Origin: Polynucleobacter sp. | GTDB taxonomy: Bacteria > Pseudomonadota > Gammaproteobacteria > Burkholderiales > Burkholderiaceae | Assembly (NCBI GenBank): GCA_016462905.1 | Contig: JAEMSI010000002.1 | Coordinates: 41,848-105,847 of the forward strand | Direction of reading: 5' to 3' | DNA: 64,000 bases | Part shown: in pieces, positions 1 through 64,000 of the stretch | How positions within the stretch are numbered: position 1 is the stretch's first letter | Layout: each line of letters starts with the position of its first letter | Made by a program: the position numbers and the translations under genes | Notes under the pieces: model-generated | The model's input: only the letters and a program-made list of their open reading frames with translations | Database searches by the model: none | Told to the model about the DNA's origin: nothing

Positions 1-1945
1 GGGAAAGATTATTGGTATTGACCTTGGAACCACCAACTCATGTGTGTCAGTGATTGAGGGCGGGTCGCCTAAGGTAATTGAAAATGCAGAGGGCGGTAGA
101 ACCACCCCTTCGATCATCGCCTATATGGAAGATGGCGAAATTCTGGTCGGCGCACCTGCAAAACGTCAGTCAGTTACAAACCCAAAAAATACGATTTACG
201 CTGTAAAGCGTTTAATGGGGCGGAAGTTTACTGATGCAGAGGTGCAAAAGGATATTAGCCTCATGCCCTATGGAATCGCACAGGCCGACAATGGGGATGC
301 TTGGGTTGAGGTACGTGGCAAAAAGATGGCACCACAACAGGTGTCCGCTGAAATCTTGCGCAAAATGAAAAAAACTGCGGAAGATTATTTGGGCGAAGAA
401 GTGACTGAAGCCGTGATTACGGTTCCAGCCTACTTTAATGACAGCCAGCGTCAGGCCACCAAAGATGCTGGTCGCATTGCTGGACTCGATGTAAAACGGA
501 TTATTAACGAGCCTACCGCAGCCGCTTTGGCTTTTGGTTTAGACAAGCAAGAAAAAATTGATCGAAAAATTGCGGTATACGACCTTGGCGGCGGAACTTT
601 TGATGTTTCGATTATCGAGATAGCCAATGTGGATGGTGAAAAGCAATTTGAAGTGTTGTCGACCAATGGCGATACTTTCTTGGGCGGTGAAGATTTTGAT
701 CAACGGATTATCGATTGGATCATTGCTGAATTTAAGAAAGAGCAAGGGGTTGATTTAAGTAAAGACGTATTAGCTTTGCAACGCCTAAAAGATGCGGCTG
801 AAAAAGCGAAAATTGAACTCTCATCCGCTCAGCAAACCGAAATTAATTTGCCTTACGTGACTGCTGATGCAAGTGGGCCAAAGCATTTAAATCTCAAGTT
901 AACTCGTTCCAAGTTCGAGTCTTTGGTTGAGGAGTTGATCGAGCGTACGATGGGTCCATGCCAAATGGCCATGAAAGATGCCGGTGTTAGTGCTGCGGAT
1001 ATCCATGATGTGATTTTGGTTGGCGGACAAACCCGCATGCCAAAAGTACAGGACAAAGTTAAGGATATTTTCGGCAAGGAGCCTCGTAAAGATGTGAACC
1101 CGGATGAGGCTGTAGCTGTTGGCGCAGCGATTCAAGGCTCGGTATTGTCTGGTGATCGTAAGGATGTCTTGTTGTTGGATGTAACACCCTTGTCTTTAGG
1201 TATTGAAACCTTAGGCGGGATTATGACTAAGATGATTCAGAAGAACACCACGATTCCAACCAAGTATTCACAAGTCTTTTCAACGGCTGAAGACAATCAA
1301 CCTGCGGTGACGATTAAATGCTTTCAAGGTGAGCGTGAAATGGCCAGCGCTAATAAATTGCTGGGCGAATTTAATTTAGAGGGAATTCCGCCTTCAGCGC
1401 GCGGCTTGCCGCAGATTGAAGTGACCTTTGATATTGATGCTAATGGTATCTTGCATGTCACCGCAAAAGACAAAGCATCAGGCAAAGAAAACAAGATTAC
1501 GATTAAAGCCAATTCAGGTTTATCTGAAGCAGAAATTCAGAGTATGGTGAAAGACGCCGAAGCGAATGCTGCTGAAGATCGTAAATTAGTTGAGTTGGTC
1601 GCCTCAAAAAATACCGCTGATGCATTAGTGCATTCAACTAAAAAGGCTTTAGATGAGCATGGCGCCAGTCTTGAAGCCAGCGAAAAATCAGCGATTGAAT
1701 CCGCTCTTAAAGATTTAGATGAGGCAGTCAAGGGAAGCGATAAGGCTGATATTGACGCGAAGACGGAAGTTCTCGCTAAGGTAAGCCAGAAATTGGGAGA
1801 AAAAGTGTACGCCCAACAACAGGCCGCTGCTGCTAGCGGAACACCTGAGGGTAATGCTGCTGCAGATGCCTCTGCCAGTGCTGCTGGGCCGAAAGAAGCC
1901 GAGGTAGTTGATGGCGACTTCAAAGAGGTCAATGATAAGAAGTAA
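1..1945 (+). CDS. dnaK: Chaperone DnaK (Hsp70); 5' end truncated by 2 nt at the window edge
   Basis: The frame is open from nt 2: (AT)G GGA AAG ATT ATT GGT ATT GAC CTT GGA ACC ACC AAC = (M)[13 protein letters not shown]. The protein has the DLGGGTFD and [14 protein letters not shown] Hsp70 motifs. The ORF-track start at 44 is internal. Confidence 0.99.
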
Positions 1946-1961
1946 AGTATAGGTTTAATTT

Positions 1962-1999
1962 AATGAGCAAAGTCGGCCTAGCGCCGACTTCTCATTTTT
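1962..1999 (+). terminator. Hairpin plus T-tract between dnaK and dnaJ (intrinsic terminator/attenuator)
   Basis: AAGTCGGC-ctagc-GCCGACTT stem (1970-1990), extended by AATGAG/CTCATT and followed by TTTTT. Confidence 0.75.
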
Positions 2000-2024
2000 A
2001 TCAGTAAGACAAAAGGAATGCGTT

Positions 2025-3158
2025 GTGGCGACAGGTAAACGAGATTTTTACGAAATACTTGGTGTGGCGAAAAATGCCAGCGAAGAGGATTTAAAAAAAG
2101 CCTATCGTAAGTTGGCGATGAAGTATCACCCTGATCGTAATCCCGATAACCCTCAGGCCGAGGCTAGTTTTAAAGAAGCTAAAGAAGCTTATGAGACTCT
2201 ATCCGACCCACAAAAACGAGGCGCTTATGATCAGTTTGGTCATGCTGGTGTTGATCCTAGCATGGGCGGGTTTGGAGGCGCTGGCGCAGGAGCAGCGGGT
2301 GGTTTTGCCGATGCTTTTGGGGACATTTTCGGTGATATCTTTGGTCAGGGCGGAAGAGCTGCTGGACCCCAAGTTTATAAAGGCGCCGACCTGCGTTACA
2401 ACATGGAAATTACCCTTGAGCAAGCTGCTGAGGGGTACACCACACAAATTCGGGTGCCCAGTTGGAGTAATTGCAAAGCGTGTAATGGAAGTGGCGCTGA
2501 AGCGGGTAGCAAGGTTGAAAATTGCCCCACCTGTGATGGTCGCGGACAGGTTCGAGTGGCTCAAGGGTTTTTCTCAATGCAACAAACTTGCCCTAAATGT
2601 CGTGGAACTGGCAAATATATTCCCAAGCCATGCAAACAGTGTCATGGCGATGGAAAAATAAAAGAACAAAAAACCTTAGAGATTAAGATTCCAGCCGGTA
2701 TTGACGATGGCATGCGGGTTCGTTCGGTAGGGAATGGAGAGCCTGGGATTAACGGCGGCCCTGCTGGCGACTTATACGTTGAAGTGCGCGTTAAACCACA
2801 CCCTGTTTTCGAAAGAGATGGGGGGGATTTACACGTTCAAATGCCGATATCGATTGCCGCCGCTACTTTGGGCGGAGAGATTGAAGTGCCGACCTTAACT
2901 GGTCGAGTTGCTTTGACTATTCCAGAGGGAACTCAAACTGGAAAAACCTTCCGTTTGCGCAGCAAGGGGATTAAAGGTTTGCGCTCTAGTTTATTGGGCG
3001 ATCTTTATGTCCATGTTTTATTGGAAACACCAGTTAAATTATCGGATCAACAAAAAAATCTCTTAAAAGAGTTTGAAGCTTCTTTACGCGCTGGTGGCGA
3101 TAAACACAGCCCTCAACAAAAGGGATGGCTAGATCGGATGAAAAGTTTTTTTAGTTAA
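2025..3158 (+). CDS. dnaJ: Chaperone DnaJ
   Basis: J-domain with HPD, G/F-rich linker and four CxxCxGxG zinc-finger repeats. GTG start with an AAGGA SD; follows dnaK. Confidence 0.99.
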
Positions 3159-3163
3159 AGGTT

Positions 3164-3982
3164 TTAACTTGCGAAACTGTGCTCTGGCCCAGGAAATTTT
3201 CCTGATTTAACCTCGCGAACAAATGCTTTAATTGCACCTTCAATCGAGTTTGCTTCTGCCATAAAGTTTTTTACAAATTTTGCTGGTTTGCCTAAGTTTA
3301 GGCCCAGCATATCTTGCAGAACTAAGACTTGACCAGAGCAATCGGGACCAGCCCCAATACCGATAGTAGGGATTGATATTGAATGGCTTATTTTGGCCCC
3401 AAGACTCGATGGGATTGCCTCTAGAACTAGCATTTGCGCGCCTGCCTCAGCGCACATTTGCGCTTGTTCCAACATATGCGTAGCGGCATCGCGGGACTTT
3501 CCTTGAACTTTGTAGCCACCTAGAAGGTGCACCGATTGGGGAAGTAAGCCAAGATGAGCGCACACGGGAACACTCCGCTCAACCAAGTATCGAATCGTTT
3601 CAACTTGCCAATTTCCACCGCCCTCAAGCTTCACCATATCGGCACCAGCCCGCATCAGAAGGGCGGATGACTCTAGGGCTTGAACGGGGTCGCCATAGCT
3701 GGCAAACGGCAAATCAGCAATTAAAAAAGCATGCTGATTCACCCGTGAAACGCACCCTGTGTGATAGGCCATATCTTCAATACGGACTGGAGTTGTGCTG
3801 CTGTGTCCTTGAATTACATTACCCAAGGAGTCGCCGATCAAAATGACATCAACGCCACAATAATTTAAAAGTGCTGACATGGTTGAATCATAGGCAGTTA
3901 GTACAGCAATTTTTTCCCCTTCAGCATGCATTGCTAAAAGCTTGGTAATCGAAAGGGGTTTTTCAGTTTGCAGATAACTCAT
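3164..3982 (-). CDS. panB: 3-methyl-2-oxobutanoate hydroxymethyltransferase
   Basis: [23 protein letters not shown] and [15 protein letters not shown] motifs. Confidence 0.97.
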
Positions 3983-3999
3983 GGGAAGAGTTTAATGAA

Positions 4000-4509
4000 T
4001 TAATGAATCTGCTGACCACAATCGCAATTTTTGCAGGTTAAACGGGAAATTCGTTGGTGAGCTACTTTGGGCAGAAAATCTTTTAATTGCCCCACTTCTG
4101 GCCAAAAGAAATTGGGTTCAATTTCCAATAAGGGGAGTAAAACAAAGGATCTTTCTGTAATGCGGGGGTGCGGAAGGGTTAGATCAGTTTGATTTTGCTC
4201 AAATCCTTCATAAAATAAAATATCGATATCCAGGGTTCGTGGCGCATTGGTATAGGGACGTTCTCTACCAAACTGATGCTCAATCGATTGGCAAACATAA
4301 AGCAGGCCATAAGGATCTAGATCGGTCTCGATGCGGATTACCGAATTAATGTAGTCACCACCTATTGCGTCGATAGGGGCACTTTGATAGAAACAACTTT
4401 TATTAATAATTTGTACTTCAGTGCGTTGGGCTAGACAAACAATGGCGTCAGTAATAATCTGGCGAGCATCGCCTAAATTGCCACCAAACCCAATAAATGA
4501 AAAAGCCAT
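4000..4509 (-). CDS. folK: 2-amino-4-hydroxy-6-hydroxymethyldihydropteridine diphosphokinase (HPPK)
   Basis: IGFGGNLG, the HPPK signature R-x(5)-PRTLDIDIL and LPHPRITERSFVLLPL; lies downstream of pcnB. Confidence 0.96.
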   Translation of the reverse strand: MAFSFIGFGGNLGDARQIITDAIVCLAQRTEVQIINKSCFYQSAPIDAIGGDYINSVIRIETDLDPYGLLYVCQSIEHQFGRERPYTNAPRTLDIDILFYEGFEQNQTDLTLPHPRITERSFVLLPLLEIEPNFFWPEVGQLKDFLPKVAHQRISRLTCKNCDCGQQIH

Positions 4510-4551
4510 GTGCGCCTCTAAATAAATAGCATTTACTTTACTGAAAAAACC

Positions 4552-6036
4552 TTAGGTCTGCTTGGGGTCCCGATGGCCTTGGCTTACGGGCGTGGTTTCT
4601 GAGTCGAATGGGCTTGCGGCACCTGAATCATTAGGACTGGTTTTTTTACTGGGGCGTTTGCGTCTGCGTCGCGCAGTACTTTTATTTTCAGAGGACAGCG
4701 CTTCTGGTTTGGTATTCGATGCCTCCTTGGCTTGAGCCATCAGTTCACTTTGCTCATCCGGGCTAGAGCTAATAAATGAAGTCCACCATTGTGCTAAATT
4801 CGCAGGACATCCTCCCACATGACTTGGCAAAGAGCTGCGGAGTAACATAAAGTCGTAACCTGCTCGAAAGCGGGGAATTTCAAGCAGTCGATACGGATAC
4901 CGCCCTACGCGTTTATCAAAACGGGGTTGCATGGTCCAAATATCACGCATATCGCCTTCATGACGCCGTTGAATCACAATCCCGTTACTTTGCTGACTCA
5001 CCGTTTCATCCATTGCCGCATGGAGCGCTGGCAATTTTGGCATTCCTTGACTTTGAAAAAAGTCCCAATGTTTTACGAGTTCTGGCCACAAGAGAGCGGC
5101 GAATAAGAATCCAGGGGAAACTGATTTACCGGTTTGAATGCGCTCATCGGTATTGAGTAATGCCTGTTTTACAAAAGCACTTCCTTCGCCTGCATCCAGT
5201 ACTTTATCGAGAAGAGGCAGTAGACCATGGTGTAAGCCGGCTTCGCGTAAACCTTGAATAGCGCTCCACGCATAACCAGACATGAGTAATTTTAAAATTT
5301 CATCAAATAGCCGCGCACTAGGAACATCATGGATCAGATCGGCTAATTCAGCGATGGGTTGGCGAGTGCCTTTGTCAATTTCGAAGCCAGTTTTAGCAGC
5401 GAAACGAATCGCACGGAGCATTCGGATGGGATCTTCGCGGTAGCGTTTAGAGGCATCGCCAATCATGCGAATGGTTTTTGCGCCAATATCATTCATTCCG
5501 CCGTGATAATCGAGCACGGTTTCAGTCGCGGGGTCGTAATACATCGCGTTAATGGTGAAATCCCGCCGTGCTGCATCTTCCGCATGAGTACCCCAGACGT
5601 TGTCTCGTAAGATACGGCCACTTTCTGCAACATGTTCGCCAACACTTTCTAATACTGCTCTAAATGTCGACACTTCGATGATTTCGGGACGTTCTTTGCC
5701 AAAAAAAGTTACGTGCACAATTTGAAAGCGTCGTCCAATCAAGCGTGAACGGCGAAAACATTTCTGCACTTGATCGGGTGTTGCATTGGTGGCAACGTCA
5801 AAATCCTTGGGCGCTATTCCCAACACTAGATCACGCACCGCACCACCAACAATGTACGCTTTGAATCCAGCTTGTTGAAGGGTATGGGTAACCTTAACGG
5901 CATTTTTAGAAAGTAACTCAGGATTAATTCGATGGATTTTCTTGGGAACGCGATGGGCAACTAAAGCGGCGCCAGTTTGGTGCAATTTTGACCTAGGTCG
6001 TCGTCGAATCAGACGATCAAAAAATTGAGTGATCAA
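4552..6036 (-). CDS. pcnB: Poly(A) polymerase I
   Basis: VGGAVRDL..KDFDVAT nucleotidyltransferase motif, RRDFTINA and EDPIRMLRA, with a basic C-terminal tail. Likely TTG start at 6036 overlapping the upstream stop (TTGA); the ORF track extends to 6060. Confidence 0.96.
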   Translation of the reverse strand: MITQFFDRLIRRRPRSKLHQTGAALVAHRVPKKIHRINPELLSKNAVKVTHTLQQAGFKAYIVGGAVRDLVLGIAPKDFDVATNATPDQVQKCFRRSRLIGRRFQIVHVTFFGKERPEIIEVSTFRAVLESVGEHVAESGRILRDNVWGTHAEDAARRDFTINAMYYDPATETVLDYHGGMNDIGAKTIRMIGDASKRYREDPIRMLRAIRFAAKTGFEIDKGTRQPIAELADLIHDVPSARLFDEILKLLMSGYAWSAIQGLREAGLHHGLLPLLDKVLDAGEGSAFVKQALLNTDERIQTGKSVSPGFLFAALLWPELVKHWDFFQSQGMPKLPALHAAMDETVSQQSNGIVIQRRHEGDMRDIWTMQPRFDKRVGRYPYRLLEIPRFRAGYDFMLLRSSLPSHVGGCPANLAQWWTSFISSSPDEQSELMAQAKEASNTKPEALSSENKSTARRRRKRPSKKTSPNDSGAASPFDSETTPVSQGHRDPKQT

Positions 6037-6713
6037 GTAAATAATTCCAAAATAGGCCAATTCCGTTTTTGGGCCTCAGCGCGTAACTTCGAATCAGGGT
6101 TGGTGGCAACGGGGTTACTTACTTTTTCAAGTAAGGCTATATCATTCATCGAATCGGAATAAAAATAACTTTTTTCAACTGTCTCCCAAGATAAATCTAG
6201 GCTTTGAAGCCATTTTTCAACGCGCTTGACTTTGCCTTCCCGAAAACTGGGAATCCCGTTTACTTCCCCTGTATACCTTCCGTCATCTCGATTTCCCTCG
6301 GTAGCGGGTTCGGTAGCCACGAGATGATGAATGCCAAAGCGCGCAACAATTGGACGAGTAACAAAACTATTGGTTGCAGTAACAACACAACATACATCAC
6401 CAGCTTTTAAGTGGCGAAGCACCAAAGTAATTGCTGCAGAATTTAGTTTTTTATCAATCACATCAGTCATGAACTGATCATGCCACTCTTTCAATTGAAC
6501 GCGAGAATGTTGTGATAACGGTTTTAAAGCAAAACGTAAGAAACGATCAATATCCAACTTACCATGTTGATAGTCCTCATAGAATTGTTGATTGGCTTGC
6601 GCGTATTGATCGCCATCGACAACGCCAAGCTGAACTAGGAATTGTCCCCACTCATAGTCGCTATCAAATGGGATTAGAGTATGGTCTAAATCAAATAAGG
6701 CTAGCGTTGTCAT
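6033..6713 (-). CDS. HAD-IB family hydrolase (SerB-like phosphatase)
   Basis: FDLDHTL motif I, VVTAT motif II and YSDSMND motif IV; sits between hda and pcnB. Confidence 0.9.
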   Translation of the reverse strand: MTTLALFDLDHTLIPFDSDYEWGQFLVQLGVVDGDQYAQANQQFYEDYQHGKLDIDRFLRFALKPLSQHSRVQLKEWHDQFMTDVIDKKLNSAAITLVLRHLKAGDVCCVVTATNSFVTRPIVARFGIHHLVATEPATEGNRDDGRYTGEVNGIPSFREGKVKRVEKWLQSLDLSWETVEKSYFYSDSMNDIALLEKVSNPVATNPDSKLRAEAQKRNWPILELFT

Positions 6714-7480
6714 GAAGCGGATTTTCCTGGGGCTTGTAAAAGTTCGCGAACCAGCGGAAGCGTAATGGCCCGTTTGGTTTCAAGCGAGTAGGCGTCAAGA
6801 GCGTCTAATAATCCCATTAAGCTTGGCATATCCCTAAAAAATCGTTTGAGAAGCCATTCCAGTATCTCAGCGGATAAAACCAAACCTCGGTCTTGCGCGG
6901 CTTGTTTTAAAGCGGCCATTTTGTCCTGATCGGAAAGGGTATGTAATTGGTAGACCAAACCCCAAGCAATTCGGGTGCGGAGATCTTCGCGTAGTTTTAG
7001 ATTGGCGGGAGCTGTCTTTCCGCACATCAATATAAAGCTGGCCTGACTTGCTTGGATTAAATTTAAGATGCGAAATAAGCTGGCCTGTTGACGCTCGTCT
7101 AATTGTTCAATATCGTCAATGCAAATTACATTGGCTTGAGTTTGTTCATACCATTTAGTAAGATTTTCCTCGGCCTGAATCCAATGACTTGGATTTTGTG
7201 CCTCTAAAAAAAGAGTATTCAAACTCAGTTCGATTGCTTCGGATTGCATGGCTTTTAATAAATGGGTGCACCCCGAACCCGACTCACCCCACCAGTAAAT
7301 CCACCTCTGATTGAGGGGATTATTCGCCCCAATTTTATTTCCTAACCAACTGGTTTTTACTGCATGCAGTTGGTTCAGTAAATCGGTATTTCCAGTGGCT
7401 AGAAAATTATCTAATTTAGCTTGGCGCGCATGACTAAGATCAAGCGCAAACTGTCTGGGTAAAGCGGGCGAAAAAGTCAT
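6710..7480 (-). CDS. hda: DnaA regulatory inactivator Hda
   Basis: N-terminal clamp-binding-like QFALDL, Walker A-like GESGSGCTHLL, Walker B CIDDIE and arginine-finger DLRTRIAWG; in the purM-hda-pcnB neighbourhood. Confidence 0.9.
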   Translation of the reverse strand: MTFSPALPRQFALDLSHARQAKLDNFLATGNTDLLNQLHAVKTSWLGNKIGANNPLNQRWIYWWGESGSGCTHLLKAMQSEAIELSLNTLFLEAQNPSHWIQAEENLTKWYEQTQANVICIDDIEQLDERQQASLFRILNLIQASQASFILMCGKTAPANLKLREDLRTRIAWGLVYQLHTLSDQDKMAALKQAAQDRGLVLSAEILEWLLKRFFRDMPSLMGLLDALDAYSLETKRAITLPLVRELLQAPGKSAS

Positions 7481-7488
7481 TACTGTAT

Positions 7489-8478
7489 TTATTTTTGATA
7501 CCAGTTACTTTTTGAGTATTCGGACCAAACAAAACGAATTAGCACTAAGCTGACAGCACTTGCGGGAAGTGCCAATAAGATTCCAAAAAACCCAAATAAA
7601 CTGCCGAAAAATAGCAAAGCAAAGAGAACCGCTACAGGGTGTAAGCCAATCCGTTCGCCCACTAGGCGTGGAGTTAAATAAAAACCTTCTAATAATTGTC
7701 CGATACCAAATAAAACCAAGAGGCCGATTAATTGACCGCCCACTCCAAATTCAAGCAGTACCGACATAATTCCTAAACTCAGTCCAAGAGTAATACCAAT
7801 ATAGGGGATCAAAATCATTAAGGCGGTAAATACGCCTAGCGCAATCGCTACTTGGATGCCAATCAAGCTTAATCCAAGGCTGTAAAAAATAGCCAAAATA
7901 AAAATAACAGAGATCTGGCCGCGTAAATATTGCGATAGCAGAAGATCGGTTTCTAGTGCTAATTGAGCAACAGTGCGTTGATAGCGAACGGGAATTAATT
8001 GATGCAGTAATTTAAAAAAATGTTCCCAGTCAATTAAAAGATAAAACAAAACAAATAAGGTCAATACCAAGTTCACAAAAGTGGTCACAATGGAACTGCC
8101 AGAGGCTAGGATCGATTCAGCAGTTTTGCCAAGAATTACATTTAGGTTAGTGCTTAAGTGATCGCTGACGCGATGCATTATTTCTTGCCTTAGCGAAGTC
8201 CAATCTAATTGGATCGAAAAATGAGCCAAGATCGGTTCGAGCCATTTTTGGCTTGCTTCGAGCCAAATTGGTGCCTGAGCCTGTAATAGGGGAATTTCAT
8301 TGCGAATCAGACTAGCCAATAAAATAACAATCAGACACAACAAACTCAAACCTAAAATGATTGCGATGCTCGCCGCTAAGGCCCTGGATAGTTTTAGGCG
8401 CTCTAGCAGTAAAGCAATCGGGCGTAGGGCATACGCCAAAATAAAGGCTGCTAAAAAAGGGGTAAAAATATTTGCCAT
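7489..8478 (-). CDS. AI-2E (PerM/YdiK) family transporter
   Basis: Multi-TM protein with the typical LTPRLVGERIGLHP and GILLALP segments; divergent from purM. Confidence 0.9.
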   Translation of the reverse strand: MANIFTPFLAAFILAYALRPIALLLERLKLSRALAASIAIILGLSLLCLIVILLASLIRNEIPLLQAQAPIWLEASQKWLEPILAHFSIQLDWTSLRQEIMHRVSDHLSTNLNVILGKTAESILASGSSIVTTFVNLVLTLFVLFYLLIDWEHFFKLLHQLIPVRYQRTVAQLALETDLLLSQYLRGQISVIFILAIFYSLGLSLIGIQVAIALGVFTALMILIPYIGITLGLSLGIMSVLLEFGVGGQLIGLLVLFGIGQLLEGFYLTPRLVGERIGLHPVAVLFALLFFGSLFGFFGILLALPASAVSLVLIRFVWSEYSKSNWYQK

Positions 8479-8564
8479 GATGCTTTCATACTCTAGAATT
8501 CATTCATTCTAACGACCTAGTTCAAATAAGTTATTGTTTACACCTTTAGTAAGAGCCAAATTCT

Positions 8565-9617
8565 ATGACTGATTCAGCCAATTCTGCCAATAAAAGCCTT
8601 TCCTATCGTGACGCGGGGGTCGATATTGATGCTGGCGACGCCTTGGTTGATCGTATCAAGCCCTTGGCTAAGAAAACCATGCGAGAGGGGGTTTTGGCTG
8701 GAATTGGCGGTTTTGGGGCCTTATTTGAGATCCCTAAGCGGTATAAGGAGCCGGTTTTAGTTTCTGGGACCGATGGGGTTGGTACTAAGTTAAAGCTGGC
8801 TTTTGAGTGGAATCAGCATGAGACGATCGGCCAAGATTTGGTCGCCATGAGCGTTAACGATATTTTGGTCCAAGGTGCTGAACCCTTATTTTTCTTGGAT
8901 TATTTTGCTTGCGGCAAGTTATCGGTCGATACCGCCACGACGGTGATTGCAGGCATTGCGAAGGGATGCGAGCTTTCTGGTTGCGCCTTAATTGGTGGTG
9001 AGACTGCTGAAATGCCAGGCATGTACCCGCCTGGTGAATATGATTTAGCCGGCTTTGCTGTCGGCGCTGTTGAAAAGTCAAAAATTATTAACGGCTCAAG
9101 CATTAAGCCAGGTGATGTGGTTATCGGGATCGCATCGAGTGGCGCTCATTCCAATGGGTATTCCTTAATTCGGAAAATTATTGAACGTGCCGGCGTTTCT
9201 CCCAATGAAGATATCGATGGCCGATCTTTGCGTGAGTTAGTCATGGCGCCCACGCAAATTTATGTCAAACCGTTATTGAAATTGATGACTCAGTTTCAAA
9301 TTAAAGGCCTTGCGCATATTACGGGTGGTGGCTTGGTTGATAATGTGCCACGCATTTTGCCAGAGAATACGCAAGCTATTTTGCATCGCGATTCTTGGAA
9401 AATGCCCGCATTATTTCGCTGGTTACAAATGAAAGGTGGAGTCATTGATGCCGAAATGGTGCGTGTATTCAATTGCGGAATTGGTATGGTTTTAATCGTT
9501 GCACAAGCAGAAGCCGATTCCATTATTGCTGCTTTAAAACAAGAGGCTTTAGATGCTTGGGTCTTGGGTGGAGTAGTCGAGCGGCCAGCAAATACTCCCC
9601 AAACCATCGTGGTTTAA
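8565..9617 (+). CDS. purM: Phosphoribosylformylglycinamidine cyclo-ligase
   Basis: [30 protein letters not shown] and FNCGIGM motifs. Confidence 0.99.
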
Positions 9618-9627
9618 CTCGTTTAGG

Positions 9628-10599
9628 TTAATCCTGAGAAATTAAATAGTTTTTGCAATACGCCAGGGCTTCTTCAAATCCCTTGCTTTGAACAGGATCA
9701 AATACAGTTCGATCCATGGCTCGTAACCAGGTTGATTGGCGTTTGCTAAGTTGGCGGGTTGCCGCCAATCCTTTTTCGCGCATTCTTTCGAGATTAGTTT
9801 CACCATTGAGGTATTCCCAAACTTGACGATATCCCACCGAGCGAATCGCTGGGAGATTTTCATGCAAATCACCGCGTTGATGTAATTTTCTGACTTCATC
9901 AATCAATCCGTTTTTGAGCATGTCATCAAAGCGTTTTTCTAAAAGGGCGTGAAGCGTGCCGCGGTCGCTAGGCTCCAATGAAACTGCTTTGATCCAATTG
10001 GGTATCGGCTCCCCACTGCGCCCATCTCCCTCAGGCGCCTGTGCAAATAAGTTTGATATTGGTTTACCGGTGATATGAAAAACTTCAAGTGCTCGCTGGA
10101 TCCGTTGACTGTCATTCGGTTTTAAACGCGCCGCAGTGATGGCATCGACTTTGGCTAACTCAGCGTGCATGGCTGGCCATCCGCCCAATTGAATGGCTTG
10201 CTCATCGAGCCGCTGACGAATTTCTGGATTTGCAGGTGGCATATTCGAAAGACCATAAACCCAAGCGCGCCAATACAACATCGTGCCACCCACGATCAGA
10301 GGAATGTGATCACGTTCCTGGATTTCACGAATGCGTTGTTTAACATCCCTCGCAAAACAGGCGGCTGAATACGCTTCGCTGGGATCTAAAATATCAATTA
10401 AATGATGGCGCACTTGCTCTTGTTCGGCTTTGCTTGGTTTAGCGGTACCAATATCCATATCGCGATAAACCAATGCCGAATCCATGCTAACAATCTCGAT
10501 GGTTTTACCCTCTGCTTGCATGGCTTCAGCCAAGCGCATCGATAAGGCACTTTTTCCAGACCCGGTCGGGCCAATGATGGATAACAGCCGTATTGTCAA
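9628..10599 (-). CDS. miaA: tRNA dimethylallyltransferase
   Basis: GPTGSGKS P-loop, SMDSALVYRDMDIGTAKP, VGGT and ATRQLSKRQSTW; TTG start. Confidence 0.97.
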   Translation of the reverse strand: MTIRLLSIIGPTGSGKSALSMRLAEAMQAEGKTIEIVSMDSALVYRDMDIGTAKPSKAEQEQVRHHLIDILDPSEAYSAACFARDVKQRIREIQERDHIPLIVGGTMLYWRAWVYGLSNMPPANPEIRQRLDEQAIQLGGWPAMHAELAKVDAITAARLKPNDSQRIQRALEVFHITGKPISNLFAQAPEGDGRSGEPIPNWIKAVSLEPSDRGTLHALLEKRFDDMLKNGLIDEVRKLHQRGDLHENLPAIRSVGYRQVWEYLNGETNLERMREKGLAATRQLSKRQSTWLRAMDRTVFDPVQSKGFEEALAYCKNYLISQD

Positions 10600-10612
10600 G
10601 ATTGAAGCAAGC

Positions 10613-11455
10613 TTAATGTTGACGCACTTGATTCTCTAGGCTAACCATGTGTTCGCGAATTTCTTCGGCATCGGAAGCGTCAGGTTGTTCAATCAAATAA
10701 CGTTGCATATCTTGTAGCGCAGGGCGCAAGTACTCCAATTGCGCAAAAATTAAACCACGATCGCGAATCTCTTCAATTGAATCCGGCAATAAAATGACTA
10801 GACGCTCTTGGATGCCTAATAAGCGTTCCCAACGTTCGTGCTCGGTGTAGATTAATTTCAGGTTACGTAAGAATCGAGAAATAATTTCTCTCGAACTAGA
10901 GGCTCTAAGAAAGGCGCTGAGCGGTAAGTTCATTTCATCGACATACCCTTTGGCTTGTAAATAGGGATCCAGCATTTCCTGAAGCTCATTTTTAGAAAGG
11001 GACGCTCCCGTTAGGGGGTCCATAATGACTTCGCCCTGTTGAAATGAAACGCGAATCATAAAATGGTTTGGAAAAGACACGCCACGAATCTTTAAGCCAA
11101 TGTGGTTACCCAATTCAATCATTAGAATTGCCAAGGAAATGGGAATCCCGCGGCGGCTCTCTAAAACATGATGGAGGTATGAATTTTCTGGCGCATAAAA
11201 ATCGTTTCGATTTGGACCAAAACCCAAATCTTGATAAAAAAAATGTTTCAGAAGCTGCAGCTTCTGAACAGCCGGCATATCGGGACTAATTCTTTTTTTT
11301 AAGCGCTCGCCCAGTTGATCGATTTCATATAAAACTGCTTCCACATCCAAATCAGGGAAAGCATGCTGTGCAACAGCAATGGCCGTTTCCGTTAAGGGGA
11401 AATGATCATCTTCTGCAACCAGGGAAGCGAAATAGTCTAGTTGTTGAGTTGGCAT
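10613..11455 (-). CDS. SirB1/YchA-family transglutaminase-like TPR protein
   Basis: NSYLHHVLESRRGIPISL, FPNHF and a C-terminal TPR (EIRDRGLIFAQL). ATG at 11455, 5 nt after the murJ stop; the ORF-track extension overlaps murJ. Confidence 0.88.
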   Translation of the reverse strand: MPTQQLDYFASLVAEDDHFPLTETAIAVAQHAFPDLDVEAVLYEIDQLGERLKKRISPDMPAVQKLQLLKHFFYQDLGFGPNRNDFYAPENSYLHHVLESRRGIPISLAILMIELGNHIGLKIRGVSFPNHFMIRVSFQQGEVIMDPLTGASLSKNELQEMLDPYLQAKGYVDEMNLPLSAFLRASSSREIISRFLRNLKLIYTEHERWERLLGIQERLVILLPDSIEEIRDRGLIFAQLEYLRPALQDMQRYLIEQPDASDAEEIREHMVSLENQVRQH

Positions 11456-11460
11456 AGGTC

Positions 11461-13017
11461 TTATTTTGCATGACGTAGAAAATTTTGCCAGCGTAATCCG
11501 ACTAACCATAGAGTCGAAAAGTAAACAATGGCTCCGGCGGTAAGCCAAATAATCAAAAGACCGATTCGAAAAATGCTGTTTTCTTGCAACAAAATCCAAT
11601 TATGTTGATGCGCAGCAAAATAGAAGATGCCAGCTAAAGGAGTTAAGCCTGCACTAATTTGGAGAAAATACTTACCCCAACCAGAAACTTTTGGAAGTAT
11701 CCCTTGTTTCCTTAGTCCAACCCAAAGGAGACCAGCATTTAGGCAGGCACCAAGACCAATTGAAAGTGCTAAGCCAGCATGACCAAGAAGTGGAACTAAA
11801 GCTAAATTGGCAATTTGCGTGAGTAGCAAAACGATCAGTGCAATTTTTACTGGGGTGCGAATATTTTGCCGCGAGTAAAAACCAGGAGCCAAAATTTTGA
11901 TCAAAATCAGGCCTGTTAAGCCAATTCCATAAGCCGCTAGTGCGTTGCGCGTCATCAGAACATCGAGGGCCTTAAACTGACCGTAGTGGTAAAGCACGGC
12001 GGCAATCGGTTCGCCAAATAAAAATAGGGCAAGGGCACAGGGTAGGGCTAATAAAAAAGTCAGTCTTAAGCCCCAAATTAATAATTCGCCAGCGTGTTCG
12101 GTATCTTGATTGGCATTTGCTTTACTGAGACTGGGGAGTAAAACTGTACCCAAAGCAACACCCAGTAGTGCAGTTGGAAACTCCATTAAGCGGTCAGCAT
12201 AAGACAACCAAGAAACGCTTCCCACTTGTAAATGGGAAGCAATGTTGGTGTTGATGATTAAAGAGATTTGCGCCACCGAAACAGCAAACACCGCAGGCAA
12301 CATTAATTTTAAAACCTTACTGGCATCTTCATTTTGAAACGCATGCTTTATTTTTTGGGGTAGTAGAGCAATTTTAGGTAATAAACCAAGGCGAGCTAAA
12401 GGGGGGATTTGAATCACTAGTTGCAGAATTCCACCGAGCAGTACCCCAACACTCAGTGCATAAATCGGTTGTTCTAAGTAAGGGGCCAGTAGGAGTGCAC
12501 TTGCAATCAGGGCTAGGTTGAGTAAAACAGGAGTAAATGCGGGGATGGCAAAACGCTGATAGGTGTTCAAAATTCCAGCTGAGAGTGAAACTAAAGAAAT
12601 TAGGCCAATGTAGGGAAACATGATGCGGGTCATCACGATGCTGACATCATAAGCCGCACCATTTTTGAGGCCAGAGGCAATCAGTAAAACTAAGATAGGG
12701 GCGCCAATCATTCCAATTGCGACGGTAAGTAACAGCGCCCAGAATAAAAGGGTCGCAATGGCATCAATCAGGGCCCTAGTTTGTTTTTTATCGCCGCGGC
12801 CCGATACCTCCCCTAAAATGGGAACAAAAGCCTGAGAAAAGGCTCCTTCAGCAAATAAACGCCTTAATAGATTGGGGAGTCTGAAGGCAACATTGAAAGC
12901 ATCGGTCCATTCTGAGGCGCCAAAACTTCGGGCAATTAGGGTTTCGCGAAGCAGTCCGGTAATCCGCGACAACATCGTCATGGAACTTACTTTGGCTGCG
13001 GCAGATAACAAATTCAT
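11461..13017 (-). CDS. murJ: Lipid II flippase MurJ (MviN)
   Basis: SRITGLLRE, AFRLPNLLRRLFAEGAFSQAFVP and YADRLMEFP motifs; ATG at 13017 (MNLLSAAAKV); divergent from rpsT. Confidence 0.97.
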   Translation of the reverse strand: MNLLSAAAKVSSMTMLSRITGLLRETLIARSFGASEWTDAFNVAFRLPNLLRRLFAEGAFSQAFVPILGEVSGRGDKKQTRALIDAIATLLFWALLLTVAIGMIGAPILVLLIASGLKNGAAYDVSIVMTRIMFPYIGLISLVSLSAGILNTYQRFAIPAFTPVLLNLALIASALLLAPYLEQPIYALSVGVLLGGILQLVIQIPPLARLGLLPKIALLPQKIKHAFQNEDASKVLKLMLPAVFAVSVAQISLIINTNIASHLQVGSVSWLSYADRLMEFPTALLGVALGTVLLPSLSKANANQDTEHAGELLIWGLRLTFLLALPCALALFLFGEPIAAVLYHYGQFKALDVLMTRNALAAYGIGLTGLILIKILAPGFYSRQNIRTPVKIALIVLLLTQIANLALVPLLGHAGLALSIGLGACLNAGLLWVGLRKQGILPKVSGWGKYFLQISAGLTPLAGIFYFAAHQHNWILLQENSIFRIGLLIIWLTAGAIVYFSTLWLVGLRWQNFLRHAK

Positions 13018-13164
13018 GGCTTGATTTTCCCTTATAAACGACAGGATGGGCTTTTTTGGGGCTTTAGGGTAGAATAGATCCTTTTCAGGCTCCGTCAACT
13101 GATCCTAGGTCAATAGCCAAGAGCTTGATTTTGTTCAAATTAATTTGTTTTTATAGGTTATTAC

Positions 13165-13428
13165 ATGGCAAATACAGCACAAGCGCGCAAACGCGCTCGC
13201 CAAGCAGTTAAACAGAATTCGCATAACGCTAGCTTGCGTTCGAAATTACGTACCTCGATTAAAGTGGTTCGTAAGGCGATAGAAGCCGGCGACAAAGCGA
13301 GCGCTGCCAAATTATTTGTTTCTGCTCAAGCAACGATCGACAAAATTACTGACAAAAAGATCGCACACAAAAATACCGCAGCCCGTCAGAAATCTCGTCT
13401 ATCTGCTGCTATCAAGGCGATGGCTTAA
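13165..13428 (+). CDS. rpsT: 30S ribosomal protein S20
   Basis: [17 protein letters not shown] and [12 protein letters not shown]. Confidence 0.99.
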
Positions 13429-13485
13429 TTTTTTAGATTCATTTTCTAGCGGAGACTGCGAAAGTCTCAAGCAAAAGAGGTATCT

Positions 13486-13520
13486 AAGCCCGCTCTTGAT
13501 TAGAGCGGGTTTTTGTTTTT
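13486..13520 (+). terminator. Intrinsic terminator after rpsT
   Basis: AAGCCCGCTCT-tgatt-AGAGCGGGTTT followed by TTGTTTTT. Confidence 0.85.
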
Positions 13521-13590
13521 TACAGTCAAGACTGATTAAACCAATATTAGTAATTCATCATTAGCTATAGGAAGCAGTAATCAAGAAATC

Positions 13591-14553
13591 ATGGCTTTAC
13601 TACATTCTTCTGGATCACTTGCAAAACCGCAAATCTCGGGTCAGATTAGACATTATTTGCAGTTTTCTGATTTCACGCGCGATGAATACACTTATCTATT
13701 TCAGCGTTCGGCTTGGTTAAAGGATCGTTTTAAGCGTTACGAAACTTGGCATCCTTTACACGACCGTACTTTGGCAATGATTTTTGAAAAGCATTCCACG
13801 CGGACTCGTTTGTCCTTTGAGGCTGGTATTCATCAGCTCGGCGGCCATGCGGTATATATGAATACCCGCGATACGCAATTGGGTCGTGGCGAACCTGTTG
13901 AGGATGCTGCACAAGTGATTTCGAGAATGACAGACATCATTATGATTCGTACCTTTGAGCAAGATACGATTGAGCGTTTTGCGGCAAATTCTCGCGTTCC
14001 CGTTATTAATGGACTAACGAATCAATTTCATCCCTGCCAAGTGATGGCTGATATTTTTACCTTTGTTGAACAACGCGGTGATATTCAGGGTAAGGTAGTA
14101 GCCTGGGTTGGTGATGCAAACAATATGGCTTATACCTGGATTCAGGCGGCCGAGTGTCTCGACTTTGAGTTCCGTTTTTCTGCCCCGGAAGGCTATCAAT
14201 TAAAGCGGGACCGTTTAACGGGGACTTCCTTAAATCATTTAACGGTCTGTCCTGATCCACACGATGCTTGTAAAGATGCTGATCTAGTTTCAACCGACGT
14301 ATGGACAAGTATGGGTTTTGAATCTGAGAATAGCTCTCGGATCGCTGCCTTTAAAAATTGGATGGTATCCGAAGAGCTGATGGCCCTAGCAAAACCGGAA
14401 GCTCTTTTTATGCATTGCTTACCTGCTCATCGAGGAGAGGAAGTAGCTGCTAGCGTGATTGATGGACCCCAAAGTGTAGTTTGGGAAGAAGCAGAAAATC
14501 GCCTGCATTCGCAAAAGGCCTTAATGGAATTTTTGTTATGTGGACGCCTGTAA
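13591..14553 (+). CDS. argF: Ornithine carbamoyltransferase
   Basis: FEKHSTRTR, HPCQ, WTSMG and HCLP motifs. Confidence 0.97.
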   Translation: MALLHSSGSLAKPQISGQIRHYLQFSDFTRDEYTYLFQRSAWLKDRFKRYETWHPLHDRTLAMIFEKHSTRTRLSFEAGIHQLGGHAVYMNTRDTQLGRGEPVEDAAQVISRMTDIIMIRTFEQDTIERFAANSRVPVINGLTNQFHPCQVMADIFTFVEQRGDIQGKVVAWVGDANNMAYTWIQAAECLDFEFRFSAPEGYQLKRDRLTGTSLNHLTVCPDPHDACKDADLVSTDVWTSMGFESENSSRIAAFKNWMVSEELMALAKPEALFMHCLPAHRGEEVAASVIDGPQSVVWEEAENRLHSQKALMEFLLCGRL

Positions 14554-14591
14554 TTTTTTTATGATTCAACTTGTTTGATGAAGAGCACTTT

Positions 14592-15821
14592 ATGTCACAA
14601 ATTAAAAAAGCAGTATTAGCCTACTCGGGCGGATTAGACACCAGCGTTATTTTGAAATGGCTGCAAGATACCTATGCTTGCGAGGTCGTCACCTTCACTG
14701 CTGACTTAGGTCAAGGCGAAGAACTTGAGCCGGCCCGTACCAAAGCATTGCAATTTGGAATTAAGCCAGAAAATATTTTCATCGATGATTTACGCGAGGA
14801 ATTTGTGCGTGATTTTGTGTTTCCTATGTTTCGTGCGAATACCATTTACGAAGGCGAATATTTGTTAGGGACATCGATTGCGCGTCCCTTGATTGCGAAA
14901 CGTCAAATCGAGATTGCCAGAAAAGTGGGGGCCGATGCGGTATCGCATGGCGCAACCGGTAAGGGCAATGATCAAGTCCGTTTTGAACTAGGGTATTACG
15001 CCTTAGAACCAGGAATTAAAGTGATTGCACCTTGGCGTGAATGGGATTTGCTATCGCGTGAAAAATTAATGGCTTACGCCGAAAAACATGGCATTCCGGT
15101 TGAAATGAAGCATCAGCAAGGTGGTTCGCCTTATTCGATGGATGCGAATTTACTGCATATTAGTTATGAGGGTCGTCACCTTGAAGATCCAAATGCCGAG
15201 GCAGAAGAGGCGATGTGGCGTTGGACTGTTTCTCCTGAAAAAGCGCCAGACCAAGCTGAGATTATTGAGGTCGAATTTAAATCGGGTGATCCCATTGCGG
15301 TCAATGGTAAGACCATGAGACCGCATGAACTGTTGGCTGAACTTAATCGCTTGGGCGGTAAGCATGGCATTGGGCGCCTCGATTTGGTTGAAAACCGCTT
15401 TGTTGGAATGAAAAGCCGTGGCTGCTATGAAACTCCTGGCGGCGCCATATTATTAAAGGCGCATCGCGGCATTGAAAGTATCACCCTTGATCGCGAGGTA
15501 GCTCATTTAAAGGATGACTTAATGCCGCGCTATGCCAGTCTGATTTATAACGGCTATTGGTGGTCTCCAGAACGGGTTGCGATGCAAACTCTGATCGATC
15601 ACACCCAAAAAAATGTCAATGGTACTGTTCGCTTAAAGCTATATAAAGGCTCTGTATCGGTTTTATCACGCGACTCAAAAAATACCTTGTTTGATCAAAC
15701 GATTGCTACCTTTGATGACGATGGTGGCGCTTATAATCAAGCAGATGCAGGAGGATTTATTAAGTTAAACGCCTTGCGTATGCGGATAGCCGAGATTGCT
15801 AAACGCAAACAAAATAAATAA
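14592..15821 (+). CDS. argG: Argininosuccinate synthase
   Basis: [31 protein letters not shown] and [11 protein letters not shown]; ATG at 14592. Confidence 0.99.
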
Positions 15822-15842
15822 ACTTAAAAAAAGATAGTGAAT

Positions 15843-16148
15843 ATGCAATTTAATCAAGTTTCAGTAGAAAAAAAAGCGAATGTTTTTTTTGAGGGCAAAT
15901 GCGTTTCGCATACAGTGACTTTGCCTGATGGCACGCGAAAGTCGGTAGGCGTGATATTGCCTAGTACCTTGCGATTTGATATGACTACACGCGAGATCAT
16001 GGAGGCGATTGATGGTCAAGCTTATGTCAGCATCAATGGCGCTCCCGAACAAAGCTTTTCAATCGGTCAGAGTTGGACTGTTGATCCGGGCGGTTATTTT
16101 GTAATTCGCGTTGATGCCCCTTTTCACTACGTTTGCCATTTTGGCTAA
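15843..16148 (+). CDS. ppnP: Pyrimidine/purine nucleoside phosphorylase (YaiE/DUF1255)
   Basis: KANVFFEGKCVSHTV...RKSVGVILP and a small cupin-like size; GTG at 15837 is an alternative start. Confidence 0.88.
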   Translation: MQFNQVSVEKKANVFFEGKCVSHTVTLPDGTRKSVGVILPSTLRFDMTTREIMEAIDGQAYVSINGAPEQSFSIGQSWTVDPGGYFVIRVDAPFHYVCHFG

Positions 16149-16153
16149 AGTAC

Positions 16154-16666
16154 TTATTTTTTTGGTAAGCCTTGAATAACAGTGCCAGGGCCAAGCGCTC
16201 TGTCACTAAACCATTTTTGATTCATTTCTAGGGCAAAACGAACATATGCCTTTGGGCAGTGATTATTTTCAGTATTGGCTTGCATTTCTTCAATATTAAT
16301 AATCTTTCCATCATCGCCGATAAATGCAATAGCAAGTGGAATTTTGGTGTTACGCATCCAAAAGCAGTGCGTCGCTTTCTCATCGAAAATAAAAAGCATG
16401 CCAGAGTTATTTGGCATAGCGCTTCGATTCATCAAGCCAGTTTGGCGCGTTTCAGGAGTGTCAGCAACTTCGGCTTGAATTCGATAAATTCCAGTTTTTA
16501 GTTCAATGACTGCTAAGGATTTTGCATAAGGTTGAGCATGAACATGACTGAGGGTGACCAAGCTTAGCAAAATAAACCCGTTTATAAAAATACCTAGATC
16601 ATCCATGAAACGATTGAGTGGTAATTTGAGTTGAATTGAGTGATTTCGCATGGGTTTAGGGTTCAA
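16154..16666 (-). CDS. DUF192 family protein (probably exported)
   Basis: AEVADT..RQTGLMNR, GMLFIF, FWMRNTKIPL and ALEMNQ patterns after a hydrophobic signal-like segment; start uncertain. Confidence 0.85.
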   Translation of the reverse strand: MNPKPMRNHSIQLKLPLNRFMDDLGIFINGFILLSLVTLSHVHAQPYAKSLAVIELKTGIYRIQAEVADTPETRQTGLMNRSAMPNNSGMLFIFDEKATHCFWMRNTKIPLAIAFIGDDGKIINIEEMQANTENNHCPKAYVRFALEMNQKWFSDRALGPGTVIQGLPKK

Positions 16667-16750
16667 ATATTCAAAGGTTTAAAATAGAGAGTTTAAGGCA
16701 GAGTGAAGTATTTTCTGCTAGCCACTTTTGTTTATTAATTGGAGAGTTGT

Positions 16751-18001
16751 ATGTATAAGCACATCAAAGTCCCGACAGGTGAAAAAATCACGGTTAACCC
16801 CGATTTTTCAATCAACGTCCCTGATAAGCCCATCATTCCTTATATTGAGGGCGATGGGACTGGTTTTGATATTACTCCCGTGATGATTAAGGTGGTGGAT
16901 GCCGCTGTTATGAAAGCATATGGTGGCAAAAGGCAAATTGCTTGGATGGAGGTGTTTGCTGGCGAGAAGGCTACGAAAGTATATGGCCCCGATGTTTGGA
17001 TGCCCGATGAAACTTTAGACGCAGTGAAGGAGTACGTCGTTTCGATTAAGGGGCCATTAACTACGCCAGTGGGCGGCGGAATTCGTTCTTTAAATGTAGC
17101 CTTAAGGCAATCCCTCGATTTGTACGTCTGTTTACGTCCCGTGCATTACTTTAAAGGGGTTCCTTCGCCAGTTCGCGAACCCGAAAAGACCGATATGGTG
17201 ATATTCCGCGAAAACTCGGAAGATATCTACGCCGGGATCGAGTGGGAAGCGGGTAGTGAGGGTGCCAAAAAAATAGTCGATTTCTTAATTAATGAAATGG
17301 GCGTAAAGAAGATTCGTTTTCCCGACACATCCAGTATCGGTATTAAGCCTGTTTCAAAGCAGGGTACTCAGCGTTTGGTTCGTAAAGCCATTCAGTATGC
17401 GATCGATAATGACAAACCTTCTGTCACATTGGTGCACAAAGGGAACATCATGAAATTTACCGAGGGCGGTTTTCGTGATTGGGGCTACGAATTAGCACAA
17501 AAGGAATTTGGTGCCCAGTTAGTCGATGGCGGCCCATGGGTTAAGTTTAAGAATCCAAAGTCAGGCAAAGACATCGTGATGAAAGATGTGATTGCCGATG
17601 CTTTCTTGCAGCAGATTTTATTGCGTCCGAATGAATACAGTGTGATTGCTACTTTGAATTTGAATGGCGATTATATTTCGGATGCTTTGGCTGCTCAGGT
17701 TGGTGGAATTGGTATTGCTCCCGGAGCCAATATGTCCGACAGTATTGCGATGTTCGAAGCAACTCACGGTACCGCCCCCAAATATGCCGGTAAAGATTAC
17801 GTTAACCCAGGTTCTGAAATTTTATCTGCCGAAATGATGTTGCGGCACATGGGCTGGTTTGAAGCGGCCGATTTAATTATTTCGTCAATGGAAAAATCCA
17901 TTCTATCGAAGCAGGTGACTTATGATTTTGCGCGTTTATTGCCAGATGCTAAGCAGGTTTCTTGCTCAGGTTTTGGTCAGGTCATGATTAACAATATGTA
18001 A
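16751..18001 (+). CDS. icd: NADP-dependent isocitrate dehydrogenase
   Basis: [43 protein letters not shown] and [10 protein letters not shown]; GGAG SD before the ATG at 16751. Confidence 0.99.
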
Positions 18002-18028
18002 TCAAGTAGTCAATTTAGATGCACGAAA

Positions 18029-18058
18029 AAAAACCCCAAGGCAAGCCTTGGGGTTTTT
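18029..18058. terminator. Bidirectional intrinsic terminator between icd and cspD
   Basis: AAAAACCCCAAGG-caag-CCTTGGGGTTTTT, with A- and T-tracts on both sides. Confidence 0.9.
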
Positions 18059-18077
18059 CATTGGGATCAGGAAGTGA

Positions 18078-18281
18078 TCAGCCAGCTTGAATATTCGTCG
18101 CTTGCTTACCTTTAGGTCCTTGGGTTATGTCAAACGTAACCTTTTGGCCTTCTTTGAGAGTTTTGAAACCACTCATCGTGATCGCGCTGAAATGCGCAAA
18201 CAACTCTTCTTCACCATCATCGGGTTTAATAAACCCGAAACCTTTTGCATCATTAAACCACTTAACAACTCCGGTCGCCAT
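18078..18281 (-). CDS. cspD: Cold-shock domain protein (CspD-like by synteny)
   Basis: [18 protein letters not shown] (RNP1) and LFAHFSAI (RNP2); divergent from clpS as in the cspD-clpSA locus. Confidence 0.9.
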
Positions 18282-18399
18282 GCGAACTCCATTACAAAAA
18301 TCTAAAGACAACCGTGAAGAGGGGAAATACCTTTTAATCAGTCTTACTCCGCAACACGCCTAATTGCGGAAATCACGAAAACCGATAACCGCAACCCTG

Positions 18400-18428
18400 A
18401 TTGTTTGCCCTTTTACGGGGGGTGTCAA
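18400..18428 (-). promoter_or_regulatory. Sigma70 promoter of cspD
   Basis: Minus strand TTGACA (18428-18423), 17-nt spacer, AACAAT (18405-18400). Confidence 0.8.
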
Positions 18429-18573
18429 GGGAATATAGCGTAGGAATAGTGGAAAACCCCCATTTTTGGTGCAAAAACCTCATATTTTTGGGATTTCGGG
18501 ATTTTTTAGGGGCTTTTCGCTAAATGAAAAAGCAATAATTGCAGAGTTTTCATGAGTGATTAGAATGTACTTA

Positions 18574-18921
18574 ATGACTCGTTCTATTAAATCCCCTTCT
18601 GATGGAAATCCAATCAATCCCATTAAGGAAGATATCGTCCTACTTGAGCGTCAGGCGGAGAAAGTAAAACTCCCGGCGATGTATAAAGTATTACTTCTGA
18701 ATGATGATTACACTCCAATGGAATTTGTTGTGATGGTGATTCAAGAGTATTTCAATAAAGATCATGAAACAGCCACTCGAATTATGTTGCAAGTTCACTT
18801 AGCCGGTAAAGGCGTTTGCGGAATTTTTACGCGTGATCTTGCATCGACTAAAGTTCATCAAGTTGTTGAACGTTCCCGCGAAGCGGGTCACCCACTGCAG
18901 TGCACTATGGAGGAAGCATGA
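18574..18921 (+). CDS. clpS: ATP-dependent Clp protease adaptor ClpS
   Basis: [16 protein letters not shown] and [11 protein letters not shown] at 18574 is preferred because it follows TAGAAT by 7 nt; the ORF track starts at 18556. Confidence 0.96.
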
Positions 18922-21224
18922 TTGCCCAAGAACTAGAAGTAAGTCTACACATGGCATTTGTAGATGCGCGCGCAGCTCGACATGAATTTATTACGGTTGA
19001 GCATCTACTTTCAGCCCTGTTAGATAACGCCACTTCGGTAGAAGTTTTAAAAGCTTGTGCAGTCAATATTGCTGAGTTACGTGCTCAGTTGAAAAATTTT
19101 ATTAATGACAATACCCCGGTCGTTCCTGGAACCGAAGAAGTGGATACGCAACCTACACTAGGCTTTCAGCGCGTGATTCAGCGCGCCATCATGCACGTGC
19201 AATCGACTTCGAACGGCAAGAAAGAGGTGACCGGCGCCAATGTATTGGTGGCTATCTTTGGAGAAAAAGATTCTCACGCAGTATATTTCCTGCAACAGCA
19301 GGGCGTCACTCGTCTAGATGTAGTCAACTTTATTAGCCACGGCATTCGCAAAGACAGCGCTGAGCCTGTGAAGCCGGCTGATCAAAATCAGGAAAATGAG
19401 GAGTCTGCTACTTCAGCCAAAGAGAGCCCCTTAGACCAATTTACTCAAAATTTAAATGCCTTAGCCCGTCAAGGAAAAATTGATCCTTTGATTGGCAGAG
19501 AGTCTGAGGTCGAGCGCGTGATTCAGGTGCTTTGCCGTCGCAGAAAAAATAATCCGCTTTTAGTTGGTGAGGCTGGCGTCGGCAAAACGGCTATCGCCGA
19601 AGGTCTGGCATGGAGAATTACCAAAGGAGATGTACCCGAAATTCTAGCTAATGCCACAGTCTACTCATTGGATATGGGTTCTTTATTGGCTGGTACCAAG
19701 TACCGTGGTGATTTTGAGCAACGCTTAAAAAGCGTTCTGAAATCATTAAAAGACAACACCAACGCTATTTTGTTTATTGATGAAATTCACACCTTGATTG
19801 GTGCGGGCGCAGCCTCTGGAGGCACCTTGGATGCGAGTAATTTACTAAAACCAGCGTTATCTAATGGTCAGTTGAAATGCATTGGCGCCACCACCTTTAC
19901 CGAGTACCGTGGCATTTTTGAAAAAGATGCTGCTTTATCGCGTCGTTTTCAGAAGGTTGATGTAGTAGAGCCAACCGTCGATCAAACCGTACAAATCTTG
20001 CGTGGTTTGAAGTCGCGCTTTGAAGAACACCATGGTGTGAAATACGCTTCTGCAGCTTTGGTGGCTGCTGCTGAGTTGTCGTCGCGTTACATTAATGATC
20101 GTCATCTGCCCGACAAGGCAATTGATGTGATTGATGAGGCAGGAGCAGCTCAACGTATTTTGCCGAAATCAAAACAGAAGAAAACAGTAGGCCGTCCAGA
20201 GATCGAAGAAATTGTTGCCAAGATTGCACGCATACCGCCTCAATCAGTTTCGGTGGATGATCGCAGTAAATTACAAACCTTAGATCGCGACATTAAGAGT
20301 GTTGTTTTTGGTCAAGACCCTGCTATTGAAGTGCTTGCCAATGCCATTAAGATGACGCGCGCAGGTTTGGGTCGAATGGATAAGCCGATTGGCTCTTTCT
20401 TATTTTCCGGCCCTACAGGGGTTGGAAAGACCGAGGTAGCCAAGCAACTTGCTTTCATTATGGGAATCGAGTTACTGCGCTTTGATATGTCCGAATATAT
20501 GGAACGCCATGCAGTCAGCCGTTTAATTGGCGCTCCCCCAGGATATGTTGGTTTTGATCAGGGCGGTTTATTAACTGAAGCGGTAAATAAGAAGCCCCAT
20601 TGCGTTTTATTACTCGATGAGATTGAAAAGGCTCATCCTGATATCTTTAATATTTTGTTACAGGTAATGGATCACGGCACTTTAACGGATAACAATGGCC
20701 GTAAAACCGATTTTCGCAATGTCATTATTATCATGACGACCAATGCAGGCGCTGAGGCGATGCAAAAATCGACCATGGGCTTTACTAATGAACGTGCCGT
20801 AGGTGACGAGATGGCCGACATTAAAAAGTTATTTACTCCCGAGTTTCGCAATCGCTTAGATGCCATTGTTTCGTTTAAGGCCTTGGATGAAACCATCATC
20901 ATGCGTGTGGTAGACAAGTTCTTAATGCAGCTTGAAGAGCAATTGCATGAGAAGAAGGTTGAGGCTACGTTTAGTTCGGCATTACGTGCTCATCTAGCTA
21001 AGCATGGCTTTGATCCTTTGATGGGAGCGCGACCAATGCAACGCATTATTCAAGATACGGTTCGTAAGGCGCTGGCTGACGAATTGTTATTTGGGCGTTT
21101 AGCTCAAGGCGGAAATGTTGCTGTTGATATTGATGCGGAAGGCCAAGTTACTTTAGAAATTCAAGTCAGCAATGCATCTAGCAAGATTATGAAGACTGGT
21201 GCCGAACCAGTAGAAGAGCTTTAA
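18918..21224 (+). CDS. clpA: ATP-dependent Clp protease ATP-binding subunit ClpA
   Basis: Two AAA+ modules ([16 protein letters not shown]) and a Clp-N domain; ATGA overlap with clpS. Confidence 0.99.
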
Positions 21225-21228
21225 TTTT

Positions 21229-21678
21229 TTAGCTACGACCAGTACTGCCAAAGCCGCCAGCACCTCGACTGCTGGCGGTAAATTCCTCTACCACTTTAAG
21301 TTCAACCTGTTGGATCGGCACAATCACCAGTTGAGCGAGGCGCTCCATCGGCTCTAACTTAAAACTATGTTGACCTCGATTCCAAGTGCTGACCATGAGT
21401 TGCCCTTGGTAGTCCGAGTCAATTAGACCCACTAAATTACCCAAGACGATTCCATGTTTGTGTCCAAGGCCTGAGCGAGGCAGGATCATCGCTGCATAAC
21501 GGGGATCCTCGATATAAATCGCAAGACCAGTAGGAATCAATTCTGTTTTTCCGGGGGCAATTTCAACTGTCGATTCAATGCAGGCTCGCAGATCAAGACC
21601 TGCGCTACCGGGAGTTGCATACGAAGGCATTTGTGAGCGCATCCGCTCGTCCATAATTTTGACTTGAAGTGCTTGCAC
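21229..21678 (-). CDS. dut: dUTP diphosphatase
   Basis: [24 protein letters not shown] and [10 protein letters not shown] motifs. Confidence 0.99.
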
Positions 21679-21704
21679 GATCTTTCCTTTGAAAGCGATT
21701 GAGA

Positions 21705-22907
21705 TTAGAGGCGTTTTGAAACTAAAGCGATGAGTTGGCGAGCAATTTCTAATTTAGAAGCAGGCCCGATTGATTTGCTGGTGGAGGCATCAACAATCAG
21801 CACTGAATTCATTTCGCTTCCAAAGGTGCTTGGACCAATATTGCCAACGATCATGGGTATTCCCTTGCGCACCCGTTTTTCCTTAGTATTAAGCCCGAGT
21901 CGATCTGATTCAGCAGCAAAGCCGACGCAATAAGGCTTTCCCTTTTGCTTGGCGATTTTCGCCATTTCACTCAAGATGTCGGGGTTCGGGCTAAAGCGCA
22001 GATCTAGATTAGTTTTCCCTTGCCGTTTTATTTTTTGTTGAGCAGGCTTGTCAATTTTCCAGTCTGCTACTGCTGCAACTGCAAAAAACACATCACAATT
22101 TTTGGAGGCAAGTGTCGCATCATACATTTGCTGAGCACTCAGGACGTCGCTCCGAATTATTTTTCCACTCGATAGTAAAGGCGTTTGTAAATGGCATGGC
22201 CCAGCAATTAAATGCACTTCGGCGCCTGCTTCAACGGCTGCACGGGCAATTGCAAACCCCATTTTTCCAGAACTATGATTGGTGATTCCGCGGACTGGAT
22301 CAATCGATTCAAACGTAGGGCCAGCCGTGATCAGAATGCGTTTACCTTGAAGAACTTTAGTTTGAAAAAAGGCAACGACCTCCTCAAGAATTTCGCTTGG
22401 CTCGAGCATTCGTCCGATACCGTTTTCGCCACACGCTTGCACCCCGCTAGTTGGGCCTAATAAACTAACCCCATCGGTGAGTAAACGTTGCGCGCTACGT
22501 TGGGTCGCCGAGTGTTGCCACATTTGTAAATTCATTGCAGGTGCAATTAATAAAGGACAATCTCGTGCGAGACAAAGGGTGCTCAGCAAATCATCACATA
22601 AACCCAAGGATAGTTTTGCCATTAAATCAGCGCTACAAGGTGCGATTAGGATGAGATCGGCCGCGCGCGATAACTCAATATGCGCCATATTATTATCGAC
22701 CCGTGAATCCCATTGATTGGTAAAAACAGGTTTGCCAGTGAGCGCCTGCATCGTGACTGCAGTAATAAATTCTTGTGCAGCATCGGTCATGACTACTTGA
22801 ACCTGTGCACCCTCTTGGATTAAAAGACGAGCTAATTCAGCTGATTTATAGGCGGCAATTCCACCCGATATACCCAGCACAATTCGTTTATTTTTAAGGG
22901 AAATCAT
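21705..22907 (-). CDS. coaBC: Bifunctional phosphopantothenoylcysteine decarboxylase/synthase
   Basis: [41 protein letters not shown] and SSGKMG. Confidence 0.97.
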
Positions 22908-22920
22908 GATAGAGGATGAT

Positions 22921-23397
22921 TCAAGAGGGAGTCGATGGTTTTTTCATAAGTCGGTTAATTTCACCCCATATTATCAGGAGCGCGCCCAAAGTGATTGCGC
23001 TATCAGCCAGATTAAATGCTGGCCAATGCCAGCCTGCGTAATGAACATCAATAAAGTCCAACACTGCGCCGAAGTGGAGGCGATCGATGACATTGCCAAT
23101 CGCGCCTCCTAAAATGAGGGCAAGTGACCAGCAAAGCAGTCGATCCGACTGATTTTTTTTAATAATCCAGACAATGACTACTGCAGCCACAATCCCGAAG
23201 ATAATGAAAAACCAGCGTTGCCAACCAGCGGCATCCGCTAGAAATGAAAATGCGGCTCCGGGGTTATAAACCAAATACCAATTTAAAAAACGAGTAATCG
23301 GATAGCTTTCACCTAAAACCAAAAATTGCTGGGCAAACCATTTTGCAATTTGATCTACAAAGACAACCTCAATAGCAATGGCTAGATAAAGACGCAT
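22921..23397 (-). CDS. lspA: Lipoprotein signal peptidase II
   Basis: DQIAK, NPGAAFS, GAIGNVIDR, VLDFI and FNLADSAI; downstream of ileS. Confidence 0.97.
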   Translation of the reverse strand: MRLYLAIAIEVVFVDQIAKWFAQQFLVLGESYPITRFLNWYLVYNPGAAFSFLADAAGWQRWFFIIFGIVAAVVIVWIIKKNQSDRLLCWSLALILGGAIGNVIDRLHFGAVLDFIDVHYAGWHWPAFNLADSAITLGALLIIWGEINRLMKKPSTPS

Positions 23398-23410
23398 GAT
23401 TCATTTTCAA

Positions 23411-26269
23411 TTAAGCAAAAAAACGTGATTCACCCACGCCAAATAAATTACTAATGCAGCGTGGGCACAATTCTGGATGCTGTGAATCTTTTCCAATATT
23501 TAGATTGTGATGCCAGCAACGCACACACTTTAAGTGGGGGCTTGCCCCTACCTCGATATGCAGAGCGTCTTTACCTTCTTTAATTTCTGCTTGCGAGGTG
23601 ATCGTGACAAATTTAAGATCATCTTGAAGTGATTTAAGCAATACAAAGTCTTCAGTTGGTGCAGTAATGATTAACTCTGCTTGCAAAGAAGACCCAATAC
23701 TGCCAGCCTCGCGTTTAATTTCAATCGCCTTGGTGATTTCAGAACGGATCGCACGGAGCCTATCCCATTTAATTAATAAGGAATCGGTTTGATCCATTTG
23801 CGGAAAGGCGGTAAAAGTTTCAGTAAAGATTGAAATTCGATGAGTGGAGTTTGGGTGCGGGAATGCCTCCCATGCTTCTTCAGCGGTAAATGATAAGAAT
23901 GGCGATAAGCACTTTAAAAGATTGCGGGTAATGTGGTAAAGCGCATTTTGTGCCGCTCTTCGATTACTGGCATCGGGCGCCATTGTATAGAGACGGTCTT
24001 TTAAAATATCCAAATAGAAACCGCCCAAGTCTTCAGAGCAAAAACTAAGCAGTTTTGATACTGCTGGGTGAAATTCATATTGCCGATAGTGCGCTTCAAT
24101 TTCAGATTGCAAACGAGCTGCTAAGGCAAGGCTATAGCGATCGATTTCGAGCCAATCTGCAGGTGGCAGGCTGTGTTTTTCAATATCAAAGTCAGCCAAG
24201 TTGGCCAATAGGAAACGTAATGTGTTGCGCATGCGCCGATAACTCTCGACTACGCGTTTTAAAATTTCATCCGAAATGGACATTTCTCCAGAGTAATCGG
24301 TGGATGCAACCCAAAGACGAATAATTTCTGCACCTAATTTATCGCCCACTTGTTGAGGTGCAATCACATTGCCAACCGACTTACTCATTTTTCGACCTTG
24401 CCCATCCACAGTAAATCCATGAGTGAGTAATGCTTTATAGGGTGGTTTGCCATCGAGCATAGAGCCAGTTAGTAAAGAAGAATGAAACCAGCCGCGGTGT
24501 TGATCGGAGCCCTCTAAATACAAATCAGCCCAACGCCCATTGGGTTGAGCGCTTTCTTTGGTTAGCAGTTGATCGCGGTGGGATCCGCGAATTACGTGCC
24601 AATGGGTTGTGCCTGAGTCAAACCAAACATCGAGGGTGTCGCGATTTTTTTCATATTGATCGGCTTCCGCTCCTAATAGGGTTTTTAGATCGAGCGCTTG
24701 CCATGCTTCAATCCCGTTTTGCTCAACTAATTTGGCAATCGCTTCAAGTAGCTCTGGAGTTCGAGCATGCGGCTCACCCGTTTCTTTGTGAATGATGAAT
24801 GCCATCGGTACACCCCATTGGCGCTGTCGCGATAGCGTCCAGTCAGGTCGATTGGCAATCATATTATGTAGGCGTTGTTTTCCCCAGGCGGGATAAAACA
24901 GCGTTGTTTCAATTCCTGCCAATGCAGTTTCACGCAATGATTTCTTACCGTCGTTGGGAATCTTGTCCATGCTAGCAAACCATTGCGACGTAGCCCGATA
25001 AATAATGGGCGTTTTATGTCTCCAACAATGCATATACGAGTGGGTATACGACTTTGATTGCAAGAGGCTACCTGCTTTACGCAATGCCTCAACAATCTCA
25101 GGATTTGCTTTCCATACATGCTGATTCGCAAAGAGAGGTAATGTTGATGCAAACACGCCGTTACCCATGACTGGGTTAATGATGTCTGAATCAACTAGAC
25201 CATGGGCTTTGCACGATTTAAAGTCCTCTTCTCCATATGCTGGGGAGGAATGGACTAAGCCAGTACCCGTATCTAAAGTAACATAGTCAGCAGGATAGAT
25301 TGGGCTTAAACGTCGGTAGCCGACATCTAATTTTGCCAAGGGATGCCAGAATGAAATTCCTTCGAGCGCTTTGCCGAGACAACTTGCAATCACAATGCCT
25401 TCAAGTTGATACTCTTTTAAACAATCAGCGGCGCGGTCTTGAGCCAGAATAAATAATTGGTCCTTTGTTTCAATCAGCCCATAAGTTAATTCAGGGTTGA
25501 CATTGAGCGCTTGATTAGAGGGAAGAGTCCAAGGTGTAGTAGTCCAGATGACCGCCATCCCAGGTTTTTTTGGTAATGCTTTGAGACCAAAGGCGCTTGC
25601 TAGTTTTTCATTTTGGGCTTCGTCAAAAGCAAAACCAACATCGACTGCAGGGTCGGTCTTATCTTGGTATTCAACCTCCGCCTCAGCTAAAGCAGAACCA
25701 CAATCAAAACACCAGTTCACTGGTTTTAGGCCTCGGAATACATAGCCCTTTTTCCAAATTTCACCTAGGGCACGAATTTCATCCGCTTCATTTTGAAAGG
25801 CCATCGTCAGATACGGGTTTTCCCAGTCTCCTAGAACCCCAAGCCGCTCAAAATCTTTTTTCTGTTTAGAAACCTGCTCTTGTGCATATTGCCGGGCCTT
25901 AGTTTGGACTTCTGCGACCGGTAAATTCTTGCCAAATTGTTTTTCAATTTGAATTTCAATCGGCATACCATGGCAATCCCAGCCGGGGACATAAACTGCA
26001 TCAAACCCCATCAACCAGCGTGATTTGATAATCATGTCTTTCAAAATTTTATTGACTGCATGGCCAATATGGATATCGCCATTGGCATAAGGGGGGCCAT
26101 CATGCAAAATAAATTGCGTTTGACCAGCATGCGCATTTCGAATGGCTTGGTAGATTTTCTTTTCTTGCCACTGCTTAACCCATTGGGGTTCGCGTTTAGG
26201 CAAATCGCCCCGCATTGGAAAAGGGGTTTCTAATAAATTAACAGGGTAGGAATTTGTTTTTTCAGACAT
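23411..26269 (-). CDS. ileS: Isoleucine--tRNA ligase (bacterial type 1)
   Basis: [20 protein letters not shown] and a C-terminal Zn finger (CVRC...CPRC). Confidence 0.99.
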
Positions 26270-27212
26270 TATGGGCTTGCTTAAAATAGTGTTGCGCTTG
26301 TAGTGCGTCGTTTTGAATGGCTAACCTCAAGGTATTTAAATCGGAGTATTTTGCTTCATCGCGTAATTTTTTTAATAAGTCCACTTTCACAATGCGACCA
26401 TAGATATTTTCCTTGAAATCGAAAATATGAGCTTCTAGTAAGACTTTCCCAGAGTGATCAACGCTGGGACGGACGCCCAAGCTAGCTACCGCAGGAAGTG
26501 GTTTTGCGGCAATGCCATGAACTTGCGCAACAAAGATACCACTAGTAGCGGGTTTTAAGTTTTCAAAATGATTGGCAACCGCCAAATTAATGGTGGGAAA
26601 TCCCAATTTTCTTCCTAATTGTTGACCATATAAGACGTGTCCTGAAATGGAATAAGTACGCCCCAGCAGTTCTTTAGCATATTCCATATTTCCGTCTTGA
26701 AGTGCTTGGCGCAGGGCAGAGCTTGAAATTCGTTCTTGATTTTCTATCACAGTAGCGATGCTCTCGACCTCAAAACCCCATTTTTTTCCTGCGATTTGTA
26801 GGCTTGAAAAATTGCCCGCCCTTTTTGCGCCATAACAAAAATCATCCCCAATTAATACCCAACGTGCATTTAATTGCTTGAGTAAAATTTCACTGACAAA
26901 TGCTTCTGGATTCAGTTTGGCAAAGGCGGAATTAAAATTTTGTACAAGTACCTGATCGATATTGAGTTTTCCAATTGCTTCTAATTTGTCGCGTAAATTG
27001 AGTATGCGTGGCGGTGCATTGGCTGCGGAGAAGAATTCTTTCGGGTGTGGCTCAAAAGTCATCACGCAACTGGTCAATTGGCGTGCTCTAGCACCCTCTA
27101 CCAATTTACGGAGAAGTGCTTGATGACCGCGATGGACTCCATCAAAATTACCGATGGTAAGAGCGCAAGGGGGTCGAGAAAAATCAGGATTTAGGCTACG
27201 TAATACCTTCAA
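26262..27212 (-). CDS. ribF: Bifunctional riboflavin kinase/FAD synthetase
   Basis: [15 protein letters not shown] and [19 protein letters not shown]. Likely TTG start at 27212; the ORF-track start overlaps purN. Confidence 0.96.
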
Positions 27213-27251
27213 TGGTCGCTTTCTGAATGACCTTGAATTATATTGTTGCTC

Positions 27252-27884
27252 ATGCATTCAATTGTCTCCTTGATTTCTGGAAGAGGTTCCAATCTTCAGG
27301 CCCTCGTCAAAGCCGCCCAGAATGAGGCTTGGCAGGCCCGTTTTGTGGCCGTGATTAGTAACCAACCGGATGCTAAAGGCCTTGATTTTGCTAGACAAAA
27401 TGGCATTCCTGCGATCGTAGTGAACCATCGTGATTTTGCTAGTCGGGAGGCGTTCGATGAGGCTTTAGCCAAGACGATTGATTCGTTTTCGCCGGATTTA
27501 ATTGCGTTAGCTGGTTTTATGAGGGTTCTTACAGACCCTTTCATTGATCGTTATCAAGGCCGAATGATCAATATTCACCCCTCATTACTACCTCATTTTC
27601 CGGGTCTTCATACCCATGAGCGTGCTTTAGAGGCGGGCGTAAAAAAACATGGCGCCAGCGTTCATTTTGTGACCAGGGTGGTTGATGAAGGACCTATTAT
27701 TTGTCAGGGTGAGGTGCCAGTTTTACCAAATGATGATGCCGATACTTTGGCGGCTCGGGTTTTAAAAATGGAACACAGGATTTACCCTTTGGCGGTTAAA
27801 TGGTTTATAAACGGGCGATTACATCAAGAAGGATCACAAGTGCAAATTAGCCCACCCGAATCACAATATATTGTTCAAGCATGA
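27252..27884 (+). CDS. purN: Phosphoribosylglycinamide formyltransferase
   Basis: LISGRGSNL, LAGFMRVL, INIHPSLLP and HFV...DEGP. Confidence 0.98.
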   Translation: MHSIVSLISGRGSNLQALVKAAQNEAWQARFVAVISNQPDAKGLDFARQNGIPAIVVNHRDFASREAFDEALAKTIDSFSPDLIALAGFMRVLTDPFIDRYQGRMINIHPSLLPHFPGLHTHERALEAGVKKHGASVHFVTRVVDEGPIICQGEVPVLPNDDADTLAARVLKMEHRIYPLAVKWFINGRLHQEGSQVQISPPESQYIVQA

Positions 27885-29323
27885 ATCGTGAACGCAAACC
27901 TAGAACGACCGGCACTAGAAAAGTTCAGGTATTTAAAGGCCCACAACGAAAATCGCCTGAATTAGTTACCACGGCAGGGCAAAAGAATTTTTCGCACGCC
28001 AAAGCCTTGCCTCAACATGCCCTGCATTTAGAAAAATTGCTGCCAGAGCTTTTGCGATTTGAACAGCCCTCGGACCGAGTGGTAAGTCGTTATTTTCGCG
28101 CTGAACCTCGCTTAGGAAATCGTGACCGAGCTTTGATTGCAGAAAGTGCCTTTGCTATTTTGCGTAGAAAAAACGAAATTGCCCAATTTGCGGTGAGTGG
28201 TAGTGGACCGCAAGCAAGGCGTTTAGCTTTATTAGGAATGATGTCTGCTTTGTCTGAAGGTGGCTTGGGCTCGGCGCAGCGTTTTGAGAGTGCCTTAGCC
28301 GACTTAGCCTTTGTTCTTCAGCCTGGCGAACTTGAATGGTTGCAACGCTACGTTCATCTAGAGCGCGAGTCTTTAGGACCAATGGTCCGTAATAATTTGC
28401 CAGAGTGGTTATGGCTTGCATTTGCAAAATACCCTGGCGAAGATCAGCGTGAAGCCTTAGCTCAAGCGTTAATGAAACCGGCGCCACTCGATTTGCGAGC
28501 CAACACAATAAAGATTACGCGCACCGATTTAATGGAGCAAATCAATGCAAATGAGAGTCGCTATAAAGCGGTTGTGACTCCCTATGCTCCCGATGGATTG
28601 CGAATTATTGGCAAACCTTCATTACAAAATACCACCTGGTTTAAGGAGGGATTTTTAGAAGTACAGGACGAGGGCAGTCAAATGCTGTGTTATTTAGTAA
28701 GTCCTAAGCGCGGTGAAATGGTGGTTGATTTTTGTGCTGGCGCAGGCGGAAAAACCTTGGCAATGGGCGCTATGATGCGGTCAACTGGGCGCTTATACGC
28801 ATTTGATACTTCTGCGCGGCGCTTAGCTAATCTGAAACCGCGGCAAGCTAGAAGTGGTTTATCGAACGTCCACCCAGTGTGGATAGATAGTGAAAATGAC
28901 CCCAAGATTAAGCGCCTAGCTGGGAAGATTGATCGCGTTTTAGTGGATGCACCCTGCAGTGGAATTGGAACTTTAAGGCGCAATCCCGATTTGAAATGGC
29001 GCCAAACCCCCGAAGCCGTTACTGAGCTAAATCTAAAGCAAACCCATATTTTAAATTCGGCTGCACGTTTATTAAAACCGGGTGGCCGTCTAGTCTATGC
29101 CACGTGTAGTTTGTTGCCCTCGGAAAACCAAGAAATCGCTCAGCAATTCCTTAAAAATCACCCTGAATTTGAGGTTTTACCTGCTTCCGAAGCCTTAAAA
29201 GGGTATTTTTTGCATGGTGAAATGCCGATTGGATGCAGTGTTGATAACCCTTGGTGGCAACTTTGGCCGCATTTACATGGCACGGATGGTTTTTTTGGGG
29301 CAATTTTCGTCCGAAAGCCTTAA
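27881..29323 (+). CDS. RsmB/NOP (Fmu/Sun-like) RNA m5C methyltransferase
   Basis: QDEGSQ, DFCAGAGGK, DAPCSG and YATCS catalytic motifs, HGTDGFF; ATGA overlap with purN. Confidence 0.92.
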   Translation: MNRERKPRTTGTRKVQVFKGPQRKSPELVTTAGQKNFSHAKALPQHALHLEKLLPELLRFEQPSDRVVSRYFRAEPRLGNRDRALIAESAFAILRRKNEIAQFAVSGSGPQARRLALLGMMSALSEGGLGSAQRFESALADLAFVLQPGELEWLQRYVHLERESLGPMVRNNLPEWLWLAFAKYPGEDQREALAQALMKPAPLDLRANTIKITRTDLMEQINANESRYKAVVTPYAPDGLRIIGKPSLQNTTWFKEGFLEVQDEGSQMLCYLVSPKRGEMVVDFCAGAGGKTLAMGAMMRSTGRLYAFDTSARRLANLKPRQARSGLSNVHPVWIDSENDPKIKRLAGKIDRVLVDAPCSGIGTLRRNPDLKWRQTPEAVTELNLKQTHILNSAARLLKPGGRLVYATCSLLPSENQEIAQQFLKNHPEFEVLPASEALKGYFLHGEMPIGCSVDNPWWQLWPHLHGTDGFFGAIFVRKP

Positions 29324-29359
29324 AATTGAGGGTTACAACGATTGCAATAGGAGAGTGGC

Positions 29360-30568
29360 TTGGAAATTGGCTTTGATTTGACTCAGTTTCAGGACAATAT
29401 GTTGAACTGGCTTGGTAACGGTTTGCTAGATTGGTCTTGGTGGCAAATTGCCCTTTTTACTCTGCTTGTGACTCACATCACGATTGCTGCCGTAACTATC
29501 TTTTTGCATCGCTGCCAGGCACACCGTGCACTCGATCTACATTCGATTCCGTCGCATTTTTTCCGACTTTGGTTGTGGTTAACCACCGGAATGGTGACTA
29601 AACAATGGGCGGCTGTCCATCGAAAGCATCATGCTAAATGCGAAACCAAGGAAGATCCGCATAGCCCGCAAATTTTAGGGATCAATGAAGTTCTTTTACG
29701 CGGCGCCGAGTTATACAAAGATGAGGCAGCCAAACAAGACACGCTTGATAAATTTGGTCATGGAACTCCTGACGATTGGATTGAAAATCATATTTATTCC
29801 AAATACAGTTGGCAAGGCGTTGGTTTAATGCTAATTATCGACGTCATTTTATTTGGCGCTATTGGTGCGACTGTATGGGCTATTCAAATGCTTTGGATTC
29901 CAATAACCGCAGCCGGTGTCATCAACGGGATTGGGCACTTTTGGGGATACCGTAATTTTGATTGCGAGGATGCCTCTAAAAATATTGTTCCATGGGGCAT
30001 CTTGATTGGCGGGGAAGAATTGCATAACAACCATCACACTTACGCAACCAGTGCCAAGTTATCTAATAAATGGTATGAGTTTGATATTGGCTGGTTTTAT
30101 ATTCGCTGCTTAAGCGCATTGGGACTGGCTACGATTAAGAAAGTTCCGCCTAAGCCAGTATTGGCAGATGTTCGTCCAGCCGATCAAGACACCCTCGAAG
30201 CCATCATTGCCAATCGCTATGAAGTGATGGCTCGCTACAGCAAGACGCTCCAACGTTTTTATGCCACTGAATTACATCATCTACAAGAGATTGCAAGCAA
30301 TCTTAAAGATACTCGTAATTGGCTATCAAAAGACGAATCCCGTTTAAGTGATGATGAGAAAAATCAGTTAGAGCAATTAATGAAAAACAATTCTCAATTG
30401 CGCAAGATGATTGAAATGCGCCGTGAATTGCATTTGATTTGGAGCCGCTCCACGGCCTCACAGGAGCAATTAGTCGATCAACTGCGCGCTTGGTGTCATC
30501 GTGCCGAGGAGTCTGGTAATGCAATATTGCGCGACTTTTCTTTACGCTTGCGCCGCTATTCTAATTAA
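29360..30568 (+). CDS. Membrane acyl-CoA (delta-9-type) fatty-acid desaturase with an extra C-terminal helical domain
   Basis: Three His boxes: HRCQAH, HRKHH, HNNHH. AGGAG SD before a TTG start. Confidence 0.92.
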   Translation: MEIGFDLTQFQDNMLNWLGNGLLDWSWWQIALFTLLVTHITIAAVTIFLHRCQAHRALDLHSIPSHFFRLWLWLTTGMVTKQWAAVHRKHHAKCETKEDPHSPQILGINEVLLRGAELYKDEAAKQDTLDKFGHGTPDDWIENHIYSKYSWQGVGLMLIIDVILFGAIGATVWAIQMLWIPITAAGVINGIGHFWGYRNFDCEDASKNIVPWGILIGGEELHNNHHTYATSAKLSNKWYEFDIGWFYIRCLSALGLATIKKVPPKPVLADVRPADQDTLEAIIANRYEVMARYSKTLQRFYATELHHLQEIASNLKDTRNWLSKDESRLSDDEKNQLEQLMKNNSQLRKMIEMRRELHLIWSRSTASQEQLVDQLRAWCHRAEESGNAILRDFSLRLRRYSN

Positions 30569-30583
30569 CCCATTCGAATCGAT

Positions 30584-30615
30584 ATAAAAAAACCCGCTTG
30601 ATGCGGGTTTTTTAT
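30584..30615. terminator. Bidirectional terminator between the desaturase and rpmG
   Basis: AAAAAACCCGC-ttgat-GCGGGTTTTTT. Confidence 0.9.
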
Positions 30616-30629
30616 TGTGTTTTAACGAG

Positions 30630-30797
30630 TTATTTGATCTTCGTTTCTTTATAAGAAACGTGCTTACGAACCTTAGGATCGAATTTCATGATCTCCATCT
30701 TTTCAGGAGTAGTTCTTTTGTTTTTGGTAGTGGTATAAAAATGACCAGTTCCCGCACTGGATTCCAATTTAATTTTCTCTCTTCCGCCTTTTGCCAT
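30630..30797 (-). CDS. rpmG: 50S ribosomal protein L33 (55 aa, zinc-free type); missing from the ORF track
   Basis: Manual translation: [55 protein letters not shown]. Confidence 0.98.
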
Positions 30798-30811
30798 TAC
30801 AGTTCTTTCTT

Positions 30812-31045
30812 TTAAACTTGGCCGCGAGCGCGAAGGTCGGCGAGAACAGAATCAATTCCATTCTTGTCGATAAGGCGCAAGCCAGCATTGGTTAAACGCA
30901 GGCTTACCCAGCGATTCTCAGATTCAACCCAGAAACGACGATTTTGCAGATTAGGCAAAAAGCGACGCTTAGTTTTGTTATTTGCATGGGAAACATTATT
31001 GCCAACCATTGGCTTTTTCCCAGTGACTTGGCAAACTTTTGCCAT
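30812..31045 (-). CDS. rpmB: 50S ribosomal protein L28
   Basis: [34 protein letters not shown]; AAGGAG SD. Confidence 0.99.
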
Positions 31046-31074
31046 GACACTCTCCTTAATTACGAAAAACAATG

Positions 31075-31083
31075 ATTGTAGCA
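31075..31083 (-). promoter_or_regulatory. Extended -10 promoter for rpmB-rpmG
   Basis: Minus strand TG-C-TACAAT (31083-31075), about 30 nt upstream of the ATG. Confidence 0.6.
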
Positions 31084-31174
31084 GTCTATGTAGCTTTGAA
31101 TCTAGTCCTGTGTTGTTGTAGGAGTTATTTGTCGTATTTACTGTATATTATTTTTTAGAAGTTAGTATTCACTA

Positions 31175-31876
31175 TCATTTTCGGCTTTCCTGGTGTTGTT
31201 GGGGCATGAGACCCGCATCGGCAAATGAAAAAAATCCCCCAGCAGAAACAATGCAGTGATCCAATAGGTGAATATCTACCAGACTCAAAGCCTTGGATAG
31301 GGTATCGGTGATGTTTTCATCATCCTTGCTGGGTAGCGGGCTACCACTAGGGTGGTTATGAGCCACAATCAAGGCGCTAGCATTTCGAGCCAAGGACTCT
31401 TTAATGATTTCCCTTGGATATACGGCAGTATGGGCAATCGAGCCCCTAAAAATAGTCTGACACTCAATCAGGCGGTTACAAGAGTCGAGGTAGAGACAAA
31501 CAAAGACTTCATGGGGTAGATGGGCTATTTTGGCCTGCAATAAGTCCTTTGCTTGGCTTGAGGAGGTCAAAACAGCACTTCGAATTAAGTTTTTTTCTAA
31601 GCTGCGCTTAACTAATTCATAGGCTGCCTTAATCTGCGACCATTTTGAAAGCCCAATACCTTGGCAGGCACTAAGCTCTTTCATTTCGCAAGCAAGTAAT
31701 TGAGGAAGGCTGCCAAATTGGGAGAGTAAATCCTCGGCAAGCCGAATCGCATTCTTTCCTTTAATCCCAACCCTTAAAAAGATCGCCAAGAGTTCTGCAT
31801 CGCTGAGCGCCTCTGCCCCTAATAACTTCAGTTTTTCACGGGGCTGTTGGTTTTTTGGCCATTGGGAAATCGGCAG
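31175..31876 (-). CDS. radC: RadC/JAB-domain (UPF0758) protein; start codon unclear
   Basis: QPREKL..LGAEALSDAELLAIFLR and JAB motif E...HNHPSG..PSKDD. Homology begins near LPISQWP (CTG at 31876); the ORF-track 5' extension overlaps the FKBP gene. Confidence 0.85.
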   Translation of the reverse strand: MPISQWPKNQQPREKLKLLGAEALSDAELLAIFLRVGIKGKNAIRLAEDLLSQFGSLPQLLACEMKELSACQGIGLSKWSQIKAAYELVKRSLEKNLIRSAVLTSSSQAKDLLQAKIAHLPHEVFVCLYLDSCNRLIECQTIFRGSIAHTAVYPREIIKESLARNASALIVAHNHPSGSPLPSKDDENITDTLSKALSLVDIHLLDHCIVSAGGFFSFADAGLMPQQHQESRK

Positions 31877-31912
31877 TTGGGTAGCATTCTTAGCTCTCGC
31901 TACAATATTGGA

Positions 31913-32359
31913 ATGACTACTTCTCAGGTTTTTCCGAATTCGTATTTGACCCTCAACTACAGGATCGTCCTGCCGAACGGGGAGGACTATATCAATACTT
32001 TTGTCGATGGTGCCGCTACTATTTTGATGGGATCTGGACAATTTGCGCCTTGTTTTGAAAAAGTGTTAATTGGTCTTGCTAAAGGTCAGCGCAAAAGCGC
32101 TGTGATTCGACCCGAAGAAGCATTTGGTCTTCATAAACAGGAATTAATCCAATTTGTATCGATGGCAACTCTGTTGGCTAATACCGATGAGGTTCCAGAG
32201 TTTGCTCCTGGTGATATGGTCGAATTTAATGCACCCAGCGGGGCTCAATACGCCGGTATTCTGCAATCGATTAATGAAGAAGGGGCTTGGTTTGACTTTA
32301 ATCATCCGCTAGCCGGTAAAGAGTTAATGTTTGAAGCAGAAATCGTAGCCATCCTTTAA
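31913..32359 (+). CDS. FKBP-type peptidyl-prolyl isomerase (SlpA/FkpB-like)
   Basis: LTLNYRI, GSGQF, PEEAFG and [14 protein letters not shown]; directly upstream of ispH; ATG at 31913. Confidence 0.9.
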
Positions 32360-32396
32360 CTCTCTGAATGCAATGAATAAAACTAAGGAAGATACG

Positions 32397-33338
32397 ATGG
32401 GCGAAGCAGGCGAAATCATGTTGGCACAGCCACGCGGATTTTGCGCAGGCGTTGATCGTGCCATCAATATCGTGAACGAGGCACTGCATCGTTTTGGGGC
32501 CCCCATTTACGTTCGCCATGAAATTGTGCACAACAAGTACGTGGTCGATGAATTGCGAGACAAGGGCGCTATTTTTGTCGACGAATTGGAAGAAATTCCA
32601 AAAGGATCGATTGTTGTCTACAGTGCCCATGGAGTCTCGCAACAGGTTCGACGTGATGCCGAGGCACGGGGATTGCAAGTGTATGACGCGACTTGTCCGC
32701 TGGTAACCAAAGTACACGTTGAGGTTATTAAACTTTGTAAAGATGGCTATACGGTTTTGATGATTGGGCATGCTGGCCATCCTGAAGTGGAGGGCACCAT
32801 GGGTCAAGTCGATTCGGGGGTATTGCTGATTGAAGATATGGCTGATGTTGAAAAACTCCCTTTTTCTGCAGAGGAAAAACTTGCTTTTGTGACTCAAACT
32901 ACCCTATCGGTAGATGAAACCAAAGAAATTGTCGATGTTTTAATGAAAAAGTTTCCTAAGATTATTCAACCTAAAAAACAAGATATTTGTTATGCCACGC
33001 AAAATCGCCAAGATGCGGTTAAGTTCATGGCACCTCAGGTTGATTTAGTGATTGTGGTGGGAAGTAAGGCAAGCTCCAACTCGAATCGCTTGCGTGAATT
33101 GGCTGAAAAATTGGGCGTACCTGCTTACATGGTTGACTCGCCTGATCAACTTGAGGCCAAATGGTTTGAGGGTAAGAAACGCGTGGGTTTAACAGCTGGC
33201 GCATCTGCGCCCGAAACTTTAGCGCAAGCGATTGTTACGAAGATTCAAGAATTTAGCCCAAGAAGCATCCGCACTTTGCCGGGCGTGGTTGAAGATATTA
33301 CATTCTCTTTGCCAAAAAATTTAATACACCCTGGTTAA
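32397..33338 (+). CDS. ispH: 4-hydroxy-3-methylbut-2-enyl diphosphate reductase
   Basis: [35 protein letters not shown] and TAGASAPE; ATG at 32397 follows an AAGGA SD. Confidence 0.98.
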
Positions 33339-33377
33339 AAATAAGAAGTCTTGAAGGCAGGCTAAGGAAGATCGAAA

Positions 33378-34586
33378 TTAAGCGACTTTCTTAAGTAGCT
33401 CTCTCAGAATAGAGCACATTAACTGAATTTCATCTTTGCTGACATTGAGTGCAGGCATAAAGCGAAGTAAATTAGGGCGAGGTGAATTAATTAATAAGCC
33501 ATCTGGACCATGATCGCGTGCCATATCAACTAATTTTGAGCCAATCTCGCGATCTAAAATGAGGGCGCGTAAGAGACCTTCACCCCGTTCGCCTTGCAAA
33601 TGAAACTCATCCGATAGTTTCAACAATTCCGTACGAAAAAATAGACCTTTCTCTTTGACGTCTTGCAAAAAACCAGGAGCCAGTAATTGTTCAATGACAT
33701 TAATACCAACCGCTGTCATTAAGGCATTACCGTTGTAAGTCCCTCCTTGGTCACCAGCCACAAAGCAAGAGACAGCCTCAGTAGCAAGAAGAGCAGCCAG
33801 GGGAACACCGCCCCCAATGCCTTTTCCAAGCGTCATGATGTCGGGTTTAATCCCATACAGTTGATGGGCAAAGAGTTCGCCAGTCCGACCAAAACCAGCC
33901 TGAACCTCATCAACGATGAGCAAAATATTTTCATCGCGAGTGAGCTCACGCAATGAACGTAAAAATTCACCGGTACAAGGAATCACGCCACCTTCACCTT
34001 GAATTGGCTCGACCATAATAGCAACGGTTTTAGGGCTAATTAATTTTTTTACCGAATCCAGATCATTTAAATCCGCTTTGGGAAAACCCGGAACTTGGGG
34101 GGCAAACAAAGTATCCCAACCTGGCTTACCCGAGGCACTCATGGTAGCTAAAGTACGGCCATGAAAACTATGATCAAAAGTAATAATTTCGTAAGCGCCA
34201 TGTTTATGGAGTTGCCCCCATTTCCTTGCTAATTTAATCGCGCCTTCATTTGCTTCGGCGCCGCTATTGGCAAAGAAGACTTTGTGAAAACAACTATTGC
34301 TGGTGAGTAGATCAGCCAAACGAATCATTGGTTCGTTATAAAAGGCGGGACTGGGATTAATTAATTTTTGTGCTTGGGCGGTAAGAGCAGCCACCATGCC
34401 TGGGTTGGAATGGCCCAAACAATTCACAGCCCAGCCCTGCAAGAAATCAAGATAGCGTTTACCGCTTTGATCAGTTAGCCACGAACCTTTACCCTCAATC
34501 ATCACGACATCAGGTCGCTTAGTAATGAACATCACTGAATGAGCATTCATTCGGGATTGATCTGAGGTTTTCGCAGGAGTGTTCAT
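33378..34586 (-). CDS. argD: Acetylornithine aminotransferase (class III PLP enzyme)
   Basis: NSGAEANE, FHGRT, EPIQGEGG, DEVQAG, TLGKGIGGG (PLP lysine) and GGTYNGN. Confidence 0.9.
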   Translation of the reverse strand: MNTPAKTSDQSRMNAHSVMFITKRPDVVMIEGKGSWLTDQSGKRYLDFLQGWAVNCLGHSNPGMVAALTAQAQKLINPSPAFYNEPMIRLADLLTSNSCFHKVFFANSGAEANEGAIKLARKWGQLHKHGAYEIITFDHSFHGRTLATMSASGKPGWDTLFAPQVPGFPKADLNDLDSVKKLISPKTVAIMVEPIQGEGGVIPCTGEFLRSLRELTRDENILLIVDEVQAGFGRTGELFAHQLYGIKPDIMTLGKGIGGGVPLAALLATEAVSCFVAGDQGGTYNGNALMTAVGINVIEQLLAPGFLQDVKEKGLFFRTELLKLSDEFHLQGERGEGLLRALILDREIGSKLVDMARDHGPDGLLINSPRPNLLRFMPALNVSKDEIQLMCSILRELLKKVA

Positions 34587-34649
34587 TGGGGCTTTATGAA
34601 GAATTAGGGTTTATTTTATGTTCATTTGCCATGGGCTAGTTAAGTTGTG

Positions 34650-35690
34650 TCAGGCTGTGTCAGCGGCACTAGTAAACGAGTCGGCAAAAAACTCCTCCTC
34701 CGGTAATCGACACTGCGTAATAAAGTCTTTTTTTGCTGAATTGACCACAATGGGAGCCCCGCATGCATAAACCTGTAAGGCAGACATATCGGGAAAGTCA
34801 GCCATGACTGCTTGATGAACAAAGCCTGTTCTGCCACTCCAGCGATCTTCTGGTAGTGCGTCTGATACCACGGGAATGTATTTACAGTTTGGCATACTAG
34901 CTACCCAAGACTCACATAATGCATTGAGATATAAGTCGCTTGGACGGCGTCCACCCCAATACAGCGTGAAGGGCCGTGTCGATTTTATTTCTTGCATATG
35001 CTCAATAATTGCTTTTACTGGAGCAAGTCCCGTTCCTGATGCCAAGAAGATAATTTCTTTTTTAGAGTCTTCGCGCAAGAAGAAACTTCCGAGCGGTCCT
35101 TCAAAACGGAGAATATCTTTTTCCTTTAATTTTTGCGGGCTGGATGGACCACCAAAAACAAAATCGGTAAATAATCCATTCGGCAAATGCCGCAGATGGA
35201 TTTCAAGCGGACCCTCAAGATGAGGAGCCGATGCTAAAGAGTAAGCGCGCCGTTTGCCATCTTTTAATAAAAATTCAATATATTGACCCGCTAAAAATTG
35301 AAAACGATCGGTTGCCGGGAGTTGTAATTTGAGAATAGCAACATCGTGATTTGGGAAACGAATCTCATTAACGCGGCAGGGGACTTTTCGAACCGGCATA
35401 TCTCCACCGCCTACTACCTCTCTCACTTCGATTAGTAAGTCACTCTCTGGATGAGCGCAACAAAAGAGAGCGGATCCTAATTTTTCTTCTTCTGAACTTA
35501 ATGCATTGCTACTGTGTTGACCATGCGTTAACTTGCCCTCAATTAACTTCCCTTTACAGGAGCCGCAAGCCCCATTTTTGCAACCATAGGGGAGGTTAAT
35601 CCCCTGACGAATGGCTGCTTCTAAAATGGACTCATCCGCCTCGACAATAAATTGCTTGCCGCTTGTTTTTACAGTTATTTGATAAGACAA
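34650..35690 (-). CDS. 2Fe-2S ferredoxin / NAD(P)H-flavin reductase (CDP-6-deoxy-delta-3,4-glucoseen reductase-like)
   Basis: PYGCKNGACGSCKG...C cluster, RAYS FAD motif, ASGTGLAP and YACG. Likely TTG start at 35690 after a GGAAGG SD. Confidence 0.88.
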   Translation of the reverse strand: MSYQITVKTSGKQFIVEADESILEAAIRQGINLPYGCKNGACGSCKGKLIEGKLTHGQHSSNALSSEEEKLGSALFCCAHPESDLLIEVREVVGGGDMPVRKVPCRVNEIRFPNHDVAILKLQLPATDRFQFLAGQYIEFLLKDGKRRAYSLASAPHLEGPLEIHLRHLPNGLFTDFVFGGPSSPQKLKEKDILRFEGPLGSFFLREDSKKEIIFLASGTGLAPVKAIIEHMQEIKSTRPFTLYWGGRRPSDLYLNALCESWVASMPNCKYIPVVSDALPEDRWSGRTGFVHQAVMADFPDMSALQVYACGAPIVVNSAKKDFITQCRLPEEEFFADSFTSAADTA

Positions 35691-35726
35691 AACCATTCCT
35701 TCCAATAAAACATTACGATATGAACC

Positions 35727-36632
35727 ATGAGCTCCGCTAGCCGCTTTACCAAAAAGTCACGCATCCTGATTGTAGGTTGCGGCGATATTGGTATGCGGGT
35801 TGCAAAACATCTCATGCTAAAGCAAGGCAAGGCATTTCAAATCTTCGCCCTTACATCAAAAAAACAACGCTTTGCAGAATTAAGAGCTGCGGGCATGAAA
35901 CCCATTTTGGGGGATTTGGATCAGGTAGACAGTCTTTGGAGAATCGCCTCAATTGCTTCTACCGTGATTCATTTGGCACCCCCTCAAAATTCAGGCAGTC
36001 ATGATCAGCGCACACGAAATCTAATCCAAATTTTATCTCAAGCCCCCCATTCTTTACGGAAGTTAGTCTATATTAGTACCACGGGGGTTTATGGTGATCA
36101 TCAAGGGGGGTGGGTTAATGAGACCACGCCTGTTCAACCCCTTAGCGATCGCGCTAAGAGAAGGGTCGATGCCGAACAAAGCGTGCGATTATTTGGGGCG
36201 ACACAAGGCGTCTCAATCAGTATTTTGCGAGTCCCTGGAATTTATGCGGCAGATCGCTTGCCCTTGGAGCGAATTCGCTCGCAAACTCCTGCAGTTTTAG
36301 CCTCAGAGGATTCGTACTCGAATCATATTCATGCAGATGATTTGGCTCGCTTAGTATGCGCAAGCATGTATTTTGGAAAACCACAAAGAGTCATTAATGC
36401 CTGTGATGGCGGCGACTTAAAAATGGGCGATTATTTTGATTTGGTGGCCGATAATTTCAAACTACAGCGAGTCCCGCGTTTACCAAGAAAAGAAGTGAAA
36501 GAATTAGTCAATCCAATGCTCTGGTCTTTTATGAATGAATCGCGCCGTATATCCAATCAACGCTTAGACGAATTAAAAACCCCCTTACATTATCCTAGCG
36601 TGCTGGATTTTTTAAAAACAATCGAGCGCTAA
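35727..36632 (+). CDS. NAD-dependent epimerase/atypical SDR family protein
   Basis: VGCGDIG Rossmann motif, YISTTGVYGD, LRVPGIY and NHIHADDLA. Confidence 0.88.
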   Translation: MSSASRFTKKSRILIVGCGDIGMRVAKHLMLKQGKAFQIFALTSKKQRFAELRAAGMKPILGDLDQVDSLWRIASIASTVIHLAPPQNSGSHDQRTRNLIQILSQAPHSLRKLVYISTTGVYGDHQGGWVNETTPVQPLSDRAKRRVDAEQSVRLFGATQGVSISILRVPGIYAADRLPLERIRSQTPAVLASEDSYSNHIHADDLARLVCASMYFGKPQRVINACDGGDLKMGDYFDLVADNFKLQRVPRLPRKEVKELVNPMLWSFMNESRRISNQRLDELKTPLHYPSVLDFLKTIER

Positions 36633-38425
36633 ATTGACTTCCAACTATCTTTCAATCCCACACTGCGGTTAAAAACAGGCTTGTCTATTTTTGAATCAAT
36701 TGCATCGGCAATAAAGTACCCATGCCGTTCAAATTGAAAACGCTCGCCTGGTTTTGCATGTTTCATGCAGGGCTCTAAATAAGCAGTGATGACTTGTTTT
36801 GAGTGAGGGTTGAGGTAATTTAAAAATTCCTTATCGCCACTATCTGGATTGGGGTCATTAAACAAATAATCATAAAGTCTTACCTCGGTTACCAATGCTT
36901 CATTTGCGCTAACCCAATGAATATTTCCTTTGACTTTGTAATTATTGGAGTCGGGTGTACCGCTTTTGCTATCCGGAAAATAGTTTGCTGTGACTGCGCT
37001 TACTTTTCCATTCGTATCTACTTGATACCCCGTGCACTCAATCACAAATCCGTGGCGCAGACGAACTCGTCCACCGGCCTGATCTCCTTTGGGAGGAAAT
37101 AAACGGAAGTAGCCTTTGACGGGCTCAATCATGAAATCATCGGCTTCGATCCATAGTTCGCGGGTAAAGTGAAACTCCCGTTTACCCCATTCTGGATGAT
37201 TGGGGTGTTTGGGGGCAGAGCAAGCTTCACTTTGATTAGCATCAACATTTTCAATGATCAATTTAAGTGGTTTTAAAACGGCTGTTGCTCGATGTGCTTT
37301 GACATCGAGATCATCTCTGAGCGCTTGCTCAAGAACGCTCATATCAATCCAGCTATCTGCTTTCGAAACCCCAATTCGTTCACAAAATAAACGCAGACTT
37401 TCGGGTGTGTATCCACGCCTACGAATACCGACGATCGTTGGCATACGCGGGTCATCCCACCCATCGACGCGCTGTTCTTCCACCAGCTGTAATAACTTTC
37501 TTTTGCTGGTGATGGTGTAAGTTAGATTCAAGCGGGCGAATTCATACTGTTGCGGGAGCGGCCCTGTAAATACTCCGATCTCTTTAAGAGCATTGAGAAT
37601 CCAATCGTACAAAGGCCGATTATTTTCAAATTCGAGCGTGCAAATGGAATGACTAATATTTTCTAGGGCATCGGAGATGCAATGGGTAAAGTCGTATAGG
37701 GGGTAAATACACCAACGATCACCAGTACGATGATGATGCGCATGACGAATTCGATAAATCACAGGGTCGCGCATCATAATATTGGGATGCTTCATATCGA
37801 TCTTTAGGCGTAAAACATGCTCTCCATCGAGATACTCGCCTGCACGCATAGCGCGAAATAAGACTAAATTTTCGTTTGAGTTTCTTACGCGAAAAGGGCT
37901 GTCTTGGCCTGGGGCGCTAAAATTTCCACGTTTGCTATGAATTTCATCGGCGCTTTGACTATCCACATAGGCTTTTCCCGCACCAATTAATTTTTCTGCA
38001 AATTCATAAAGCTGATCGAAATAATCGCTGGCGTAATATAAATGTTCACGACCATTTTCTTTCCATTCAAAACCAAGCCAGCGCACTGCATCTAATATAC
38101 CGTCCACATATTCGGTATCTTCTTTAACCGGATTAGTGTCGTCGAGTCGCATATGGCAACGACCTTTAGTGGGAAGTTGGTTGTAATCCTGCGCTAAGCC
38201 AAAATTCAGGCAAATACTCTTTGCGTGGCCAATATGCAAATAGCCATTTGGTTCCGGGGGAAAACGGGTGACCACGGCCGGTAATTCAAGACCGTTCGCA
38301 TCAACCCGTTTTAAAAATTTGCCCGAGCTTAAATCGTGGTCAATAATCTGTCGCAAAAAATTAGACGGTTCGCTCACCGTGTTTGTGGGCATATTTTTTG
38401 TTGGGTTTTTGGGATCTTGCGACAT
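36629..38425 (-). CDS. glnS: Glutamine--tRNA ligase
   Basis: TRFPPEPNGYLHIGH, DDTNP, YDFTHC, HSICTLEF, TSKR and QFER. Confidence 0.98.
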   Translation of the reverse strand: MSQDPKNPTKNMPTNTVSEPSNFLRQIIDHDLSSGKFLKRVDANGLELPAVVTRFPPEPNGYLHIGHAKSICLNFGLAQDYNQLPTKGRCHMRLDDTNPVKEDTEYVDGILDAVRWLGFEWKENGREHLYYASDYFDQLYEFAEKLIGAGKAYVDSQSADEIHSKRGNFSAPGQDSPFRVRNSNENLVLFRAMRAGEYLDGEHVLRLKIDMKHPNIMMRDPVIYRIRHAHHHRTGDRWCIYPLYDFTHCISDALENISHSICTLEFENNRPLYDWILNALKEIGVFTGPLPQQYEFARLNLTYTITSKRKLLQLVEEQRVDGWDDPRMPTIVGIRRRGYTPESLRLFCERIGVSKADSWIDMSVLEQALRDDLDVKAHRATAVLKPLKLIIENVDANQSEACSAPKHPNHPEWGKREFHFTRELWIEADDFMIEPVKGYFRLFPPKGDQAGGRVRLRHGFVIECTGYQVDTNGKVSAVTANYFPDSKSGTPDSNNYKVKGNIHWVSANEALVTEVRLYDYLFNDPNPDSGDKEFLNYLNPHSKQVITAYLEPCMKHAKPGERFQFERHGYFIADAIDSKIDKPVFNRSVGLKDSWKSI

Positions 38426-38443
38426 CCCTCTATTGTAGAGAAT

Positions 38444-38470
38444 AAAAAAGCCCGCAATTTGCGGGCTTTT
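38444..38470 (-). terminator. Intrinsic terminator after tctA
   Basis: Minus strand AAAAGCCCGCA-aat-TGCGGGCTTTTTT. Confidence 0.85.
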
Positions 38471-38490
38471 GAAAACAAGCTTGCGTCGAA

Positions 38491-39993
38491 TTATTCTTCG
38501 ACAAAGACCTCTTCGCGCCCTTTTTTAACTGCCGGAAGGGCTACGATCACCACCAAGATCAGCGAGGCGATCAGGAGGCTTAGCGATAAAGGGCGCGTCA
38601 CAAACGTAGTGAAATCCCCACGAGCCAATAAGAGGGCGCGGCGGAAGTTTTCTTCCATCATGGGACCCAATACAAAACCCAAAAGAAGTGGGGCGGGTTC
38701 GCAGCCTAGTTTAAAGAAGAGGTAGCCCAGCACTCCAAAGCCAGCTGTAATGAAGATATCAAAAGTAGTGTTATTTACGGTGTAAACGCCAATACAACAG
38801 AAAACCAGAATGGCTGGGTATAAGAAGCGATAGGGAATCGTTAGCAGTTTTACCCAAATTCCGATCAGGGGGAGGTTTAGCAAAATCAACATCACATTAC
38901 CAATCCACATCGATGCAATTAAACCCCAGAACAAGGCTGGGTTGCTGGTCATGACTTGTGGACCCGGTTGAATGTTATGAATCGTCATCGCTCCCACCAT
39001 CAAAGCCATCACAGCGTTGGGTGGAATTCCTAAGGTCAGCAGCGGAATAAATGAAGTTTGAGCCGCAGCATTATTGGCACTTTCTGGGCCTGCAACACCT
39101 TCAATTGCGCCCTTACCGAATTCTGCGCTGTGCTTGGACATTTTCTTTTCGACGGAGTAAGCGCCAAACGCTGCTAATGGGGCTCCACCGCCCGGAAGGA
39201 TTCCCAAAATAGAGCCAATCGTAGTTCCTCTTAGAATCGATGGAACCATGCGCTTGATATCGCTCCATGTTGGAATGAGAGTAGTCACTTTATTAAGGAA
39301 AGACTCGTCATTGCCCTTCTTCTCTAGGTTGTTCATAATTTCCGCAAAACCAAATACGCCCATCGCGACAGAAACAAAACCGATGCCATCGCTGAGTTGC
39401 GGAATATCAAAGGCGTAGCGCGATACCCCAGAATTGACGTCGGTGCCGATTAGGCCCAGCAAAAGACCCAGCAGGATCATGCCGATCGCTTTAATCAAAG
39501 AGCCAGATGCCAATACAACCGCACCAATTAATCCTAATACCATTAAGGAAAAATATTCTGCCGGACCAAATTTAAAGGCTAATTCAGAAAGGGGCGCAGC
39601 AAATGCTGCCAAAACTAATGTAGCTACGCAGCCCGCGAAAAAAGAGCCCACCCCAGCTGTAAACAGGGCTACGCCACCACGCCCTCGCCGTGCCATTTGG
39701 TAGCCATCAATAGCGGTCACCACCGAAGCGGTTTCTCCCGGGATATTCAAAAGAATGGCGGTTGTAGAACCACCATATTGGGAGCCATAATAAATACCAG
39801 CCAACATAATTAAAGCGGCGATGGGGGGTAAGGCATAGGTCGCTGGCAAGAGCATTGCAATCGTTGCGACAGGACCCAAACCAGGCAAAACACCGATTAA
39901 GGTGCCCAATACACAACCAAAAAAGCAATACATCAAGTTTTGTAAAGTAAATGCAGTTTCAAAACCGAGCGAAAGATTATTGAGTAATTCCAT
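38491..39993 (-). CDS. tctA: Tripartite tricarboxylate transporter permease TctA
   Basis: GTLIGVLPGLG, YGSQYGGS, GILPGGG, GVAGPESANNA and LTLGIPP. Confidence 0.93.
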   Translation of the reverse strand: MELLNNLSLGFETAFTLQNLMYCFFGCVLGTLIGVLPGLGPVATIAMLLPATYALPPIAALIMLAGIYYGSQYGGSTTAILLNIPGETASVVTAIDGYQMARRGRGGVALFTAGVGSFFAGCVATLVLAAFAAPLSELAFKFGPAEYFSLMVLGLIGAVVLASGSLIKAIGMILLGLLLGLIGTDVNSGVSRYAFDIPQLSDGIGFVSVAMGVFGFAEIMNNLEKKGNDESFLNKVTTLIPTWSDIKRMVPSILRGTTIGSILGILPGGGAPLAAFGAYSVEKKMSKHSAEFGKGAIEGVAGPESANNAAAQTSFIPLLTLGIPPNAVMALMVGAMTIHNIQPGPQVMTSNPALFWGLIASMWIGNVMLILLNLPLIGIWVKLLTIPYRFLYPAILVFCCIGVYTVNNTTFDIFITAGFGVLGYLFFKLGCEPAPLLLGFVLGPMMEENFRRALLLARGDFTTFVTRPLSLSLLIASLILVVIVALPAVKKGREEVFVEE

Positions 39994-40011
39994 GGGGTTT
40001 CGTCCGATTCT

Positions 40012-40470
40012 TTAGTTAAGAAAAGCAGGCAATAATTGAAATTGCAATTTCAGGCCTTGCACGAAAGCCAGATAAGTAAACGTAACTAAAATAGCTGCGT
40101 TTAGGGCGGTCCCTTTCCAGCCATACTCATGACTCGCGCTAGCTGAGACAAAGACTAAAACCAAAACCGATAATAAGAAGCCGGCAATGGGCAATAAGAT
40201 TGCATATAAAACCACTGAGCCGGTAATCCAAATCACGATGCGAAAATCCCACTTTCCCATTTTTTCTTCTTTGTTCTTTGCGGACATGGAGTTGAGCAAA
40301 ATATAAAAGCCAATCGCGGTCATGATTGCTCCTAACCAAAAAGGGAAATAGCCTGGCCCCATTTTGGCAGCAGTGCCCATTTTGTAATTAAGTGCAATTA
40401 AGGCAAAGAAGAGTCCAAAAATCATGTACATGATTCCGGCGCCAAAATCTTTCTGATTATGGATTTTCAA
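40012..40470 (-). CDS. tctB: Tripartite tricarboxylate transporter small subunit TctB
   Basis: 152-aa four-TM protein with MGPGYFP, upstream of tctA; AAGGAG SD before a TTG start. Confidence 0.88.
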   Translation of the reverse strand: MKIHNQKDFGAGIMYMIFGLFFALIALNYKMGTAAKMGPGYFPFWLGAIMTAIGFYILLNSMSAKNKEEKMGKWDFRIVIWITGSVVLYAILLPIAGFLLSVLVLVFVSASASHEYGWKGTALNAAILVTFTYLAFVQGLKLQFQLLPAFLN

Positions 40471-40561
40471 AACAATGCTCCTTTTAGTGTCGAATGAATT
40501 AATCGACTTTCATTCATGTTGCTCGATTGTAAGGGTATCGTTATCGGGGGCTCTTAAGGGT

Positions 40562-40590
40562 TTGCCCTAGTTCCTTGCCAATGCGATAAT
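40562..40590 (+). promoter_or_regulatory. Sigma70 promoter of alaS, positioned for leaderless transcription
   Basis: TTGCCC (40562-67), 17-nt spacer ending in TG-C, GATAAT (40585-90), then 7 nt to the ATG with no SD. Confidence 0.65.
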
Positions 40591-40597
40591 CAAGTCT

Positions 40598-43237
40598 ATG
40601 AAAGTCTCCGAAATACGCCAAAAATACCTTGATTTTTTTGCCTCCAAAGGGCACCAAATTGTGGCATCAAGCCCCGTCGTGCCTGGGGATGACCCAACTT
40701 TACTCTTTACCAATGCTGGTATGAATCAGTTTAAGGATGTTTTTCTGGGGTTTGATAAGCGCTCCTATCAACGTGCTACTTCTGCTCAAAAATGCATTCG
40801 GGCGGGTGGTAAGCACAATGATTTAGACAATGTGGGCTATACCGCTCGGCACCATACTTTTTTCGAGATGTTGGGTAATTTTTCGTTTGGAGACTATTTT
40901 AAAAAAGAAGCGATTCAATTTGCGTGGGAATTATTAACCACGGTATTTCAGCTTCCTAAGGATCGATTGTGGGTTACGGTTTATGCAGAAGACGAAGAGG
41001 CTTACGCTATTTGGTTAAACCAAATTGGTATTCCAGCCGAGCGGATTGTCCGAATTGGTGATAACAAAGGGAGTCGCTATGCTTCCGATAATTTTTGGAT
41101 GATGGGCGACACCGGTCCTTGTGGTCCTTGCACTGAAATTTTTTATGATCATGGACCTGAAGTGGCGGGAGGACCTCCTGGTTCAGCCAATGAAGATGGA
41201 GACCGGTTCATTGAAATTTGGAACAACGTCTTCATGCAATTTAATCGCGATGAGGCAGGCAATATGAAGCCATTGCCAAAGCCTAGCGTGGATACTGGCA
41301 TGGGCTTAGAACGAATTGCCGCCGTTTTACAGCAGGTTCATTCGAATTATGAAATTGATTTATTTGTGCATTTGCTAAAAGCTGCCAAGGCTGCAGTAGA
41401 TAATGCAGGAGCAGGTCATTGCGATGCCAATAGCCCATCCTTGAAAGTGATTGCGGATCATATTCGCGCTTGTAGTTTTGTCATCGTTGATGGGGTGATC
41501 CCTGGAAATGCAGGTCGCGGTTATGTGCTACGTCGAATTGCGCGTCGTGCAATTCGGCATGGTTATAAATTGGGCGCACGCCAACCTTTCTTTTATCAGC
41601 TAGTGCCTGCTTTAGTGGCTGAGATGGGTGACGCTTATCCTGAATTACGTGCTTCACAAAATAAGGTCATGGAAGTGCTTCAGCAGGAAGAAGAACGTTT
41701 TTTCCAAACGATTGCCAATGGCATGGAAATATTAGAAGCGGCATTAGCAAAATCAACTAGCGCCACTAAGATGCTCGATGGTGAGACCGCCTTTCGTTTG
41801 CATGACACCTTTGGGTTTCCCCTAGACTTGACTGCTGATGTCTGCCGTGAACGTGGTGTCGCAGTTGATTCTGCTGGTTTTGAGGCTGCCATGGAAAAGC
41901 AGCGTGAGCAGGCACGCTCTTCCGGTAAATTTAAGATGACTCAGGGTTTAAGTTATTCGGGTAAACCAACGCAGTTTCATGGCTACGATTTAAATGTACA
42001 CACAGGCGCTCAAATTACCGCGATCTATCGCGATGGCCTTTCAGTAGACTCAGTCAAAGCAGGTGATCTGGCAGTAATTGTTCTCGATCACACCCCCTTT
42101 TATGCTGAATCGGGCGGCCAAGTGGGCGATTCGGGGGAGCTTAGAAATGAAAAATCGCATTTTTCAGTTGCCGATACCTTCAAAATTCAGTCTGATGTTT
42201 TTGGTCACCAAGGCGAGGTCTTGGAGGGTGAATTGAAAGTAGGTGATACCTTAGACGCCAAGATTAATTTAATTTCACGGCGTGAGACGATGCGCAATCA
42301 CAGCGCTACTCATCTCATGCACAAGGCTCTTCGCGAAGTGCTTGGCGATCATGTGCAGCAAAAAGGGTCCTTGGTTGACCCCCAAAAAACACGCTTTGAT
42401 TTTGCGCATACTGCGCCCGTAAGCCCCCATGAAATTCGACGTATTGAAGATCTGGTGAACGAAGAAATTTTGTCAAATGTGACAACCTCTGCCAAGGTCA
42501 TGCCGCTAGAAGATGCGCAAAAAACCGGTGCCATGATGTTATTTGGTGAAAAGTATGGATCCGAAGTCAGGGTTTTAGAGATAGGCAGCTCCAAAGAATT
42601 GTGCGGTGGAACACATGTGGCTAGAACAGGGGATATCGGTAGTTTTAAAATTACGTCCGAGAGCGGAGTGGCCGCAGGCATTCGTCGGATTGAGGCGGTG
42701 ACGGGTGCAAATACCATTCGGTTCTTGCAAGAACTTGAGGGGCGCTTACAAGATACGGCTGCGATTCTAAAAACCAACAGCCATGAATTGCCAACCCGAG
42801 TTGCGCAATTACAGGATAGTTTGAAGCAGCTCGAGCGCGAAATGCAAAAAGCCAATTCGAAATTTGCTGCCAGTCAGGGAGATGAGTTAGCAGCCAAGGC
42901 AATTGAGCTTAAAGGTTTAAAAGTATTAGCGGTTCAATTGGATGGGGTTGATCCAAAGATTTTGCGCGAAACCATGGATACTTTGAAGGATAAATTAAAA
43001 AGCGCCGTGATCGTCTTGGCCTCAGTTCAAGATGGCAAAGTGAGTTTAATTGCTGGAGTTACAGCCGATGCCATTAGTAAAGTTAAGGCGGGCGATTTGG
43101 TTAATTTTGTTGCCGAGCAAGTGGGTGGCAAGGGTGGTGGTAAGCCAGATATGGCGATGGCGGGGGGGACTAAGCCGGATGGTTTGAAAGCGGCCTTATC
43201 CGCAGTAGAGCCTTGGGTGGCAAAACGTCTTGCTTAA
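40598..43237 (+). CDS. alaS: Alanine--tRNA ligase
   Basis: [33 protein letters not shown], editing NHSATH...ELCGGTH and GGKGGG DHHA1 end. Confidence 0.99.
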
Positions 43238-43286
43238 GTCTTATGAAATTTTGTGTAATTGATTGGCTGTGATTTAGGAGAGTAGT

Positions 43287-43532
43287 GTGAGTGAAATGAA
43301 TTCAATATTAGTCAACCGCGAAGTAGATGCCATCGGCATGAACTGCCCTTTGCCGATTTTGCGGACTAAAAAAACCCTAGCCGAGATGCAAAGTGGAGAA
43401 ATTTTAAAAGTGAAAGCAACCGATGCTGGTGCAAGCCATGATTTTCCAGCATTTTGCAAGCAAACTGGCAATGAATTAATTGCCACCGAAACTGAGGGCG
43501 ACACTCTTATTTTTTATCTTAAGCGCCGTTAA
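43287..43532 (+). CDS. tusA: TusA/SirA-family sulfur carrier
   Basis: DAIGMNCPLP (CPxP motif), ATDAGA; 81 aa; AGGAG SD. Confidence 0.88.
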   Translation: MSEMNSILVNREVDAIGMNCPLPILRTKKTLAEMQSGEILKVKATDAGASHDFPAFCKQTGNELIATETEGDTLIFYLKRR

Positions 43533-44652
43533 TATTGAATCGTTTTTGAATCGAGTCGATTACTTGTTGTGGCGTCAGAAGATCTAAGCACTCGCTGCGA
43601 CTATCGGCTTTATCTTCGCAACCTGCTTTACGACAGGGGACGCAATCGCCAGGGCCTTGCAAAATCGTGACATTTTTTACCGTCTGCGAGCGAGCTCTAA
43701 TTTGATAAGGCTCTTTACCAATAAAACCATTCGGCCATGGACCATAGTTGGTGGGTGGGGTTGCCCCGAATAAAGCGATGGTTGGAATTTCGCAAGCGGC
43801 AGCTAAATGTGTTGCTGAGGTATCAACCCCGATATAGAGTTTTGATTTGAGCAGCACGCTAGTTAATTGAGAAAAACTGAGTGAGCCCGCTGCGTTGATA
43901 ACCTGCTGACGAGTCTCCATTTTTAATAATGAAAGAATAGCTTGGTTTAGCTCGATATCTTGTTTTGCTGGAGAGGCGCTCAACAAAATCGTAAAACCCT
44001 GTTTTACAAGCCACTCCATTAATTCTGCCCAGTAGGCCAGTGGCCAACGCTTATAGGCGTTGAGTGGGCCAGGGTGCAAGACAATCAAACTTACCCCCTG
44101 TATTACCTCGTCAATCGATTGAGGAATTTTTTCCGGCACTGGAGGACTAACCCGAATGGGTTGATTAAAAATTTCTTCAGGGTTGGCAAAGAAGGGTTCT
44201 AATAGCCTTAATTTTTCCACAATCACATGTTGAAAAAAATAATCAACGCTAACGGTATAAATACAACATCGTTGCTTCCAAATACTTTTCTTTTGAGCGT
44301 TTTTTGTGTCATCAACAATAACCCCAACCCGTTTTTTGGACGCCAATATACCGTATAGGTAAGAGCGGTCGCTAGGCTGAGTAATTAAAGCGAGGTCATA
44401 GCGCCTAAAGAGCTTTATAAACAACTTTAGATACTCAACCAAACTGGGTCGTTCGGATGTTTCTATCCATGTTTCAATATGAGGATTTCCTTGAATAATG
44501 CTCAGTTTATTTTTATATCCCAAGAAATCAAATTGCGCGTTAGGCCAAAGTTCTTTGGCACGCTCAATTAATGGGGTGGTTATCAAAACGTCACCAATTT
44601 GACGCGTAGCGATGAAAAGGACGCGTTTTGGATTTAATTTATATTCACTCAT
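43519..44652 (-). CDS. GT9 family LPS heptosyltransferase (WaaQ/HepIII-like)
   Basis: RQIGDVLITTP, HPG...KRWP, GVDTSATHLAAA and ALFG..YGPW. Confidence 0.88.
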   Translation of the reverse strand: MSEYKLNPKRVLFIATRQIGDVLITTPLIERAKELWPNAQFDFLGYKNKLSIIQGNPHIETWIETSERPSLVEYLKLFIKLFRRYDLALITQPSDRSYLYGILASKKRVGVIVDDTKNAQKKSIWKQRCCIYTVSVDYFFQHVIVEKLRLLEPFFANPEEIFNQPIRVSPPVPEKIPQSIDEVIQGVSLIVLHPGPLNAYKRWPLAYWAELMEWLVKQGFTILLSASPAKQDIELNQAILSLLKMETRQQVINAAGSLSFSQLTSVLLKSKLYIGVDTSATHLAAACEIPTIALFGATPPTNYGPWPNGFIGKEPYQIRARSQTVKNVTILQGPGDCVPCRKAGCEDKADSRSECLDLLTPQQVIDSIQKRFNINGA

Positions 44653-44658
44653 TATCGG

Positions 44659-45447
44659 TCATTGATTTTTAGCGAGAATTTTTTCTCGCACGCGCCGTGC
44701 ATTTTCCTCGGCCCTAGAGCGATCTTCAATGGAGTGGAAGAGGTGCAATACTTCAGTCGACCATGATCCTGATTTTCGAATCACACCATTCTTTTGTAAA
44801 CGGAAAACAAAATCTGCATCTTCATGACCCCAGCCAATCATGGTTTCATCAAAACCTTGAATTGCCAGCGCATCGGTTTTCCAGCAAGCCATGTTGCAGC
44901 CTTTAATACGACGCCAGACAAATTTTTTATAGTAGCGCCATCCAGCATTTCTTAATTTAATAAAAAGAGGTATGAGTTTATTGATCCCACCTCGACACCT
45001 TTCTACCGGGGCATTTTTTTTAAATTGCCTAAAGTCCCAGTAATTGCTAGTAAGTATTTCATGACTTAATTTTTTATCTAACAAGATGCGGCTTCCGGTA
45101 ACAAGGCAATTTTGTTCTGCTAATAACCGATGTTGTTGAATAAAATCAGGCTGGACAATGCAGTCTCCGTCTAGGAAAATAAGATAATCGCCACCTGCAG
45201 CCTGAATGGCTTGATTCAAGATAATTGTTTTTCGAAAACCTAAATCTTCTTGCCACAAATGAGTTATCTTGACTGGAAAGCTGCGCTCAACTTGATTGAT
45301 TAATCCTTGGGTCGGCGAGCTCGAGCCATCATCAGCAATGACGATCTCAAAATCTAAATCAGTTTGCTGTTGAAGCGATGCCAGGCACTTTGCCAAAGCT
45401 TCAGGCCAATTATAGGTAGCAAGAATTACAGAAATAATAGGCATCAC
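44659..45447 (-). CDS. GT2 family glycosyltransferase (LPS core-associated)
   Basis: ISVILATYN, ADDGS, FLDGD, GCN and GWGHEDAD. Confidence 0.88.
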   Translation of the reverse strand: MMPIISVILATYNWPEALAKCLASLQQQTDLDFEIVIADDGSSSPTQGLINQVERSFPVKITHLWQEDLGFRKTIILNQAIQAAGGDYLIFLDGDCIVQPDFIQQHRLLAEQNCLVTGSRILLDKKLSHEILTSNYWDFRQFKKNAPVERCRGGINKLIPLFIKLRNAGWRYYKKFVWRRIKGCNMACWKTDALAIQGFDETMIGWGHEDADFVFRLQKNGVIRKSGSWSTEVLHLFHSIEDRSRAEENARRVREKILAKNQ

Positions 45448-46202
45448 TTTTTTTCTTTATTGAGCCGCCATAATTTCATATATCGTAAGTATGTTCCTTG
45501 CGCATTCGATTTGGCTAGTAAAAATCCTTGTCGACCATCTAAAAACCCCGCTCTAATAATATAAGTTCTAAAAAATGACCAAGCCCCATGCAATATGGCC
45601 TTAAAGGGGGTTGCAGTTTTGCCTTTTGCATAAGCTTGCTTTGCTGAGTCGGTTGAGTAGCGCTGCATTTTTTCCTCCACTTGCTTTGCATTCATAAAGC
45701 TGTAATGCAGCATCGGATTTTTTAATTTCTTACTTTGGCCTTGAACAATTAAGCGTTCGTGTACCAAGTCATCCGAAAATTGGGCAAAGCCCCTTTTAAA
45801 TAGACGATCTACATAGTCAGGCGTCCAACCAGAATGACGCATAAAGCGCCCTAAAAACCAAGAAAGCCTTGGGATGGCGAAGCATACTTGGGAACCAGGG
45901 TTTGCCAAGACCCATTTAATTTCTTGCCGCAGTTCTGGAGTAAGCCTTTCATCTGCGTCTAGGGAAATAACCCAATCTCCCGTCGCCATCGCTAAAGCCC
46001 GATTTTTTTGGGGCCCAAACCCTGGCCAATCGGGGGGGGAGGCAATTTCAGCAGAATACTGTCTAGCAATTTCTAGGGTGCGGTCGGAGCTCTCGGTATC
46101 CACCACAATAATTTGGCTTGCCAGCCCGTCTAGGGAGGCTAAACAATCGGCTAAATTAGCCTCTTCGTTGCGAGTTATGAGAATGGCTGATAAGGTGGGC
46201 AT
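45444..46202 (-). CDS. GT2 family glycosyltransferase (WaaE/KdtX-like)
   Basis: LSAILITRNE, VDTESSDRT, GFGPQKNRA, SLDADE and VHE; typical msbA neighbour. Confidence 0.88.
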   Translation of the reverse strand: MPTLSAILITRNEEANLADCLASLDGLASQIIVVDTESSDRTLEIARQYSAEIASPPDWPGFGPQKNRALAMATGDWVISLDADERLTPELRQEIKWVLANPGSQVCFAIPRLSWFLGRFMRHSGWTPDYVDRLFKRGFAQFSDDLVHERLIVQGQSKKLKNPMLHYSFMNAKQVEEKMQRYSTDSAKQAYAKGKTATPFKAILHGAWSFFRTYIIRAGFLDGRQGFLLAKSNAQGTYLRYMKLWRLNKEKK

Positions 46203-46212
46203 AATTCATTAT

Positions 46213-47973
46213 ATGAATGCCCAAGACCGTCAATCCCTAAACCGCCTAGTTCGCTATTTACGACCCCATAGTGGCTTGATGATTGGGGCTTTACTTTCCA
46301 TGGTGGTAGTGGCTGGGGCCGAGACTTCGATTCCCGCCTTAATGAAGCCCCTATTAGATAAGGGCTTTACTGGCGAGATGAATGAAAAGCTATGGCTGGT
46401 ACCCGCTTTTCTAGTCGGCCTTGCTTTTGTTCGAAGTATGGCTCAATTTTTATCAAATTATTTATTAAGCAGAGTAATTAATGCAATTTTGCTTAAATTG
46501 CGTGAGCAAATGTTTCATCGACTTTTGCAAACCAGCACTGAATATTTTCAGAAGAACCCAGCATCCAGCTTGATTAATGCGGTTGTTTTTGAGGTTAATA
46601 ATGTATTGACCGTGATGGGCGGAATGTTGATCAGTCTAGTGCGCGATTCATTAACTGTAATCGGTTTAATGGGGTATTTGATTTATTTGAATTGGCGCCT
46701 AACCCTAGTTGTTTTAATTATTTTTCCGATTATTGCGTATGTGATGAGTATCATTAATCGCCGTTTACGGGGCCTTAATCGTGAACAACAAAAATTAACT
46801 AGTGATTTAGCTTATATCGTAGAGGAAGCAGCCGGCGGCCATAAAATCATTAAAGTCCATGGGGGCGAGGATTATGAGATGAAACGCTTTATGGAAAAAG
46901 CAGATCGTCTTCGGCAATTTGCCCTTAAGTCGGCAGTTGCCGGCGGGCTCAATCAGCCGATTACCCAGTTGGTTGCTTCAATGGCTTTGTCGATAGTTTT
47001 AGTCATTGCGATTATGCAATCAGCCAGTCAGGGAGTCACAGTGGGTGGTTTTGCTGCTTTTATTACTGCCATGCTGTTAGTAATTTCGCCATTAAAACAC
47101 CTTGCGGATATTAATCAACCCCTGCAGCGGGGATTAACTGCTGCAGAAATGATTTTCGGTTTGATGGATCAGCCGATTGAGGAAGATGAATTCCAAAAAT
47201 CCGGAATGAAACGAATTGAAAAAGCACAAGGCGCCATTCAATTTGATCACGTGTCATTTTCTTACGATCAAGAGCAGGGTCGCAAAGATGCTCTGATTGA
47301 TATTAATTTTATTATTCAACCCGGAGAGGTCATTGCTCTGGTTGGGCCCTCTGGCGGAGGGAAGTCAACTTTAGTTAATTTGTTGCCGCGTTTTTTCAAA
47401 CCAAAGTCGGGCCAAATTCGCTTAGATGGCATTCCTATAGATGAACTAGCACTCCGCGATTTACGTCGGCAAATCGCTTTTGTTAGCCAAGATGTTATTT
47501 TATTTAACGATACGATTGCCGCAAATGTTGCCTACGGTTCAAGCTTGTCTGATATTAAGCGTGAATACGTTATCAAAGCTCTCGAGGCCGCTAACTTAAG
47601 TTCGCTAATTCAGGATTTGCCAGAAGGTATCGATACCGTGATTGGGGATAATGGAAATCGTCTTTCAGGTGGTCAGAGACAGCGTTTAGCAATTGCTAGA
47701 GCGGTTTATAAAAATGCGCCCATATTGATATTGGATGAAGCTACTTCAGCCTTAGATTCGGAATCAGAGCGTCAGGTACAAGATGCCTTGGAGCGGCTAA
47801 TGATCGGCAGAACTACTTTAGTTATTGCCCATCGCTTATCAACCATTGAACATGCTAACCGTATCGCAGTATTAGATCAGGGCAGAATGGTTGAATTTGG
47901 AAGCCATCAAGATCTAATTACAAAAGACGGTGTTTATGCCAACCTGTATAAGTTACAGTTTGCAAATACTTAG
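46213..47973 (+). CDS. msbA: Lipid A-core flippase MsbA
   Basis: Six-TM ABC transporter domain plus GPSGGGKS, LSGGQRQR and LDEATSALD. ATG at 46213; the ORF-track extension is antisense to the GT2 gene. Confidence 0.95.
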   Translation: MNAQDRQSLNRLVRYLRPHSGLMIGALLSMVVVAGAETSIPALMKPLLDKGFTGEMNEKLWLVPAFLVGLAFVRSMAQFLSNYLLSRVINAILLKLREQMFHRLLQTSTEYFQKNPASSLINAVVFEVNNVLTVMGGMLISLVRDSLTVIGLMGYLIYLNWRLTLVVLIIFPIIAYVMSIINRRLRGLNREQQKLTSDLAYIVEEAAGGHKIIKVHGGEDYEMKRFMEKADRLRQFALKSAVAGGLNQPITQLVASMALSIVLVIAIMQSASQGVTVGGFAAFITAMLLVISPLKHLADINQPLQRGLTAAEMIFGLMDQPIEEDEFQKSGMKRIEKAQGAIQFDHVSFSYDQEQGRKDALIDINFIIQPGEVIALVGPSGGGKSTLVNLLPRFFKPKSGQIRLDGIPIDELALRDLRRQIAFVSQDVILFNDTIAANVAYGSSLSDIKREYVIKALEAANLSSLIQDLPEGIDTVIGDNGNRLSGGQRQRLAIARAVYKNAPILILDEATSALDSESERQVQDALERLMIGRTTLVIAHRLSTIEHANRIAVLDQGRMVEFGSHQDLITKDGVYANLYKLQFANT

Positions 47974-47986
47974 GTTTCATAAATTT

Positions 47987-49462
47987 TTAATTTAAAACAA
48001 TGTCGTACTGTTCTTGCTGAAAACTCGTTTCAGCTTGCAGTCGTATGGGTTTTCCAATAAAGTCACCGAGCATCGTGAGAAATTGATTTTCTTCCTCAAG
48101 AAATAAGTCAATGATGTCAGGCGATGCAACAATACGAAATTCTTTGGGGTTGAACTGACGATGCTCGCGCATGATTTCTCTTAGTATTTCATAGCAAACC
48201 GTTTGCGCTGTTTTAAGTTCGCCTTTGCCAGAACAGATGGGGCAGGGTTGACAAAGAATATGTGCCAAGGATTCGCGGGTGCGTTTTCGCGTCATTTCAA
48301 TTAAGCCTAGACTAGAAAAATCACTCACACCTGTTCTAGCGTGGTCGCGCTGTAAATTTTTTTTCAGTTCGTTTAAAACTGCAACTTGATGATCTATATT
48401 TAACATATCAATAAAATCAATCACAATAATTCCGCCCAGATTGCGTAACCGTAGTTGTCGTGCAATCGAGTGCGCCGCTTCCAGATTCGTTTTAAAGACA
48501 GTGTCATCTAAATTTCTAGCGCCAATAAAGCTGCCCGTATTGACATCAATGGTTGTCATCGATTCGGTTTGATCGATGATTAAATACCCTCCTGACTTTA
48601 GATCAACTCGGCGACCTAAAGCTTTGTTGATTTCAGATTCGATATCAAAGAGATCGAATAGAGCACGTTCACCTCGATAAAGGACCAGCTTATCAAGTAA
48701 GTTTGGCGTATAAGTACGAGAAAATAGTTTTAACTTTTCAAAATTCTCGGACGAATCAATTCGGATTTGCGACGTGGATTCGCTAGTAAGATCACGCAGA
48801 ACCCTTTCAGCTAAACTGAGATCTTGATACACAAGCGCTGGTGCGGGCTTTTCGGTAATCGCCTTTTCAATCGTATGCCAACTAGTTTGCAGGTATTGCA
48901 GGTCATGCTGAATCTCTTCATCTGAAGCATCTTCGGCGCTGGTTCGAACAATCAGCCCCCCTACAAAGGCAGGGCTAATTAAACTGAAGAGTCTATTTTT
49001 TAATTTTTCTCGATCTTCAGGCGCGGTAATTTTTTGAGAGATACCGATGGGAGATTTGCCATCCTCCCCATTTCTTTCTTTGGGTAGGTAGACTAAATTT
49101 CGTCCAGCAATACTAACTTGACCACTGAGACGAGCTCCTTTACTTCCCAAGGGATCCTTAAGAACCTGAACCAAGATAGTTTGCCCTTGGAATAAATGCT
49201 TTTCAATTTGCGTATTGTTTTGGTTACCTGTTTCAGAAATAGCTAGATCGTTAAAGTGAATAAACGCTGCACGTTCTGCACCAATATCAACAAAAGCCGA
49301 TTGCATCCCTGGTAAAACTCGTAAGACTTTTGCTAGGTATATATTTCCCACTATGCCGCGTTGACGGGTTCGTTCAATATGCAGTTCTTGGACTGCATTT
49401 TGCTGAATAAGCGCCACCCGGGTTTCTTGCGGGGTGATATTAATTAAAATTTCTTCACTCAT
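47987..49462 (-). CDS. rng: Ribonuclease G
   Basis: S1 domain (GNIYLAKV), IDVNTGSF, NLGGIIVIDFID and EMTRKR; about 490 aa with no RNase E C-terminal scaffold; follows maf. Confidence 0.96.
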   Translation of the reverse strand: MSEEILINITPQETRVALIQQNAVQELHIERTRQRGIVGNIYLAKVLRVLPGMQSAFVDIGAERAAFIHFNDLAISETGNQNNTQIEKHLFQGQTILVQVLKDPLGSKGARLSGQVSIAGRNLVYLPKERNGEDGKSPIGISQKITAPEDREKLKNRLFSLISPAFVGGLIVRTSAEDASDEEIQHDLQYLQTSWHTIEKAITEKPAPALVYQDLSLAERVLRDLTSESTSQIRIDSSENFEKLKLFSRTYTPNLLDKLVLYRGERALFDLFDIESEINKALGRRVDLKSGGYLIIDQTESMTTIDVNTGSFIGARNLDDTVFKTNLEAAHSIARQLRLRNLGGIIVIDFIDMLNIDHQVAVLNELKKNLQRDHARTGVSDFSSLGLIEMTRKRTRESLAHILCQPCPICSGKGELKTAQTVCYEILREIMREHRQFNPKEFRIVASPDIIDLFLEEENQFLTMLGDFIGKPIRLQAETSFQQEQYDIVLN

Positions 49463-49476
49463 AAAAAAGACAGTTT

Positions 49477-50130
49477 TTATTTATGTGGATTAAGTGTAAA
49501 TTTTACTTCTGCTTGGATTAGTAATTGAGCGGTTTCGTAGAGAGGTAGGCCCATAATGCCACTGTGACTACCTTGAATCTGTTTAATGAAAGTACTTGCT
49601 AGCCCTTGAATTCCATAAGCACCTGCTTTCCCAGCATGCTCGCCTGAATTAATGTATCTTTGTATTTGTTGCTCACTAAGTTTGCTAAATTCGACGGAAG
49701 AAATCTGTAGCGCTGTTACGGGCTGGCTATCTTGATTGATTTGAATGGCTACCGCAGTCATTACGTGATGTGATTTTCCGCTTAGTAAACCCAAAATTCG
49801 TTTTGCATCTGCTTCGTTTTGTGGCTTAGCCAAAATTTCTGCCTTTGAGTCTTTGAGAAGACTAACTGTGGTGTCAGCACAAAGTATAGGAGCCCAAGTC
49901 ATTGTTGGCTGGCTGGTTTTTAGCATTTGCCAGCGTTTTAATGCAGCTGCGCATTTTGCCAGTGTGACTCGCTGAACATAGACTTTAGGGTCTTCGTTTG
50001 TTTGAGGTATTTCGAGCGCTTCAGCGTCTTTTTGTGAAACGGGAAGCAAAAGCTCAAACTGCACACCCATTTGATGAAGTAATTCCTGCCGACGAGGACT
50101 TTGTGAGGCTAAATAAATAAAGGAATACAA
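49477..50130 (-). CDS. maf: Maf family nucleoside triphosphate pyrophosphatase (YhdE-like)
   Basis: LASQSPRR, ADT, LSGKSH, KAGAYGIQG and GLP. Confidence 0.93.
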   Translation of the reverse strand: MYSFIYLASQSPRRQELLHQMGVQFELLLPVSQKDAEALEIPQTNEDPKVYVQRVTLAKCAAALKRWQMLKTSQPTMTWAPILCADTTVSLLKDSKAEILAKPQNEADAKRILGLLSGKSHHVMTAVAIQINQDSQPVTALQISSVEFSKLSEQQIQRYINSGEHAGKAGAYGIQGLASTFIKQIQGSHSGIMGLPLYETAQLLIQAEVKFTLNPHK

Positions 50131-50136
50131 AAAATC

Positions 50137-50580
50137 TTACTCCCGATGGTATGGGTGGCCTTGTAGGATAGTCCAAGCACGGTAAAGTTGCTCAATTAAC
50201 AGGACCCGAGCTAAGGCATGTGGCAGAGTGAGACTAGATAGGCGCCAGATTGCTTTGGCCGTGTCTTTCGCGCTTTGATCTAAGCCATTAGCTCCTCCAA
50301 TTAAAAATGCGACATCATGACCATTTTGTCGCCATATTTTTAACTCATTAGCGATGTTTTGCGTGGATATGTCTTTGCCGTGTTCATCAAGGGCGATTAC
50401 AAAAGATCCGTTTGGAATCGCGGCGATTATTTTGAGGGCTTCTTTAGCGGGATTAGTATCTGGCTTGATTTCTTTTAATTCAATCGCACAGTCAGACGGC
50501 ATCCGCTTTAGGTAGTCGCGAGAAATTAATTCAACCCATTCGGGCATCTTATGGCCAACACAGATAACCCATAATTTCAT
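50137..50580 (-). CDS. rlmH: 23S rRNA (pseudouridine1915-N3)-methyltransferase
   Basis: LDEHG, FLIGGANG and LSSLTLPHALARVLLIEQLYRA...HPYHRE. Confidence 0.97.
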   Translation of the reverse strand: MKLWVICVGHKMPEWVELISRDYLKRMPSDCAIELKEIKPDTNPAKEALKIIAAIPNGSFVIALDEHGKDISTQNIANELKIWRQNGHDVAFLIGGANGLDQSAKDTAKAIWRLSSLTLPHALARVLLIEQLYRAWTILQGHPYHRE

Positions 50581-50584
50581 TGAA

Positions 50585-50977
50585 TTACTCGTCGTCAGCC
50601 ATATCCTCAGAGGCCTTCACTAATTTTTTGTTACTGGCCAACTTTACTCGAACTGGTTTATCGCCCCAAATACCTTCTAGCTGATAGTAAGCTCGTAACA
50701 TGGGTTGTAAAATATGAACCACGATATCGCCACAATCTACCAAAACCCATTCACCCGTTTCTAAGCCCTCGATTGAAATAATTTCACCCCCATGCGCCTG
50801 AACCTCTTCCTTGACTGCTAGCGCAAGAGAACGGGTTTGTCTGTTGCTGCTTCCGGTCACAATGATAATTCGATCAAATAGTTCGCTTAATTTAGCCGTA
50901 TCGTAGACGCGAATATCTTGCGCCTTAACGTCTTCTAGGGCATCAATAATGACGCGTTGCAGTTTGCGCAGATCCAT
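50585..50977 (-). CDS. rsfS: Ribosome silencing factor
   Basis: KAQDI, GSSNRQ, WVLVDCGDIVVH and YQLEGIW. Confidence 0.96.
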   Translation of the reverse strand: MDLRKLQRVIIDALEDVKAQDIRVYDTAKLSELFDRIIIVTGSSNRQTRSLALAVKEEVQAHGGEIISIEGLETGEWVLVDCGDIVVHILQPMLRAYYQLEGIWGDKPVRVKLASNKKLVKASEDMADDE

Positions 50978-50999
50978 ATCAGTCTTTAGTGTAGTGTTT

Positions 51000-51743
51000 T
51001 TATAAATGGGGTTGATAAAGTTTTAATTTTTTAATTAATTCGTATATTAATGGTGGTAATGCATTTTGTAACGATGCATCATTGTTATCGCTTAATTGTT
51101 GGCGAATTTGATTTGAGGCAAGATCGACTGAAAGCTCGTTATCAAGGTAAATCATTCCATAAGAATGAGTTTCTAAATCACCACTAATCGTTGTTTTGTG
51201 AGACTGATAGAAACTTTGAAGCATTGGCTTTGATTGAATCTCTCGCTCGATCGAGTAATTCGGGCGATTGGCAACTGCAATATGGATGTGGCTTAGCAAA
51301 TCACGCCAATCATGCCAAGTGGGTAGGCTCATAAAGCTATCTGCCCCCATTAAAAAAATGAAAGACGCATTGGGGTTGAGGCTGTTACGCAATTCTTTTA
51401 CGGTATCAATCGTTAGGCTAGGTCCAGGACGATCTACTTCAATGCGATTTAAAGTAACTTGACATGGCAAATTCATTTTCTTTAAGGAGTCTCTTAGGGT
51501 CTCGACGGCGGCGTTACTGAGCAAGACCCGATTTTCTGCAGACGTAATATCACTGCTTTTTTGCCATGGATTTCCACTGGGAATCCAAATCAACTCATCT
51601 AATGTAAAAAGCTTACAAAAGTGCTCTGCTAGGCGAATATGACCCCAATGAGGGGGATCAAATGTCCCGCCAAATAAGCCAATCTTGCGAAGTGCGTTAT
51701 GGTTTACGGTGGAATTCAATGCAGATTTAACTAAGCCAATCAC
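51000..51743 (-). CDS. nadD: Nicotinate-nucleotide adenylyltransferase
   Basis: [15 protein letters not shown] and LMGADS; start uncertain (the ORF overlaps the hemF end). Confidence 0.92.
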
Positions 51744-52659
51744 GCGGCTTTAAATAGTAGTCGTACAGTTTAGCTTCGGGTGTGCCTGCTTGAGGTTGCC
51801 AATTGTATTTCCAGGTAACCACGGGGGGCATTGACATTAGGATTGATTCGGAGCGTCCGCCCGACTGCAGACCAAAGATAGTGCCACGGTCAAATATTAG
51901 GTTGTATTCAACATAGCGCCCGCGACGGTATTCTTGGAAATCCTTTTCTTGCTGACTAAATGGTTCTTGATAGCGTCTTTTTAGAATCGGTAAGTAGGCA
52001 TCGATAAAAGCATCCCCTAAAGAGCGGAGCATGGCAAAACTTTTTTCGTATCCTAGTTCATTAAAATCATCAAAAAATACTCCACCGATTCCACGGGGCT
52101 CATTACGATGTTTCAGATAAAAATATTCATCACACCATTTTTTAAACCGCGGGTATAGATCTTCGCCAAAAGGAAGTAGGGCGTCATGGGCTGTTTGATG
52201 AAAATGGCGGCAATCTTCATCGAAACCATAATAAGGGGTCATGTCAAATCCCCCGCCAAACCACCATACCGGTTCTTGATTGGGTGCTTGCGCAATAAAG
52301 CAACGCACATTCATATGCGTAGTGGGTGCCTTGGGGTTGAAGGGGTGGAAGACCAGCGAGACGCCCATTGCTTCAAAGCTACGACCCGCTAGTTCAGGGC
52401 GATTTTGCGTAGCAGAGGGAGGTAGTTTTTTGCCACTAACGTGAGAAAAACCAACCCCACCTTTTTCTAAAATAGTGCCATTTTCTAAAATGCATGTGCG
52501 TCCAGATCCTTGTAGAGGACTATCGCTGGGTTTTTCCCAGCTATCAATTAGAAATTCTTTGCCATCAAGCGCACTAGTAGCTTGGGTGATGCGATTTTGG
52601 AGATCTAATAGGTAATTACGGACTTCATTAATATCGATCTTGGAAGACGTGGTTACCAT
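51727..52659 (-). CDS. hemF: Oxygen-dependent coproporphyrinogen III oxidase
   Basis: [30 protein letters not shown] and [10 protein letters not shown]. Confidence 0.98.
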
Positions 52660-53949
52660 TTATTTGAGCGCTCTATGTCCAATATCGTTACGATATTGCA
52701 TTCCATTAAATTGAATCTGTTGAATTAAATCATAAGCCTTTTGTTGAGCGCCGCGGAGAGTTCCTGATAAACCAATGACGCAAAGGACTCTGCCACCGCT
52801 AGTCACGATTTTTCCGTCGATAAGTTGGGTGCCGGCATGAAAAACCATTTGCTCACCATCATCCGACACTACACTTGACGGAAGCCCATGAATAATATCC
52901 CCCAGTTTTGGGGTATTTGGATAGTTTGCGGAGGCGATTACGACACCCAATGCAATCCGGCGATCCCACTCCAATTCAACCTCATTTAATTTTCCATCAA
53001 CCGCCTGATTTAAAGCAAAGACTAAGTCACTCTTGAGGCGCGCCATAATCGGTTGCGTTTCGGGATCACCCATTCGGCAATTAAATTCTAAGGTTTTTAC
53101 CTGACCACTAGGATGAATCATTAAACCCGCATAAAGAAAACCCGTATAGGGAATACCATCTGTAGCCATTCCTTGTACAGTGGGCATAATAATTTCACGC
53201 AGTACTTTTGCGTGTATTTCGGGGCTGACTACAGGTGCTGGTGAGTAGGCCCCCATACCACCCGTATTGGGTCCTAAGTCACCATCTAGCAAGCGCTTGT
53301 GATCCTGGCTGGTAGCTAGAGCGAGCACGTGTTTGCCGTCAACCAAGACGATAAAACTCGCTTCTTCACCTTCTAAAAATTCTTCAATCACGACTCTAGC
53401 GCCTGCATCCCCTAATTGATTATCAGATAGCATCATTTCTACTGCAGCATGAGCTTCAGTTAGGTTCATTGCCACCACTACACCTTTACCAGCCGCTAAT
53501 CCATCCGCTTTAATAACAATCGGAGCACCTTTTAATTCGATGTACTCATGCGCTTCAAGGGCATTTGAAAATGTGCGATATTCGGCGGTTGGGATTTGGT
53601 GCCGTTTCATGAAAGACTTGGCAAAGTCTTTAGAGGATTCGAGTTGCGCTGCTAATTGGCTGGGTCCAAATATACGCAAGCCTTGATTACGAAAGACGTC
53701 AACGATACCCTGAGCTAAGGGAGCTTCTGGACCAACTACAGTCAGGTGAATTTTTTCTCGCTTAGCGAAATCGGCCAGATCCTGTAAATCACGAAGGGCA
53801 ATATTTTCAATCCCATCGATTTTATTTTTGGCTAATGCTGTGCCACCATTACCAGGCGCAACGTACACTTTCTGTACGCTTGGCGATTGCGCCATTTTCC
53901 AAGCTAATGCATGCTCTCTGCCGCCGGACCCAATTAATAAAATTTTCAT
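52660..53949 (-). CDS. purD: Phosphoribosylamine--glycine ligase
   Basis: GSGGREHA, KADGLAAGKGV, NTGGMG, EFNCRMGDPE and TSGGRV. Confidence 0.99.
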   Translation of the reverse strand: MKILLIGSGGREHALAWKMAQSPSVQKVYVAPGNGGTALAKNKIDGIENIALRDLQDLADFAKREKIHLTVVGPEAPLAQGIVDVFRNQGLRIFGPSQLAAQLESSKDFAKSFMKRHQIPTAEYRTFSNALEAHEYIELKGAPIVIKADGLAAGKGVVVAMNLTEAHAAVEMMLSDNQLGDAGARVVIEEFLEGEEASFIVLVDGKHVLALATSQDHKRLLDGDLGPNTGGMGAYSPAPVVSPEIHAKVLREIIMPTVQGMATDGIPYTGFLYAGLMIHPSGQVKTLEFNCRMGDPETQPIMARLKSDLVFALNQAVDGKLNEVELEWDRRIALGVVIASANYPNTPKLGDIIHGLPSSVVSDDGEQMVFHAGTQLIDGKIVTSGGRVLCVIGLSGTLRGAQQKAYDLIQQIQFNGMQYRNDIGHRALK

Positions 53950-53970
53950 TCGATGATTTTCGCTAAAACC

Positions 53971-54690
53971 TTATAAGTTTGTATTGCTATAGACTTGCTG
54001 AACGTCATCTAAGTTTTCTAGAGCATCTACTAATTTTTGCATTGCCTCAGCCTGTTCTTCGTCGAGCACAATTTCGTTTTCAGCACGCATGGTTATTTCG
54101 GCTAATTCGGGTTTCATGCCAGATGAAATTAGAGCATCTTTAATACGTGCAAATTCAATCGCTGAGGTGATGACTTCAATCGCCCCATCTGCTTGCGTAA
54201 TAACATCTTCAGCACCTGAATCCAAAGCTAGCTCCATTAATTTTTCCTCATTCGTCCCTGGGGCGAATAAAAGTTGTCCGCAATGTTTAAATAAAAAAGC
54301 CACTGAGCCTTCTGCCCCCATATTGCCATGGTGTTTAGAAAAGGCATGTCTTACTTCAGCCACTGTTCGGGTGCGATTATCGGTCATGCAATCGACAATC
54401 ACAGCGGCACCGTTGATGCCATAGCCCTCATAACGAATTTCTTCGTAATTCACCCCCTCCAAGGAACCAGTTCCCCGCTGAATTGCGCGTTGTACATTAT
54501 CGTTGGGCATATTCGATTCTTTCGCTTTATCAATGGCCAGACGCAAGCGGGGGTTTGCTGTAAGGTCACCTCCACCCAGGCGGGCAGCGACTGTAATCTC
54601 TTTAATTAACTTAGTCCAAATTTTCCCGCGTTTTTCGTCTTGACGACCTTTACGGTGCTGAATATTGGCCCATTTTGAATGACCGGCCAT
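53971..54690 (-). CDS. yebC: YebC/PmpR family protein
   Basis: [19 protein letters not shown] and TDNRTRT. Confidence 0.96.
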
Positions 54691-54840
54691 AGAAAACCTT
54701 CCCTTACATTAAATGATTTTGGGCAGTGCCTAAAATCAGCCATTTCACCCGAATACCTAATTTTAGGCAAAATAGCGACTCACTAGGAAAAAAATACAAA
54801 CTTAAGTTTGATTTAAAGTAAAAAATAATTGGGAGAGAAA

Positions 54841-55827
54841 ATGTCTAAGATCACCACAAAAGCGATTCGAATAAATGAAGTAGGGCCTCCAGAGGTCATG
54901 AAATACCTTGATGTTGAATTAGGAGAGCCTGGTCCTGGCGAGGTTTTGATTCGTCAAAAAGCCTGTGGCCTGAACTATATCGATATTTATTTCCGGTCTG
55001 GTTATTACCCTCAACCTTTACCTGGCGGGATCGGAATGGAGGGATCGGGGATTATTGAAAAACTGGGCTCAGGCGTTGAACATGTCAAAGTAGGCGATCG
55101 GGTTGCTTATGCAGGGCGCCCTACTGGTGCCTATGCCGAAGCACGAATTATGCCCGCTGATATTTTGGTGAAGTTACCCGATGCCATTTCTTTTGAAACT
55201 GGCGCCGGTATGATGATGCAGGGTTTAACAGTTCAATACTTATTGAATGATGTGTATAAGGTTCAAAAAGGCGATACCGTTTTGTTTCATGCGATTTGTG
55301 GAGGGGTTGGGTTAATTGCCTTGCAATGGCTTAAGGTAGTCGGCGCCAATGTCATTGGTACAGTTAGCAGTAAAGAAAAAGCCGATATTGCAAAAAGCTA
55401 CGGATGTGATCATGTTATTTTGTATCGCGATGAGGATTTTGTTGCTCGCGTTAAGGAGATTACTGCCGGCAAAGGCGTTGCAGTTGCCTATGATGCCGTA
55501 GGTAAAGATACGTTTATGAAAACCCTTGATTGCATTTCACCTCGAGGTATGGCGGTTACCTTTGGAAATGCCTCTGGATCGGTTCCGCCCTTGGATTTAA
55601 GTTTGCTGGGTACCAAGGGTTCTTTGAGAGTCTGTAGACCCACCATTGCTTCCTATGTCTTAAATCGAAGCTTGCTAGAGCCAATGGCCGTTGATTTGTT
55701 TAATCGCGTCACGAGCGGGCAAGTGAAGATTGAAATTAAACAGGTTTATGCCTTAGCAGACGCAGTCCAAGCCCATCGCGACCTTGAGGGCCGTAAAACC
55801 ACAGGAACTTCAGTATTGATCCCCTAG
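54841..55827 (+). CDS. qor: NADPH:quinone oxidoreductase (zeta-crystallin/Qor family)
   Basis: GLNYID, GMEGSG, GGVG, YDAVG and RKTTGTSVLIP; GGAG SD. Confidence 0.88.
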   Translation: MSKITTKAIRINEVGPPEVMKYLDVELGEPGPGEVLIRQKACGLNYIDIYFRSGYYPQPLPGGIGMEGSGIIEKLGSGVEHVKVGDRVAYAGRPTGAYAEARIMPADILVKLPDAISFETGAGMMMQGLTVQYLLNDVYKVQKGDTVLFHAICGGVGLIALQWLKVVGANVIGTVSSKEKADIAKSYGCDHVILYRDEDFVARVKEITAGKGVAVAYDAVGKDTFMKTLDCISPRGMAVTFGNASGSVPPLDLSLLGTKGSLRVCRPTIASYVLNRSLLEPMAVDLFNRVTSGQVKIEIKQVYALADAVQAHRDLEGRKTTGTSVLIP

Positions 55828-55884
55828 ATAGAGGGGGGAAGTAAATTCAAAAAGGGTAAAATTCACATTCTTGTATTTTCACCA

Positions 55885-55969
55885 GCCTCGGTGATGGAAT
55901 TGGTAGACGTGCCGGACTCAAAATCCGGTGCCGCAAGGCGTGTCGGTTCGAGTCCGACCCGAGGCACCA
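55885..55969 (+). tRNA. tRNA-Leu (anticodon CAA), 85 nt, CCA encoded
   Basis: Acceptor stem GCCTCGG/CCGAGGC, anticodon arm CCGGA-CTCAAAA-TCCGG, long variable arm GCC-GCAA-GGC, T-arm GTCGG-TTCGAGT-CCGAC, 3' ACCA. Confidence 0.98.
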
Positions 55970-55970
55970 G

Positions 55971-56003
55971 ATAAAAAAGAATCTAAGAAGACTTCTTTTT
56001 TAT
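55971..56003. terminator. AT-rich inverted repeat between tRNA-Leu and the GGDEF-EAL gene (weak bidirectional terminator candidate)
   Basis: ATAAAAAAGAA ... TTCTTTTTTAT, an 11-bp arm pair. Confidence 0.5.
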
Positions 56004-56016
56004 TCAGATAGGCTGG

Positions 56017-58416
56017 CTATTTACTTGGAATAGAATCCGGCAAACTTTTCCAGTTGTTCACAAATTCAATAAATTCATTAATTGGAAGTGGTTTACAGTA
56101 CAAATAGCCCTGATATAAATCGCAGTCATTCTGCCTTAAGAATTTTTCTTGTTCTTTAGTTTCGACGCCTTCAGCGGTAATTTTAATTCCCATGCTCTTG
56201 GCAAGACTGATGATGGTGACAATTAAACTGCGGGATGTTAATTCCTCCGATATTTCATCAATAAAAAACTTATCAATTTTTAATTCATCAATGGGTAATT
56301 TTCTTAAATAGGATAGAGATGAATAGCCCGTTCCAAAATCATCTAAGGATAATTTAATTCCATAGGACTTGATAGCGGCCAATACCGTGGTAACTTCGTC
56401 AAAGTTAGATATAAAAATGGACTCAGTTAGCTCTAAACGGAGTTTAGTAAAGTCAGCAAGATGCTCCTTTAGGTAGCGCACAAGAATGCTAAGAAATTCT
56501 CTTTGTTGAATTTGTTTGGCGCTGATATTAATCGATAAACTCATCTCATTTAGCTTTGGCAATTTCGACCATTCATGTAATTGGATCGCGGCATTCTCAA
56601 TTACTAATTTACCCAAATCGTTGATTAGGCCATTTTTTTCTGCAGCCGGGATAAAAATATCCGGAAGCACTTCGATGCCATCCGAAACCTCCCATCGAAT
56701 TAAGGCCTCAGCACCAACAATATTGAGTGATTGGTCAAACTGAGGTTGATAAAAGAATGTAAATTGCTTTTTATTAATTGCAATTTTTAACTTCTCAATT
56801 AAATTGGTATTGGAATCAAATGCTTTTTGTAAATCGTCATTAAATAATCTAAAACTATTTTTGCCATCCATTTTGGCTTGATACATCGCAATATCAGCTT
56901 CTTTAATGATCTTTTCAGGATCGGATTCATCCATTCCAAATAAGGAAATTCCGATACTGGCACTACTTCGGTATTCGATTCCATCAAGATAGTAAGTTTC
57001 TGAAAGTTTGTTTAATATTTTGATTGCAATTAAATTTACCGTTTCAATTGCTTCCTTTATTTCGGTATCAAGATGAGTTAATAGAAGGACAAACTCATCG
57101 CCTCCAAAGCGCGTAACTAGGTCGTGTCTGCGAACGCACTCCATCAGTTGTTTGGCTACTTTTTGTAGTAGTAAGTCGCCACGATCATGACCAAATTGGT
57201 CATTTAGTGCTTTAAAGTTATCCAGATCAATGAATAAAATCGCACAATGCATTTTTTTAGCTTTGCATTCTAGGATTGAGCGATCCAGTTTTTCAACCAA
57301 CATGGTTCGATTGGGAAATCCAGTAACACTATCTGTGTAGGCCAAGGTCTCCAATTTATTTTTAGCATTCCCTAATTCGGTTTCTGCGGCAATGCGTTCG
57401 GATAATTCTAAAAGGATTAAATTATTTGCCCTAAGGAGGTATGTGATACAAACAAACAAGAAGCCCAGGCCAAATATAAGGAGCCCAAGAATCCATCCAA
57501 AATCAACAAAAATTGGGGGGGCATATACAGCTTCTGGAATGGTGACCGTAGTGATAAAAGGGTAGTTATTGACTACCCGAGAAGCTACCATCCTGGGTTC
57601 TGATGGATTATTCGTAGTAAAGCGGGGCATATCAGTAACTAGAAATCCATGCTTTAGTTTGCGATCGCTGATAATGATTTTGGTAGCGCTACTCATATTT
57701 TTCTGACCAACTAAATCGTCAACGAAGGGCCAACGAGTCATGAGGGTATAGTCATTTCGATAGAGGCTAATGGAGATGCCATCGCCAAGATGCGAACCCA
57801 TTTTTTTGTAAAAATCAGAAAATACTTCTGCCGATATCCCGATTAGAACCACTCCTAAAAATTGGTTTTGGCTATTATTAATTCGCTTGGCTAAGTAAAA
57901 AACCCATTTGCCATTTCCCTTATTTTTAACTGGCTCACTATAAAAAGTATTTTTGTCATTATTGCTAGAGAGCCATTTAAAATAATCGCGATCCGATAAG
58001 TCAATGTCAGGCGGGGGATAAGAGCGAGAAAAATTCAGTACTTTTCCATCAGCGGCTATAAAAGTCGCCACATCTAAAATCGGATTTTCTTTTAATTTTT
58101 GCTGTAAAAACTGAAACGATTTTTCGGTGGCGGTAAAAGTTTGATAACTTTTTTTATTCTCGACTTTTGCAAATTCAATCAATTCAACAATATTATCTAG
58201 AGCAGTATTAGCGGAAAAAAAAGTTTGAGTGGAATGTTCGCTAAGACTAAGGGTGATTCTCTCGAGCTGCTCGCTCCATTCCTTTTCTGCATTTTGTCGA
58301 ACCAAATAAATCGATATTATGGCCGTCAGTATAAAAATCATCGATAGAAAAAGACCGCCCGCAATAATGATGCGATTTCTATTTTTGATATCTTTTAATT
58401 GGGGATGTTTAGACAA
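56017..58416 (-). CDS. Membrane sensor diguanylate cyclase/phosphodiesterase (TM-dCache-TM-GGDEF-EAL)
   Basis: Two TM helices flank a Cache-like periplasmic region (DLSDRDYF, SEPVKNK). It has FIDLDNFK..ND.FGH, RRHD-x5-GGDEF, AEAL, ELTES, DDFGTGYSSL, KID, AEGVET and QGY. TTG start. Confidence 0.93.
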   Translation of the reverse strand: MSKHPQLKDIKNRNRIIIAGGLFLSMIFILTAIISIYLVRQNAEKEWSEQLERITLSLSEHSTQTFFSANTALDNIVELIEFAKVENKKSYQTFTATEKSFQFLQQKLKENPILDVATFIAADGKVLNFSRSYPPPDIDLSDRDYFKWLSSNNDKNTFYSEPVKNKGNGKWVFYLAKRINNSQNQFLGVVLIGISAEVFSDFYKKMGSHLGDGISISLYRNDYTLMTRWPFVDDLVGQKNMSSATKIIISDRKLKHGFLVTDMPRFTTNNPSEPRMVASRVVNNYPFITTVTIPEAVYAPPIFVDFGWILGLLIFGLGFLFVCITYLLRANNLILLELSERIAAETELGNAKNKLETLAYTDSVTGFPNRTMLVEKLDRSILECKAKKMHCAILFIDLDNFKALNDQFGHDRGDLLLQKVAKQLMECVRRHDLVTRFGGDEFVLLLTHLDTEIKEAIETVNLIAIKILNKLSETYYLDGIEYRSSASIGISLFGMDESDPEKIIKEADIAMYQAKMDGKNSFRLFNDDLQKAFDSNTNLIEKLKIAINKKQFTFFYQPQFDQSLNIVGAEALIRWEVSDGIEVLPDIFIPAAEKNGLINDLGKLVIENAAIQLHEWSKLPKLNEMSLSINISAKQIQQREFLSILVRYLKEHLADFTKLRLELTESIFISNFDEVTTVLAAIKSYGIKLSLDDFGTGYSSLSYLRKLPIDELKIDKFFIDEISEELTSRSLIVTIISLAKSMGIKITAEGVETKEQEKFLRQNDCDLYQGYLYCKPLPINEFIEFVNNWKSLPDSIPSK

Positions 58417-58425
58417 GATTGATAT

Positions 58426-59367
58426 TTAAATTTGGTAATCAATTGCATCGCTTGACATGGCTTGCTCAACAATCTTTTTTGTTAAAGTTGGTGAGAAGAG
58501 TTCAATAAAAGTAAAAATGAAAGATCTTAAATAGGCGCCCTGTTTAATTCCAAGATGAGTTATATTGCTGCCAAATAACTGTCCAGCAGGGATTGCCTTT
58601 AATTGTTTATCGCGATCCGCATCATAGGCAACTCCCGCAACAATACCAACCCCCATCCCATTTTCAACATAAGTTTTAATCACATCGGCATCAATTGCTT
58701 CAAGTAGTATATCTGGCACCAAGCCTCTTTGGGCGAAAGCGGCATCGATTTTGGCCCTGCCTGAAAATGCCTTGGCATAGGTGATGAGGGGAAATTTAGC
58801 CAAGGATTCAAGCGTTATATTGGTTTGATTAAGAAGTGGATGCCCGATTGGTAACACTATGGCGTGCTGCCATTGATACCCAGGAAGAGCCAAGATACCT
58901 GGCTTATTCGCGATACCTTCAGTAGCAATGGCAATGTCAGCACGATCATATTGAAGCATTTCGGCGATTTCCATTGGGTTTCCCTGCTGAATACTGACAC
59001 GAACCTTTGGAAATCGTTTGGTGAACTCTCCTAAAACTTTGGGCAGGGCATAGCGAGCCTGAGTATGTGTTGTAGCAATGACAAAGTTACCTTGGTCTTG
59101 ATTGGCAAAATCATCTCCAACCCGTTTTAGGGTTTCCATTTCATTCAAAATGCGTTCTATCGAAGCAAGAATGCGCTTACCAGGCTCGGTAAGGGAGCGA
59201 ATTCGTTTTCCATGGCGGCGGAATATTTCAACACCAAGCTCATCCTCTAATTCAATAATTGCTTTGGATACCCCAGGTTGTGAAGTGAAAAGTGCCTTGG
59301 CAGCCGATGTCAGGTTGAAGTTTTGTCGAACAGCCTCACGAACAAAGCGAAATTGATGAAGGTTCAT
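58426..59367 (-). CDS. cysB: CysB/Cbl-family LysR transcriptional regulator
   Basis: MNLHQFRFV...LFTSQPGVSK HTH, ATTHTQARY and ADVIKTYV. Confidence 0.93.
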   Translation of the reverse strand: MNLHQFRFVREAVRQNFNLTSAAKALFTSQPGVSKAIIELEDELGVEIFRRHGKRIRSLTEPGKRILASIERILNEMETLKRVGDDFANQDQGNFVIATTHTQARYALPKVLGEFTKRFPKVRVSIQQGNPMEIAEMLQYDRADIAIATEGIANKPGILALPGYQWQHAIVLPIGHPLLNQTNITLESLAKFPLITYAKAFSGRAKIDAAFAQRGLVPDILLEAIDADVIKTYVENGMGVGIVAGVAYDADRDKQLKAIPAGQLFGSNITHLGIKQGAYLRSFIFTFIELFSPTLTKKIVEQAMSSDAIDYQI

Positions 59368-59382
59368 ATTGATGAATGCTGG

Positions 59383-60537
59383 TTATACGCGGGAGACCCA
59401 CTTCAGGGCCACCATCGCTAAACAAAAGTAAATCAAAGGAGGGAATATTGCGGTAAATATCGCTGGCCATGACCCCAGCAGGCCTGCGCTTGAAAATAAA
59501 GTATTAAATAGCTGGAAGCTCATTCCGAGCATAATGCCGCCAAAGATTTTGATGCCAACGCTACCGGTGCGAACTTTTAAATACGCAAACGGAAGTGCTA
59601 ATGCCAGCATGATAAAAATAATAAACGGATAAATCACCTTTTTCCAAAAGGCAATCGCATGTCGTTGCGTATCTTGTTTATTGACTTGTAGATGATGAAT
59701 AAATCGCCCTAAACTGAGGATCGACATTTTTTCAGGGCTGATTAAAAGTACCCCAAGAATTTGGGGAGTCACTTCAGAATCGAGACTTAACTTTGGAATA
59801 GTTTTGGTGCTGGCTGAGTAAACTGGATCGAGGGGGTTTGATGTACGTACTTCTTTAAAGCGCGTTTCAGAAACATCATTTAGCTCCCACACTCCATCCT
59901 CATTAAATTTGCCAGTATTAGCAATGCGAATCGATAAAAGCCGATACTGCGGATCAAATTCGTACATTCGAATTTGACGAATAGTATCGTTTTTATCAAT
60001 CGAACCTACATTCACATAACGTACTCCGGGGCGAATTGGTCCAACCCCATCCTCGTCGCGTAATTGATCTTTTACCCATACCCCTGAACGAAATTGGGTT
60101 GTAAAATTCGAACCCAAGGCTTGCATTCGAACTCGTTCCGAGATCGATTCTGCATAGGGGCCCAATACTTCGCTAATTAATAAAGTCAATAAGACCAAGG
60201 GAAGCGAAATTTTTCCCAGCGAGATCAAACTTCGTTTGGCATCTAAGCCAGCAACTCTTAGTATGGTGAATTCAGATTGACTGGCAAGCATGGCAAAAAC
60301 ATAAATACTGCCAATTAAGCCTGCAATGGGAATAATTTCAACAATGCGGTTCGGCGCCTTAAGCAAAACATGCAATAAGGCGATGGGTAAAGTATATTTC
60401 CCGGTAATGGAGCCCAGCTCTGCAAGCACATCGAAAAACAAAAAGAGCGCCGTTAGGGCAAAAAGAATGAAGGCAAAACTGATATAGATCTGTTTTGCCA
60501 AGTAGCGTTCGTAGATGCGAGGAAAGAGCCAGCTCAT
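59383..60537 (-). CDS. lptG: LPS export ABC transporter permease LptG
   Basis: SEFTILRVAG, W.KV.YP pattern, LptF/G topology; ATGA overlap with the lptF stop. Confidence 0.93.
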   Translation of the reverse strand: MSWLFPRIYERYLAKQIYISFAFILFALTALFLFFDVLAELGSITGKYTLPIALLHVLLKAPNRIVEIIPIAGLIGSIYVFAMLASQSEFTILRVAGLDAKRSLISLGKISLPLVLLTLLISEVLGPYAESISERVRMQALGSNFTTQFRSGVWVKDQLRDEDGVGPIRPGVRYVNVGSIDKNDTIRQIRMYEFDPQYRLLSIRIANTGKFNEDGVWELNDVSETRFKEVRTSNPLDPVYSASTKTIPKLSLDSEVTPQILGVLLISPEKMSILSLGRFIHHLQVNKQDTQRHAIAFWKKVIYPFIIFIMLALALPFAYLKVRTGSVGIKIFGGIMLGMSFQLFNTLFSSAGLLGSWPAIFTAIFPPLIYFCLAMVALKWVSRV

Positions 60538-61649
60538 TTTCTTATCAAAAACCGTGGAAGTTGCCTGCGCCACCAAGCGATTGATGGATTAATCCGATTG
60601 CGAATCAAAAATAGGGCAATCACCAATGCGAATACATGAATTGGCCAAATTGCCAATGCGAAATTAAGCCTTCCTTGTGAGACGTAATTTTGACTCAGGT
60701 TCAATAGATTGCTATAGAGCAGATAAAGTAAAACCGCGTAAAACAACGCTGTGTAGTTGCCTAACCGAGGGTTTACATAGGCAAGGGGAATAGCAATGAA
60801 AACTAATCCAAGTGCCATTAAGGGCAGGCCCATTCGCCAGAGTAATTCACCCATGTGCGAATTAATCAAGGCAGGGTTATCTTGATTGATTAACTCCAGG
60901 ACTGTTTTTTCTCGGTCGCGTGGATTAGGTGGTTTAATTTCTTTGTTACGGAGTATGGTCTCGTATTGATCAAATTCTAGAATGCGGAAATTGGCTTGGG
61001 TTGGTTGCCCCTCATAACGACGGCCATGCGATAAAACCACTTTTTTTTCTCCGTTGACTGAATTTTCAATATAGCCATCAGCAGCTACCACAATACTCAG
61101 TTTTTGATTGCGGTTATCTGCGACAAAAATATTTTTTACTAATCCCTTATCTATATCTAGTTCTTCAATAAAAAAAACCCGGTCGGCTTTAGCGGACTCA
61201 CGAAATTGGCCAGCTGTTACCATAGATACATCATCGCGTTGTTGAAAGCGCTGACTAATAATGCTCGATTCACGATTCGCCCAAGGCCAAACAATTAAAG
61301 CCAGTATGCCGATTACCACAATGAGCGGCCAGGCAAATTTAAATATCGGACCTATTAAATTGGTGATGCTAAGACCACTTGCGAACCAGACAATCATCTC
61401 AGAGTCTTTATACCAACGAACCAATACGATTAAAACTGCAATGAACAGAGAGACGGTAAGCAATACCGCCATATAAGCTAATGTGGCTAGTGCAATGAGA
61501 ACTAAAGCATCTTCGGGGTTGACTGATCCATTTGCTGCAAAACCTAAAATACGAATTACCAGCGTGGTAATCATGATGGTAACCAGCACCAAAAAAACTC
61601 CCCCTGTAGTTAGGCTGAGTTCACGTCGCAGGGCTTTTTCAAAAATCAT
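60534..61649 (-). CDS. lptF: LPS export ABC transporter permease LptF
   Basis: MIFEKALRREL, RWYKDSEMIVWFASG and ELLWRMGLP; divergent from pepA. Confidence 0.94.
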   Translation of the reverse strand: MIFEKALRRELSLTTGGVFLVLVTIMITTLVIRILGFAANGSVNPEDALVLIALATLAYMAVLLTVSLFIAVLIVLVRWYKDSEMIVWFASGLSITNLIGPIFKFAWPLIVVIGILALIVWPWANRESSIISQRFQQRDDVSMVTAGQFRESAKADRVFFIEELDIDKGLVKNIFVADNRNQKLSIVVAADGYIENSVNGEKKVVLSHGRRYEGQPTQANFRILEFDQYETILRNKEIKPPNPRDREKTVLELINQDNPALINSHMGELLWRMGLPLMALGLVFIAIPLAYVNPRLGNYTALFYAVLLYLLYSNLLNLSQNYVSQGRLNFALAIWPIHVFALVIALFLIRNRINPSIAWWRRQLPRFLIRK

Positions 61650-61790
61650 TTAGAGTGGGCAAAAAGTCATTATTTTTTTGGTAGGTGGATAATAGAGACA
61701 ATCGTTTTAGTTTGGATCTGCCAATAGGCCTATTTAGGCAGGCCTATATTAGGACCCCAATTCAGAATCTTAAAGGATTAAAAAGAAGCC

Positions 61791-63359
61791 ATGACAATTC
61801 AATTTAGCACGAAAACTCTTGCCGAAACGGATTTTAAAAGCCCCAAAGCATTAGGCGCGGTCGCTGCATTGCAAACCGATTGTTTGGTCATTGCTTATCG
61901 AGGAGCGGTTGGTGGGGGGGTCGGTGAAAATTTGATGAAATTAGACCGATTGACTGGGGGCGCCATTGCACGGGCAACGGAATTAGGCGACTTAGAAAAC
62001 AAGCTTGGGGCCACCTTAATCTTAAGGAGTGAACCGGTATGGCTTGCGAACGGCCTCAGGGCAAGAAGGCTCCTTTTAGTGGCTTTGGGCGAGGATGGTG
62101 ATTTGACTGCATTTGCTAAGGCAGCGCGAGCTTGCGCAAAGGCTTTGAGCGGATCGGGTATTAAAAATGCCACTTTAGTTTTGCAATCCTTTTTCCCTTC
62201 CTCAAAAACAGGATTAACAGCAAGTATGTTGCATGAGAGGGTCCGTTTAATTTCGCAATTGGTCGGTGAACAGGTTTATCGTTTTGGGGCCCGCCAACCA
62301 GAGATGAAAACTAAACCAAAAGAAAAAGCAGATAACTTGGCCGAGCTGACTTTTTTAGTCAATACCAAGCAGGCAACTTTGGTTAAAGTGGCTGTGCGTG
62401 AGGGCGATGCCTTGGTCAACGGTATGAATCTTGCCAAGGATTTAGGTAATTTACCCCCCAATGTGTGTAATCCAAGTTACTTAGCCAATTCTGCAAAACA
62501 ATTAAGCAAAAGTACTAAATTAAAAGTACAGGTACTAGAGGAAAAGCAAATTGAATCTCTTGGAATGGGAGCTTTCTTGGCTGTCACTAAGGGCTCAGAA
62601 ACCCCGCCAAAATTTATTGTGATACGTCATGATGGCGGTAAAGCAAATGATGAACCTATTGTATTGGTTGGCAAGGGCATTACTTTTGATACGGGGGGTA
62701 TTTCCTTAAAGCCAGGTGAAGCGATGGATGAAATGAAATATGACATGTGTGGGGCGGCTTCGGTGATGGGAACGATGTATTCAGTAGCACTTTTAAACCT
62801 AAAGCGCAACGTCATTGGTGTCATACCTACCTGCGAAAACATGCCTTCTGGAAAAGCATCTCGACCAGGCGATATTGTAAAAAGTATGTCGGGTCAGACC
62901 ATAGAAATTCTTAATACCGATGCAGAAGGGCGTTTAATTTTATGCGATGCCCTCACTTATGTAGAGCGATTTAAACCCAAAGCGGTAATCGACATCGCTA
63001 CCTTAACGGGGGCTTGTGTGATTGCCTTAGGAAGTGTCCATAGCGGATTGTTTTCGAATAACGAATCCTTATCCAATGCTTTGATCACTGCCGGGCAAGC
63101 CTCTTTAGATACGGTATGGCGCTTGCCTTTGGATGCCGCTTATCAAGAACAGTTGAAATCGAATTTTGCTGATATGGCCAATATTGGCGGCAGGCCAGCG
63201 GGAAGTGTAACGGCAGCCTGTTTTTTAGCGCGTTTTACTGAAAAGTACAACTGGGCGCATTTGGACATCGCTGGTACGGCATGGAAAGGCGGGGCTGCTA
63301 AAGGTTCTACTGGACGTCCTGTGCCCTTGCTACTCAATTATTTGTTAGCTCTTCATTAG
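61791..63359 (+). CDS. pepA: Leucyl aminopeptidase (M17)
   Basis: VGKGITFDTGG, MKYDMCG, NTDAEGRL, ATLTGA and HLDIAG. Confidence 0.98.
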   Translation: MTIQFSTKTLAETDFKSPKALGAVAALQTDCLVIAYRGAVGGGVGENLMKLDRLTGGAIARATELGDLENKLGATLILRSEPVWLANGLRARRLLLVALGEDGDLTAFAKAARACAKALSGSGIKNATLVLQSFFPSSKTGLTASMLHERVRLISQLVGEQVYRFGARQPEMKTKPKEKADNLAELTFLVNTKQATLVKVAVREGDALVNGMNLAKDLGNLPPNVCNPSYLANSAKQLSKSTKLKVQVLEEKQIESLGMGAFLAVTKGSETPPKFIVIRHDGGKANDEPIVLVGKGITFDTGGISLKPGEAMDEMKYDMCGAASVMGTMYSVALLNLKRNVIGVIPTCENMPSGKASRPGDIVKSMSGQTIEILNTDAEGRLILCDALTYVERFKPKAVIDIATLTGACVIALGSVHSGLFSNNESLSNALITAGQASLDTVWRLPLDAAYQEQLKSNFADMANIGGRPAGSVTAACFLARFTEKYNWAHLDIAGTAWKGGAAKGSTGRPVPLLLNYLLALH

Positions 63360-63388
63360 GCGTTCATGAGAGCATAAATAATTCCTTT

Positions 63389-63856
63389 ATGGCAAGAATT
63401 GATTTTCATAGCAATGTAGCAGATAAGCTTTTGTACGCATGTCGTTTGGCGCGTAAAATTATGAGCAGCAGTGAGGATCAGAATCGTACGATTGTTTTTA
63501 CTGGAGAGATCGCCGATCTAAAAAAATTAGATGGCCTTTTATGGAGCTTTAGTAAAACCGATTTTCTACCACATTGTTTTGCTAGCGATGATACGGCGCA
63601 AGAAACACCCGTTATCCTGGTGGCAAGATCTGCTTTAGGGGATTTAAAAGCATTGCCGCACAATGATGTATTTGTACATTTATCGAATCAAATGCTACCA
63701 GACATCGATTCAATCATTGCTCGTTTTCCCCGTTTAATTGAGATAGTCAGTATTCTTGAGGACGAGCGATTAGCGGGCCGTGAGCGCTATAAAGCTTATC
63801 AAACTTTAGGTCACGAGTTGCATCATTTTGACCAATCGAAAAATAATCCAAACTAA
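63389..63856 (+). CDS. holC: DNA polymerase III subunit chi
   Basis: MARIDFH, LDGLLWSF...FLPH and GRERYKAY; follows pepA. Confidence 0.9.
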   Translation: MARIDFHSNVADKLLYACRLARKIMSSSEDQNRTIVFTGEIADLKKLDGLLWSFSKTDFLPHCFASDDTAQETPVILVARSALGDLKALPHNDVFVHLSNQMLPDIDSIIARFPRLIEIVSILEDERLAGRERYKAYQTLGHELHHFDQSKNNPN

Positions 63857-63875
63857 TTTATAAAAATGAAGCCCC

Positions 63876-64000
63876 ATGTTTATTCATCCTGAATTTGATC
63901 CTGTTGCGATTCGCATTGGTTCGTTTGGTATTCATTGGTATGGATTGATGTACTTAATGGCCTTTGGACAATTTTTGTTATTAGGTCGACTGCGAATTAC
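63876..64000 (+). CDS. lgt: Prolipoprotein diacylglyceryl transferase, 5' fragment (runs off the window)
   Basis: Manual translation [30 protein letters not shown] matches the Lgt N-terminal DP.A...G...HWYG motif. Confidence 0.92.

Follow-up and report, generated by a model that had tools for sequence, protein, structure and literature searches.

In Proteobacteria, leaderless initiation is mostly regarded as a marginal phenomenon, and the classical leaderless mRNAs of Escherichia coli, those of lambda cI and Tn1721 tetR, are known for a 5′-terminal AUG, the lack of a Shine–Dalgarno (SD) sequence and a strict need for AUG. Bidirectional (symmetric) −10 promoters, reported by Warman et al. in Nat Microbiol in 2021, are said to drive divergent transcription. 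In computational work, leaderless genes are by accepted practice predicted from the −10/TIS signal (PMC3160421, PMC6028130), and GeneMarkS-2 group C, in which 25–50% of operons are predicted to be leaderless, is assigned to 5.6% of Proteobacteria only (PMC6028130). In the dRNA-seq map of Cupriavidus metallidurans CH34, leaderless mRNAs account for 4.67% of primary TSSs and form a class with a 5′ UTR <5 nt in which transcription regulators and replication/repair genes are overrepresented; the same paper also cites Burkholderia cenocepacia for leaderless mRNAs (PMC7563307). A literature search retrieved no paper tying Polynucleobacter to leaderless mRNAs or TSS mapping.

The genome surveyed here is that of a freshwater betaproteobacterium, Polynucleobacter sp. 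GCA_016462905.1 (1.84 Mb, ~1,700 genes, 44% GC), of which a stretch of 64,000 nucleotides, called the window below, had been the subject of a sequence-only reading. According to that reading, −10 hexamers abut the ATGs of a leaderless housekeeping set that includes two aminoacyl-tRNA synthetases. All 11 hexamers, with their spacers and ATGs, were recovered when the sequence was re-read (Table 1), and NCBIfam agrees with the gene names at the window loci except at SDR, for which no family matched. It is likely that the hexamers are sigma-70-type −10 elements giving leaderless mRNAs. RNA polymerase would start on the A of the ATG or within 1–2 nt of it; the mRNAs so produced would begin with 5′-AUG and, since they would carry no SD sequence, the ribosome would have to take the leaderless route, binding the terminal AUG directly. 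Where the distance d (the number of nucleotides between the 3′ end of the hexamer and the start codon) is 7–8, the transcript may keep 1–2 leader bases. We infer both the TSS position and the leaderless mode of translation from motif, spacing, ATG restriction, gene context and conservation, and the enrichment, ATG specificity, unit-first bias, mismatch hierarchy and conservation described below all speak for the earlier proposal.

Table 1. Hexamers preceding ATG codons in the window (window positions; assignment as −10 elements predicted)
Gene	Positions	Strand	Hexamer	Spacer (nt)	ATG	Remarks
panB	3980..3994	-	TAAACT 3989-3994	6	3980-3982	
clpS	18561..18576	+	TAGAAT 18561-18566	7	18574	
purN	27239..27254	+	TATATT 27239-27244	7	27252	
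FKBP-type isomerase	31901..31915	+	TACAAT 31901-31906	6	31913	
SDR-like gene	35714..35729	+	TACGAT 35714-35719	7	35727	
glnS	38423..38437	-	TACAAT 38432-38437	6	38423-38425	
alaS	40562..40600	+	GATAAT 40585-40590	7	40598	-35-like TTGCCC 40562-40567, N17
msbA	46200..46215	+	CATAAT 46200-46205	7	46213-46215	
GT2 glycosyltransferase	46200..46213	-	TATAAT 46208-46213	5	46200-46202	
purD	53947..53961	-	GAAAAT	6		hexamer present; leaderless status unsupported
holC	63377..63391	+	AATAAT	6		hexamer present; leaderless status unsupported

Genes were called, and their starts chosen, with a purpose-built, ad hoc program. A formal test of −10 enrichment, which the sequence-only reading had called for, was carried out in three analyses, each blind to upstream sequence when picking starts, and was positive in all three. 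With starts chosen on coding potential only, TANNNT is found genome-wide at d=6 in 106 cases against 41.6±6.2 in dinucleotide shuffles (z=10.4), and TAnAAT in 42 against 5.1±2.2 (z=16.5). Among the 283 genes with an unambiguous start, 10.6% carry TANNNT at d=6, compared with ~2.1% at all other distances from 0 to 59 (p=1e-12). In a census of every ATG, TAnAAT-N6 precedes 50 in-frame ATGs located in the 5′ quarter of gene ORFs, versus ~3 at other spacings, and no such peak is seen at the remaining 47,723 ATGs of the genome. The peak is replicated in a second Polynucleobacter genome (G105, 800 kb), where TAnAAT occurs 14 times at d=6 against ~1. The spacing proposed at the outset was 5–7 nt: the peak lies at 6 nt, spacers of 7–8 nt form a shoulder, and d=5 as a class shows no enrichment in the all-ATG census or with coding-potential-only starts. 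The signature appears to be carried by about 5–7% of genes (about 90–120), or ~10–13% of transcription units, so that the ‘substantial housekeeping set’ of the earlier proposal is upheld with the qualification that it lies well below the level of Actinobacteria. An upstream-aware model counts 162 signature genes, a figure that is partly circular; the 129 genes with d=6 served as the basis for the tests of −35 element, extended −10 and gene context.

The mismatches that are tolerated in the hexamer follow the rules of a sigma-70 −10 element, with A−11 and T−7 indispensable and T−12 dispensable. Thus [GC]ATAAT is enriched at d=6–7 (16 versus ~2), TAnAA[ACG] is not (6 versus ~12 expected), T[CGT]nAAT is barely enriched, and AATAAT at d=6 has no genome-wide enrichment. 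The peak is seen solely at ATG starts (49 versus ~3, with 3 for GTG and 0 for TTG), which is what leaderless initiation would predict, and 53 of the 57 strong calls start with ATG. Neither a TTGACA-like −35 match of at least 4/6 (9% of the 129 d=6 genes versus 15% of controls) nor a TGn extended −10 (5% versus 5%) is enriched, which would make these ‘−10 only’ promoters; the exception is alaS, with a conserved −35-like TTGCCC/TTTACC at N17. The 6–7-nt spacer is too short to hold an SD at working distance and is free to vary among relatives. SDs of the AAGGA/GGAG type are present at dnaJ, icd, tusA, tctB, qor and rpmB, the very genes that had been set apart as having clear SDs, and an SD-like motif is missing altogether in 43% of the genes of the genome. 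The 16S rRNA 3′ end, sought for a check of the anti-SD, is absent from assembly GCA_016462905.1.

Gene context agrees with the expectation that most cases are the first gene of a unit, as the signature is concentrated at divergent and unit-first genes. It is found at 98 of 733 unit-first genes, and the gene upstream is divergently oriented for 51% of d=6 genes as compared with 23% of other genes (p=8e-11). A quarter of the signature genes lie ≤25 nt downstream of a co-directional gene; panB is among them, 17 nt after the co-stranded folK, so its box would be an internal promoter. Divergent pairs carry the signature far more often at gaps ≤50 nt (26/35) than at gaps >100 nt (28/128; p=2e-8), and several divergent gaps of 22–40 nt are filled by two back-to-back −10 boxes alone. 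By function, signature genes are mostly biosynthetic or replication genes (dnaE, purL, fpg and argH among them), and the 40 strong candidates that were typed comprise one regulator only, with biosynthetic enzymes in the majority.

The same observations bear on the rival explanation that survives best, improbable as it is, namely that promoters at more upstream positions produce ordinary leadered mRNAs on which the hexamer acts as RNA, perhaps as an S1-type translation enhancer, rich in A/U, that replaces the SD. With 43% of genes lacking an SD-like motif, some leadered mRNAs must indeed be translated independently of an SD, and the hexamers come without a −35 element; one would not, however, expect an enhancer to follow the DNA-recognition hierarchy A−11/T−7 > T−12, to keep an exact −10-to-TSS distance or to prefer divergent first genes over operon-internal ones. 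Moreover, divergent gaps of 10–40 nt are too small to accommodate an extra promoter and a leader, unless these reside inside the neighbouring gene, and alaS keeps its −35-like box at N17.

Across the genus, hexamer and spacing are fixed while the spacer sequence drifts at nine window loci (alaS, glnS, clpS, purN, FKBP, SDR, panB, msbA and GT2), and these are the nine main cases of the sequence-only reading. For glnS, TACAAT is unchanged in 72/72 Polynucleobacter-clade loci, with an in-frame ATG at +6 in 68 of them (one locus has +7 and three have +8), and with >20 variants of the spacer. For alaS, GATAAT/CATAAT+7 is found in 16 of the 17 genus genomes that have the locus (the exception, G004, has TAATAAT), together with TTGCCC/TTTACC/TTTACG at N17 in those same 16 genomes, and the 7-nt spacer is variable. 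The clpS TAGAAT is unchanged in six relatives, at +7 in five and +6 in G004, again with a variable spacer. Boxes also persist at purN (AATTATATT in 7/7 relatives, at +6 or +7), which is divergent from its neighbouring gene; at the SDR-like gene (TACGAT/TACTAT in 7/7 relatives, at +7, but at +6 in G007), which is separated from its divergent neighbour by only 30 nt; at the FKBP gene (TACAAT+6 in five relatives, TAAAAT+6 in G006 and G007); and at panB (TANNNT+6 in the 3/3 genus relatives with a match, as TACACT, TAAGGT and TAAACT). The tightest arrangement is that of msbA and GT2, whose start codons are 10 nt apart: the GT2 ATG falls within the −10 box of msbA, the ATG of msbA overlaps the GT2 −10 box, and this interlocked layout is kept across the genus, with GGCATAATTCATTAT-ATGAA of msbA unchanged in 23/24 genus loci. 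For GT2, which belongs to the non-enriched d=5 class, it is the conserved interlock with msbA that suggests a leaderless mRNA.

The two cases that had been offered as weaker, purD and holC, are rejected as leaderless genes. GAAAAT+6 of purD and AATAAT+6 of holC are each not conserved in 23 relatives, and AATAAT is the hexamer without genome-wide enrichment; purD begins 21 nt after a co-stranded upstream gene and holC 29 nt after its upstream gene. The earlier division into main and weaker cases thus matches the split between conserved and non-conserved hexamers. Outside the window, an ortholog test against G105 found TANNNT+6 kept in 6/11 strong calls versus 3/283 controls (p=4e-8), and 4/11 strong calls were without conservation. 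One gene dismissed as a conserved member is accD (TAAAAT+6 here), whose box is absent from two other Polynucleobacter genomes and is lineage-specific or due to chance; these non-conserved strong calls imply that the set includes chance or lineage-specific members.

Three further alternatives were weighed. It is very unlikely that the promoters are real and the ATGs wrong, with true starts downstream and normal leaders on the mRNAs. The starts used here are predicted, and the N-termini of ClpS and GlnRS differ in length among relatives; against this, many profile alignments begin at residue 1–3 (fpg, accD, ychF, gpmA, accA, mpl and dnaE), the conserved AlaRS N-terminus MKVxEIRQ starts at the position of the alaS ATG in every relative, and the ATG is kept at a fixed distance from the box in a peak that is ATG-specific. 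Chance occurrence of TANNNT in AT-rich spacers upstream of genes, the caveat that had accompanied the original proposal, is less probable still and survives for single non-conserved genes only. A background of ~2–2.5% per position gives ~7% of genes by chance over the 5–7-nt range, which seems to account for the hexamers of purD, holC and accD; as a general explanation, chance is refuted by both z-scores over dinucleotide shuffles, by the lack of a peak at other spacings or at non-start ATGs, and by hexamers that are conserved next to spacers that vary. The least probable alternative is an artefact in which the upstream frame ends in a TAA or TAG at −12 and ORF-based calling therefore over-selects such hexamers: TAA/TAG does open 17/30 matches in the unambiguous-start set, but the in-frame offsets d=0, 3, 9 and 12 are without enrichment and the in-frame N9 control yields 32 against 79 for N6, which led to its rejection as largely excluded, while TACAAT and TATAAT are enriched as strongly at d=6 with coding-potential-only starts and the hexamer supplies the stop codon of the upstream gene in only 9/129 cases.

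With −10 elements abutting the ATG as the preferred reading, its distribution among Burkholderiales can be considered. The signature occurs at lower density across the order and is not peculiar to Polynucleobacter, which comes top of the 101 sampled Burkholderiales genomes in a per-Mb family ranking that is noisy for AT-rich genomes of 0.2–0.5 Mb and lacks the N9 control; no rank order is claimed from this survey. A conserved TACAAT box precedes fpg by 6 nt here and by ~39 nt in most of the other Burkholderiaceae genera sampled. In other genera, alaS and glnS either have −10-like boxes located upstream or lack an adjacent one: the alaS boxes lie 30–45 nt upstream instead in genomes of other families, and the glnS box is missing from the eight Cupriavidus/Ralstonia loci examined. 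At least these three genes appear leadered in Cupriavidus, Ralstonia or Burkholderia-size relatives, unlike in Polynucleobacter, which suggests that the leader was lost in the Polynucleobacter lineage. Such loss may, as a tentative idea that we hold to be possible rather than probable, have been part of genome streamlining, with housekeeping promoters pulled up against start codons; it would give the densest signature of the 101 sampled genomes and would shrink divergent gaps to 10–40 nt occupied solely by two −10 boxes, back-to-back or interlocked.

If this idea holds, a free-living proteobacterium would rely on leaderless translation for core functions such as two aminoacyl-tRNA synthetases, DNA polymerase III alpha and the lipid A exporter. 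Polynucleobacter, which is cultivable and ecologically dominant in freshwater, appears to use leaderless initiation for essential genes genus-wide and could serve as a proteobacterial model for studying how core genes are translated from leaderless mRNAs. In practice, gene finders that assume an SD would be expected to misplace starts in Polynucleobacter genomes, and very short divergent gaps should not be dismissed as annotation errors. That leader loss seems to go together with compact intergenic regions offers a testable hypothesis on the streamlining of regulatory DNA.

Compared with what is described elsewhere, the mechanism is well known and a weaker signature occurs widely in Burkholderiales; what is new here concerns degree and gene set. 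The candidates resemble the ‘TA-led’ genes of Actinobacteria and Deinococcus-Thermus and those of group C in having TANNNT 6–8 nt before the first gene of an operon and no SD, in coexisting with SD-led genes in the same genome and in a −35 that is often unrecognizable. They differ in that the host is a proteobacterium of 44% GC, the hexamer is near the full TAnAAT rather than a bare TANNNT and the evidence here comes from sequence alone; by our own estimate, ~10–13% of units would be involved rather than the 25–50% of group C. C. metallidurans CH34 belongs to the same family, Burkholderiaceae, and its leaderless mRNAs are likewise a minority class; in contrast to its regulators and repair genes, the Polynucleobacter candidates are mostly biosynthetic enzymes, and signature density per Mb is ~4–8-fold higher in Polynucleobacter than in the Cupriavidus comparison. 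As in bidirectional −10 promoters, hexamers on opposite strands stand back-to-back or overlap in very short gaps (10 nt for msbA/GT2, 22–40 nt for other pairs), but here both transcripts would be leaderless too, which would allow each start codon to sit inside the promoter of its partner. With the mRNAs of lambda cI and Tn1721 tetR, finally, the candidates would share a 5′-terminal AUG (predicted here), the lack of an SD and the requirement for AUG; unlike those rare accessory or regulatory genes, it is the essential alaS, glnS, dnaE and msbA that carry the signature, conserved in the genus, an arrangement that is known in kind and, as read from these genomes, unusually dense in Polynucleobacter.

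The sequence-only reading had placed -10-like hexamers next to the ATGs of 11 genes in the window and proposed that such genes may be read from leaderless mRNAs; all 11 combinations of hexamer, spacer and ATG were found in the sequence. The NCBIfam matches agree for panB, clpS, purN, the FKBP-type isomerase, glnS, msbA, the GT2-like glycosyltransferase, purD and holC, and the SDR gene had no match in the NCBIfam search. Positional enrichment, which had been left to a formal test, was assessed on the whole assembly (1.84 Mb, 85 contigs, 44% GC), where a purpose-written Markov-model ORF caller predicted 1,712 genes spanning 95% of the sequence, by three tests that never pick starts from upstream sequence. 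In the 283 genes where no other start candidate falls within 30 codons of the first, TANNNT stands exactly 6 nt before the start in 30 (10.6%), versus ~2.1% at each other distance from 0 to 59 nt (binomial p=1e-12), and 19 of these 30 hexamers are TAnAAT. A census of all genome ATGs found TAnAAT-N6-ATG at 50 in-frame ATGs in the 5′ quarter of gene ORFs, with 17 at N7, 10 at N8 and ~3 at other spacings; the remaining 47,723 ATGs have no such peak (28 versus ~30). When starts were chosen by coding potential and start-codon type only, with 200 dinucleotide-preserving shuffles as control, TANNNT occurred at 6 nt 106 times versus 41.6±6.2 (z=10.4, shuffle maximum 62) and TAnAAT 42 times versus 5.1±2.2 (z=16.5). 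The peak recurs in 800 kb sampled from another Polynucleobacter genome, a complete one (TAnAAT at 6 nt, 14 versus ~1). An artefact of in-frame stops (TAA/TAG at -12) is excluded because no other in-frame offset is enriched and, of the 129 hexamers lying 6 nt before a start, just 9 coincide with the stop codon of the upstream gene.

The mismatch tolerance of the hexamer mirrors sigma-70 -10 recognition: among genome-wide variants the signal is gone when the last T is lost and nearly gone when the A at position 2 is lost, and [GC]ATAAT, the class of the alaS and msbA boxes, is enriched at 6–7 nt (16 versus ~2). No enrichment was seen for AATAAT, the holC box. Only ATG starts form the peak (49, with 3 GTG and no TTG). 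What speaks against promoters is that, for the 129 genes as a class, neither a -35 TTGACA nor a TGn extended -10 was found; their promoters would be ‘-10 only’, as actinobacterial leaderless promoters usually are.

Gene position is equally distinctive. Genes with the hexamer at 6 nt are divergent from their upstream neighbour in 51% of cases versus 23% for the rest (p=8e-11). Of the 733 genes that come first in their unit, 98 (13%) have a strong or 6-nt signature. Divergent gaps are shorter at signature genes (median 67.5 nt) than at the other genes (137 nt); where a divergent pair is separated by ≤50 nt, at least one side bears the signature in 26 of 35 cases, versus 28 of 128 where the gap exceeds 100 nt (p=2e-8). 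Several of the gaps, 22–40 nt long, are made up of two -10 boxes back to back, each box 6 nt from its own ATG; among the three pairs tabulated, one is fpg with its neighbour and another gpmA with its neighbour. The start codons of msbA and GT2 lie 10 nt apart on opposite strands, each overlapping the -10 box of the other.

Genus relatives keep both the hexamer and its spacing from the ATG, and it is the 6–7 nt in between that vary freely. AlaRS identity to these relatives is 71–80%; the closest GlnRS matches are almost all from Polynucleobacter (best 79% amino-acid identity), then from Cupriavidus and Ralstonia. The 20-nt msbA/GT2 element GGCATAATTCATTATATGAA is unchanged in 23 of 24 genus loci, three of which have otherwise different upstream sequence. 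The two weaker cases of the sequence-only reading, purD and holC, fell away: their hexamers are not kept in 23 relatives each, and each gene lies closely downstream of a co-directional gene. In a genome-wide ortholog test against the second genome, 6 of 11 strong 6-nt calls keep TANNNT+6 (7 of 11 at 5–8 nt) versus only 3 of 283 non-signature genes (p=4e-8). Not every call is conserved, TAAAAT+6 of accD being found only in the studied assembly.

Boxes, back-to-back pairs and neighbouring elements (+n, n nt between hexamer and start codon; G000, the studied assembly; C, its contigs, with the window at C49:41848-105847; L, individual loci)
Feature	Coordinates	Arrangement	Occurrence
glnS		TACAAT	72/72 Polynucleobacter-clade loci (68 at +6, 1 at +7, 3 at +8); absent in 8 Cupriavidus/Ralstonia loci; Ralstonia, TAAAAT ~29 nt upstream
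alaS		G/CATAAT+7; TTGCCC/TTTACC/TTTACG at N17	16/17 genus genomes, both elements in the same 16; other families, -10-like boxes 30–45 nt upstream
clpS		TAGAAT	invariant, 6 relatives (+7 in five, +6 in G004)
purN		TATATT+6/7	7/7 relatives
FKBP		TACAAT+6 or TAAAAT+6	7/7 relatives
SDR		TACGAT/TACTAT+7 (+6 in one)	7/7 relatives
panB		TANNNT+6	3/3 relatives
msbA/GT2	window 46196-46218	GGCATAATTCATTAT-ATGAA	23/24 genus loci
fpg	G000:C41:29346-30182	TACAAT+6	three Polynucleobacter genomes
Back-to-back box pair	G000:C41:55104-55127	divergent, gap 22 nt, each box exactly 6 nt from ATG	
Back-to-back box pair	G000:C49:25153-25188	divergent, gap 34 nt, each box exactly 6 nt from ATG	
Back-to-back box pair	G000:C41:30182-30218	divergent, gap 35 nt, each box exactly 6 nt from ATG	
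glnS hairpin	window 38438-38480, minus strand	GCGGGC, then T run	most glnS loci (L051-L121)
Element abutting alaS box	window 40568-40584	GTGCCAATGC or GGTCAATGC	most of genus (L001-L018)

Two elements adjoin the synthetase boxes. The glnS hairpin is terminator-like and lies at most ~40 nt upstream of TACAAT, its T run occupying the would-be -35 place. The element abutting the alaS box on its upstream side could be an operator; E. coli AlaRS autoregulates at its own promoter.

TAnAAT-N6-ATG was counted in 101 genomes sampled across the order, with the in-frame N9 spacing as control; N6 was the more frequent in 83 of them, and the excess is significant in 25. The top two places go to the two Polynucleobacter genomes, with 25.5 and 25.9 excess sites per Mb; the mean of the remaining 99 is 2.8, and the best of these reaches 11.5. 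A family survey, with a reversed-pattern control only, gave 43–53 excess sites in five Polynucleobacter genomes, ~15–40 in genomes of Burkholderia or Cupriavidus size and intermediate values in three other small-genome genera. Measured against the reversed control only, G151, a 2.0-Mb genome of another genus, has more excess TAnAAT-N6-ATG sites in absolute terms than any other genome of this sample (359 versus 203). Two genomes of a further genus of the order, G025 and G085, have 109 and 116 TAnAAT-N9-ATG versus 62 and 58 at N6, N9 being ~2x N6 and 4x its reversed control, and the preferred box-to-ATG distance may differ in this genus. In the genome G076, many contigs have the identical string TAAAATCCAAGCCCCATG near their ends, at position 48-65, and it occurs elsewhere too; it is probably a multicopy insertion sequence breaking the assembly. 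Among the fpg loci compared (L243-L272), those of about a dozen other Burkholderiaceae genomes share a conserved TACAAT ~39 nt before the fpg ATG, mostly within TTGTAACGCGCTCGCTACAAT; at fpg the leader seems simply to have been deleted. Since the fpg, alaS and glnS boxes are farther upstream or absent in other lineages, sequence comparison indicates that the leader was lost in the Polynucleobacter lineage.

Signature genes are estimated at 5–7% of genes and ~10–13% of transcription units, the former because the upstream-blind excess over background is ~90 genes (5%) and an upstream-aware start model gives 162 (9.5%), ~40 of them expected by chance. NCBIfam typing of 40 strong candidates, all outside the window, yielded mostly housekeeping enzymes (purL, dnaE, accA, accD, tsaB, thiL, mpl and ychF; also the TatD-family nuclease, fpg, gpmA, gshA, birA, glcD, dcd, argH, pdxH, cysM and kdsD) and one regulator, of the LysR type; many profile alignments start at residue 1–3, which validates those start codons. 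The SD-bearing genes dnaJ, icd, tusA, tctB and qor, named as a contrast in the sequence-only reading, do have SD motifs 5–8 nt before their starts, and rpmB has TACAAT ~23 nt upstream, then AAGGAG. Genome-wide, only ~30% of predicted starts have a 4–5-mer SD and ~43% lack any SD-like trimer, which agrees with the weak-signal ‘group X’ given by GeneMarkS-2 to 38% of Burkholderiales (PMC6028130). The accD gene, for which other Burkholderiaceae genera have a strong SD, lacks one in the Polynucleobacter genomes; together with these counts, this suggests that SDs have eroded generally in the genus. The conserved 16S rRNA 3′ end was found in no contig, so the draft apparently lacks the rRNA operon.

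Enrichment, ATG restriction, gene position and conservation together support the leaderless reading, and most of the conserved cases would probably give mRNAs with leaders of 0–2 nt. A TA-like signal ~12 nt before the start codon is an established computational mark of bacterial leaderless genes (PMC3160421; PMC6028130), common in Actinobacteria and Deinococcus-Thermus, and ‘group C’ was given to only 5.6% of Proteobacteria (PMC6028130). In Cupriavidus metallidurans, of the same family, dRNA-seq classed 4.67% of primary TSSs as leaderless, with enrichment for regulators and replication/repair genes (PMC7563307). The mechanism is therefore already known; the novelty lies in the host genus, in how dense the signature is, in a gene set of housekeeping functions, in its conservation and in the tie to very short divergent spacers.

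Follow-up and report, generated by a model that had tools for sequence, protein, structure and literature searches.

The window analysed here, a stretch of 64,000 nucleotides of Polynucleobacter DNA, carries a desA gene that lies within housekeeping genes, with rsmB and rpmB as its neighbours; the GC content of desA is uniform throughout, with no shift. The coordinates of the gene and of its features are listed in Table 1. The start of desA is ambiguous: the TTG codon is preceded, 5–6 nt upstream, by a good GGAGA, whereas public records begin the protein at the ATG of Met14. The N-terminal ~13 residues show no conservation among orthologues.

The first-pass annotation of this locus had proposed that the desaturase encoded by desA ends in a domain resembling the helical insertion of ISL3 transposases. 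The C-terminal residues that it quoted are the real end of the 402-aa open reading frame, and the region that it singled out, 30170–30568, corresponds to residues 271–402 plus the stop codon. A strong hairpin terminator just past the desA stop codon shows that the gene product does end with the tail.

Table 1. Position of desA and of its sequence and protein features in the window
Feature	Position	Strand	Basis or remark
desA open reading frame, 402 aa	29360..30568	+	TTG start; open reading frame list and NF049918 match
Alternative start ATG (Met14)	29399	+	389-aa product; start in ESM Atlas record
Shine-Dalgarno-like AGGAGA	29349..29354	+	Upstream of TTG start; direct sequence reading
SCD1-like membrane di-iron desaturase domain, residues 1–273	29360..30178	+	Pfam, phmmer, Foldseek
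His box 1, H50-x4-H55	29507..29524	+	H50 and H55 invariant in 33 DesA sequences
His box 2, H87-x2-H90-H91	29618..29632	+	H87, H90 and H91 invariant in 33 DesA sequences
N189-x3-H193, equivalent to SCD1 ligands N265/H269	29924..29938	+	Invariant in 33 DesA sequences; aligns with SCD1 NSAAH motif
His box 3, H222-N-N-H225-H226	30023..30037	+	Invariant columns in 33 DesA sequences
ISL3-related alpha-helical tail, residues 281–402	30200..30565	+	PF01610, NF049919, hhalign, AF2, Atlas; DesA-specific lead-in starts at D275
Intrinsic-terminator-like hairpin, 11-bp stem and T-run	30587..30613	+	Begins 19 nt past desA stop

An inverted-repeat search at the locus found no terminal inverted repeats around desA, as the first-pass annotation had also noted. 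The sole inverted pair near the gene is 18 nt long (29349–29366 and 31039–31056) and encloses desA together with the start of rpmB. This pair exists because desA and rpmB, which are divergently placed on opposite strands, share the ribosome-binding site AGGAGAGTG, and a 9-mer of the desA Shine-Dalgarno sequence is also found upstream of rpmB on the opposite strand. The pair was considered as a candidate set of terminal inverted repeats and was rejected, since it represents two identical ribosome-binding sites. Further along the window, the listed open reading frames of a radC-like gene (31847–32359, + strand) and an FKBP/SlyD-like gene (31175–32041, − strand) overlap by ~200 nt; both were drawn from their first start codons, and the true starts probably lie further in.

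The desaturase domain and the identity of the product

The product of desA matched NF049918 (NCBIfam equivalog, DesA family fatty acid desaturase) with 637.2 bits against a cut-off of 400, with residues 21–401 covering positions 1–385 of the 385-position profile, and the Pfam FA_desaturase match spanned residues 27–229. In a phmmer search of the PDB, residues 35–273 aligned with mouse and human SCD1 (4ymk and 4zyo), and SCD1 was the only match. A Foldseek search with the full-length AF2 model, which is of moderate quality (pLDDT 79, pTM 0.69), retrieved 6wf2, 4ymk and 4zyo with E values from 3.6e-5 (6wf2) to 2e-4 and a probability of 1.0. The full di-iron set of SCD1-type metal ligands was invariant across an alignment of 33 orthologues. 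The family score, the SCD1-like fold and the conserved ligands bear out the earlier reading of the protein as a delta-9-type desaturase.

Among the matches listed, the nearest named relatives were Polynucleobacter proteins with 76–77% identity. The identity to the Pseudomonas-type DesA (L037) was 49%, and the N-terminus of the latter agrees with the peptide published for the delta-9 desaturase of Pseudomonas sp. A3, an enzyme that is active upon expression in E. coli (PMC4975390). DesA of P. aeruginosa (PA0286) and FadA of P. fluorescens SBW25 (Pflu0184) show the same organization, in which a 4-TM SCD1-like desaturase with three His boxes is followed by an ISL3-like tail. Judged by these sequence comparisons, the desA product is a membrane delta-9 desaturase of the DesA family (Pseudomonas PA0286 type), and its putative activity, by orthology to Pseudomonas DesA, would be the oxygen-dependent delta-9 desaturation of phospholipid-bound acyl chains.

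The protein was previously described as continuing for about 130 soluble residues beyond the third His box. An added tail of ~125–130 residues is indeed present, but ~45 of the residues that follow the box (227–273) are part of the SCD1-like fold and do not belong to the tail.

Homology of the tail to ISL3 transposases

Residues 282–400 matched PF01610 (Pfam DDE_Tnp_ISL3), for which the gathering cut-off is 23 bits; the score was 40.6 bits when the whole protein was searched and 44.3 bits when only the tail was. The match is partial, covering positions 79–196 of the 240-position profile, which correspond to the non-catalytic middle of the domain. NF049919 (NCBIfam 'DesA/ISL3 alpha bundle tail domain') matched residues 281–401 with 123.7–127 bits against a cut-off of 30. 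The model for the ISL3 transposase family, NF033550, gave 32 bits over positions 206–323 of 370, which does not reach its cut-off of 180. One genuine ISL3 transposase (L019) matched DesA tails pairwise with up to 41 bits. When 33 DesA proteins were compared with 17 ISL3 transposases by hhalign, the probability was 98.9% and the E value 1.7e-17 over 121 columns, with DesA residues 281–402 paired with L019 residues 232–356. The proposed resemblance of the desaturase tail to ISL3 transposases is therefore upheld by Pfam, the curated model, the pairwise match and the profile–profile alignment, all of which agree.

Structure comparison led to the same result. With the ESM Atlas model of the window protein (pTM 0.86), the tail aligned with structures predicted for Bacillota, Actinomycetota and Pseudomonadota ISL3 transposases, with TM scores of 0.68–0.76 over 115–119 residues. 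A column-by-column comparison identified L322, L337, L357, W361, W378, A382, S385 and L397 as core positions shared by DesA and ISL3. ISL3 transposases such as those of ISPpu12, ISKpn25, ISEc53 and IS1251 (PF01610, NF033550) have the homologous helical segment, a hydrophobic/Trp core and a similar predicted fold. These data confirm the homology between the tail and a helical part of ISL3 transposases, and the profile and predicted-structure similarity supports the proposal that a transposase-derived or shared helical module is fused to a delta-9-type desaturase.

The tail region also attracted many weak coiled-coil-type Pfam matches (E 0.001–10), as would be expected if the likeness were due to chance or to the composition of helical, charged sequences. 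We give this explanation practically no credence. Against it stand the hhalign E value and its span, the fact that the curated NF049919 model covers both protein groups, the presence of W378, A382 and S385 in both, and the TM scores of 0.7 with predicted ISL3 models; by this profile, curated-model, core-residue and structure evidence, chance similarity is refuted.

The alignment was then mapped onto the transposase. The invariant acidic residues in the ISL3 alignment are D160 (with E161), D215 and E372, the last within an L-E-G-x-N motif that is followed seven residues later by a Lys. In ISL3, the part that corresponds to the tail consists of a beta5-like I-V-Y-D-x-F-H-V stretch and the long helical insertion after it; this part comes after the second Asp of the DDE triad and ends 16 residues short of the Glu. 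All three acidic residues fall outside the aligned span, so that the DDE triad is absent from DesA. The earlier statement that the region of the catalytic Glu is missing holds for the same reason, as the alignment stops at L019 residue 356 and the invariant Glu is E372.

A Pfam scan of DesA found neither the Zn-ribbon nor HTH_Tnp_ISL3 (PF14690, PF13542), whereas the real ISL3 proteins L019 and L053 have both, and L019 also has a full DDE domain. DesA has not retained the ISL3 invariants P229, A231, D236, F238, H239, R253 and K271 but has invariants of its own: D275, T278, R286, Y293, E304, C379, E383, G386 and Y400. Since the Zn-ribbon, the HTH, the catalytic residues and the invariants of the D-x-F-H stretch, Arg and Lys are missing, the tail is not a transposase. 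The desA gene of the window further differs from ISL3 transposase genes in being single-copy and in lacking terminal inverted repeats.

Distribution and history of the tail

The distribution of the tail was examined in 401 Pseudomonadota genomes, plus control genomes. In the 401 genomes, the tail model detected single-copy DesA genes at 100–150 bits and multicopy ISL3 transposases at 60–107 bits. An in-frame tail match within ~30–50 nt was found for every desaturase domain of at least 49% identity (53/53, with coordinates matched by hand). The next-best desaturases in the sample had at most 31% identity and were without the tail, and all DesA proteins found with the tail belonged to the GTDB class of the window. 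A scan of 185,579 species genomes yielded at least 598 desA loci; the best 80 of these were all from Burkholderiales and covered the query through residue 394–402. The fusion is ancient, and the tail is present in every orthologue examined.

Some genomes have a second, divergent DesA paralogue that retains the tail (L028 in G075:C10; L030 in G023:C1). The tail of L028 falls below Pfam PF01610 significance, yet it scores 85 bits with NF049919.

In maximum-likelihood trees of the shared segment, all DesA tails formed one clan (100/100) on a stem of 0.9–1.2 changes per site, and the splits inside the clan followed taxonomy. The clan was attached at the node where a proteobacterial ISL3 subgroup parts from the remaining ISL3 sequences, on a branch with support of 94/88. 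The adjoining subgroup is L019-like and includes a Klebsiella plasmid copy. The trees are unrooted and without an outgroup; midpoint rooting places the root on the long stem of the DesA clan. A single DesA clan beside one ISL3 subgroup, together with a tail in every orthologue, points to one old capture, and the data fit a single old capture followed by vertical descent.

These results also bear on the possibility that the tail is the remnant of a recent ISL3 insertion, or an assembly or annotation artefact, fused accidentally to the desaturase in this genome. The Pfam name alone speaks for such an origin. Its probability is vanishingly small, given that the tail occurs in 53/53 orthologues and follows taxonomy, and that the locus shows uniform GC content, no terminal inverted repeats and a terminator past the stop codon. 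In addition, the window's own genome (1.84 Mb) contains no ISL3 element: desA is its single PF01610 match. The comparative data refute this reading.

A capture in the opposite direction, or common ancestry, was also considered, in which the bundle was first a DesA tail or a free domain and the ancestor of ISL3 gained it. An unrooted tree permits a root on the DesA stem, where the midpoint root indeed lies. Nevertheless, we consider this order of events improbable. ISL3 proteins with the segment occur in Bacillota, Actinomycetota, Thermodesulfobacteriota and Pseudomonadota, and among the control genomes NF049919 also found a match in Methanosarcina acetivorans, while in the genomes sampled the tailed DesA was limited to one class. 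Moreover, the aligned piece starts inside the catalytic core, at the beta5-like stretch, as would the boundary of a captured fragment rather than that of a free domain, and DesA groups with one proteobacterial ISL3 subgroup. Because of the wider range of ISL3, the boundary inside the catalytic core and the position of DesA nearest one subgroup, we infer from the unrooted tree that transfer from ISL3 to DesA is the favoured direction, and domestication from ISL3 is better supported than a shared ancestral fold.

The most likely course of events is that an ISL3 segment was captured once, in the ancestor of the Burkholderiales/Pseudomonas-type DesA clade. The captured segment would then have lost everything that transposition requires, and would since have been inherited by vertical descent, with purifying selection maintaining it as an integral component of the desaturase. 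The case would be a clean and ancient bacterial example of a transposase sub-domain, not a whole transposase, being recruited by a housekeeping membrane enzyme.

A whole-library phmmer search with the tail returned mostly C-terminal gene fragments on short contigs and no clear new architecture. One of the hits, P0122 (L054:3–932), comes from a 1,340-bp contig of a JGI soil metagenome (3300010048) and encodes a 309-aa product in which the C-terminal part of an alpha-amylase (PF00128) is joined to a Burkholderia-like DesA tail. The two parts meet exactly at the equivalent of DesA residue 268, and this tail shares 47% identity with that of the window protein. Either the contig, the only one with this arrangement, was assembled as a chimera, or the tail has been put to use a second time independently.

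Structure and candidate functions of the tail

Folded alone with AF2 (104 sequences), the tail formed a seven-helix bundle with a pLDDT of 84 and a pTM of 0.77. The predicted arrangement is that of a soluble seven-helix bundle of ~125 residues fused at the cytoplasmic C-terminus of DesA, and the whole-protein pTM of the Atlas model suggests that it is packed rigidly on the desaturase. Universal retention, invariant residues of its own and the high pTM imply that the tail is functional in the enzyme and rigidly attached to it. Overall, the gene very probably encodes a DesA desaturase with an ISL3-homologous seven-helix tail that was captured once, has been inherited vertically and works as part of the enzyme.

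A Foldseek search of the PDB with the tail model gave no match at E ≤0.001. By sequence, no ISL3 transposase was found in the PDB, and profile A2 gave only an insignificant match to a Mutator/IS256 protein (6xg8, E 0.18). In a structural alignment of the tail model (30161–30565) with the PDB, the top match was the Hel2i domain of DRH-1 (8t5s; Z 8.0, rmsd 3.0 Å, 110 residues), and ~10 of the top 50 neighbours were Hel2i entries, including MDA5, RIG-I, LGP2 and Dicer; as Z ≤8 is in the noise range for helical bundles according to the aligner, these matches are a lead only. The Hel2i helical insertion domains, which belong to RIG-I-like and Dicer helicases and come out as the closest structures to the tail model, show no significant sequence similarity to it (E ~1). 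Insertion domains of the transposases Hermes and ISCth4 were not among the top 50 PDB neighbours.

Most orthologue tails are basic (median pI 9.6), with net charges that range from −1 to +12. The tail of the window protein differs in this respect from most tails, since it is nearly neutral, with a net charge of +1. Charge analysis across the orthologue tails gave no consistent signal of a docking surface, and the variable charge of the tails together with the near-neutral tail of the window protein does not favour a conserved electrostatic docking surface.

Several functions of the tail can be envisaged; the first-pass annotation had suggested dimerisation, electron-donor docking or nucleic-acid binding. 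A cytoplasmic structural module on the desaturase, with a role in its folding or oligomerisation, is put forward tentatively as the leading candidate. It is possible, though doubtful, that the tail serves to dock a soluble redox partner, for example ferredoxin or flavodoxin. Since DesA-type enzymes work in E. coli (PMC4975390), any such partner would be generic, and no dedicated one is required. A role at the membrane surface or at lipid head groups appears unlikely, and nucleic-acid binding very unlikely.

The first-pass annotation described the tail as standing in place of a cytochrome b5 domain, which is an analogy with fungal enzymes. Fungal OLE1-type delta-9 desaturases carry a C-terminal cytochrome b5 domain. 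OLE1 and DesA are alike in that an SCD-type desaturase bears an extra soluble domain at its cytoplasmic C-terminus. Unlike the cytochrome b5 domain of OLE1, the DesA tail is all-helical, has no haem-binding motif and shows no similarity to it; a redox-related role by likeness to OLE1 would be speculation.

Nucleic-acid binding inherited from the transposase would imply that the tail keeps a Hel2i-like grip on duplexes and that DesA moonlights on DNA or RNA at the membrane. The Hel2i domains found as best structural neighbours and the mostly basic tails are in line with such an activity. It is nonetheless highly improbable, as the Z scores do not exceed the noise of helical bundles, Foldseek returned nothing at E <1, the ISL3 Zn-ribbon and HTH are missing, and the tail of the window protein has a net charge of only +1. 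There is equally little chance that the tail retains the ancestral activity of the ISL3 insertion domain, for example as a duplex grip of the Hel2i type or in binding a specific partner. If it did, the tail would physically link an enzyme of membrane fluidity with nucleic acid or a regulatory partner, and would represent the functional exaptation of a DDE-transposase sub-domain by a bacterial metabolic enzyme. The preferred reading, a captured segment that now works as part of the desaturase, concerns one third of a well-known enzyme, a part that all the examined orthologues have conserved.

The architecture of DesA with an ISL3-type tail is already known, both from a published diagram and from the NCBI-curated NF049919 model. 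In the diagram, Pflu0184 is drawn as FAD (11–246) followed by 'TNP', DDE_Tnp_ISL3 (261–389) (Farr and Rainey, 2016; bioRxiv 10.1101/091744). A literature search for studies of the tail or for a structure of the ISL3 insertion domain found only this diagram. The names given to these proteins are a matter for annotation: as the first-pass annotation had stated, they are mistaken for transposases, and tail fragments in Atlas clusters are still automatically named 'Transposase domain-containing protein'. One Polynucleobacter orthologue carries the name 'aminotransferase'.

Follow-up and report, generated by a model that had tools for sequence, protein, structure and literature searches.

The stretch of Polynucleobacter sp. 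DNA analysed here (64,000 nucleotides; hereafter the window) carries, head to head, the genes for a lipid A flippase and for a glycosyltransferase of the GT2 family. The flippase gene msbA (46213-47973, plus strand) encodes an ABC transporter of 586 aa that matches the TIGR02203 profile over its full length (residues 10-584; 759.1 bits versus a cut-off of 602), and it appears to be monocistronic, with rng lying convergently 13 bp past the msbA stop codon. On the minus strand, the GT2-family gene (45444-46202, 252 aa; hereafter GT2) is the first of a three-gene LPS-core operon whose downstream part (43519-45447) comprises a second GT2 glycosyltransferase gene (44659-45447), which shares 4 nt with the first, and then a heptosyltransferase III/RfaQ-like gene (43519-44652). 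We infer the LPS-core role of GT2 from this operon context, i.e. from the second GT2 and the RfaQ-like heptosyltransferase. The protein itself, which would be WaaE-like according to a first-pass annotation of this DNA, is a PF00535 member whose generic GT2 matches fall below every equivalog cut-off, it is named 'glycosyltransferase family 2' or 'LPS biosynthesis protein' in the sources, and a homologue search with it returned close relatives alone.

Reading the window sequence directly over 46200-46219 (CATAATTCATTATATGAATG), we found that GT2 starts at an ATG at 46202 on the minus strand and msbA at an ATG at 46213-46215 on the plus strand, with the 10 bp AATTCATTAT (46203-46212) between them; the CAT at 46200-46202 is the GT2 start codon read from the opposite strand. 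These coordinates and this spacing agree with those that the first-pass annotation had assigned. Neither start codon is in doubt. Two codons upstream of its ATG the GT2 frame holds a TGA, the TIGR02203 match of msbA begins at residue 10, and relatives of group 2 (see below) carry an in-frame TGA 9 codons 5' of the same msbA ATG; ATG is the start codon of both genes at every locus compared, and independent gene calls on metagenome contigs likewise place the GT2 and msbA starts 10 bp apart. Alternative msbA starts at the in-frame ATGs 46177 and 46183 or at the GTG 46195 were rejected, being either not conserved (the two upstream ATGs are missing from several relatives) or stop-blocked in group 2. 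The homologue comparison that the first-pass annotation had named as a possible refutation upholds both ATGs and lends no support to the other msbA starts.

The same annotation had claimed that each gene's -10 box overlaps the start codon of its partner, and this is what the sequence holds. The -10-like hexamer CATAAT (46200-46205, plus strand) is followed after 7 nt by the msbA ATG, its CAT complementing the GT2 start codon, while the consensus -10 hexamer TATAAT (46208-46213, minus strand) is followed after 5 nt (GAATT) by the ATG of the GT2 operon, its first base pairing with the A of the msbA ATG. The two hexamers form the arms of an inverted repeat, ATAAT-TC-ATTAT (46201-46212). In 128 kb, counting both strands, there are 5 copies of TATAAT and 32 of CATAAT, and matches of at least 4/6 that retain A2 and T6 take up 2% of positions. 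Upstream of CATAAT by 17 bp, inside the GT2 coding sequence, lies a weak -35-like hexamer, ATGAGA (46177-46182, plus strand), which together with CATAAT and the 17-bp spacer gives 9/12 consensus matches; for the minus-strand promoter no recognisable -35 or TG extension was found. The conservation of ATGAGA is inseparable from the coding constraint on GT2.

Alignment of the spacer across relatives, another check suggested by the earlier annotation, revealed that its length and both hexamers are conserved in 61 distinct genomes of Polynucleobacter-type freshwater bacteria with the 10-bp arrangement (group 1), whose GT2 proteins are 65-78% identical to that of the window. The spacer sits within a nearly invariant block of 29 bp (46189-46217; -24 to +4 relative to the A of msbA) in which every column has a pairwise identity of at least 0.9 and which covers three synonymous sites in GT2 codons 2-4, whereas the neighbouring third codon positions have a mean pairwise identity of 0.55-0.60 and just 6/94 are invariant. 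Nine of the ten spacer columns are invariant in the 61 genomes, the sole substitution being a C to G at 46207, between the two hexamers, in two of the loci (L006, L018), and the inverted repeat is unchanged in 59/61 group-1 genomes. By this comparison of sequences, the block is under strong purifying selection.

The spacing of the hexamers to the start codons is retained well beyond group 1. A hexamer with A2 and T6 stands exactly 7 nt 5' of the msbA ATG in 80/80 related loci (CATAAT in 67 of them, GATAAT or TACGAT in the other 13), and the 7-nt spacing is kept in three contexts that are unalignable with one another: CATAAT, TGaGATAAT and TACGAT. The group-2 genomes are without both GT2 genes and without any SD-like motif, and they nevertheless retain GATTGGCATAATTCATTATATGAA, which reads as an extended -10 element (TGnCATAAT followed by 7 nt and the msbA ATG). 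On the other side, each of the 72 divergent GT2 loci has one of two elements ahead of the ATG: TATAAT, 5 nt away, at all 61 loci with the 10-bp arrangement, or TGcTAACAT, 6 nt away, in group 3. In group 3 and in L068/L069 the palindrome is absent and the hexamers are kept at the same distances. Comparison of relatives thus demonstrates that the distance from hexamer to ATG persists across unrelated contexts.

The first-pass annotation had reasoned that neither gene has room for a Shine-Dalgarno (SD) sequence or a 5'UTR. This logic is faulty, since a leader could sit within the coding sequence of the partner. For msbA there is an AAGGTGG: the SD-like stretch AAGGTGGG (46192-46199, plus strand) lies 13-14 nt before the msbA ATG, inside GT2 codons 2-4, where UAAGGUGGG (spacing 13) gives -7.2 kcal/mol. 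The AAGGTGG is conserved in group 1, with AAGATTGG in its place in group 2, and its distance of 13-14 nt to the ATG is about as far as an SD can usefully lie. GT2 has no SD, the best candidate giving -3.0 kcal/mol at a distance of 21 nt. Because the majority of the genes in the window are without an SD, the absence of one is weak evidence for leaderless genes. Folding predictions suggest that the first 45 nt of the msbA mRNA and the first 14 nt of the GT2 mRNA would be unstructured and unpaired, respectively.

The signature of a box at the start codon recurs at other first-in-operon genes of the window. Matches of at least 5/6 to TATAAT occur 7 times at gaps of 5-8 nt before the 55 predicted starts, versus 8 times in total over the other 41 gap positions. 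Two of the genes concerned encode housekeeping functions: glnS, with TACAAT, 6 nt and ATG, and alaS, with [G/C]ATAAT, 7 nt and ATG. Both arrangements are conserved in two close relatives in which the intervening bases vary, and about 70 further alaS loci of betaproteobacteria lack the alaS box. The layout is thereby shown at more genes of this lineage than msbA and GT2.

RNA evidence came from Logan assembled contigs of lake metatranscriptomes, which carry no strand information and are broken at graph branches; three runs labelled 'RNA-Seq' (X8, X10 and X25) behave like DNA and served as control only. In true metatranscriptomes the depth falls around the GT2 ATG, from 318 to 23 in X7 and from 99 to 0 in X9, whereas a DNA-like run instead has a depth peak over the invariant block. 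Some low-depth contigs from RNA runs do extend over the spacer: those of group 1 include X9 (2943-3060, depth 10), X7 (2977-3029) and X6 (2977-3017), and in group 3 there are a single insert (X18, 2883-3022) and a 354-nt contig (X19). They may stem from carried-over DNA or from genuine RNA, leadered or antisense. Contig ends at 2975/2977 and 3005 (L009) were considered as start sites and dismissed: they lie on the borders of the invariant block, at which the assembly graph brings different strains together. An X9 contig with Illumina adapter after about 2976-79 was also set aside, since it fits a trimmed 5' end of GT2 mRNA and equally a PCR duplicate. Our literature search returned no paper joining Polynucleobacter with leaderless transcripts or start-site mapping, and the supplements of the start-site papers on B. 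cenocepacia and C. metallidurans hold no 'msbA' entry.

We propose, with a probability of roughly 0.55, that the locus is a compact bidirectional sigma-70 promoter of the short-spacing class that gives rise to two leaderless or nearly leaderless mRNAs. Two -10 elements would lie side by side on opposite strands, CATAAT directing msbA and TATAAT directing the operon of the two GT2 genes and the heptosyltransferase gene. Polymerase bound in the msbA orientation would start at the A of msbA (46213) or at most 2 nt off, possibly at 46211, and in the opposite orientation at the A of the GT2 ATG (46202); the minus-strand gap of 5 nt falls short of the 6-7 nt that are usual, so transcription might conceivably begin at the G of that ATG instead. 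The predicted start sites, 46213 and 46202, would be 11 bp apart, each on the -10-like element of the opposite strand, and translation of either mRNA would begin at an AUG at its very 5' end, with no Shine-Dalgarno sequence involved. Since the two open complexes would share one melted region of roughly 14 bp (46200-46215), only one orientation could be occupied at a time. This proposal retains the core of the first-pass annotation, which had posited two leaderless transcripts firing from one interlocked promoter: the hexamer spacing, the group-2 genomes and the alaS and glnS boxes speak for it, while the contigs that cross the spacer, the SD-like AAGGTGG and the weak plus-strand and unrecognisable minus-strand -35 elements speak against it.

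The annotation had further suggested that polymerase occupancy alone could couple, or mutually exclude, the two functions. Such an effect of the shared melted region would be physically plausible and is, like the start sites themselves and leaderless translation, an inference. In a more speculative and rather unlikely extension, the ~14-bp melted region would act as a toggle that needs no factor: each binding of polymerase would yield either flippase mRNA or mRNA of the core-glycosyltransferase operon, and the relative strengths of the hexamers would hard-wire both the ratio of flipping to glycosylation capacity and its cell-to-cell noise. On this reading, the triple duty of these bases, with each hexamer also carrying the start codon of the partner, would account for the base-by-base invariance in the genus. 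If true, the toggle would fit into a broader leaderless shift of essential genes (msbA, alaS, glnS) in streamlined Polynucleobacter.

Among the other explanations, the likeliest is that transcription comes mainly from conventional promoters within the coding sequence of the partner, for both genes or for msbA alone, producing overlapping antisense 5' leaders, with the block serving both mRNAs at once as 5'UTR and as the site where translation is initiated; we hold this to be possible, though doubtful. The msbA side of the block would then consist of the SD-like AAGGTGG and an AU-rich stretch, the GT2 side of an AU-rich, SD-independent stretch, and msbA transcription would start near -23, downstream of GAGAAT/GAGTAT (-34 to -29), leaving a leader of about 21-24 nt. 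Such a length is typical of Burkholderiaceae, where the 5'UTR lengths have their maximum at 21-30 nt (B. cenocepacia, PMC4603805) or at 26 nt (C. metallidurans, PMC7563307). This plausible start site falls at the left border of the block (-24), synonymous positions in GT2 codons 2-4 preserve the AAGGTGG, contigs from RNA runs span the spacer, and SD-independent initiation is seemingly common in the window. However, 13-14 nt is a poor SD spacing, and in group 2 the SD-like motif is missing, as is any -10-like hexamer at -34 to -29, yet the core and its 7-nt spacing are kept, just as the three unrelated contexts keep the spacing of the hexamer. A generic AU-rich leader has no need of base-by-base invariance, the 150 bp to the left and right contain no further conserved block and no conserved promoter-like element, and the RNA depth drops near the GT2 ATG.

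The palindromic layout would also suit ATAAT-TC-ATTAT being conserved mainly as an operator through which a dimeric transcription factor regulates msbA together with the core-glycosyltransferase operon, the resemblance to -10 elements being secondary. Central inverted repeats in divergent overlapping promoters are typically operators, e.g. at lysG-lysE (PMC5648196), and the invariance reaches beyond the hexamers, into 46189-46199. We nonetheless judge this highly improbable: the arms are 5 bp long, exclusively A/T and coincident with the two hexamers, the 64-kb window has no second copy even with mismatches allowed, no regulator gene lies in the neighbourhood, and the hexamers hold their distances in group 3 and L068/L069, where there is no palindrome. 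An operator of this kind is compatible with a bidirectional promoter. As for a fortuitous resemblance, in which an AT-rich 10-bp gap happens to hold -10-like words that close kinship has preserved, such words are frequent in AT-rich DNA at the relaxed 2% criterion given above, but TATAAT itself is rare, the spacer is invariant where adjacent third positions have an identity of 0.55-0.60, and the spacing survives across unalignable contexts. The counts of TATAAT and CATAAT (5 and 32, respectively, in 128 kb) and a spacer invariant at 9/10 columns make chance unlikely, and these comparisons of conservation and spacing effectively refute it.

If the start sites of the bidirectional promoter are confirmed, the locus would be an unusually clean natural case of maximal promoter compaction, in which two essential envelope functions are served by about 16 bp and each base belongs to a -10 element, a start site or a start codon. 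It would also offer a natural system, conserved throughout the genus, in which to test ideas on how polymerases compete at bidirectional promoters, and it would show essential, non-regulatory genes being expressed without leaders in a proteobacterium whose genome is streamlined. For annotation, very short divergent gaps in Polynucleobacter are to be taken as real and not as a sign of mis-called starts.

The 10-bp gap looks like a compact, predicted example of a known promoter type. Bidirectional sigma-70 promoters have been described by Warman, Forrest, Wade and Grainger at E. coli acrA/acrR, soxS/soxR and bioA/bioB (10.1101/2020.01.31.928960; NAR 2026, PMC12825309), where 7-25 bp separate the divergent start sites, spacings of 10 and 12 bp among them (10.1101/2020.01.31.928960; PMC12825309), and with competition only if one direction is strongly activated (PMC12825309). 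As in those promoters, near-symmetrical -10 elements lie on opposite strands between divergent, functionally linked genes, both orientations are never occupied together there and would not be here, and the predicted distance of 11 bp compares with preferred distances of 10 and 12 bp, with the caveat that the start sites are predicted at msbA/GT2 and mapped in the E. coli promoters. In the commonest class of Warman et al. (18 bp) the -10 elements overlap, whereas here they are adjacent, each over the start site of the other, and whereas the E. coli examples have 5' leaders, both start codons here lie inside the promoter and overlap the -10 element of the partner. The lysG-lysE locus of M. tuberculosis (PMC5648196) is likewise a divergent pair with overlapping -10/-35 elements, a central inverted repeat and one leaderless transcript (P2-lysE), but it spans 108 bp and is controlled by a LysR-type regulator of its own, unlike the 10-bp gap studied here, which has no regulator gene nearby.

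Leaderless mRNAs whose start codon follows a Pribnow box at a distance of 6-8 nt are known from the GeneMarkS-2 group C (PMC6028130) and from Zheng et al. 2011 (PMC3160421), and such mRNAs have also been reported in Mycobacterium (PMC3898074, PMC4633059), Deinococcus deserti (PMC4007540), B. cenocepacia (PMC4603805) and C. metallidurans (PMC7563307), including, in Burkholderiaceae, ones with a TA-rich box directly upstream (PMC4603805; PMC7563307). The msbA and GT2 candidates resemble this class in their -10 box 5-7 nt before the start codon, in the use of ATG without exception, in a 5' end predicted to be unstructured and, in the case of GT2, in having no SD, the AAGGTGG of msbA lying at the margin of usable spacing. 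Few genes of Burkholderiaceae are leaderless (in C. metallidurans, 4.67% of the primary start sites), with regulators enriched among them, whereas the candidates here serve essential envelope and housekeeping functions (msbA, the LPS-core transferases, alaS and glnS), and, unlike leaderless genes in general, two of them would be interlocked head to head.

The first-pass annotation had described two divergent LPS genes whose start codons lie 10 bp apart, each with a -10-like hexamer reaching into the start codon of the other, and direct reading of the sequence found all of this anatomy present. Positions 46200-46219 read CATAATTCATTATATGAATG: the complement of the GT2 start codon is CAT at 46200-02 (minus strand, ORF 45444-46202), the msbA ATG lies at 46213-15 on the plus strand, and AATTCATTAT separates them. 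CATAAT (plus strand, 46200-05) is followed after 7 nt by the msbA ATG and TATAAT (minus strand, 46213-08) after 5 nt by the GT2 ATG; the hexamers lie side by side without overlap, as the two arms of an inverted repeat, ATAAT-TC-ATTAT. The plus strand encodes MsbA (TIGR02203, 759 bits, cut-off 602, alignment beginning at residue 10), and the minus-strand protein is a GT2 glycosyltransferase (PF00535) whose gene heads an operon continuing with a second GT2 gene (4-nt overlap with the first) and an RfaQ-like heptosyltransferase gene. Both start codons are upheld by the alignment of relatives, by upstream stops and by independent gene calls on metagenome contigs, which likewise place the two starts 10 bp apart. 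A GT2 start further upstream is impossible because an in-frame TGA lies two codons before the ATG; for msbA, genomes without GT2 have an in-frame TGA 9 codons before the equivalent ATG. A longer msbA ORF from 45874 was rejected as an artefact of read-through of the GT2 antisense, and the in-frame ATGs at 46177 and 46183 are missing from several relatives. At its other end, msbA stops 13 bp from the end of rng, the convergent gene for RNase G (47973-47987), a gap too small for separate intrinsic terminators, so that the 3' transcript ends probably overlap.

A survey with one genome per species yielded 80 Polynucleobacter-type loci, 60 of which share the CAT-10 bp-ATG arrangement (GT2 proteins 65-78% identical to that of the window), making 61 distinct sequences with the window itself. 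Throughout these, a 29-bp block (46189-46217) has a pairwise identity of at least 0.9 in every column, and 9 of the 10 spacer columns are invariant, the sole variant being C to G at the equivalent of 46207 (L006 and L018), one of the two bases outside both hexamers. Over the flanking 150 bp, pairwise identity at third codon positions averages 0.55 in msbA and 0.60 in GT2, with only 6 of 94 such positions invariant, and neither another block of excess conservation nor a conserved promoter-like site was found within 150 bp on either side of the spacer. The alignment across Polynucleobacter that the first-pass annotation had proposed shows both hexamers kept in all 61 sequences and, judged by this comparison, the arrangement is under strong selection. 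In one locus of this group (L025, about 1971, -16 from the msbA ATG) a synonymous change in GT2 codon 2, CCC to CCA, turns GGG-CATAAT into TGG-CATAAT, an extended -10 (TGn) as in genomes without GT2.

The most informative evidence is provided by three further arrangements. Six loci lack both GT2 genes, and a heptosyltransferase gene starts 68-81 bp off; they retain GATTGGCATAATTCATTATATGAA, an extended -10 (TGn-CATAAT) followed by 7 nt and the ATG, with no SD-like motif before msbA. Two loci (L068 and L069) have unrelated sequence, yet carry TGaGATAAT, 7 nt and ATG. In the third arrangement (11 loci, GT2 identity 58-60%, spacer 38-39 bp), msbA is preceded by TACGAT at 7 nt and GT2 by TGcTAACAT at 6 nt. 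In 80/80 loci, the msbA ATG is preceded at exactly 7 nt by a hexamer that has A in position 2 and T in position 6, and in all 72 loci with a divergent GT2 such a hexamer precedes the GT2 ATG at 5 or 6 nt (background per position 2% at 4/6 matches and 0.28% at 5/6); the start codon is ATG for both genes in every one of these loci. Loci without GT2 genes (L060, L062, L063, L064, L066 and L070, about 2940-3005) also retain a 20-bp core with the former GT2 ATG, which opens an ORF of 15-23 codons, MPIF[C/F/Y][H/N/C]KH..., ahead of the heptosyltransferase gene; this may represent a relic or a leaderless upstream ORF, or may simply reflect conservation of the -35 and spacer region in the msbA promoter.

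No SD was found for GT2, while msbA has the SD-like UAAGGUGGG (-7.2 kcal/mol, 13-14 nt from the ATG) within GT2 codons 2-4, where synonymous sites are conserved. Among the 55 predicted starts of the window, just a dozen or so are preceded by a convincing SD (3-12 nt, -5.5 kcal/mol or stronger). Initiation without an SD seems to be the rule in this genome, and the scarcity of SDs fits the report that Burkholderiales often belong to the weak-signal group X of GeneMarkS-2 (PMC6028130); by itself, a missing SD therefore says little in favour of a leaderless message. No structure is predicted in the first 45 nt of the msbA mRNA (0.0 kcal/mol versus -4.3 ± 2.3 for shuffles), and the GT2 mRNA is predicted to be unpaired over its first 14 nt.

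Hexamers matching at 5/6 or better gave 7 matches at gaps of 5-8 nt before the 55 predicted starts of the 64-kb window and 8 in total at the remaining 41 gap positions. The best extra cases are glnS (38425, minus strand), with TACAAT, 6 nt and ATG directly 3' of a terminator hairpin, and alaS (40598, plus strand), with TGcGATAAT, 7 nt and ATG. Two close metagenomic relatives (L084 and L085) keep TACAAT at 6 nt before glnS and [G/C]ATAAT at 7 nt before alaS with differing intervening bases; the alaS box at the start is absent in about 70 other betaproteobacterial alaS loci, several of which have TAAAAT-type boxes 25-45 nt upstream. Taken together, these counts and comparisons indicate a recurrent, conserved layout that appears to be specific to the lineage, and the glnS and alaS boxes suggest lineage-specific leaderless expression of housekeeping genes. 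The window also holds a second very tight divergent pair, a ferredoxin-reductase-like gene and an unassigned 301-aa ORF (35696/35705, minus, versus 35727, plus; spacer 21-30 bp by the minus-strand start chosen), with TACGAT, 7 nt and ATG before the plus-strand gene. Two further divergent ORFs (26262-27257, minus, and 27243-27884, plus) overlap by 15 nt (27243-27257) with longest-ORF starts, the true starts being uncertain, and TATATT/TATTGT precedes an ATG at 27252.

The RNA data are assembled, unstranded contigs from lake metatranscriptomes, below start-site resolution. Contigs that end at the edges of the invariant block do so at assembly-graph branch points, and these ends were rejected as RNA ends. 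Three runs (X8, X10 and X25) behave like DNA, and the depth of X8 is maximal over the block (1171 versus flanks of 191 and 259), as expected where all strains collapse. The real metatranscriptomes show the opposite trend at the GT2 start codon, with depth (96% identity or better) dropping from 318 through 46 to 23 in X7 and from 99 to 0 in X9; judged from unstranded contig depth, this suggests that the bulk of GT2-side RNA has its end near the GT2 ATG. Low-depth contigs do cross the 10-bp spacer, and contigs in X18 and X19 cross the 39-bp spacer of the third arrangement, while a contig in X13 ends 20 nt inside GT2. The crossing contigs may stem from carried-over DNA, from antisense or read-through RNA or from genuine transcripts with a leader, sources which look alike in these data. 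The GT2 coding sequence contains a perfect palindrome, GGCTAAATTAGCC (46149-46161), some 50-65 nt before the msbA ATG, that was flagged on both strands as terminator-like; in relatives, the depth of contigs from RNA runs is maximal around the equivalent position.

The conservation data exclude a chance resemblance of the spacer to -10 hexamers. Promoters within the partner gene that give transcripts with a leader would account for the spacer-crossing contigs and for the conserved SD-like motif before msbA, but this explanation fails in the loci without GT2 and leaves the fixed hexamer spacing in unrelated contexts unexplained, and we consider it doubtful. That the inverted repeat is a transcription-factor operator is very improbable, as its arms are simply the two hexamers, no further copy was found in the 64-kb window and no regulator gene lies nearby. 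The best-supported model, to which we assign a probability of roughly 0.55, is a bidirectional sigma-70 promoter that would produce two leaderless or nearly leaderless messages from predicted start sites at 46213 (or 46211) for msbA and 46202 for GT2, 11 bp apart. The original proposal of two leaderless transcripts from one interlocked promoter is thus supported in part: the anatomy and the comparative evidence point to it, with start sites that are predicted only. Each -10 element would overlie the predicted start site of the partner, so both open complexes would melt the same ~14 bp, and binding in the two orientations would therefore be mutually exclusive. For five bidirectional promoters of E. 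coli, Warman and colleagues found basal activity insufficient for competition, with interference only once one direction is strongly activated (PMC12825309); thus, the suggested coupling or mutual exclusion of lipid A flipping and core glycosylation is possible but not implied, and stays a conjecture.

Published work documents leaderless mRNAs immediately preceded by a TA-rich box in related Burkholderiaceae (PMC4603805; PMC7563307): in B. cenocepacia, 72 primary start sites coincide exactly with the start codon and 42 others lie within 10 nt, with tRNAs making up 24 of these 114 (PMC4603805), and leaderless mRNAs make up 4.67% of primary start sites in C. metallidurans (PMC7563307). Warman and colleagues showed that symmetrical -10 elements give divergent start sites 7-25 bp apart, with 18 bp the commonest spacing and 10, 12 and 23 bp also preferred (10.1101/2020.01.31.928960; PMC12825309), and the 11 bp predicted here falls within that range. 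The msbA-GT2 spacer would be a compact case of known kinds combined, a bidirectional promoter and leaderless genes, rather than a new type of system.
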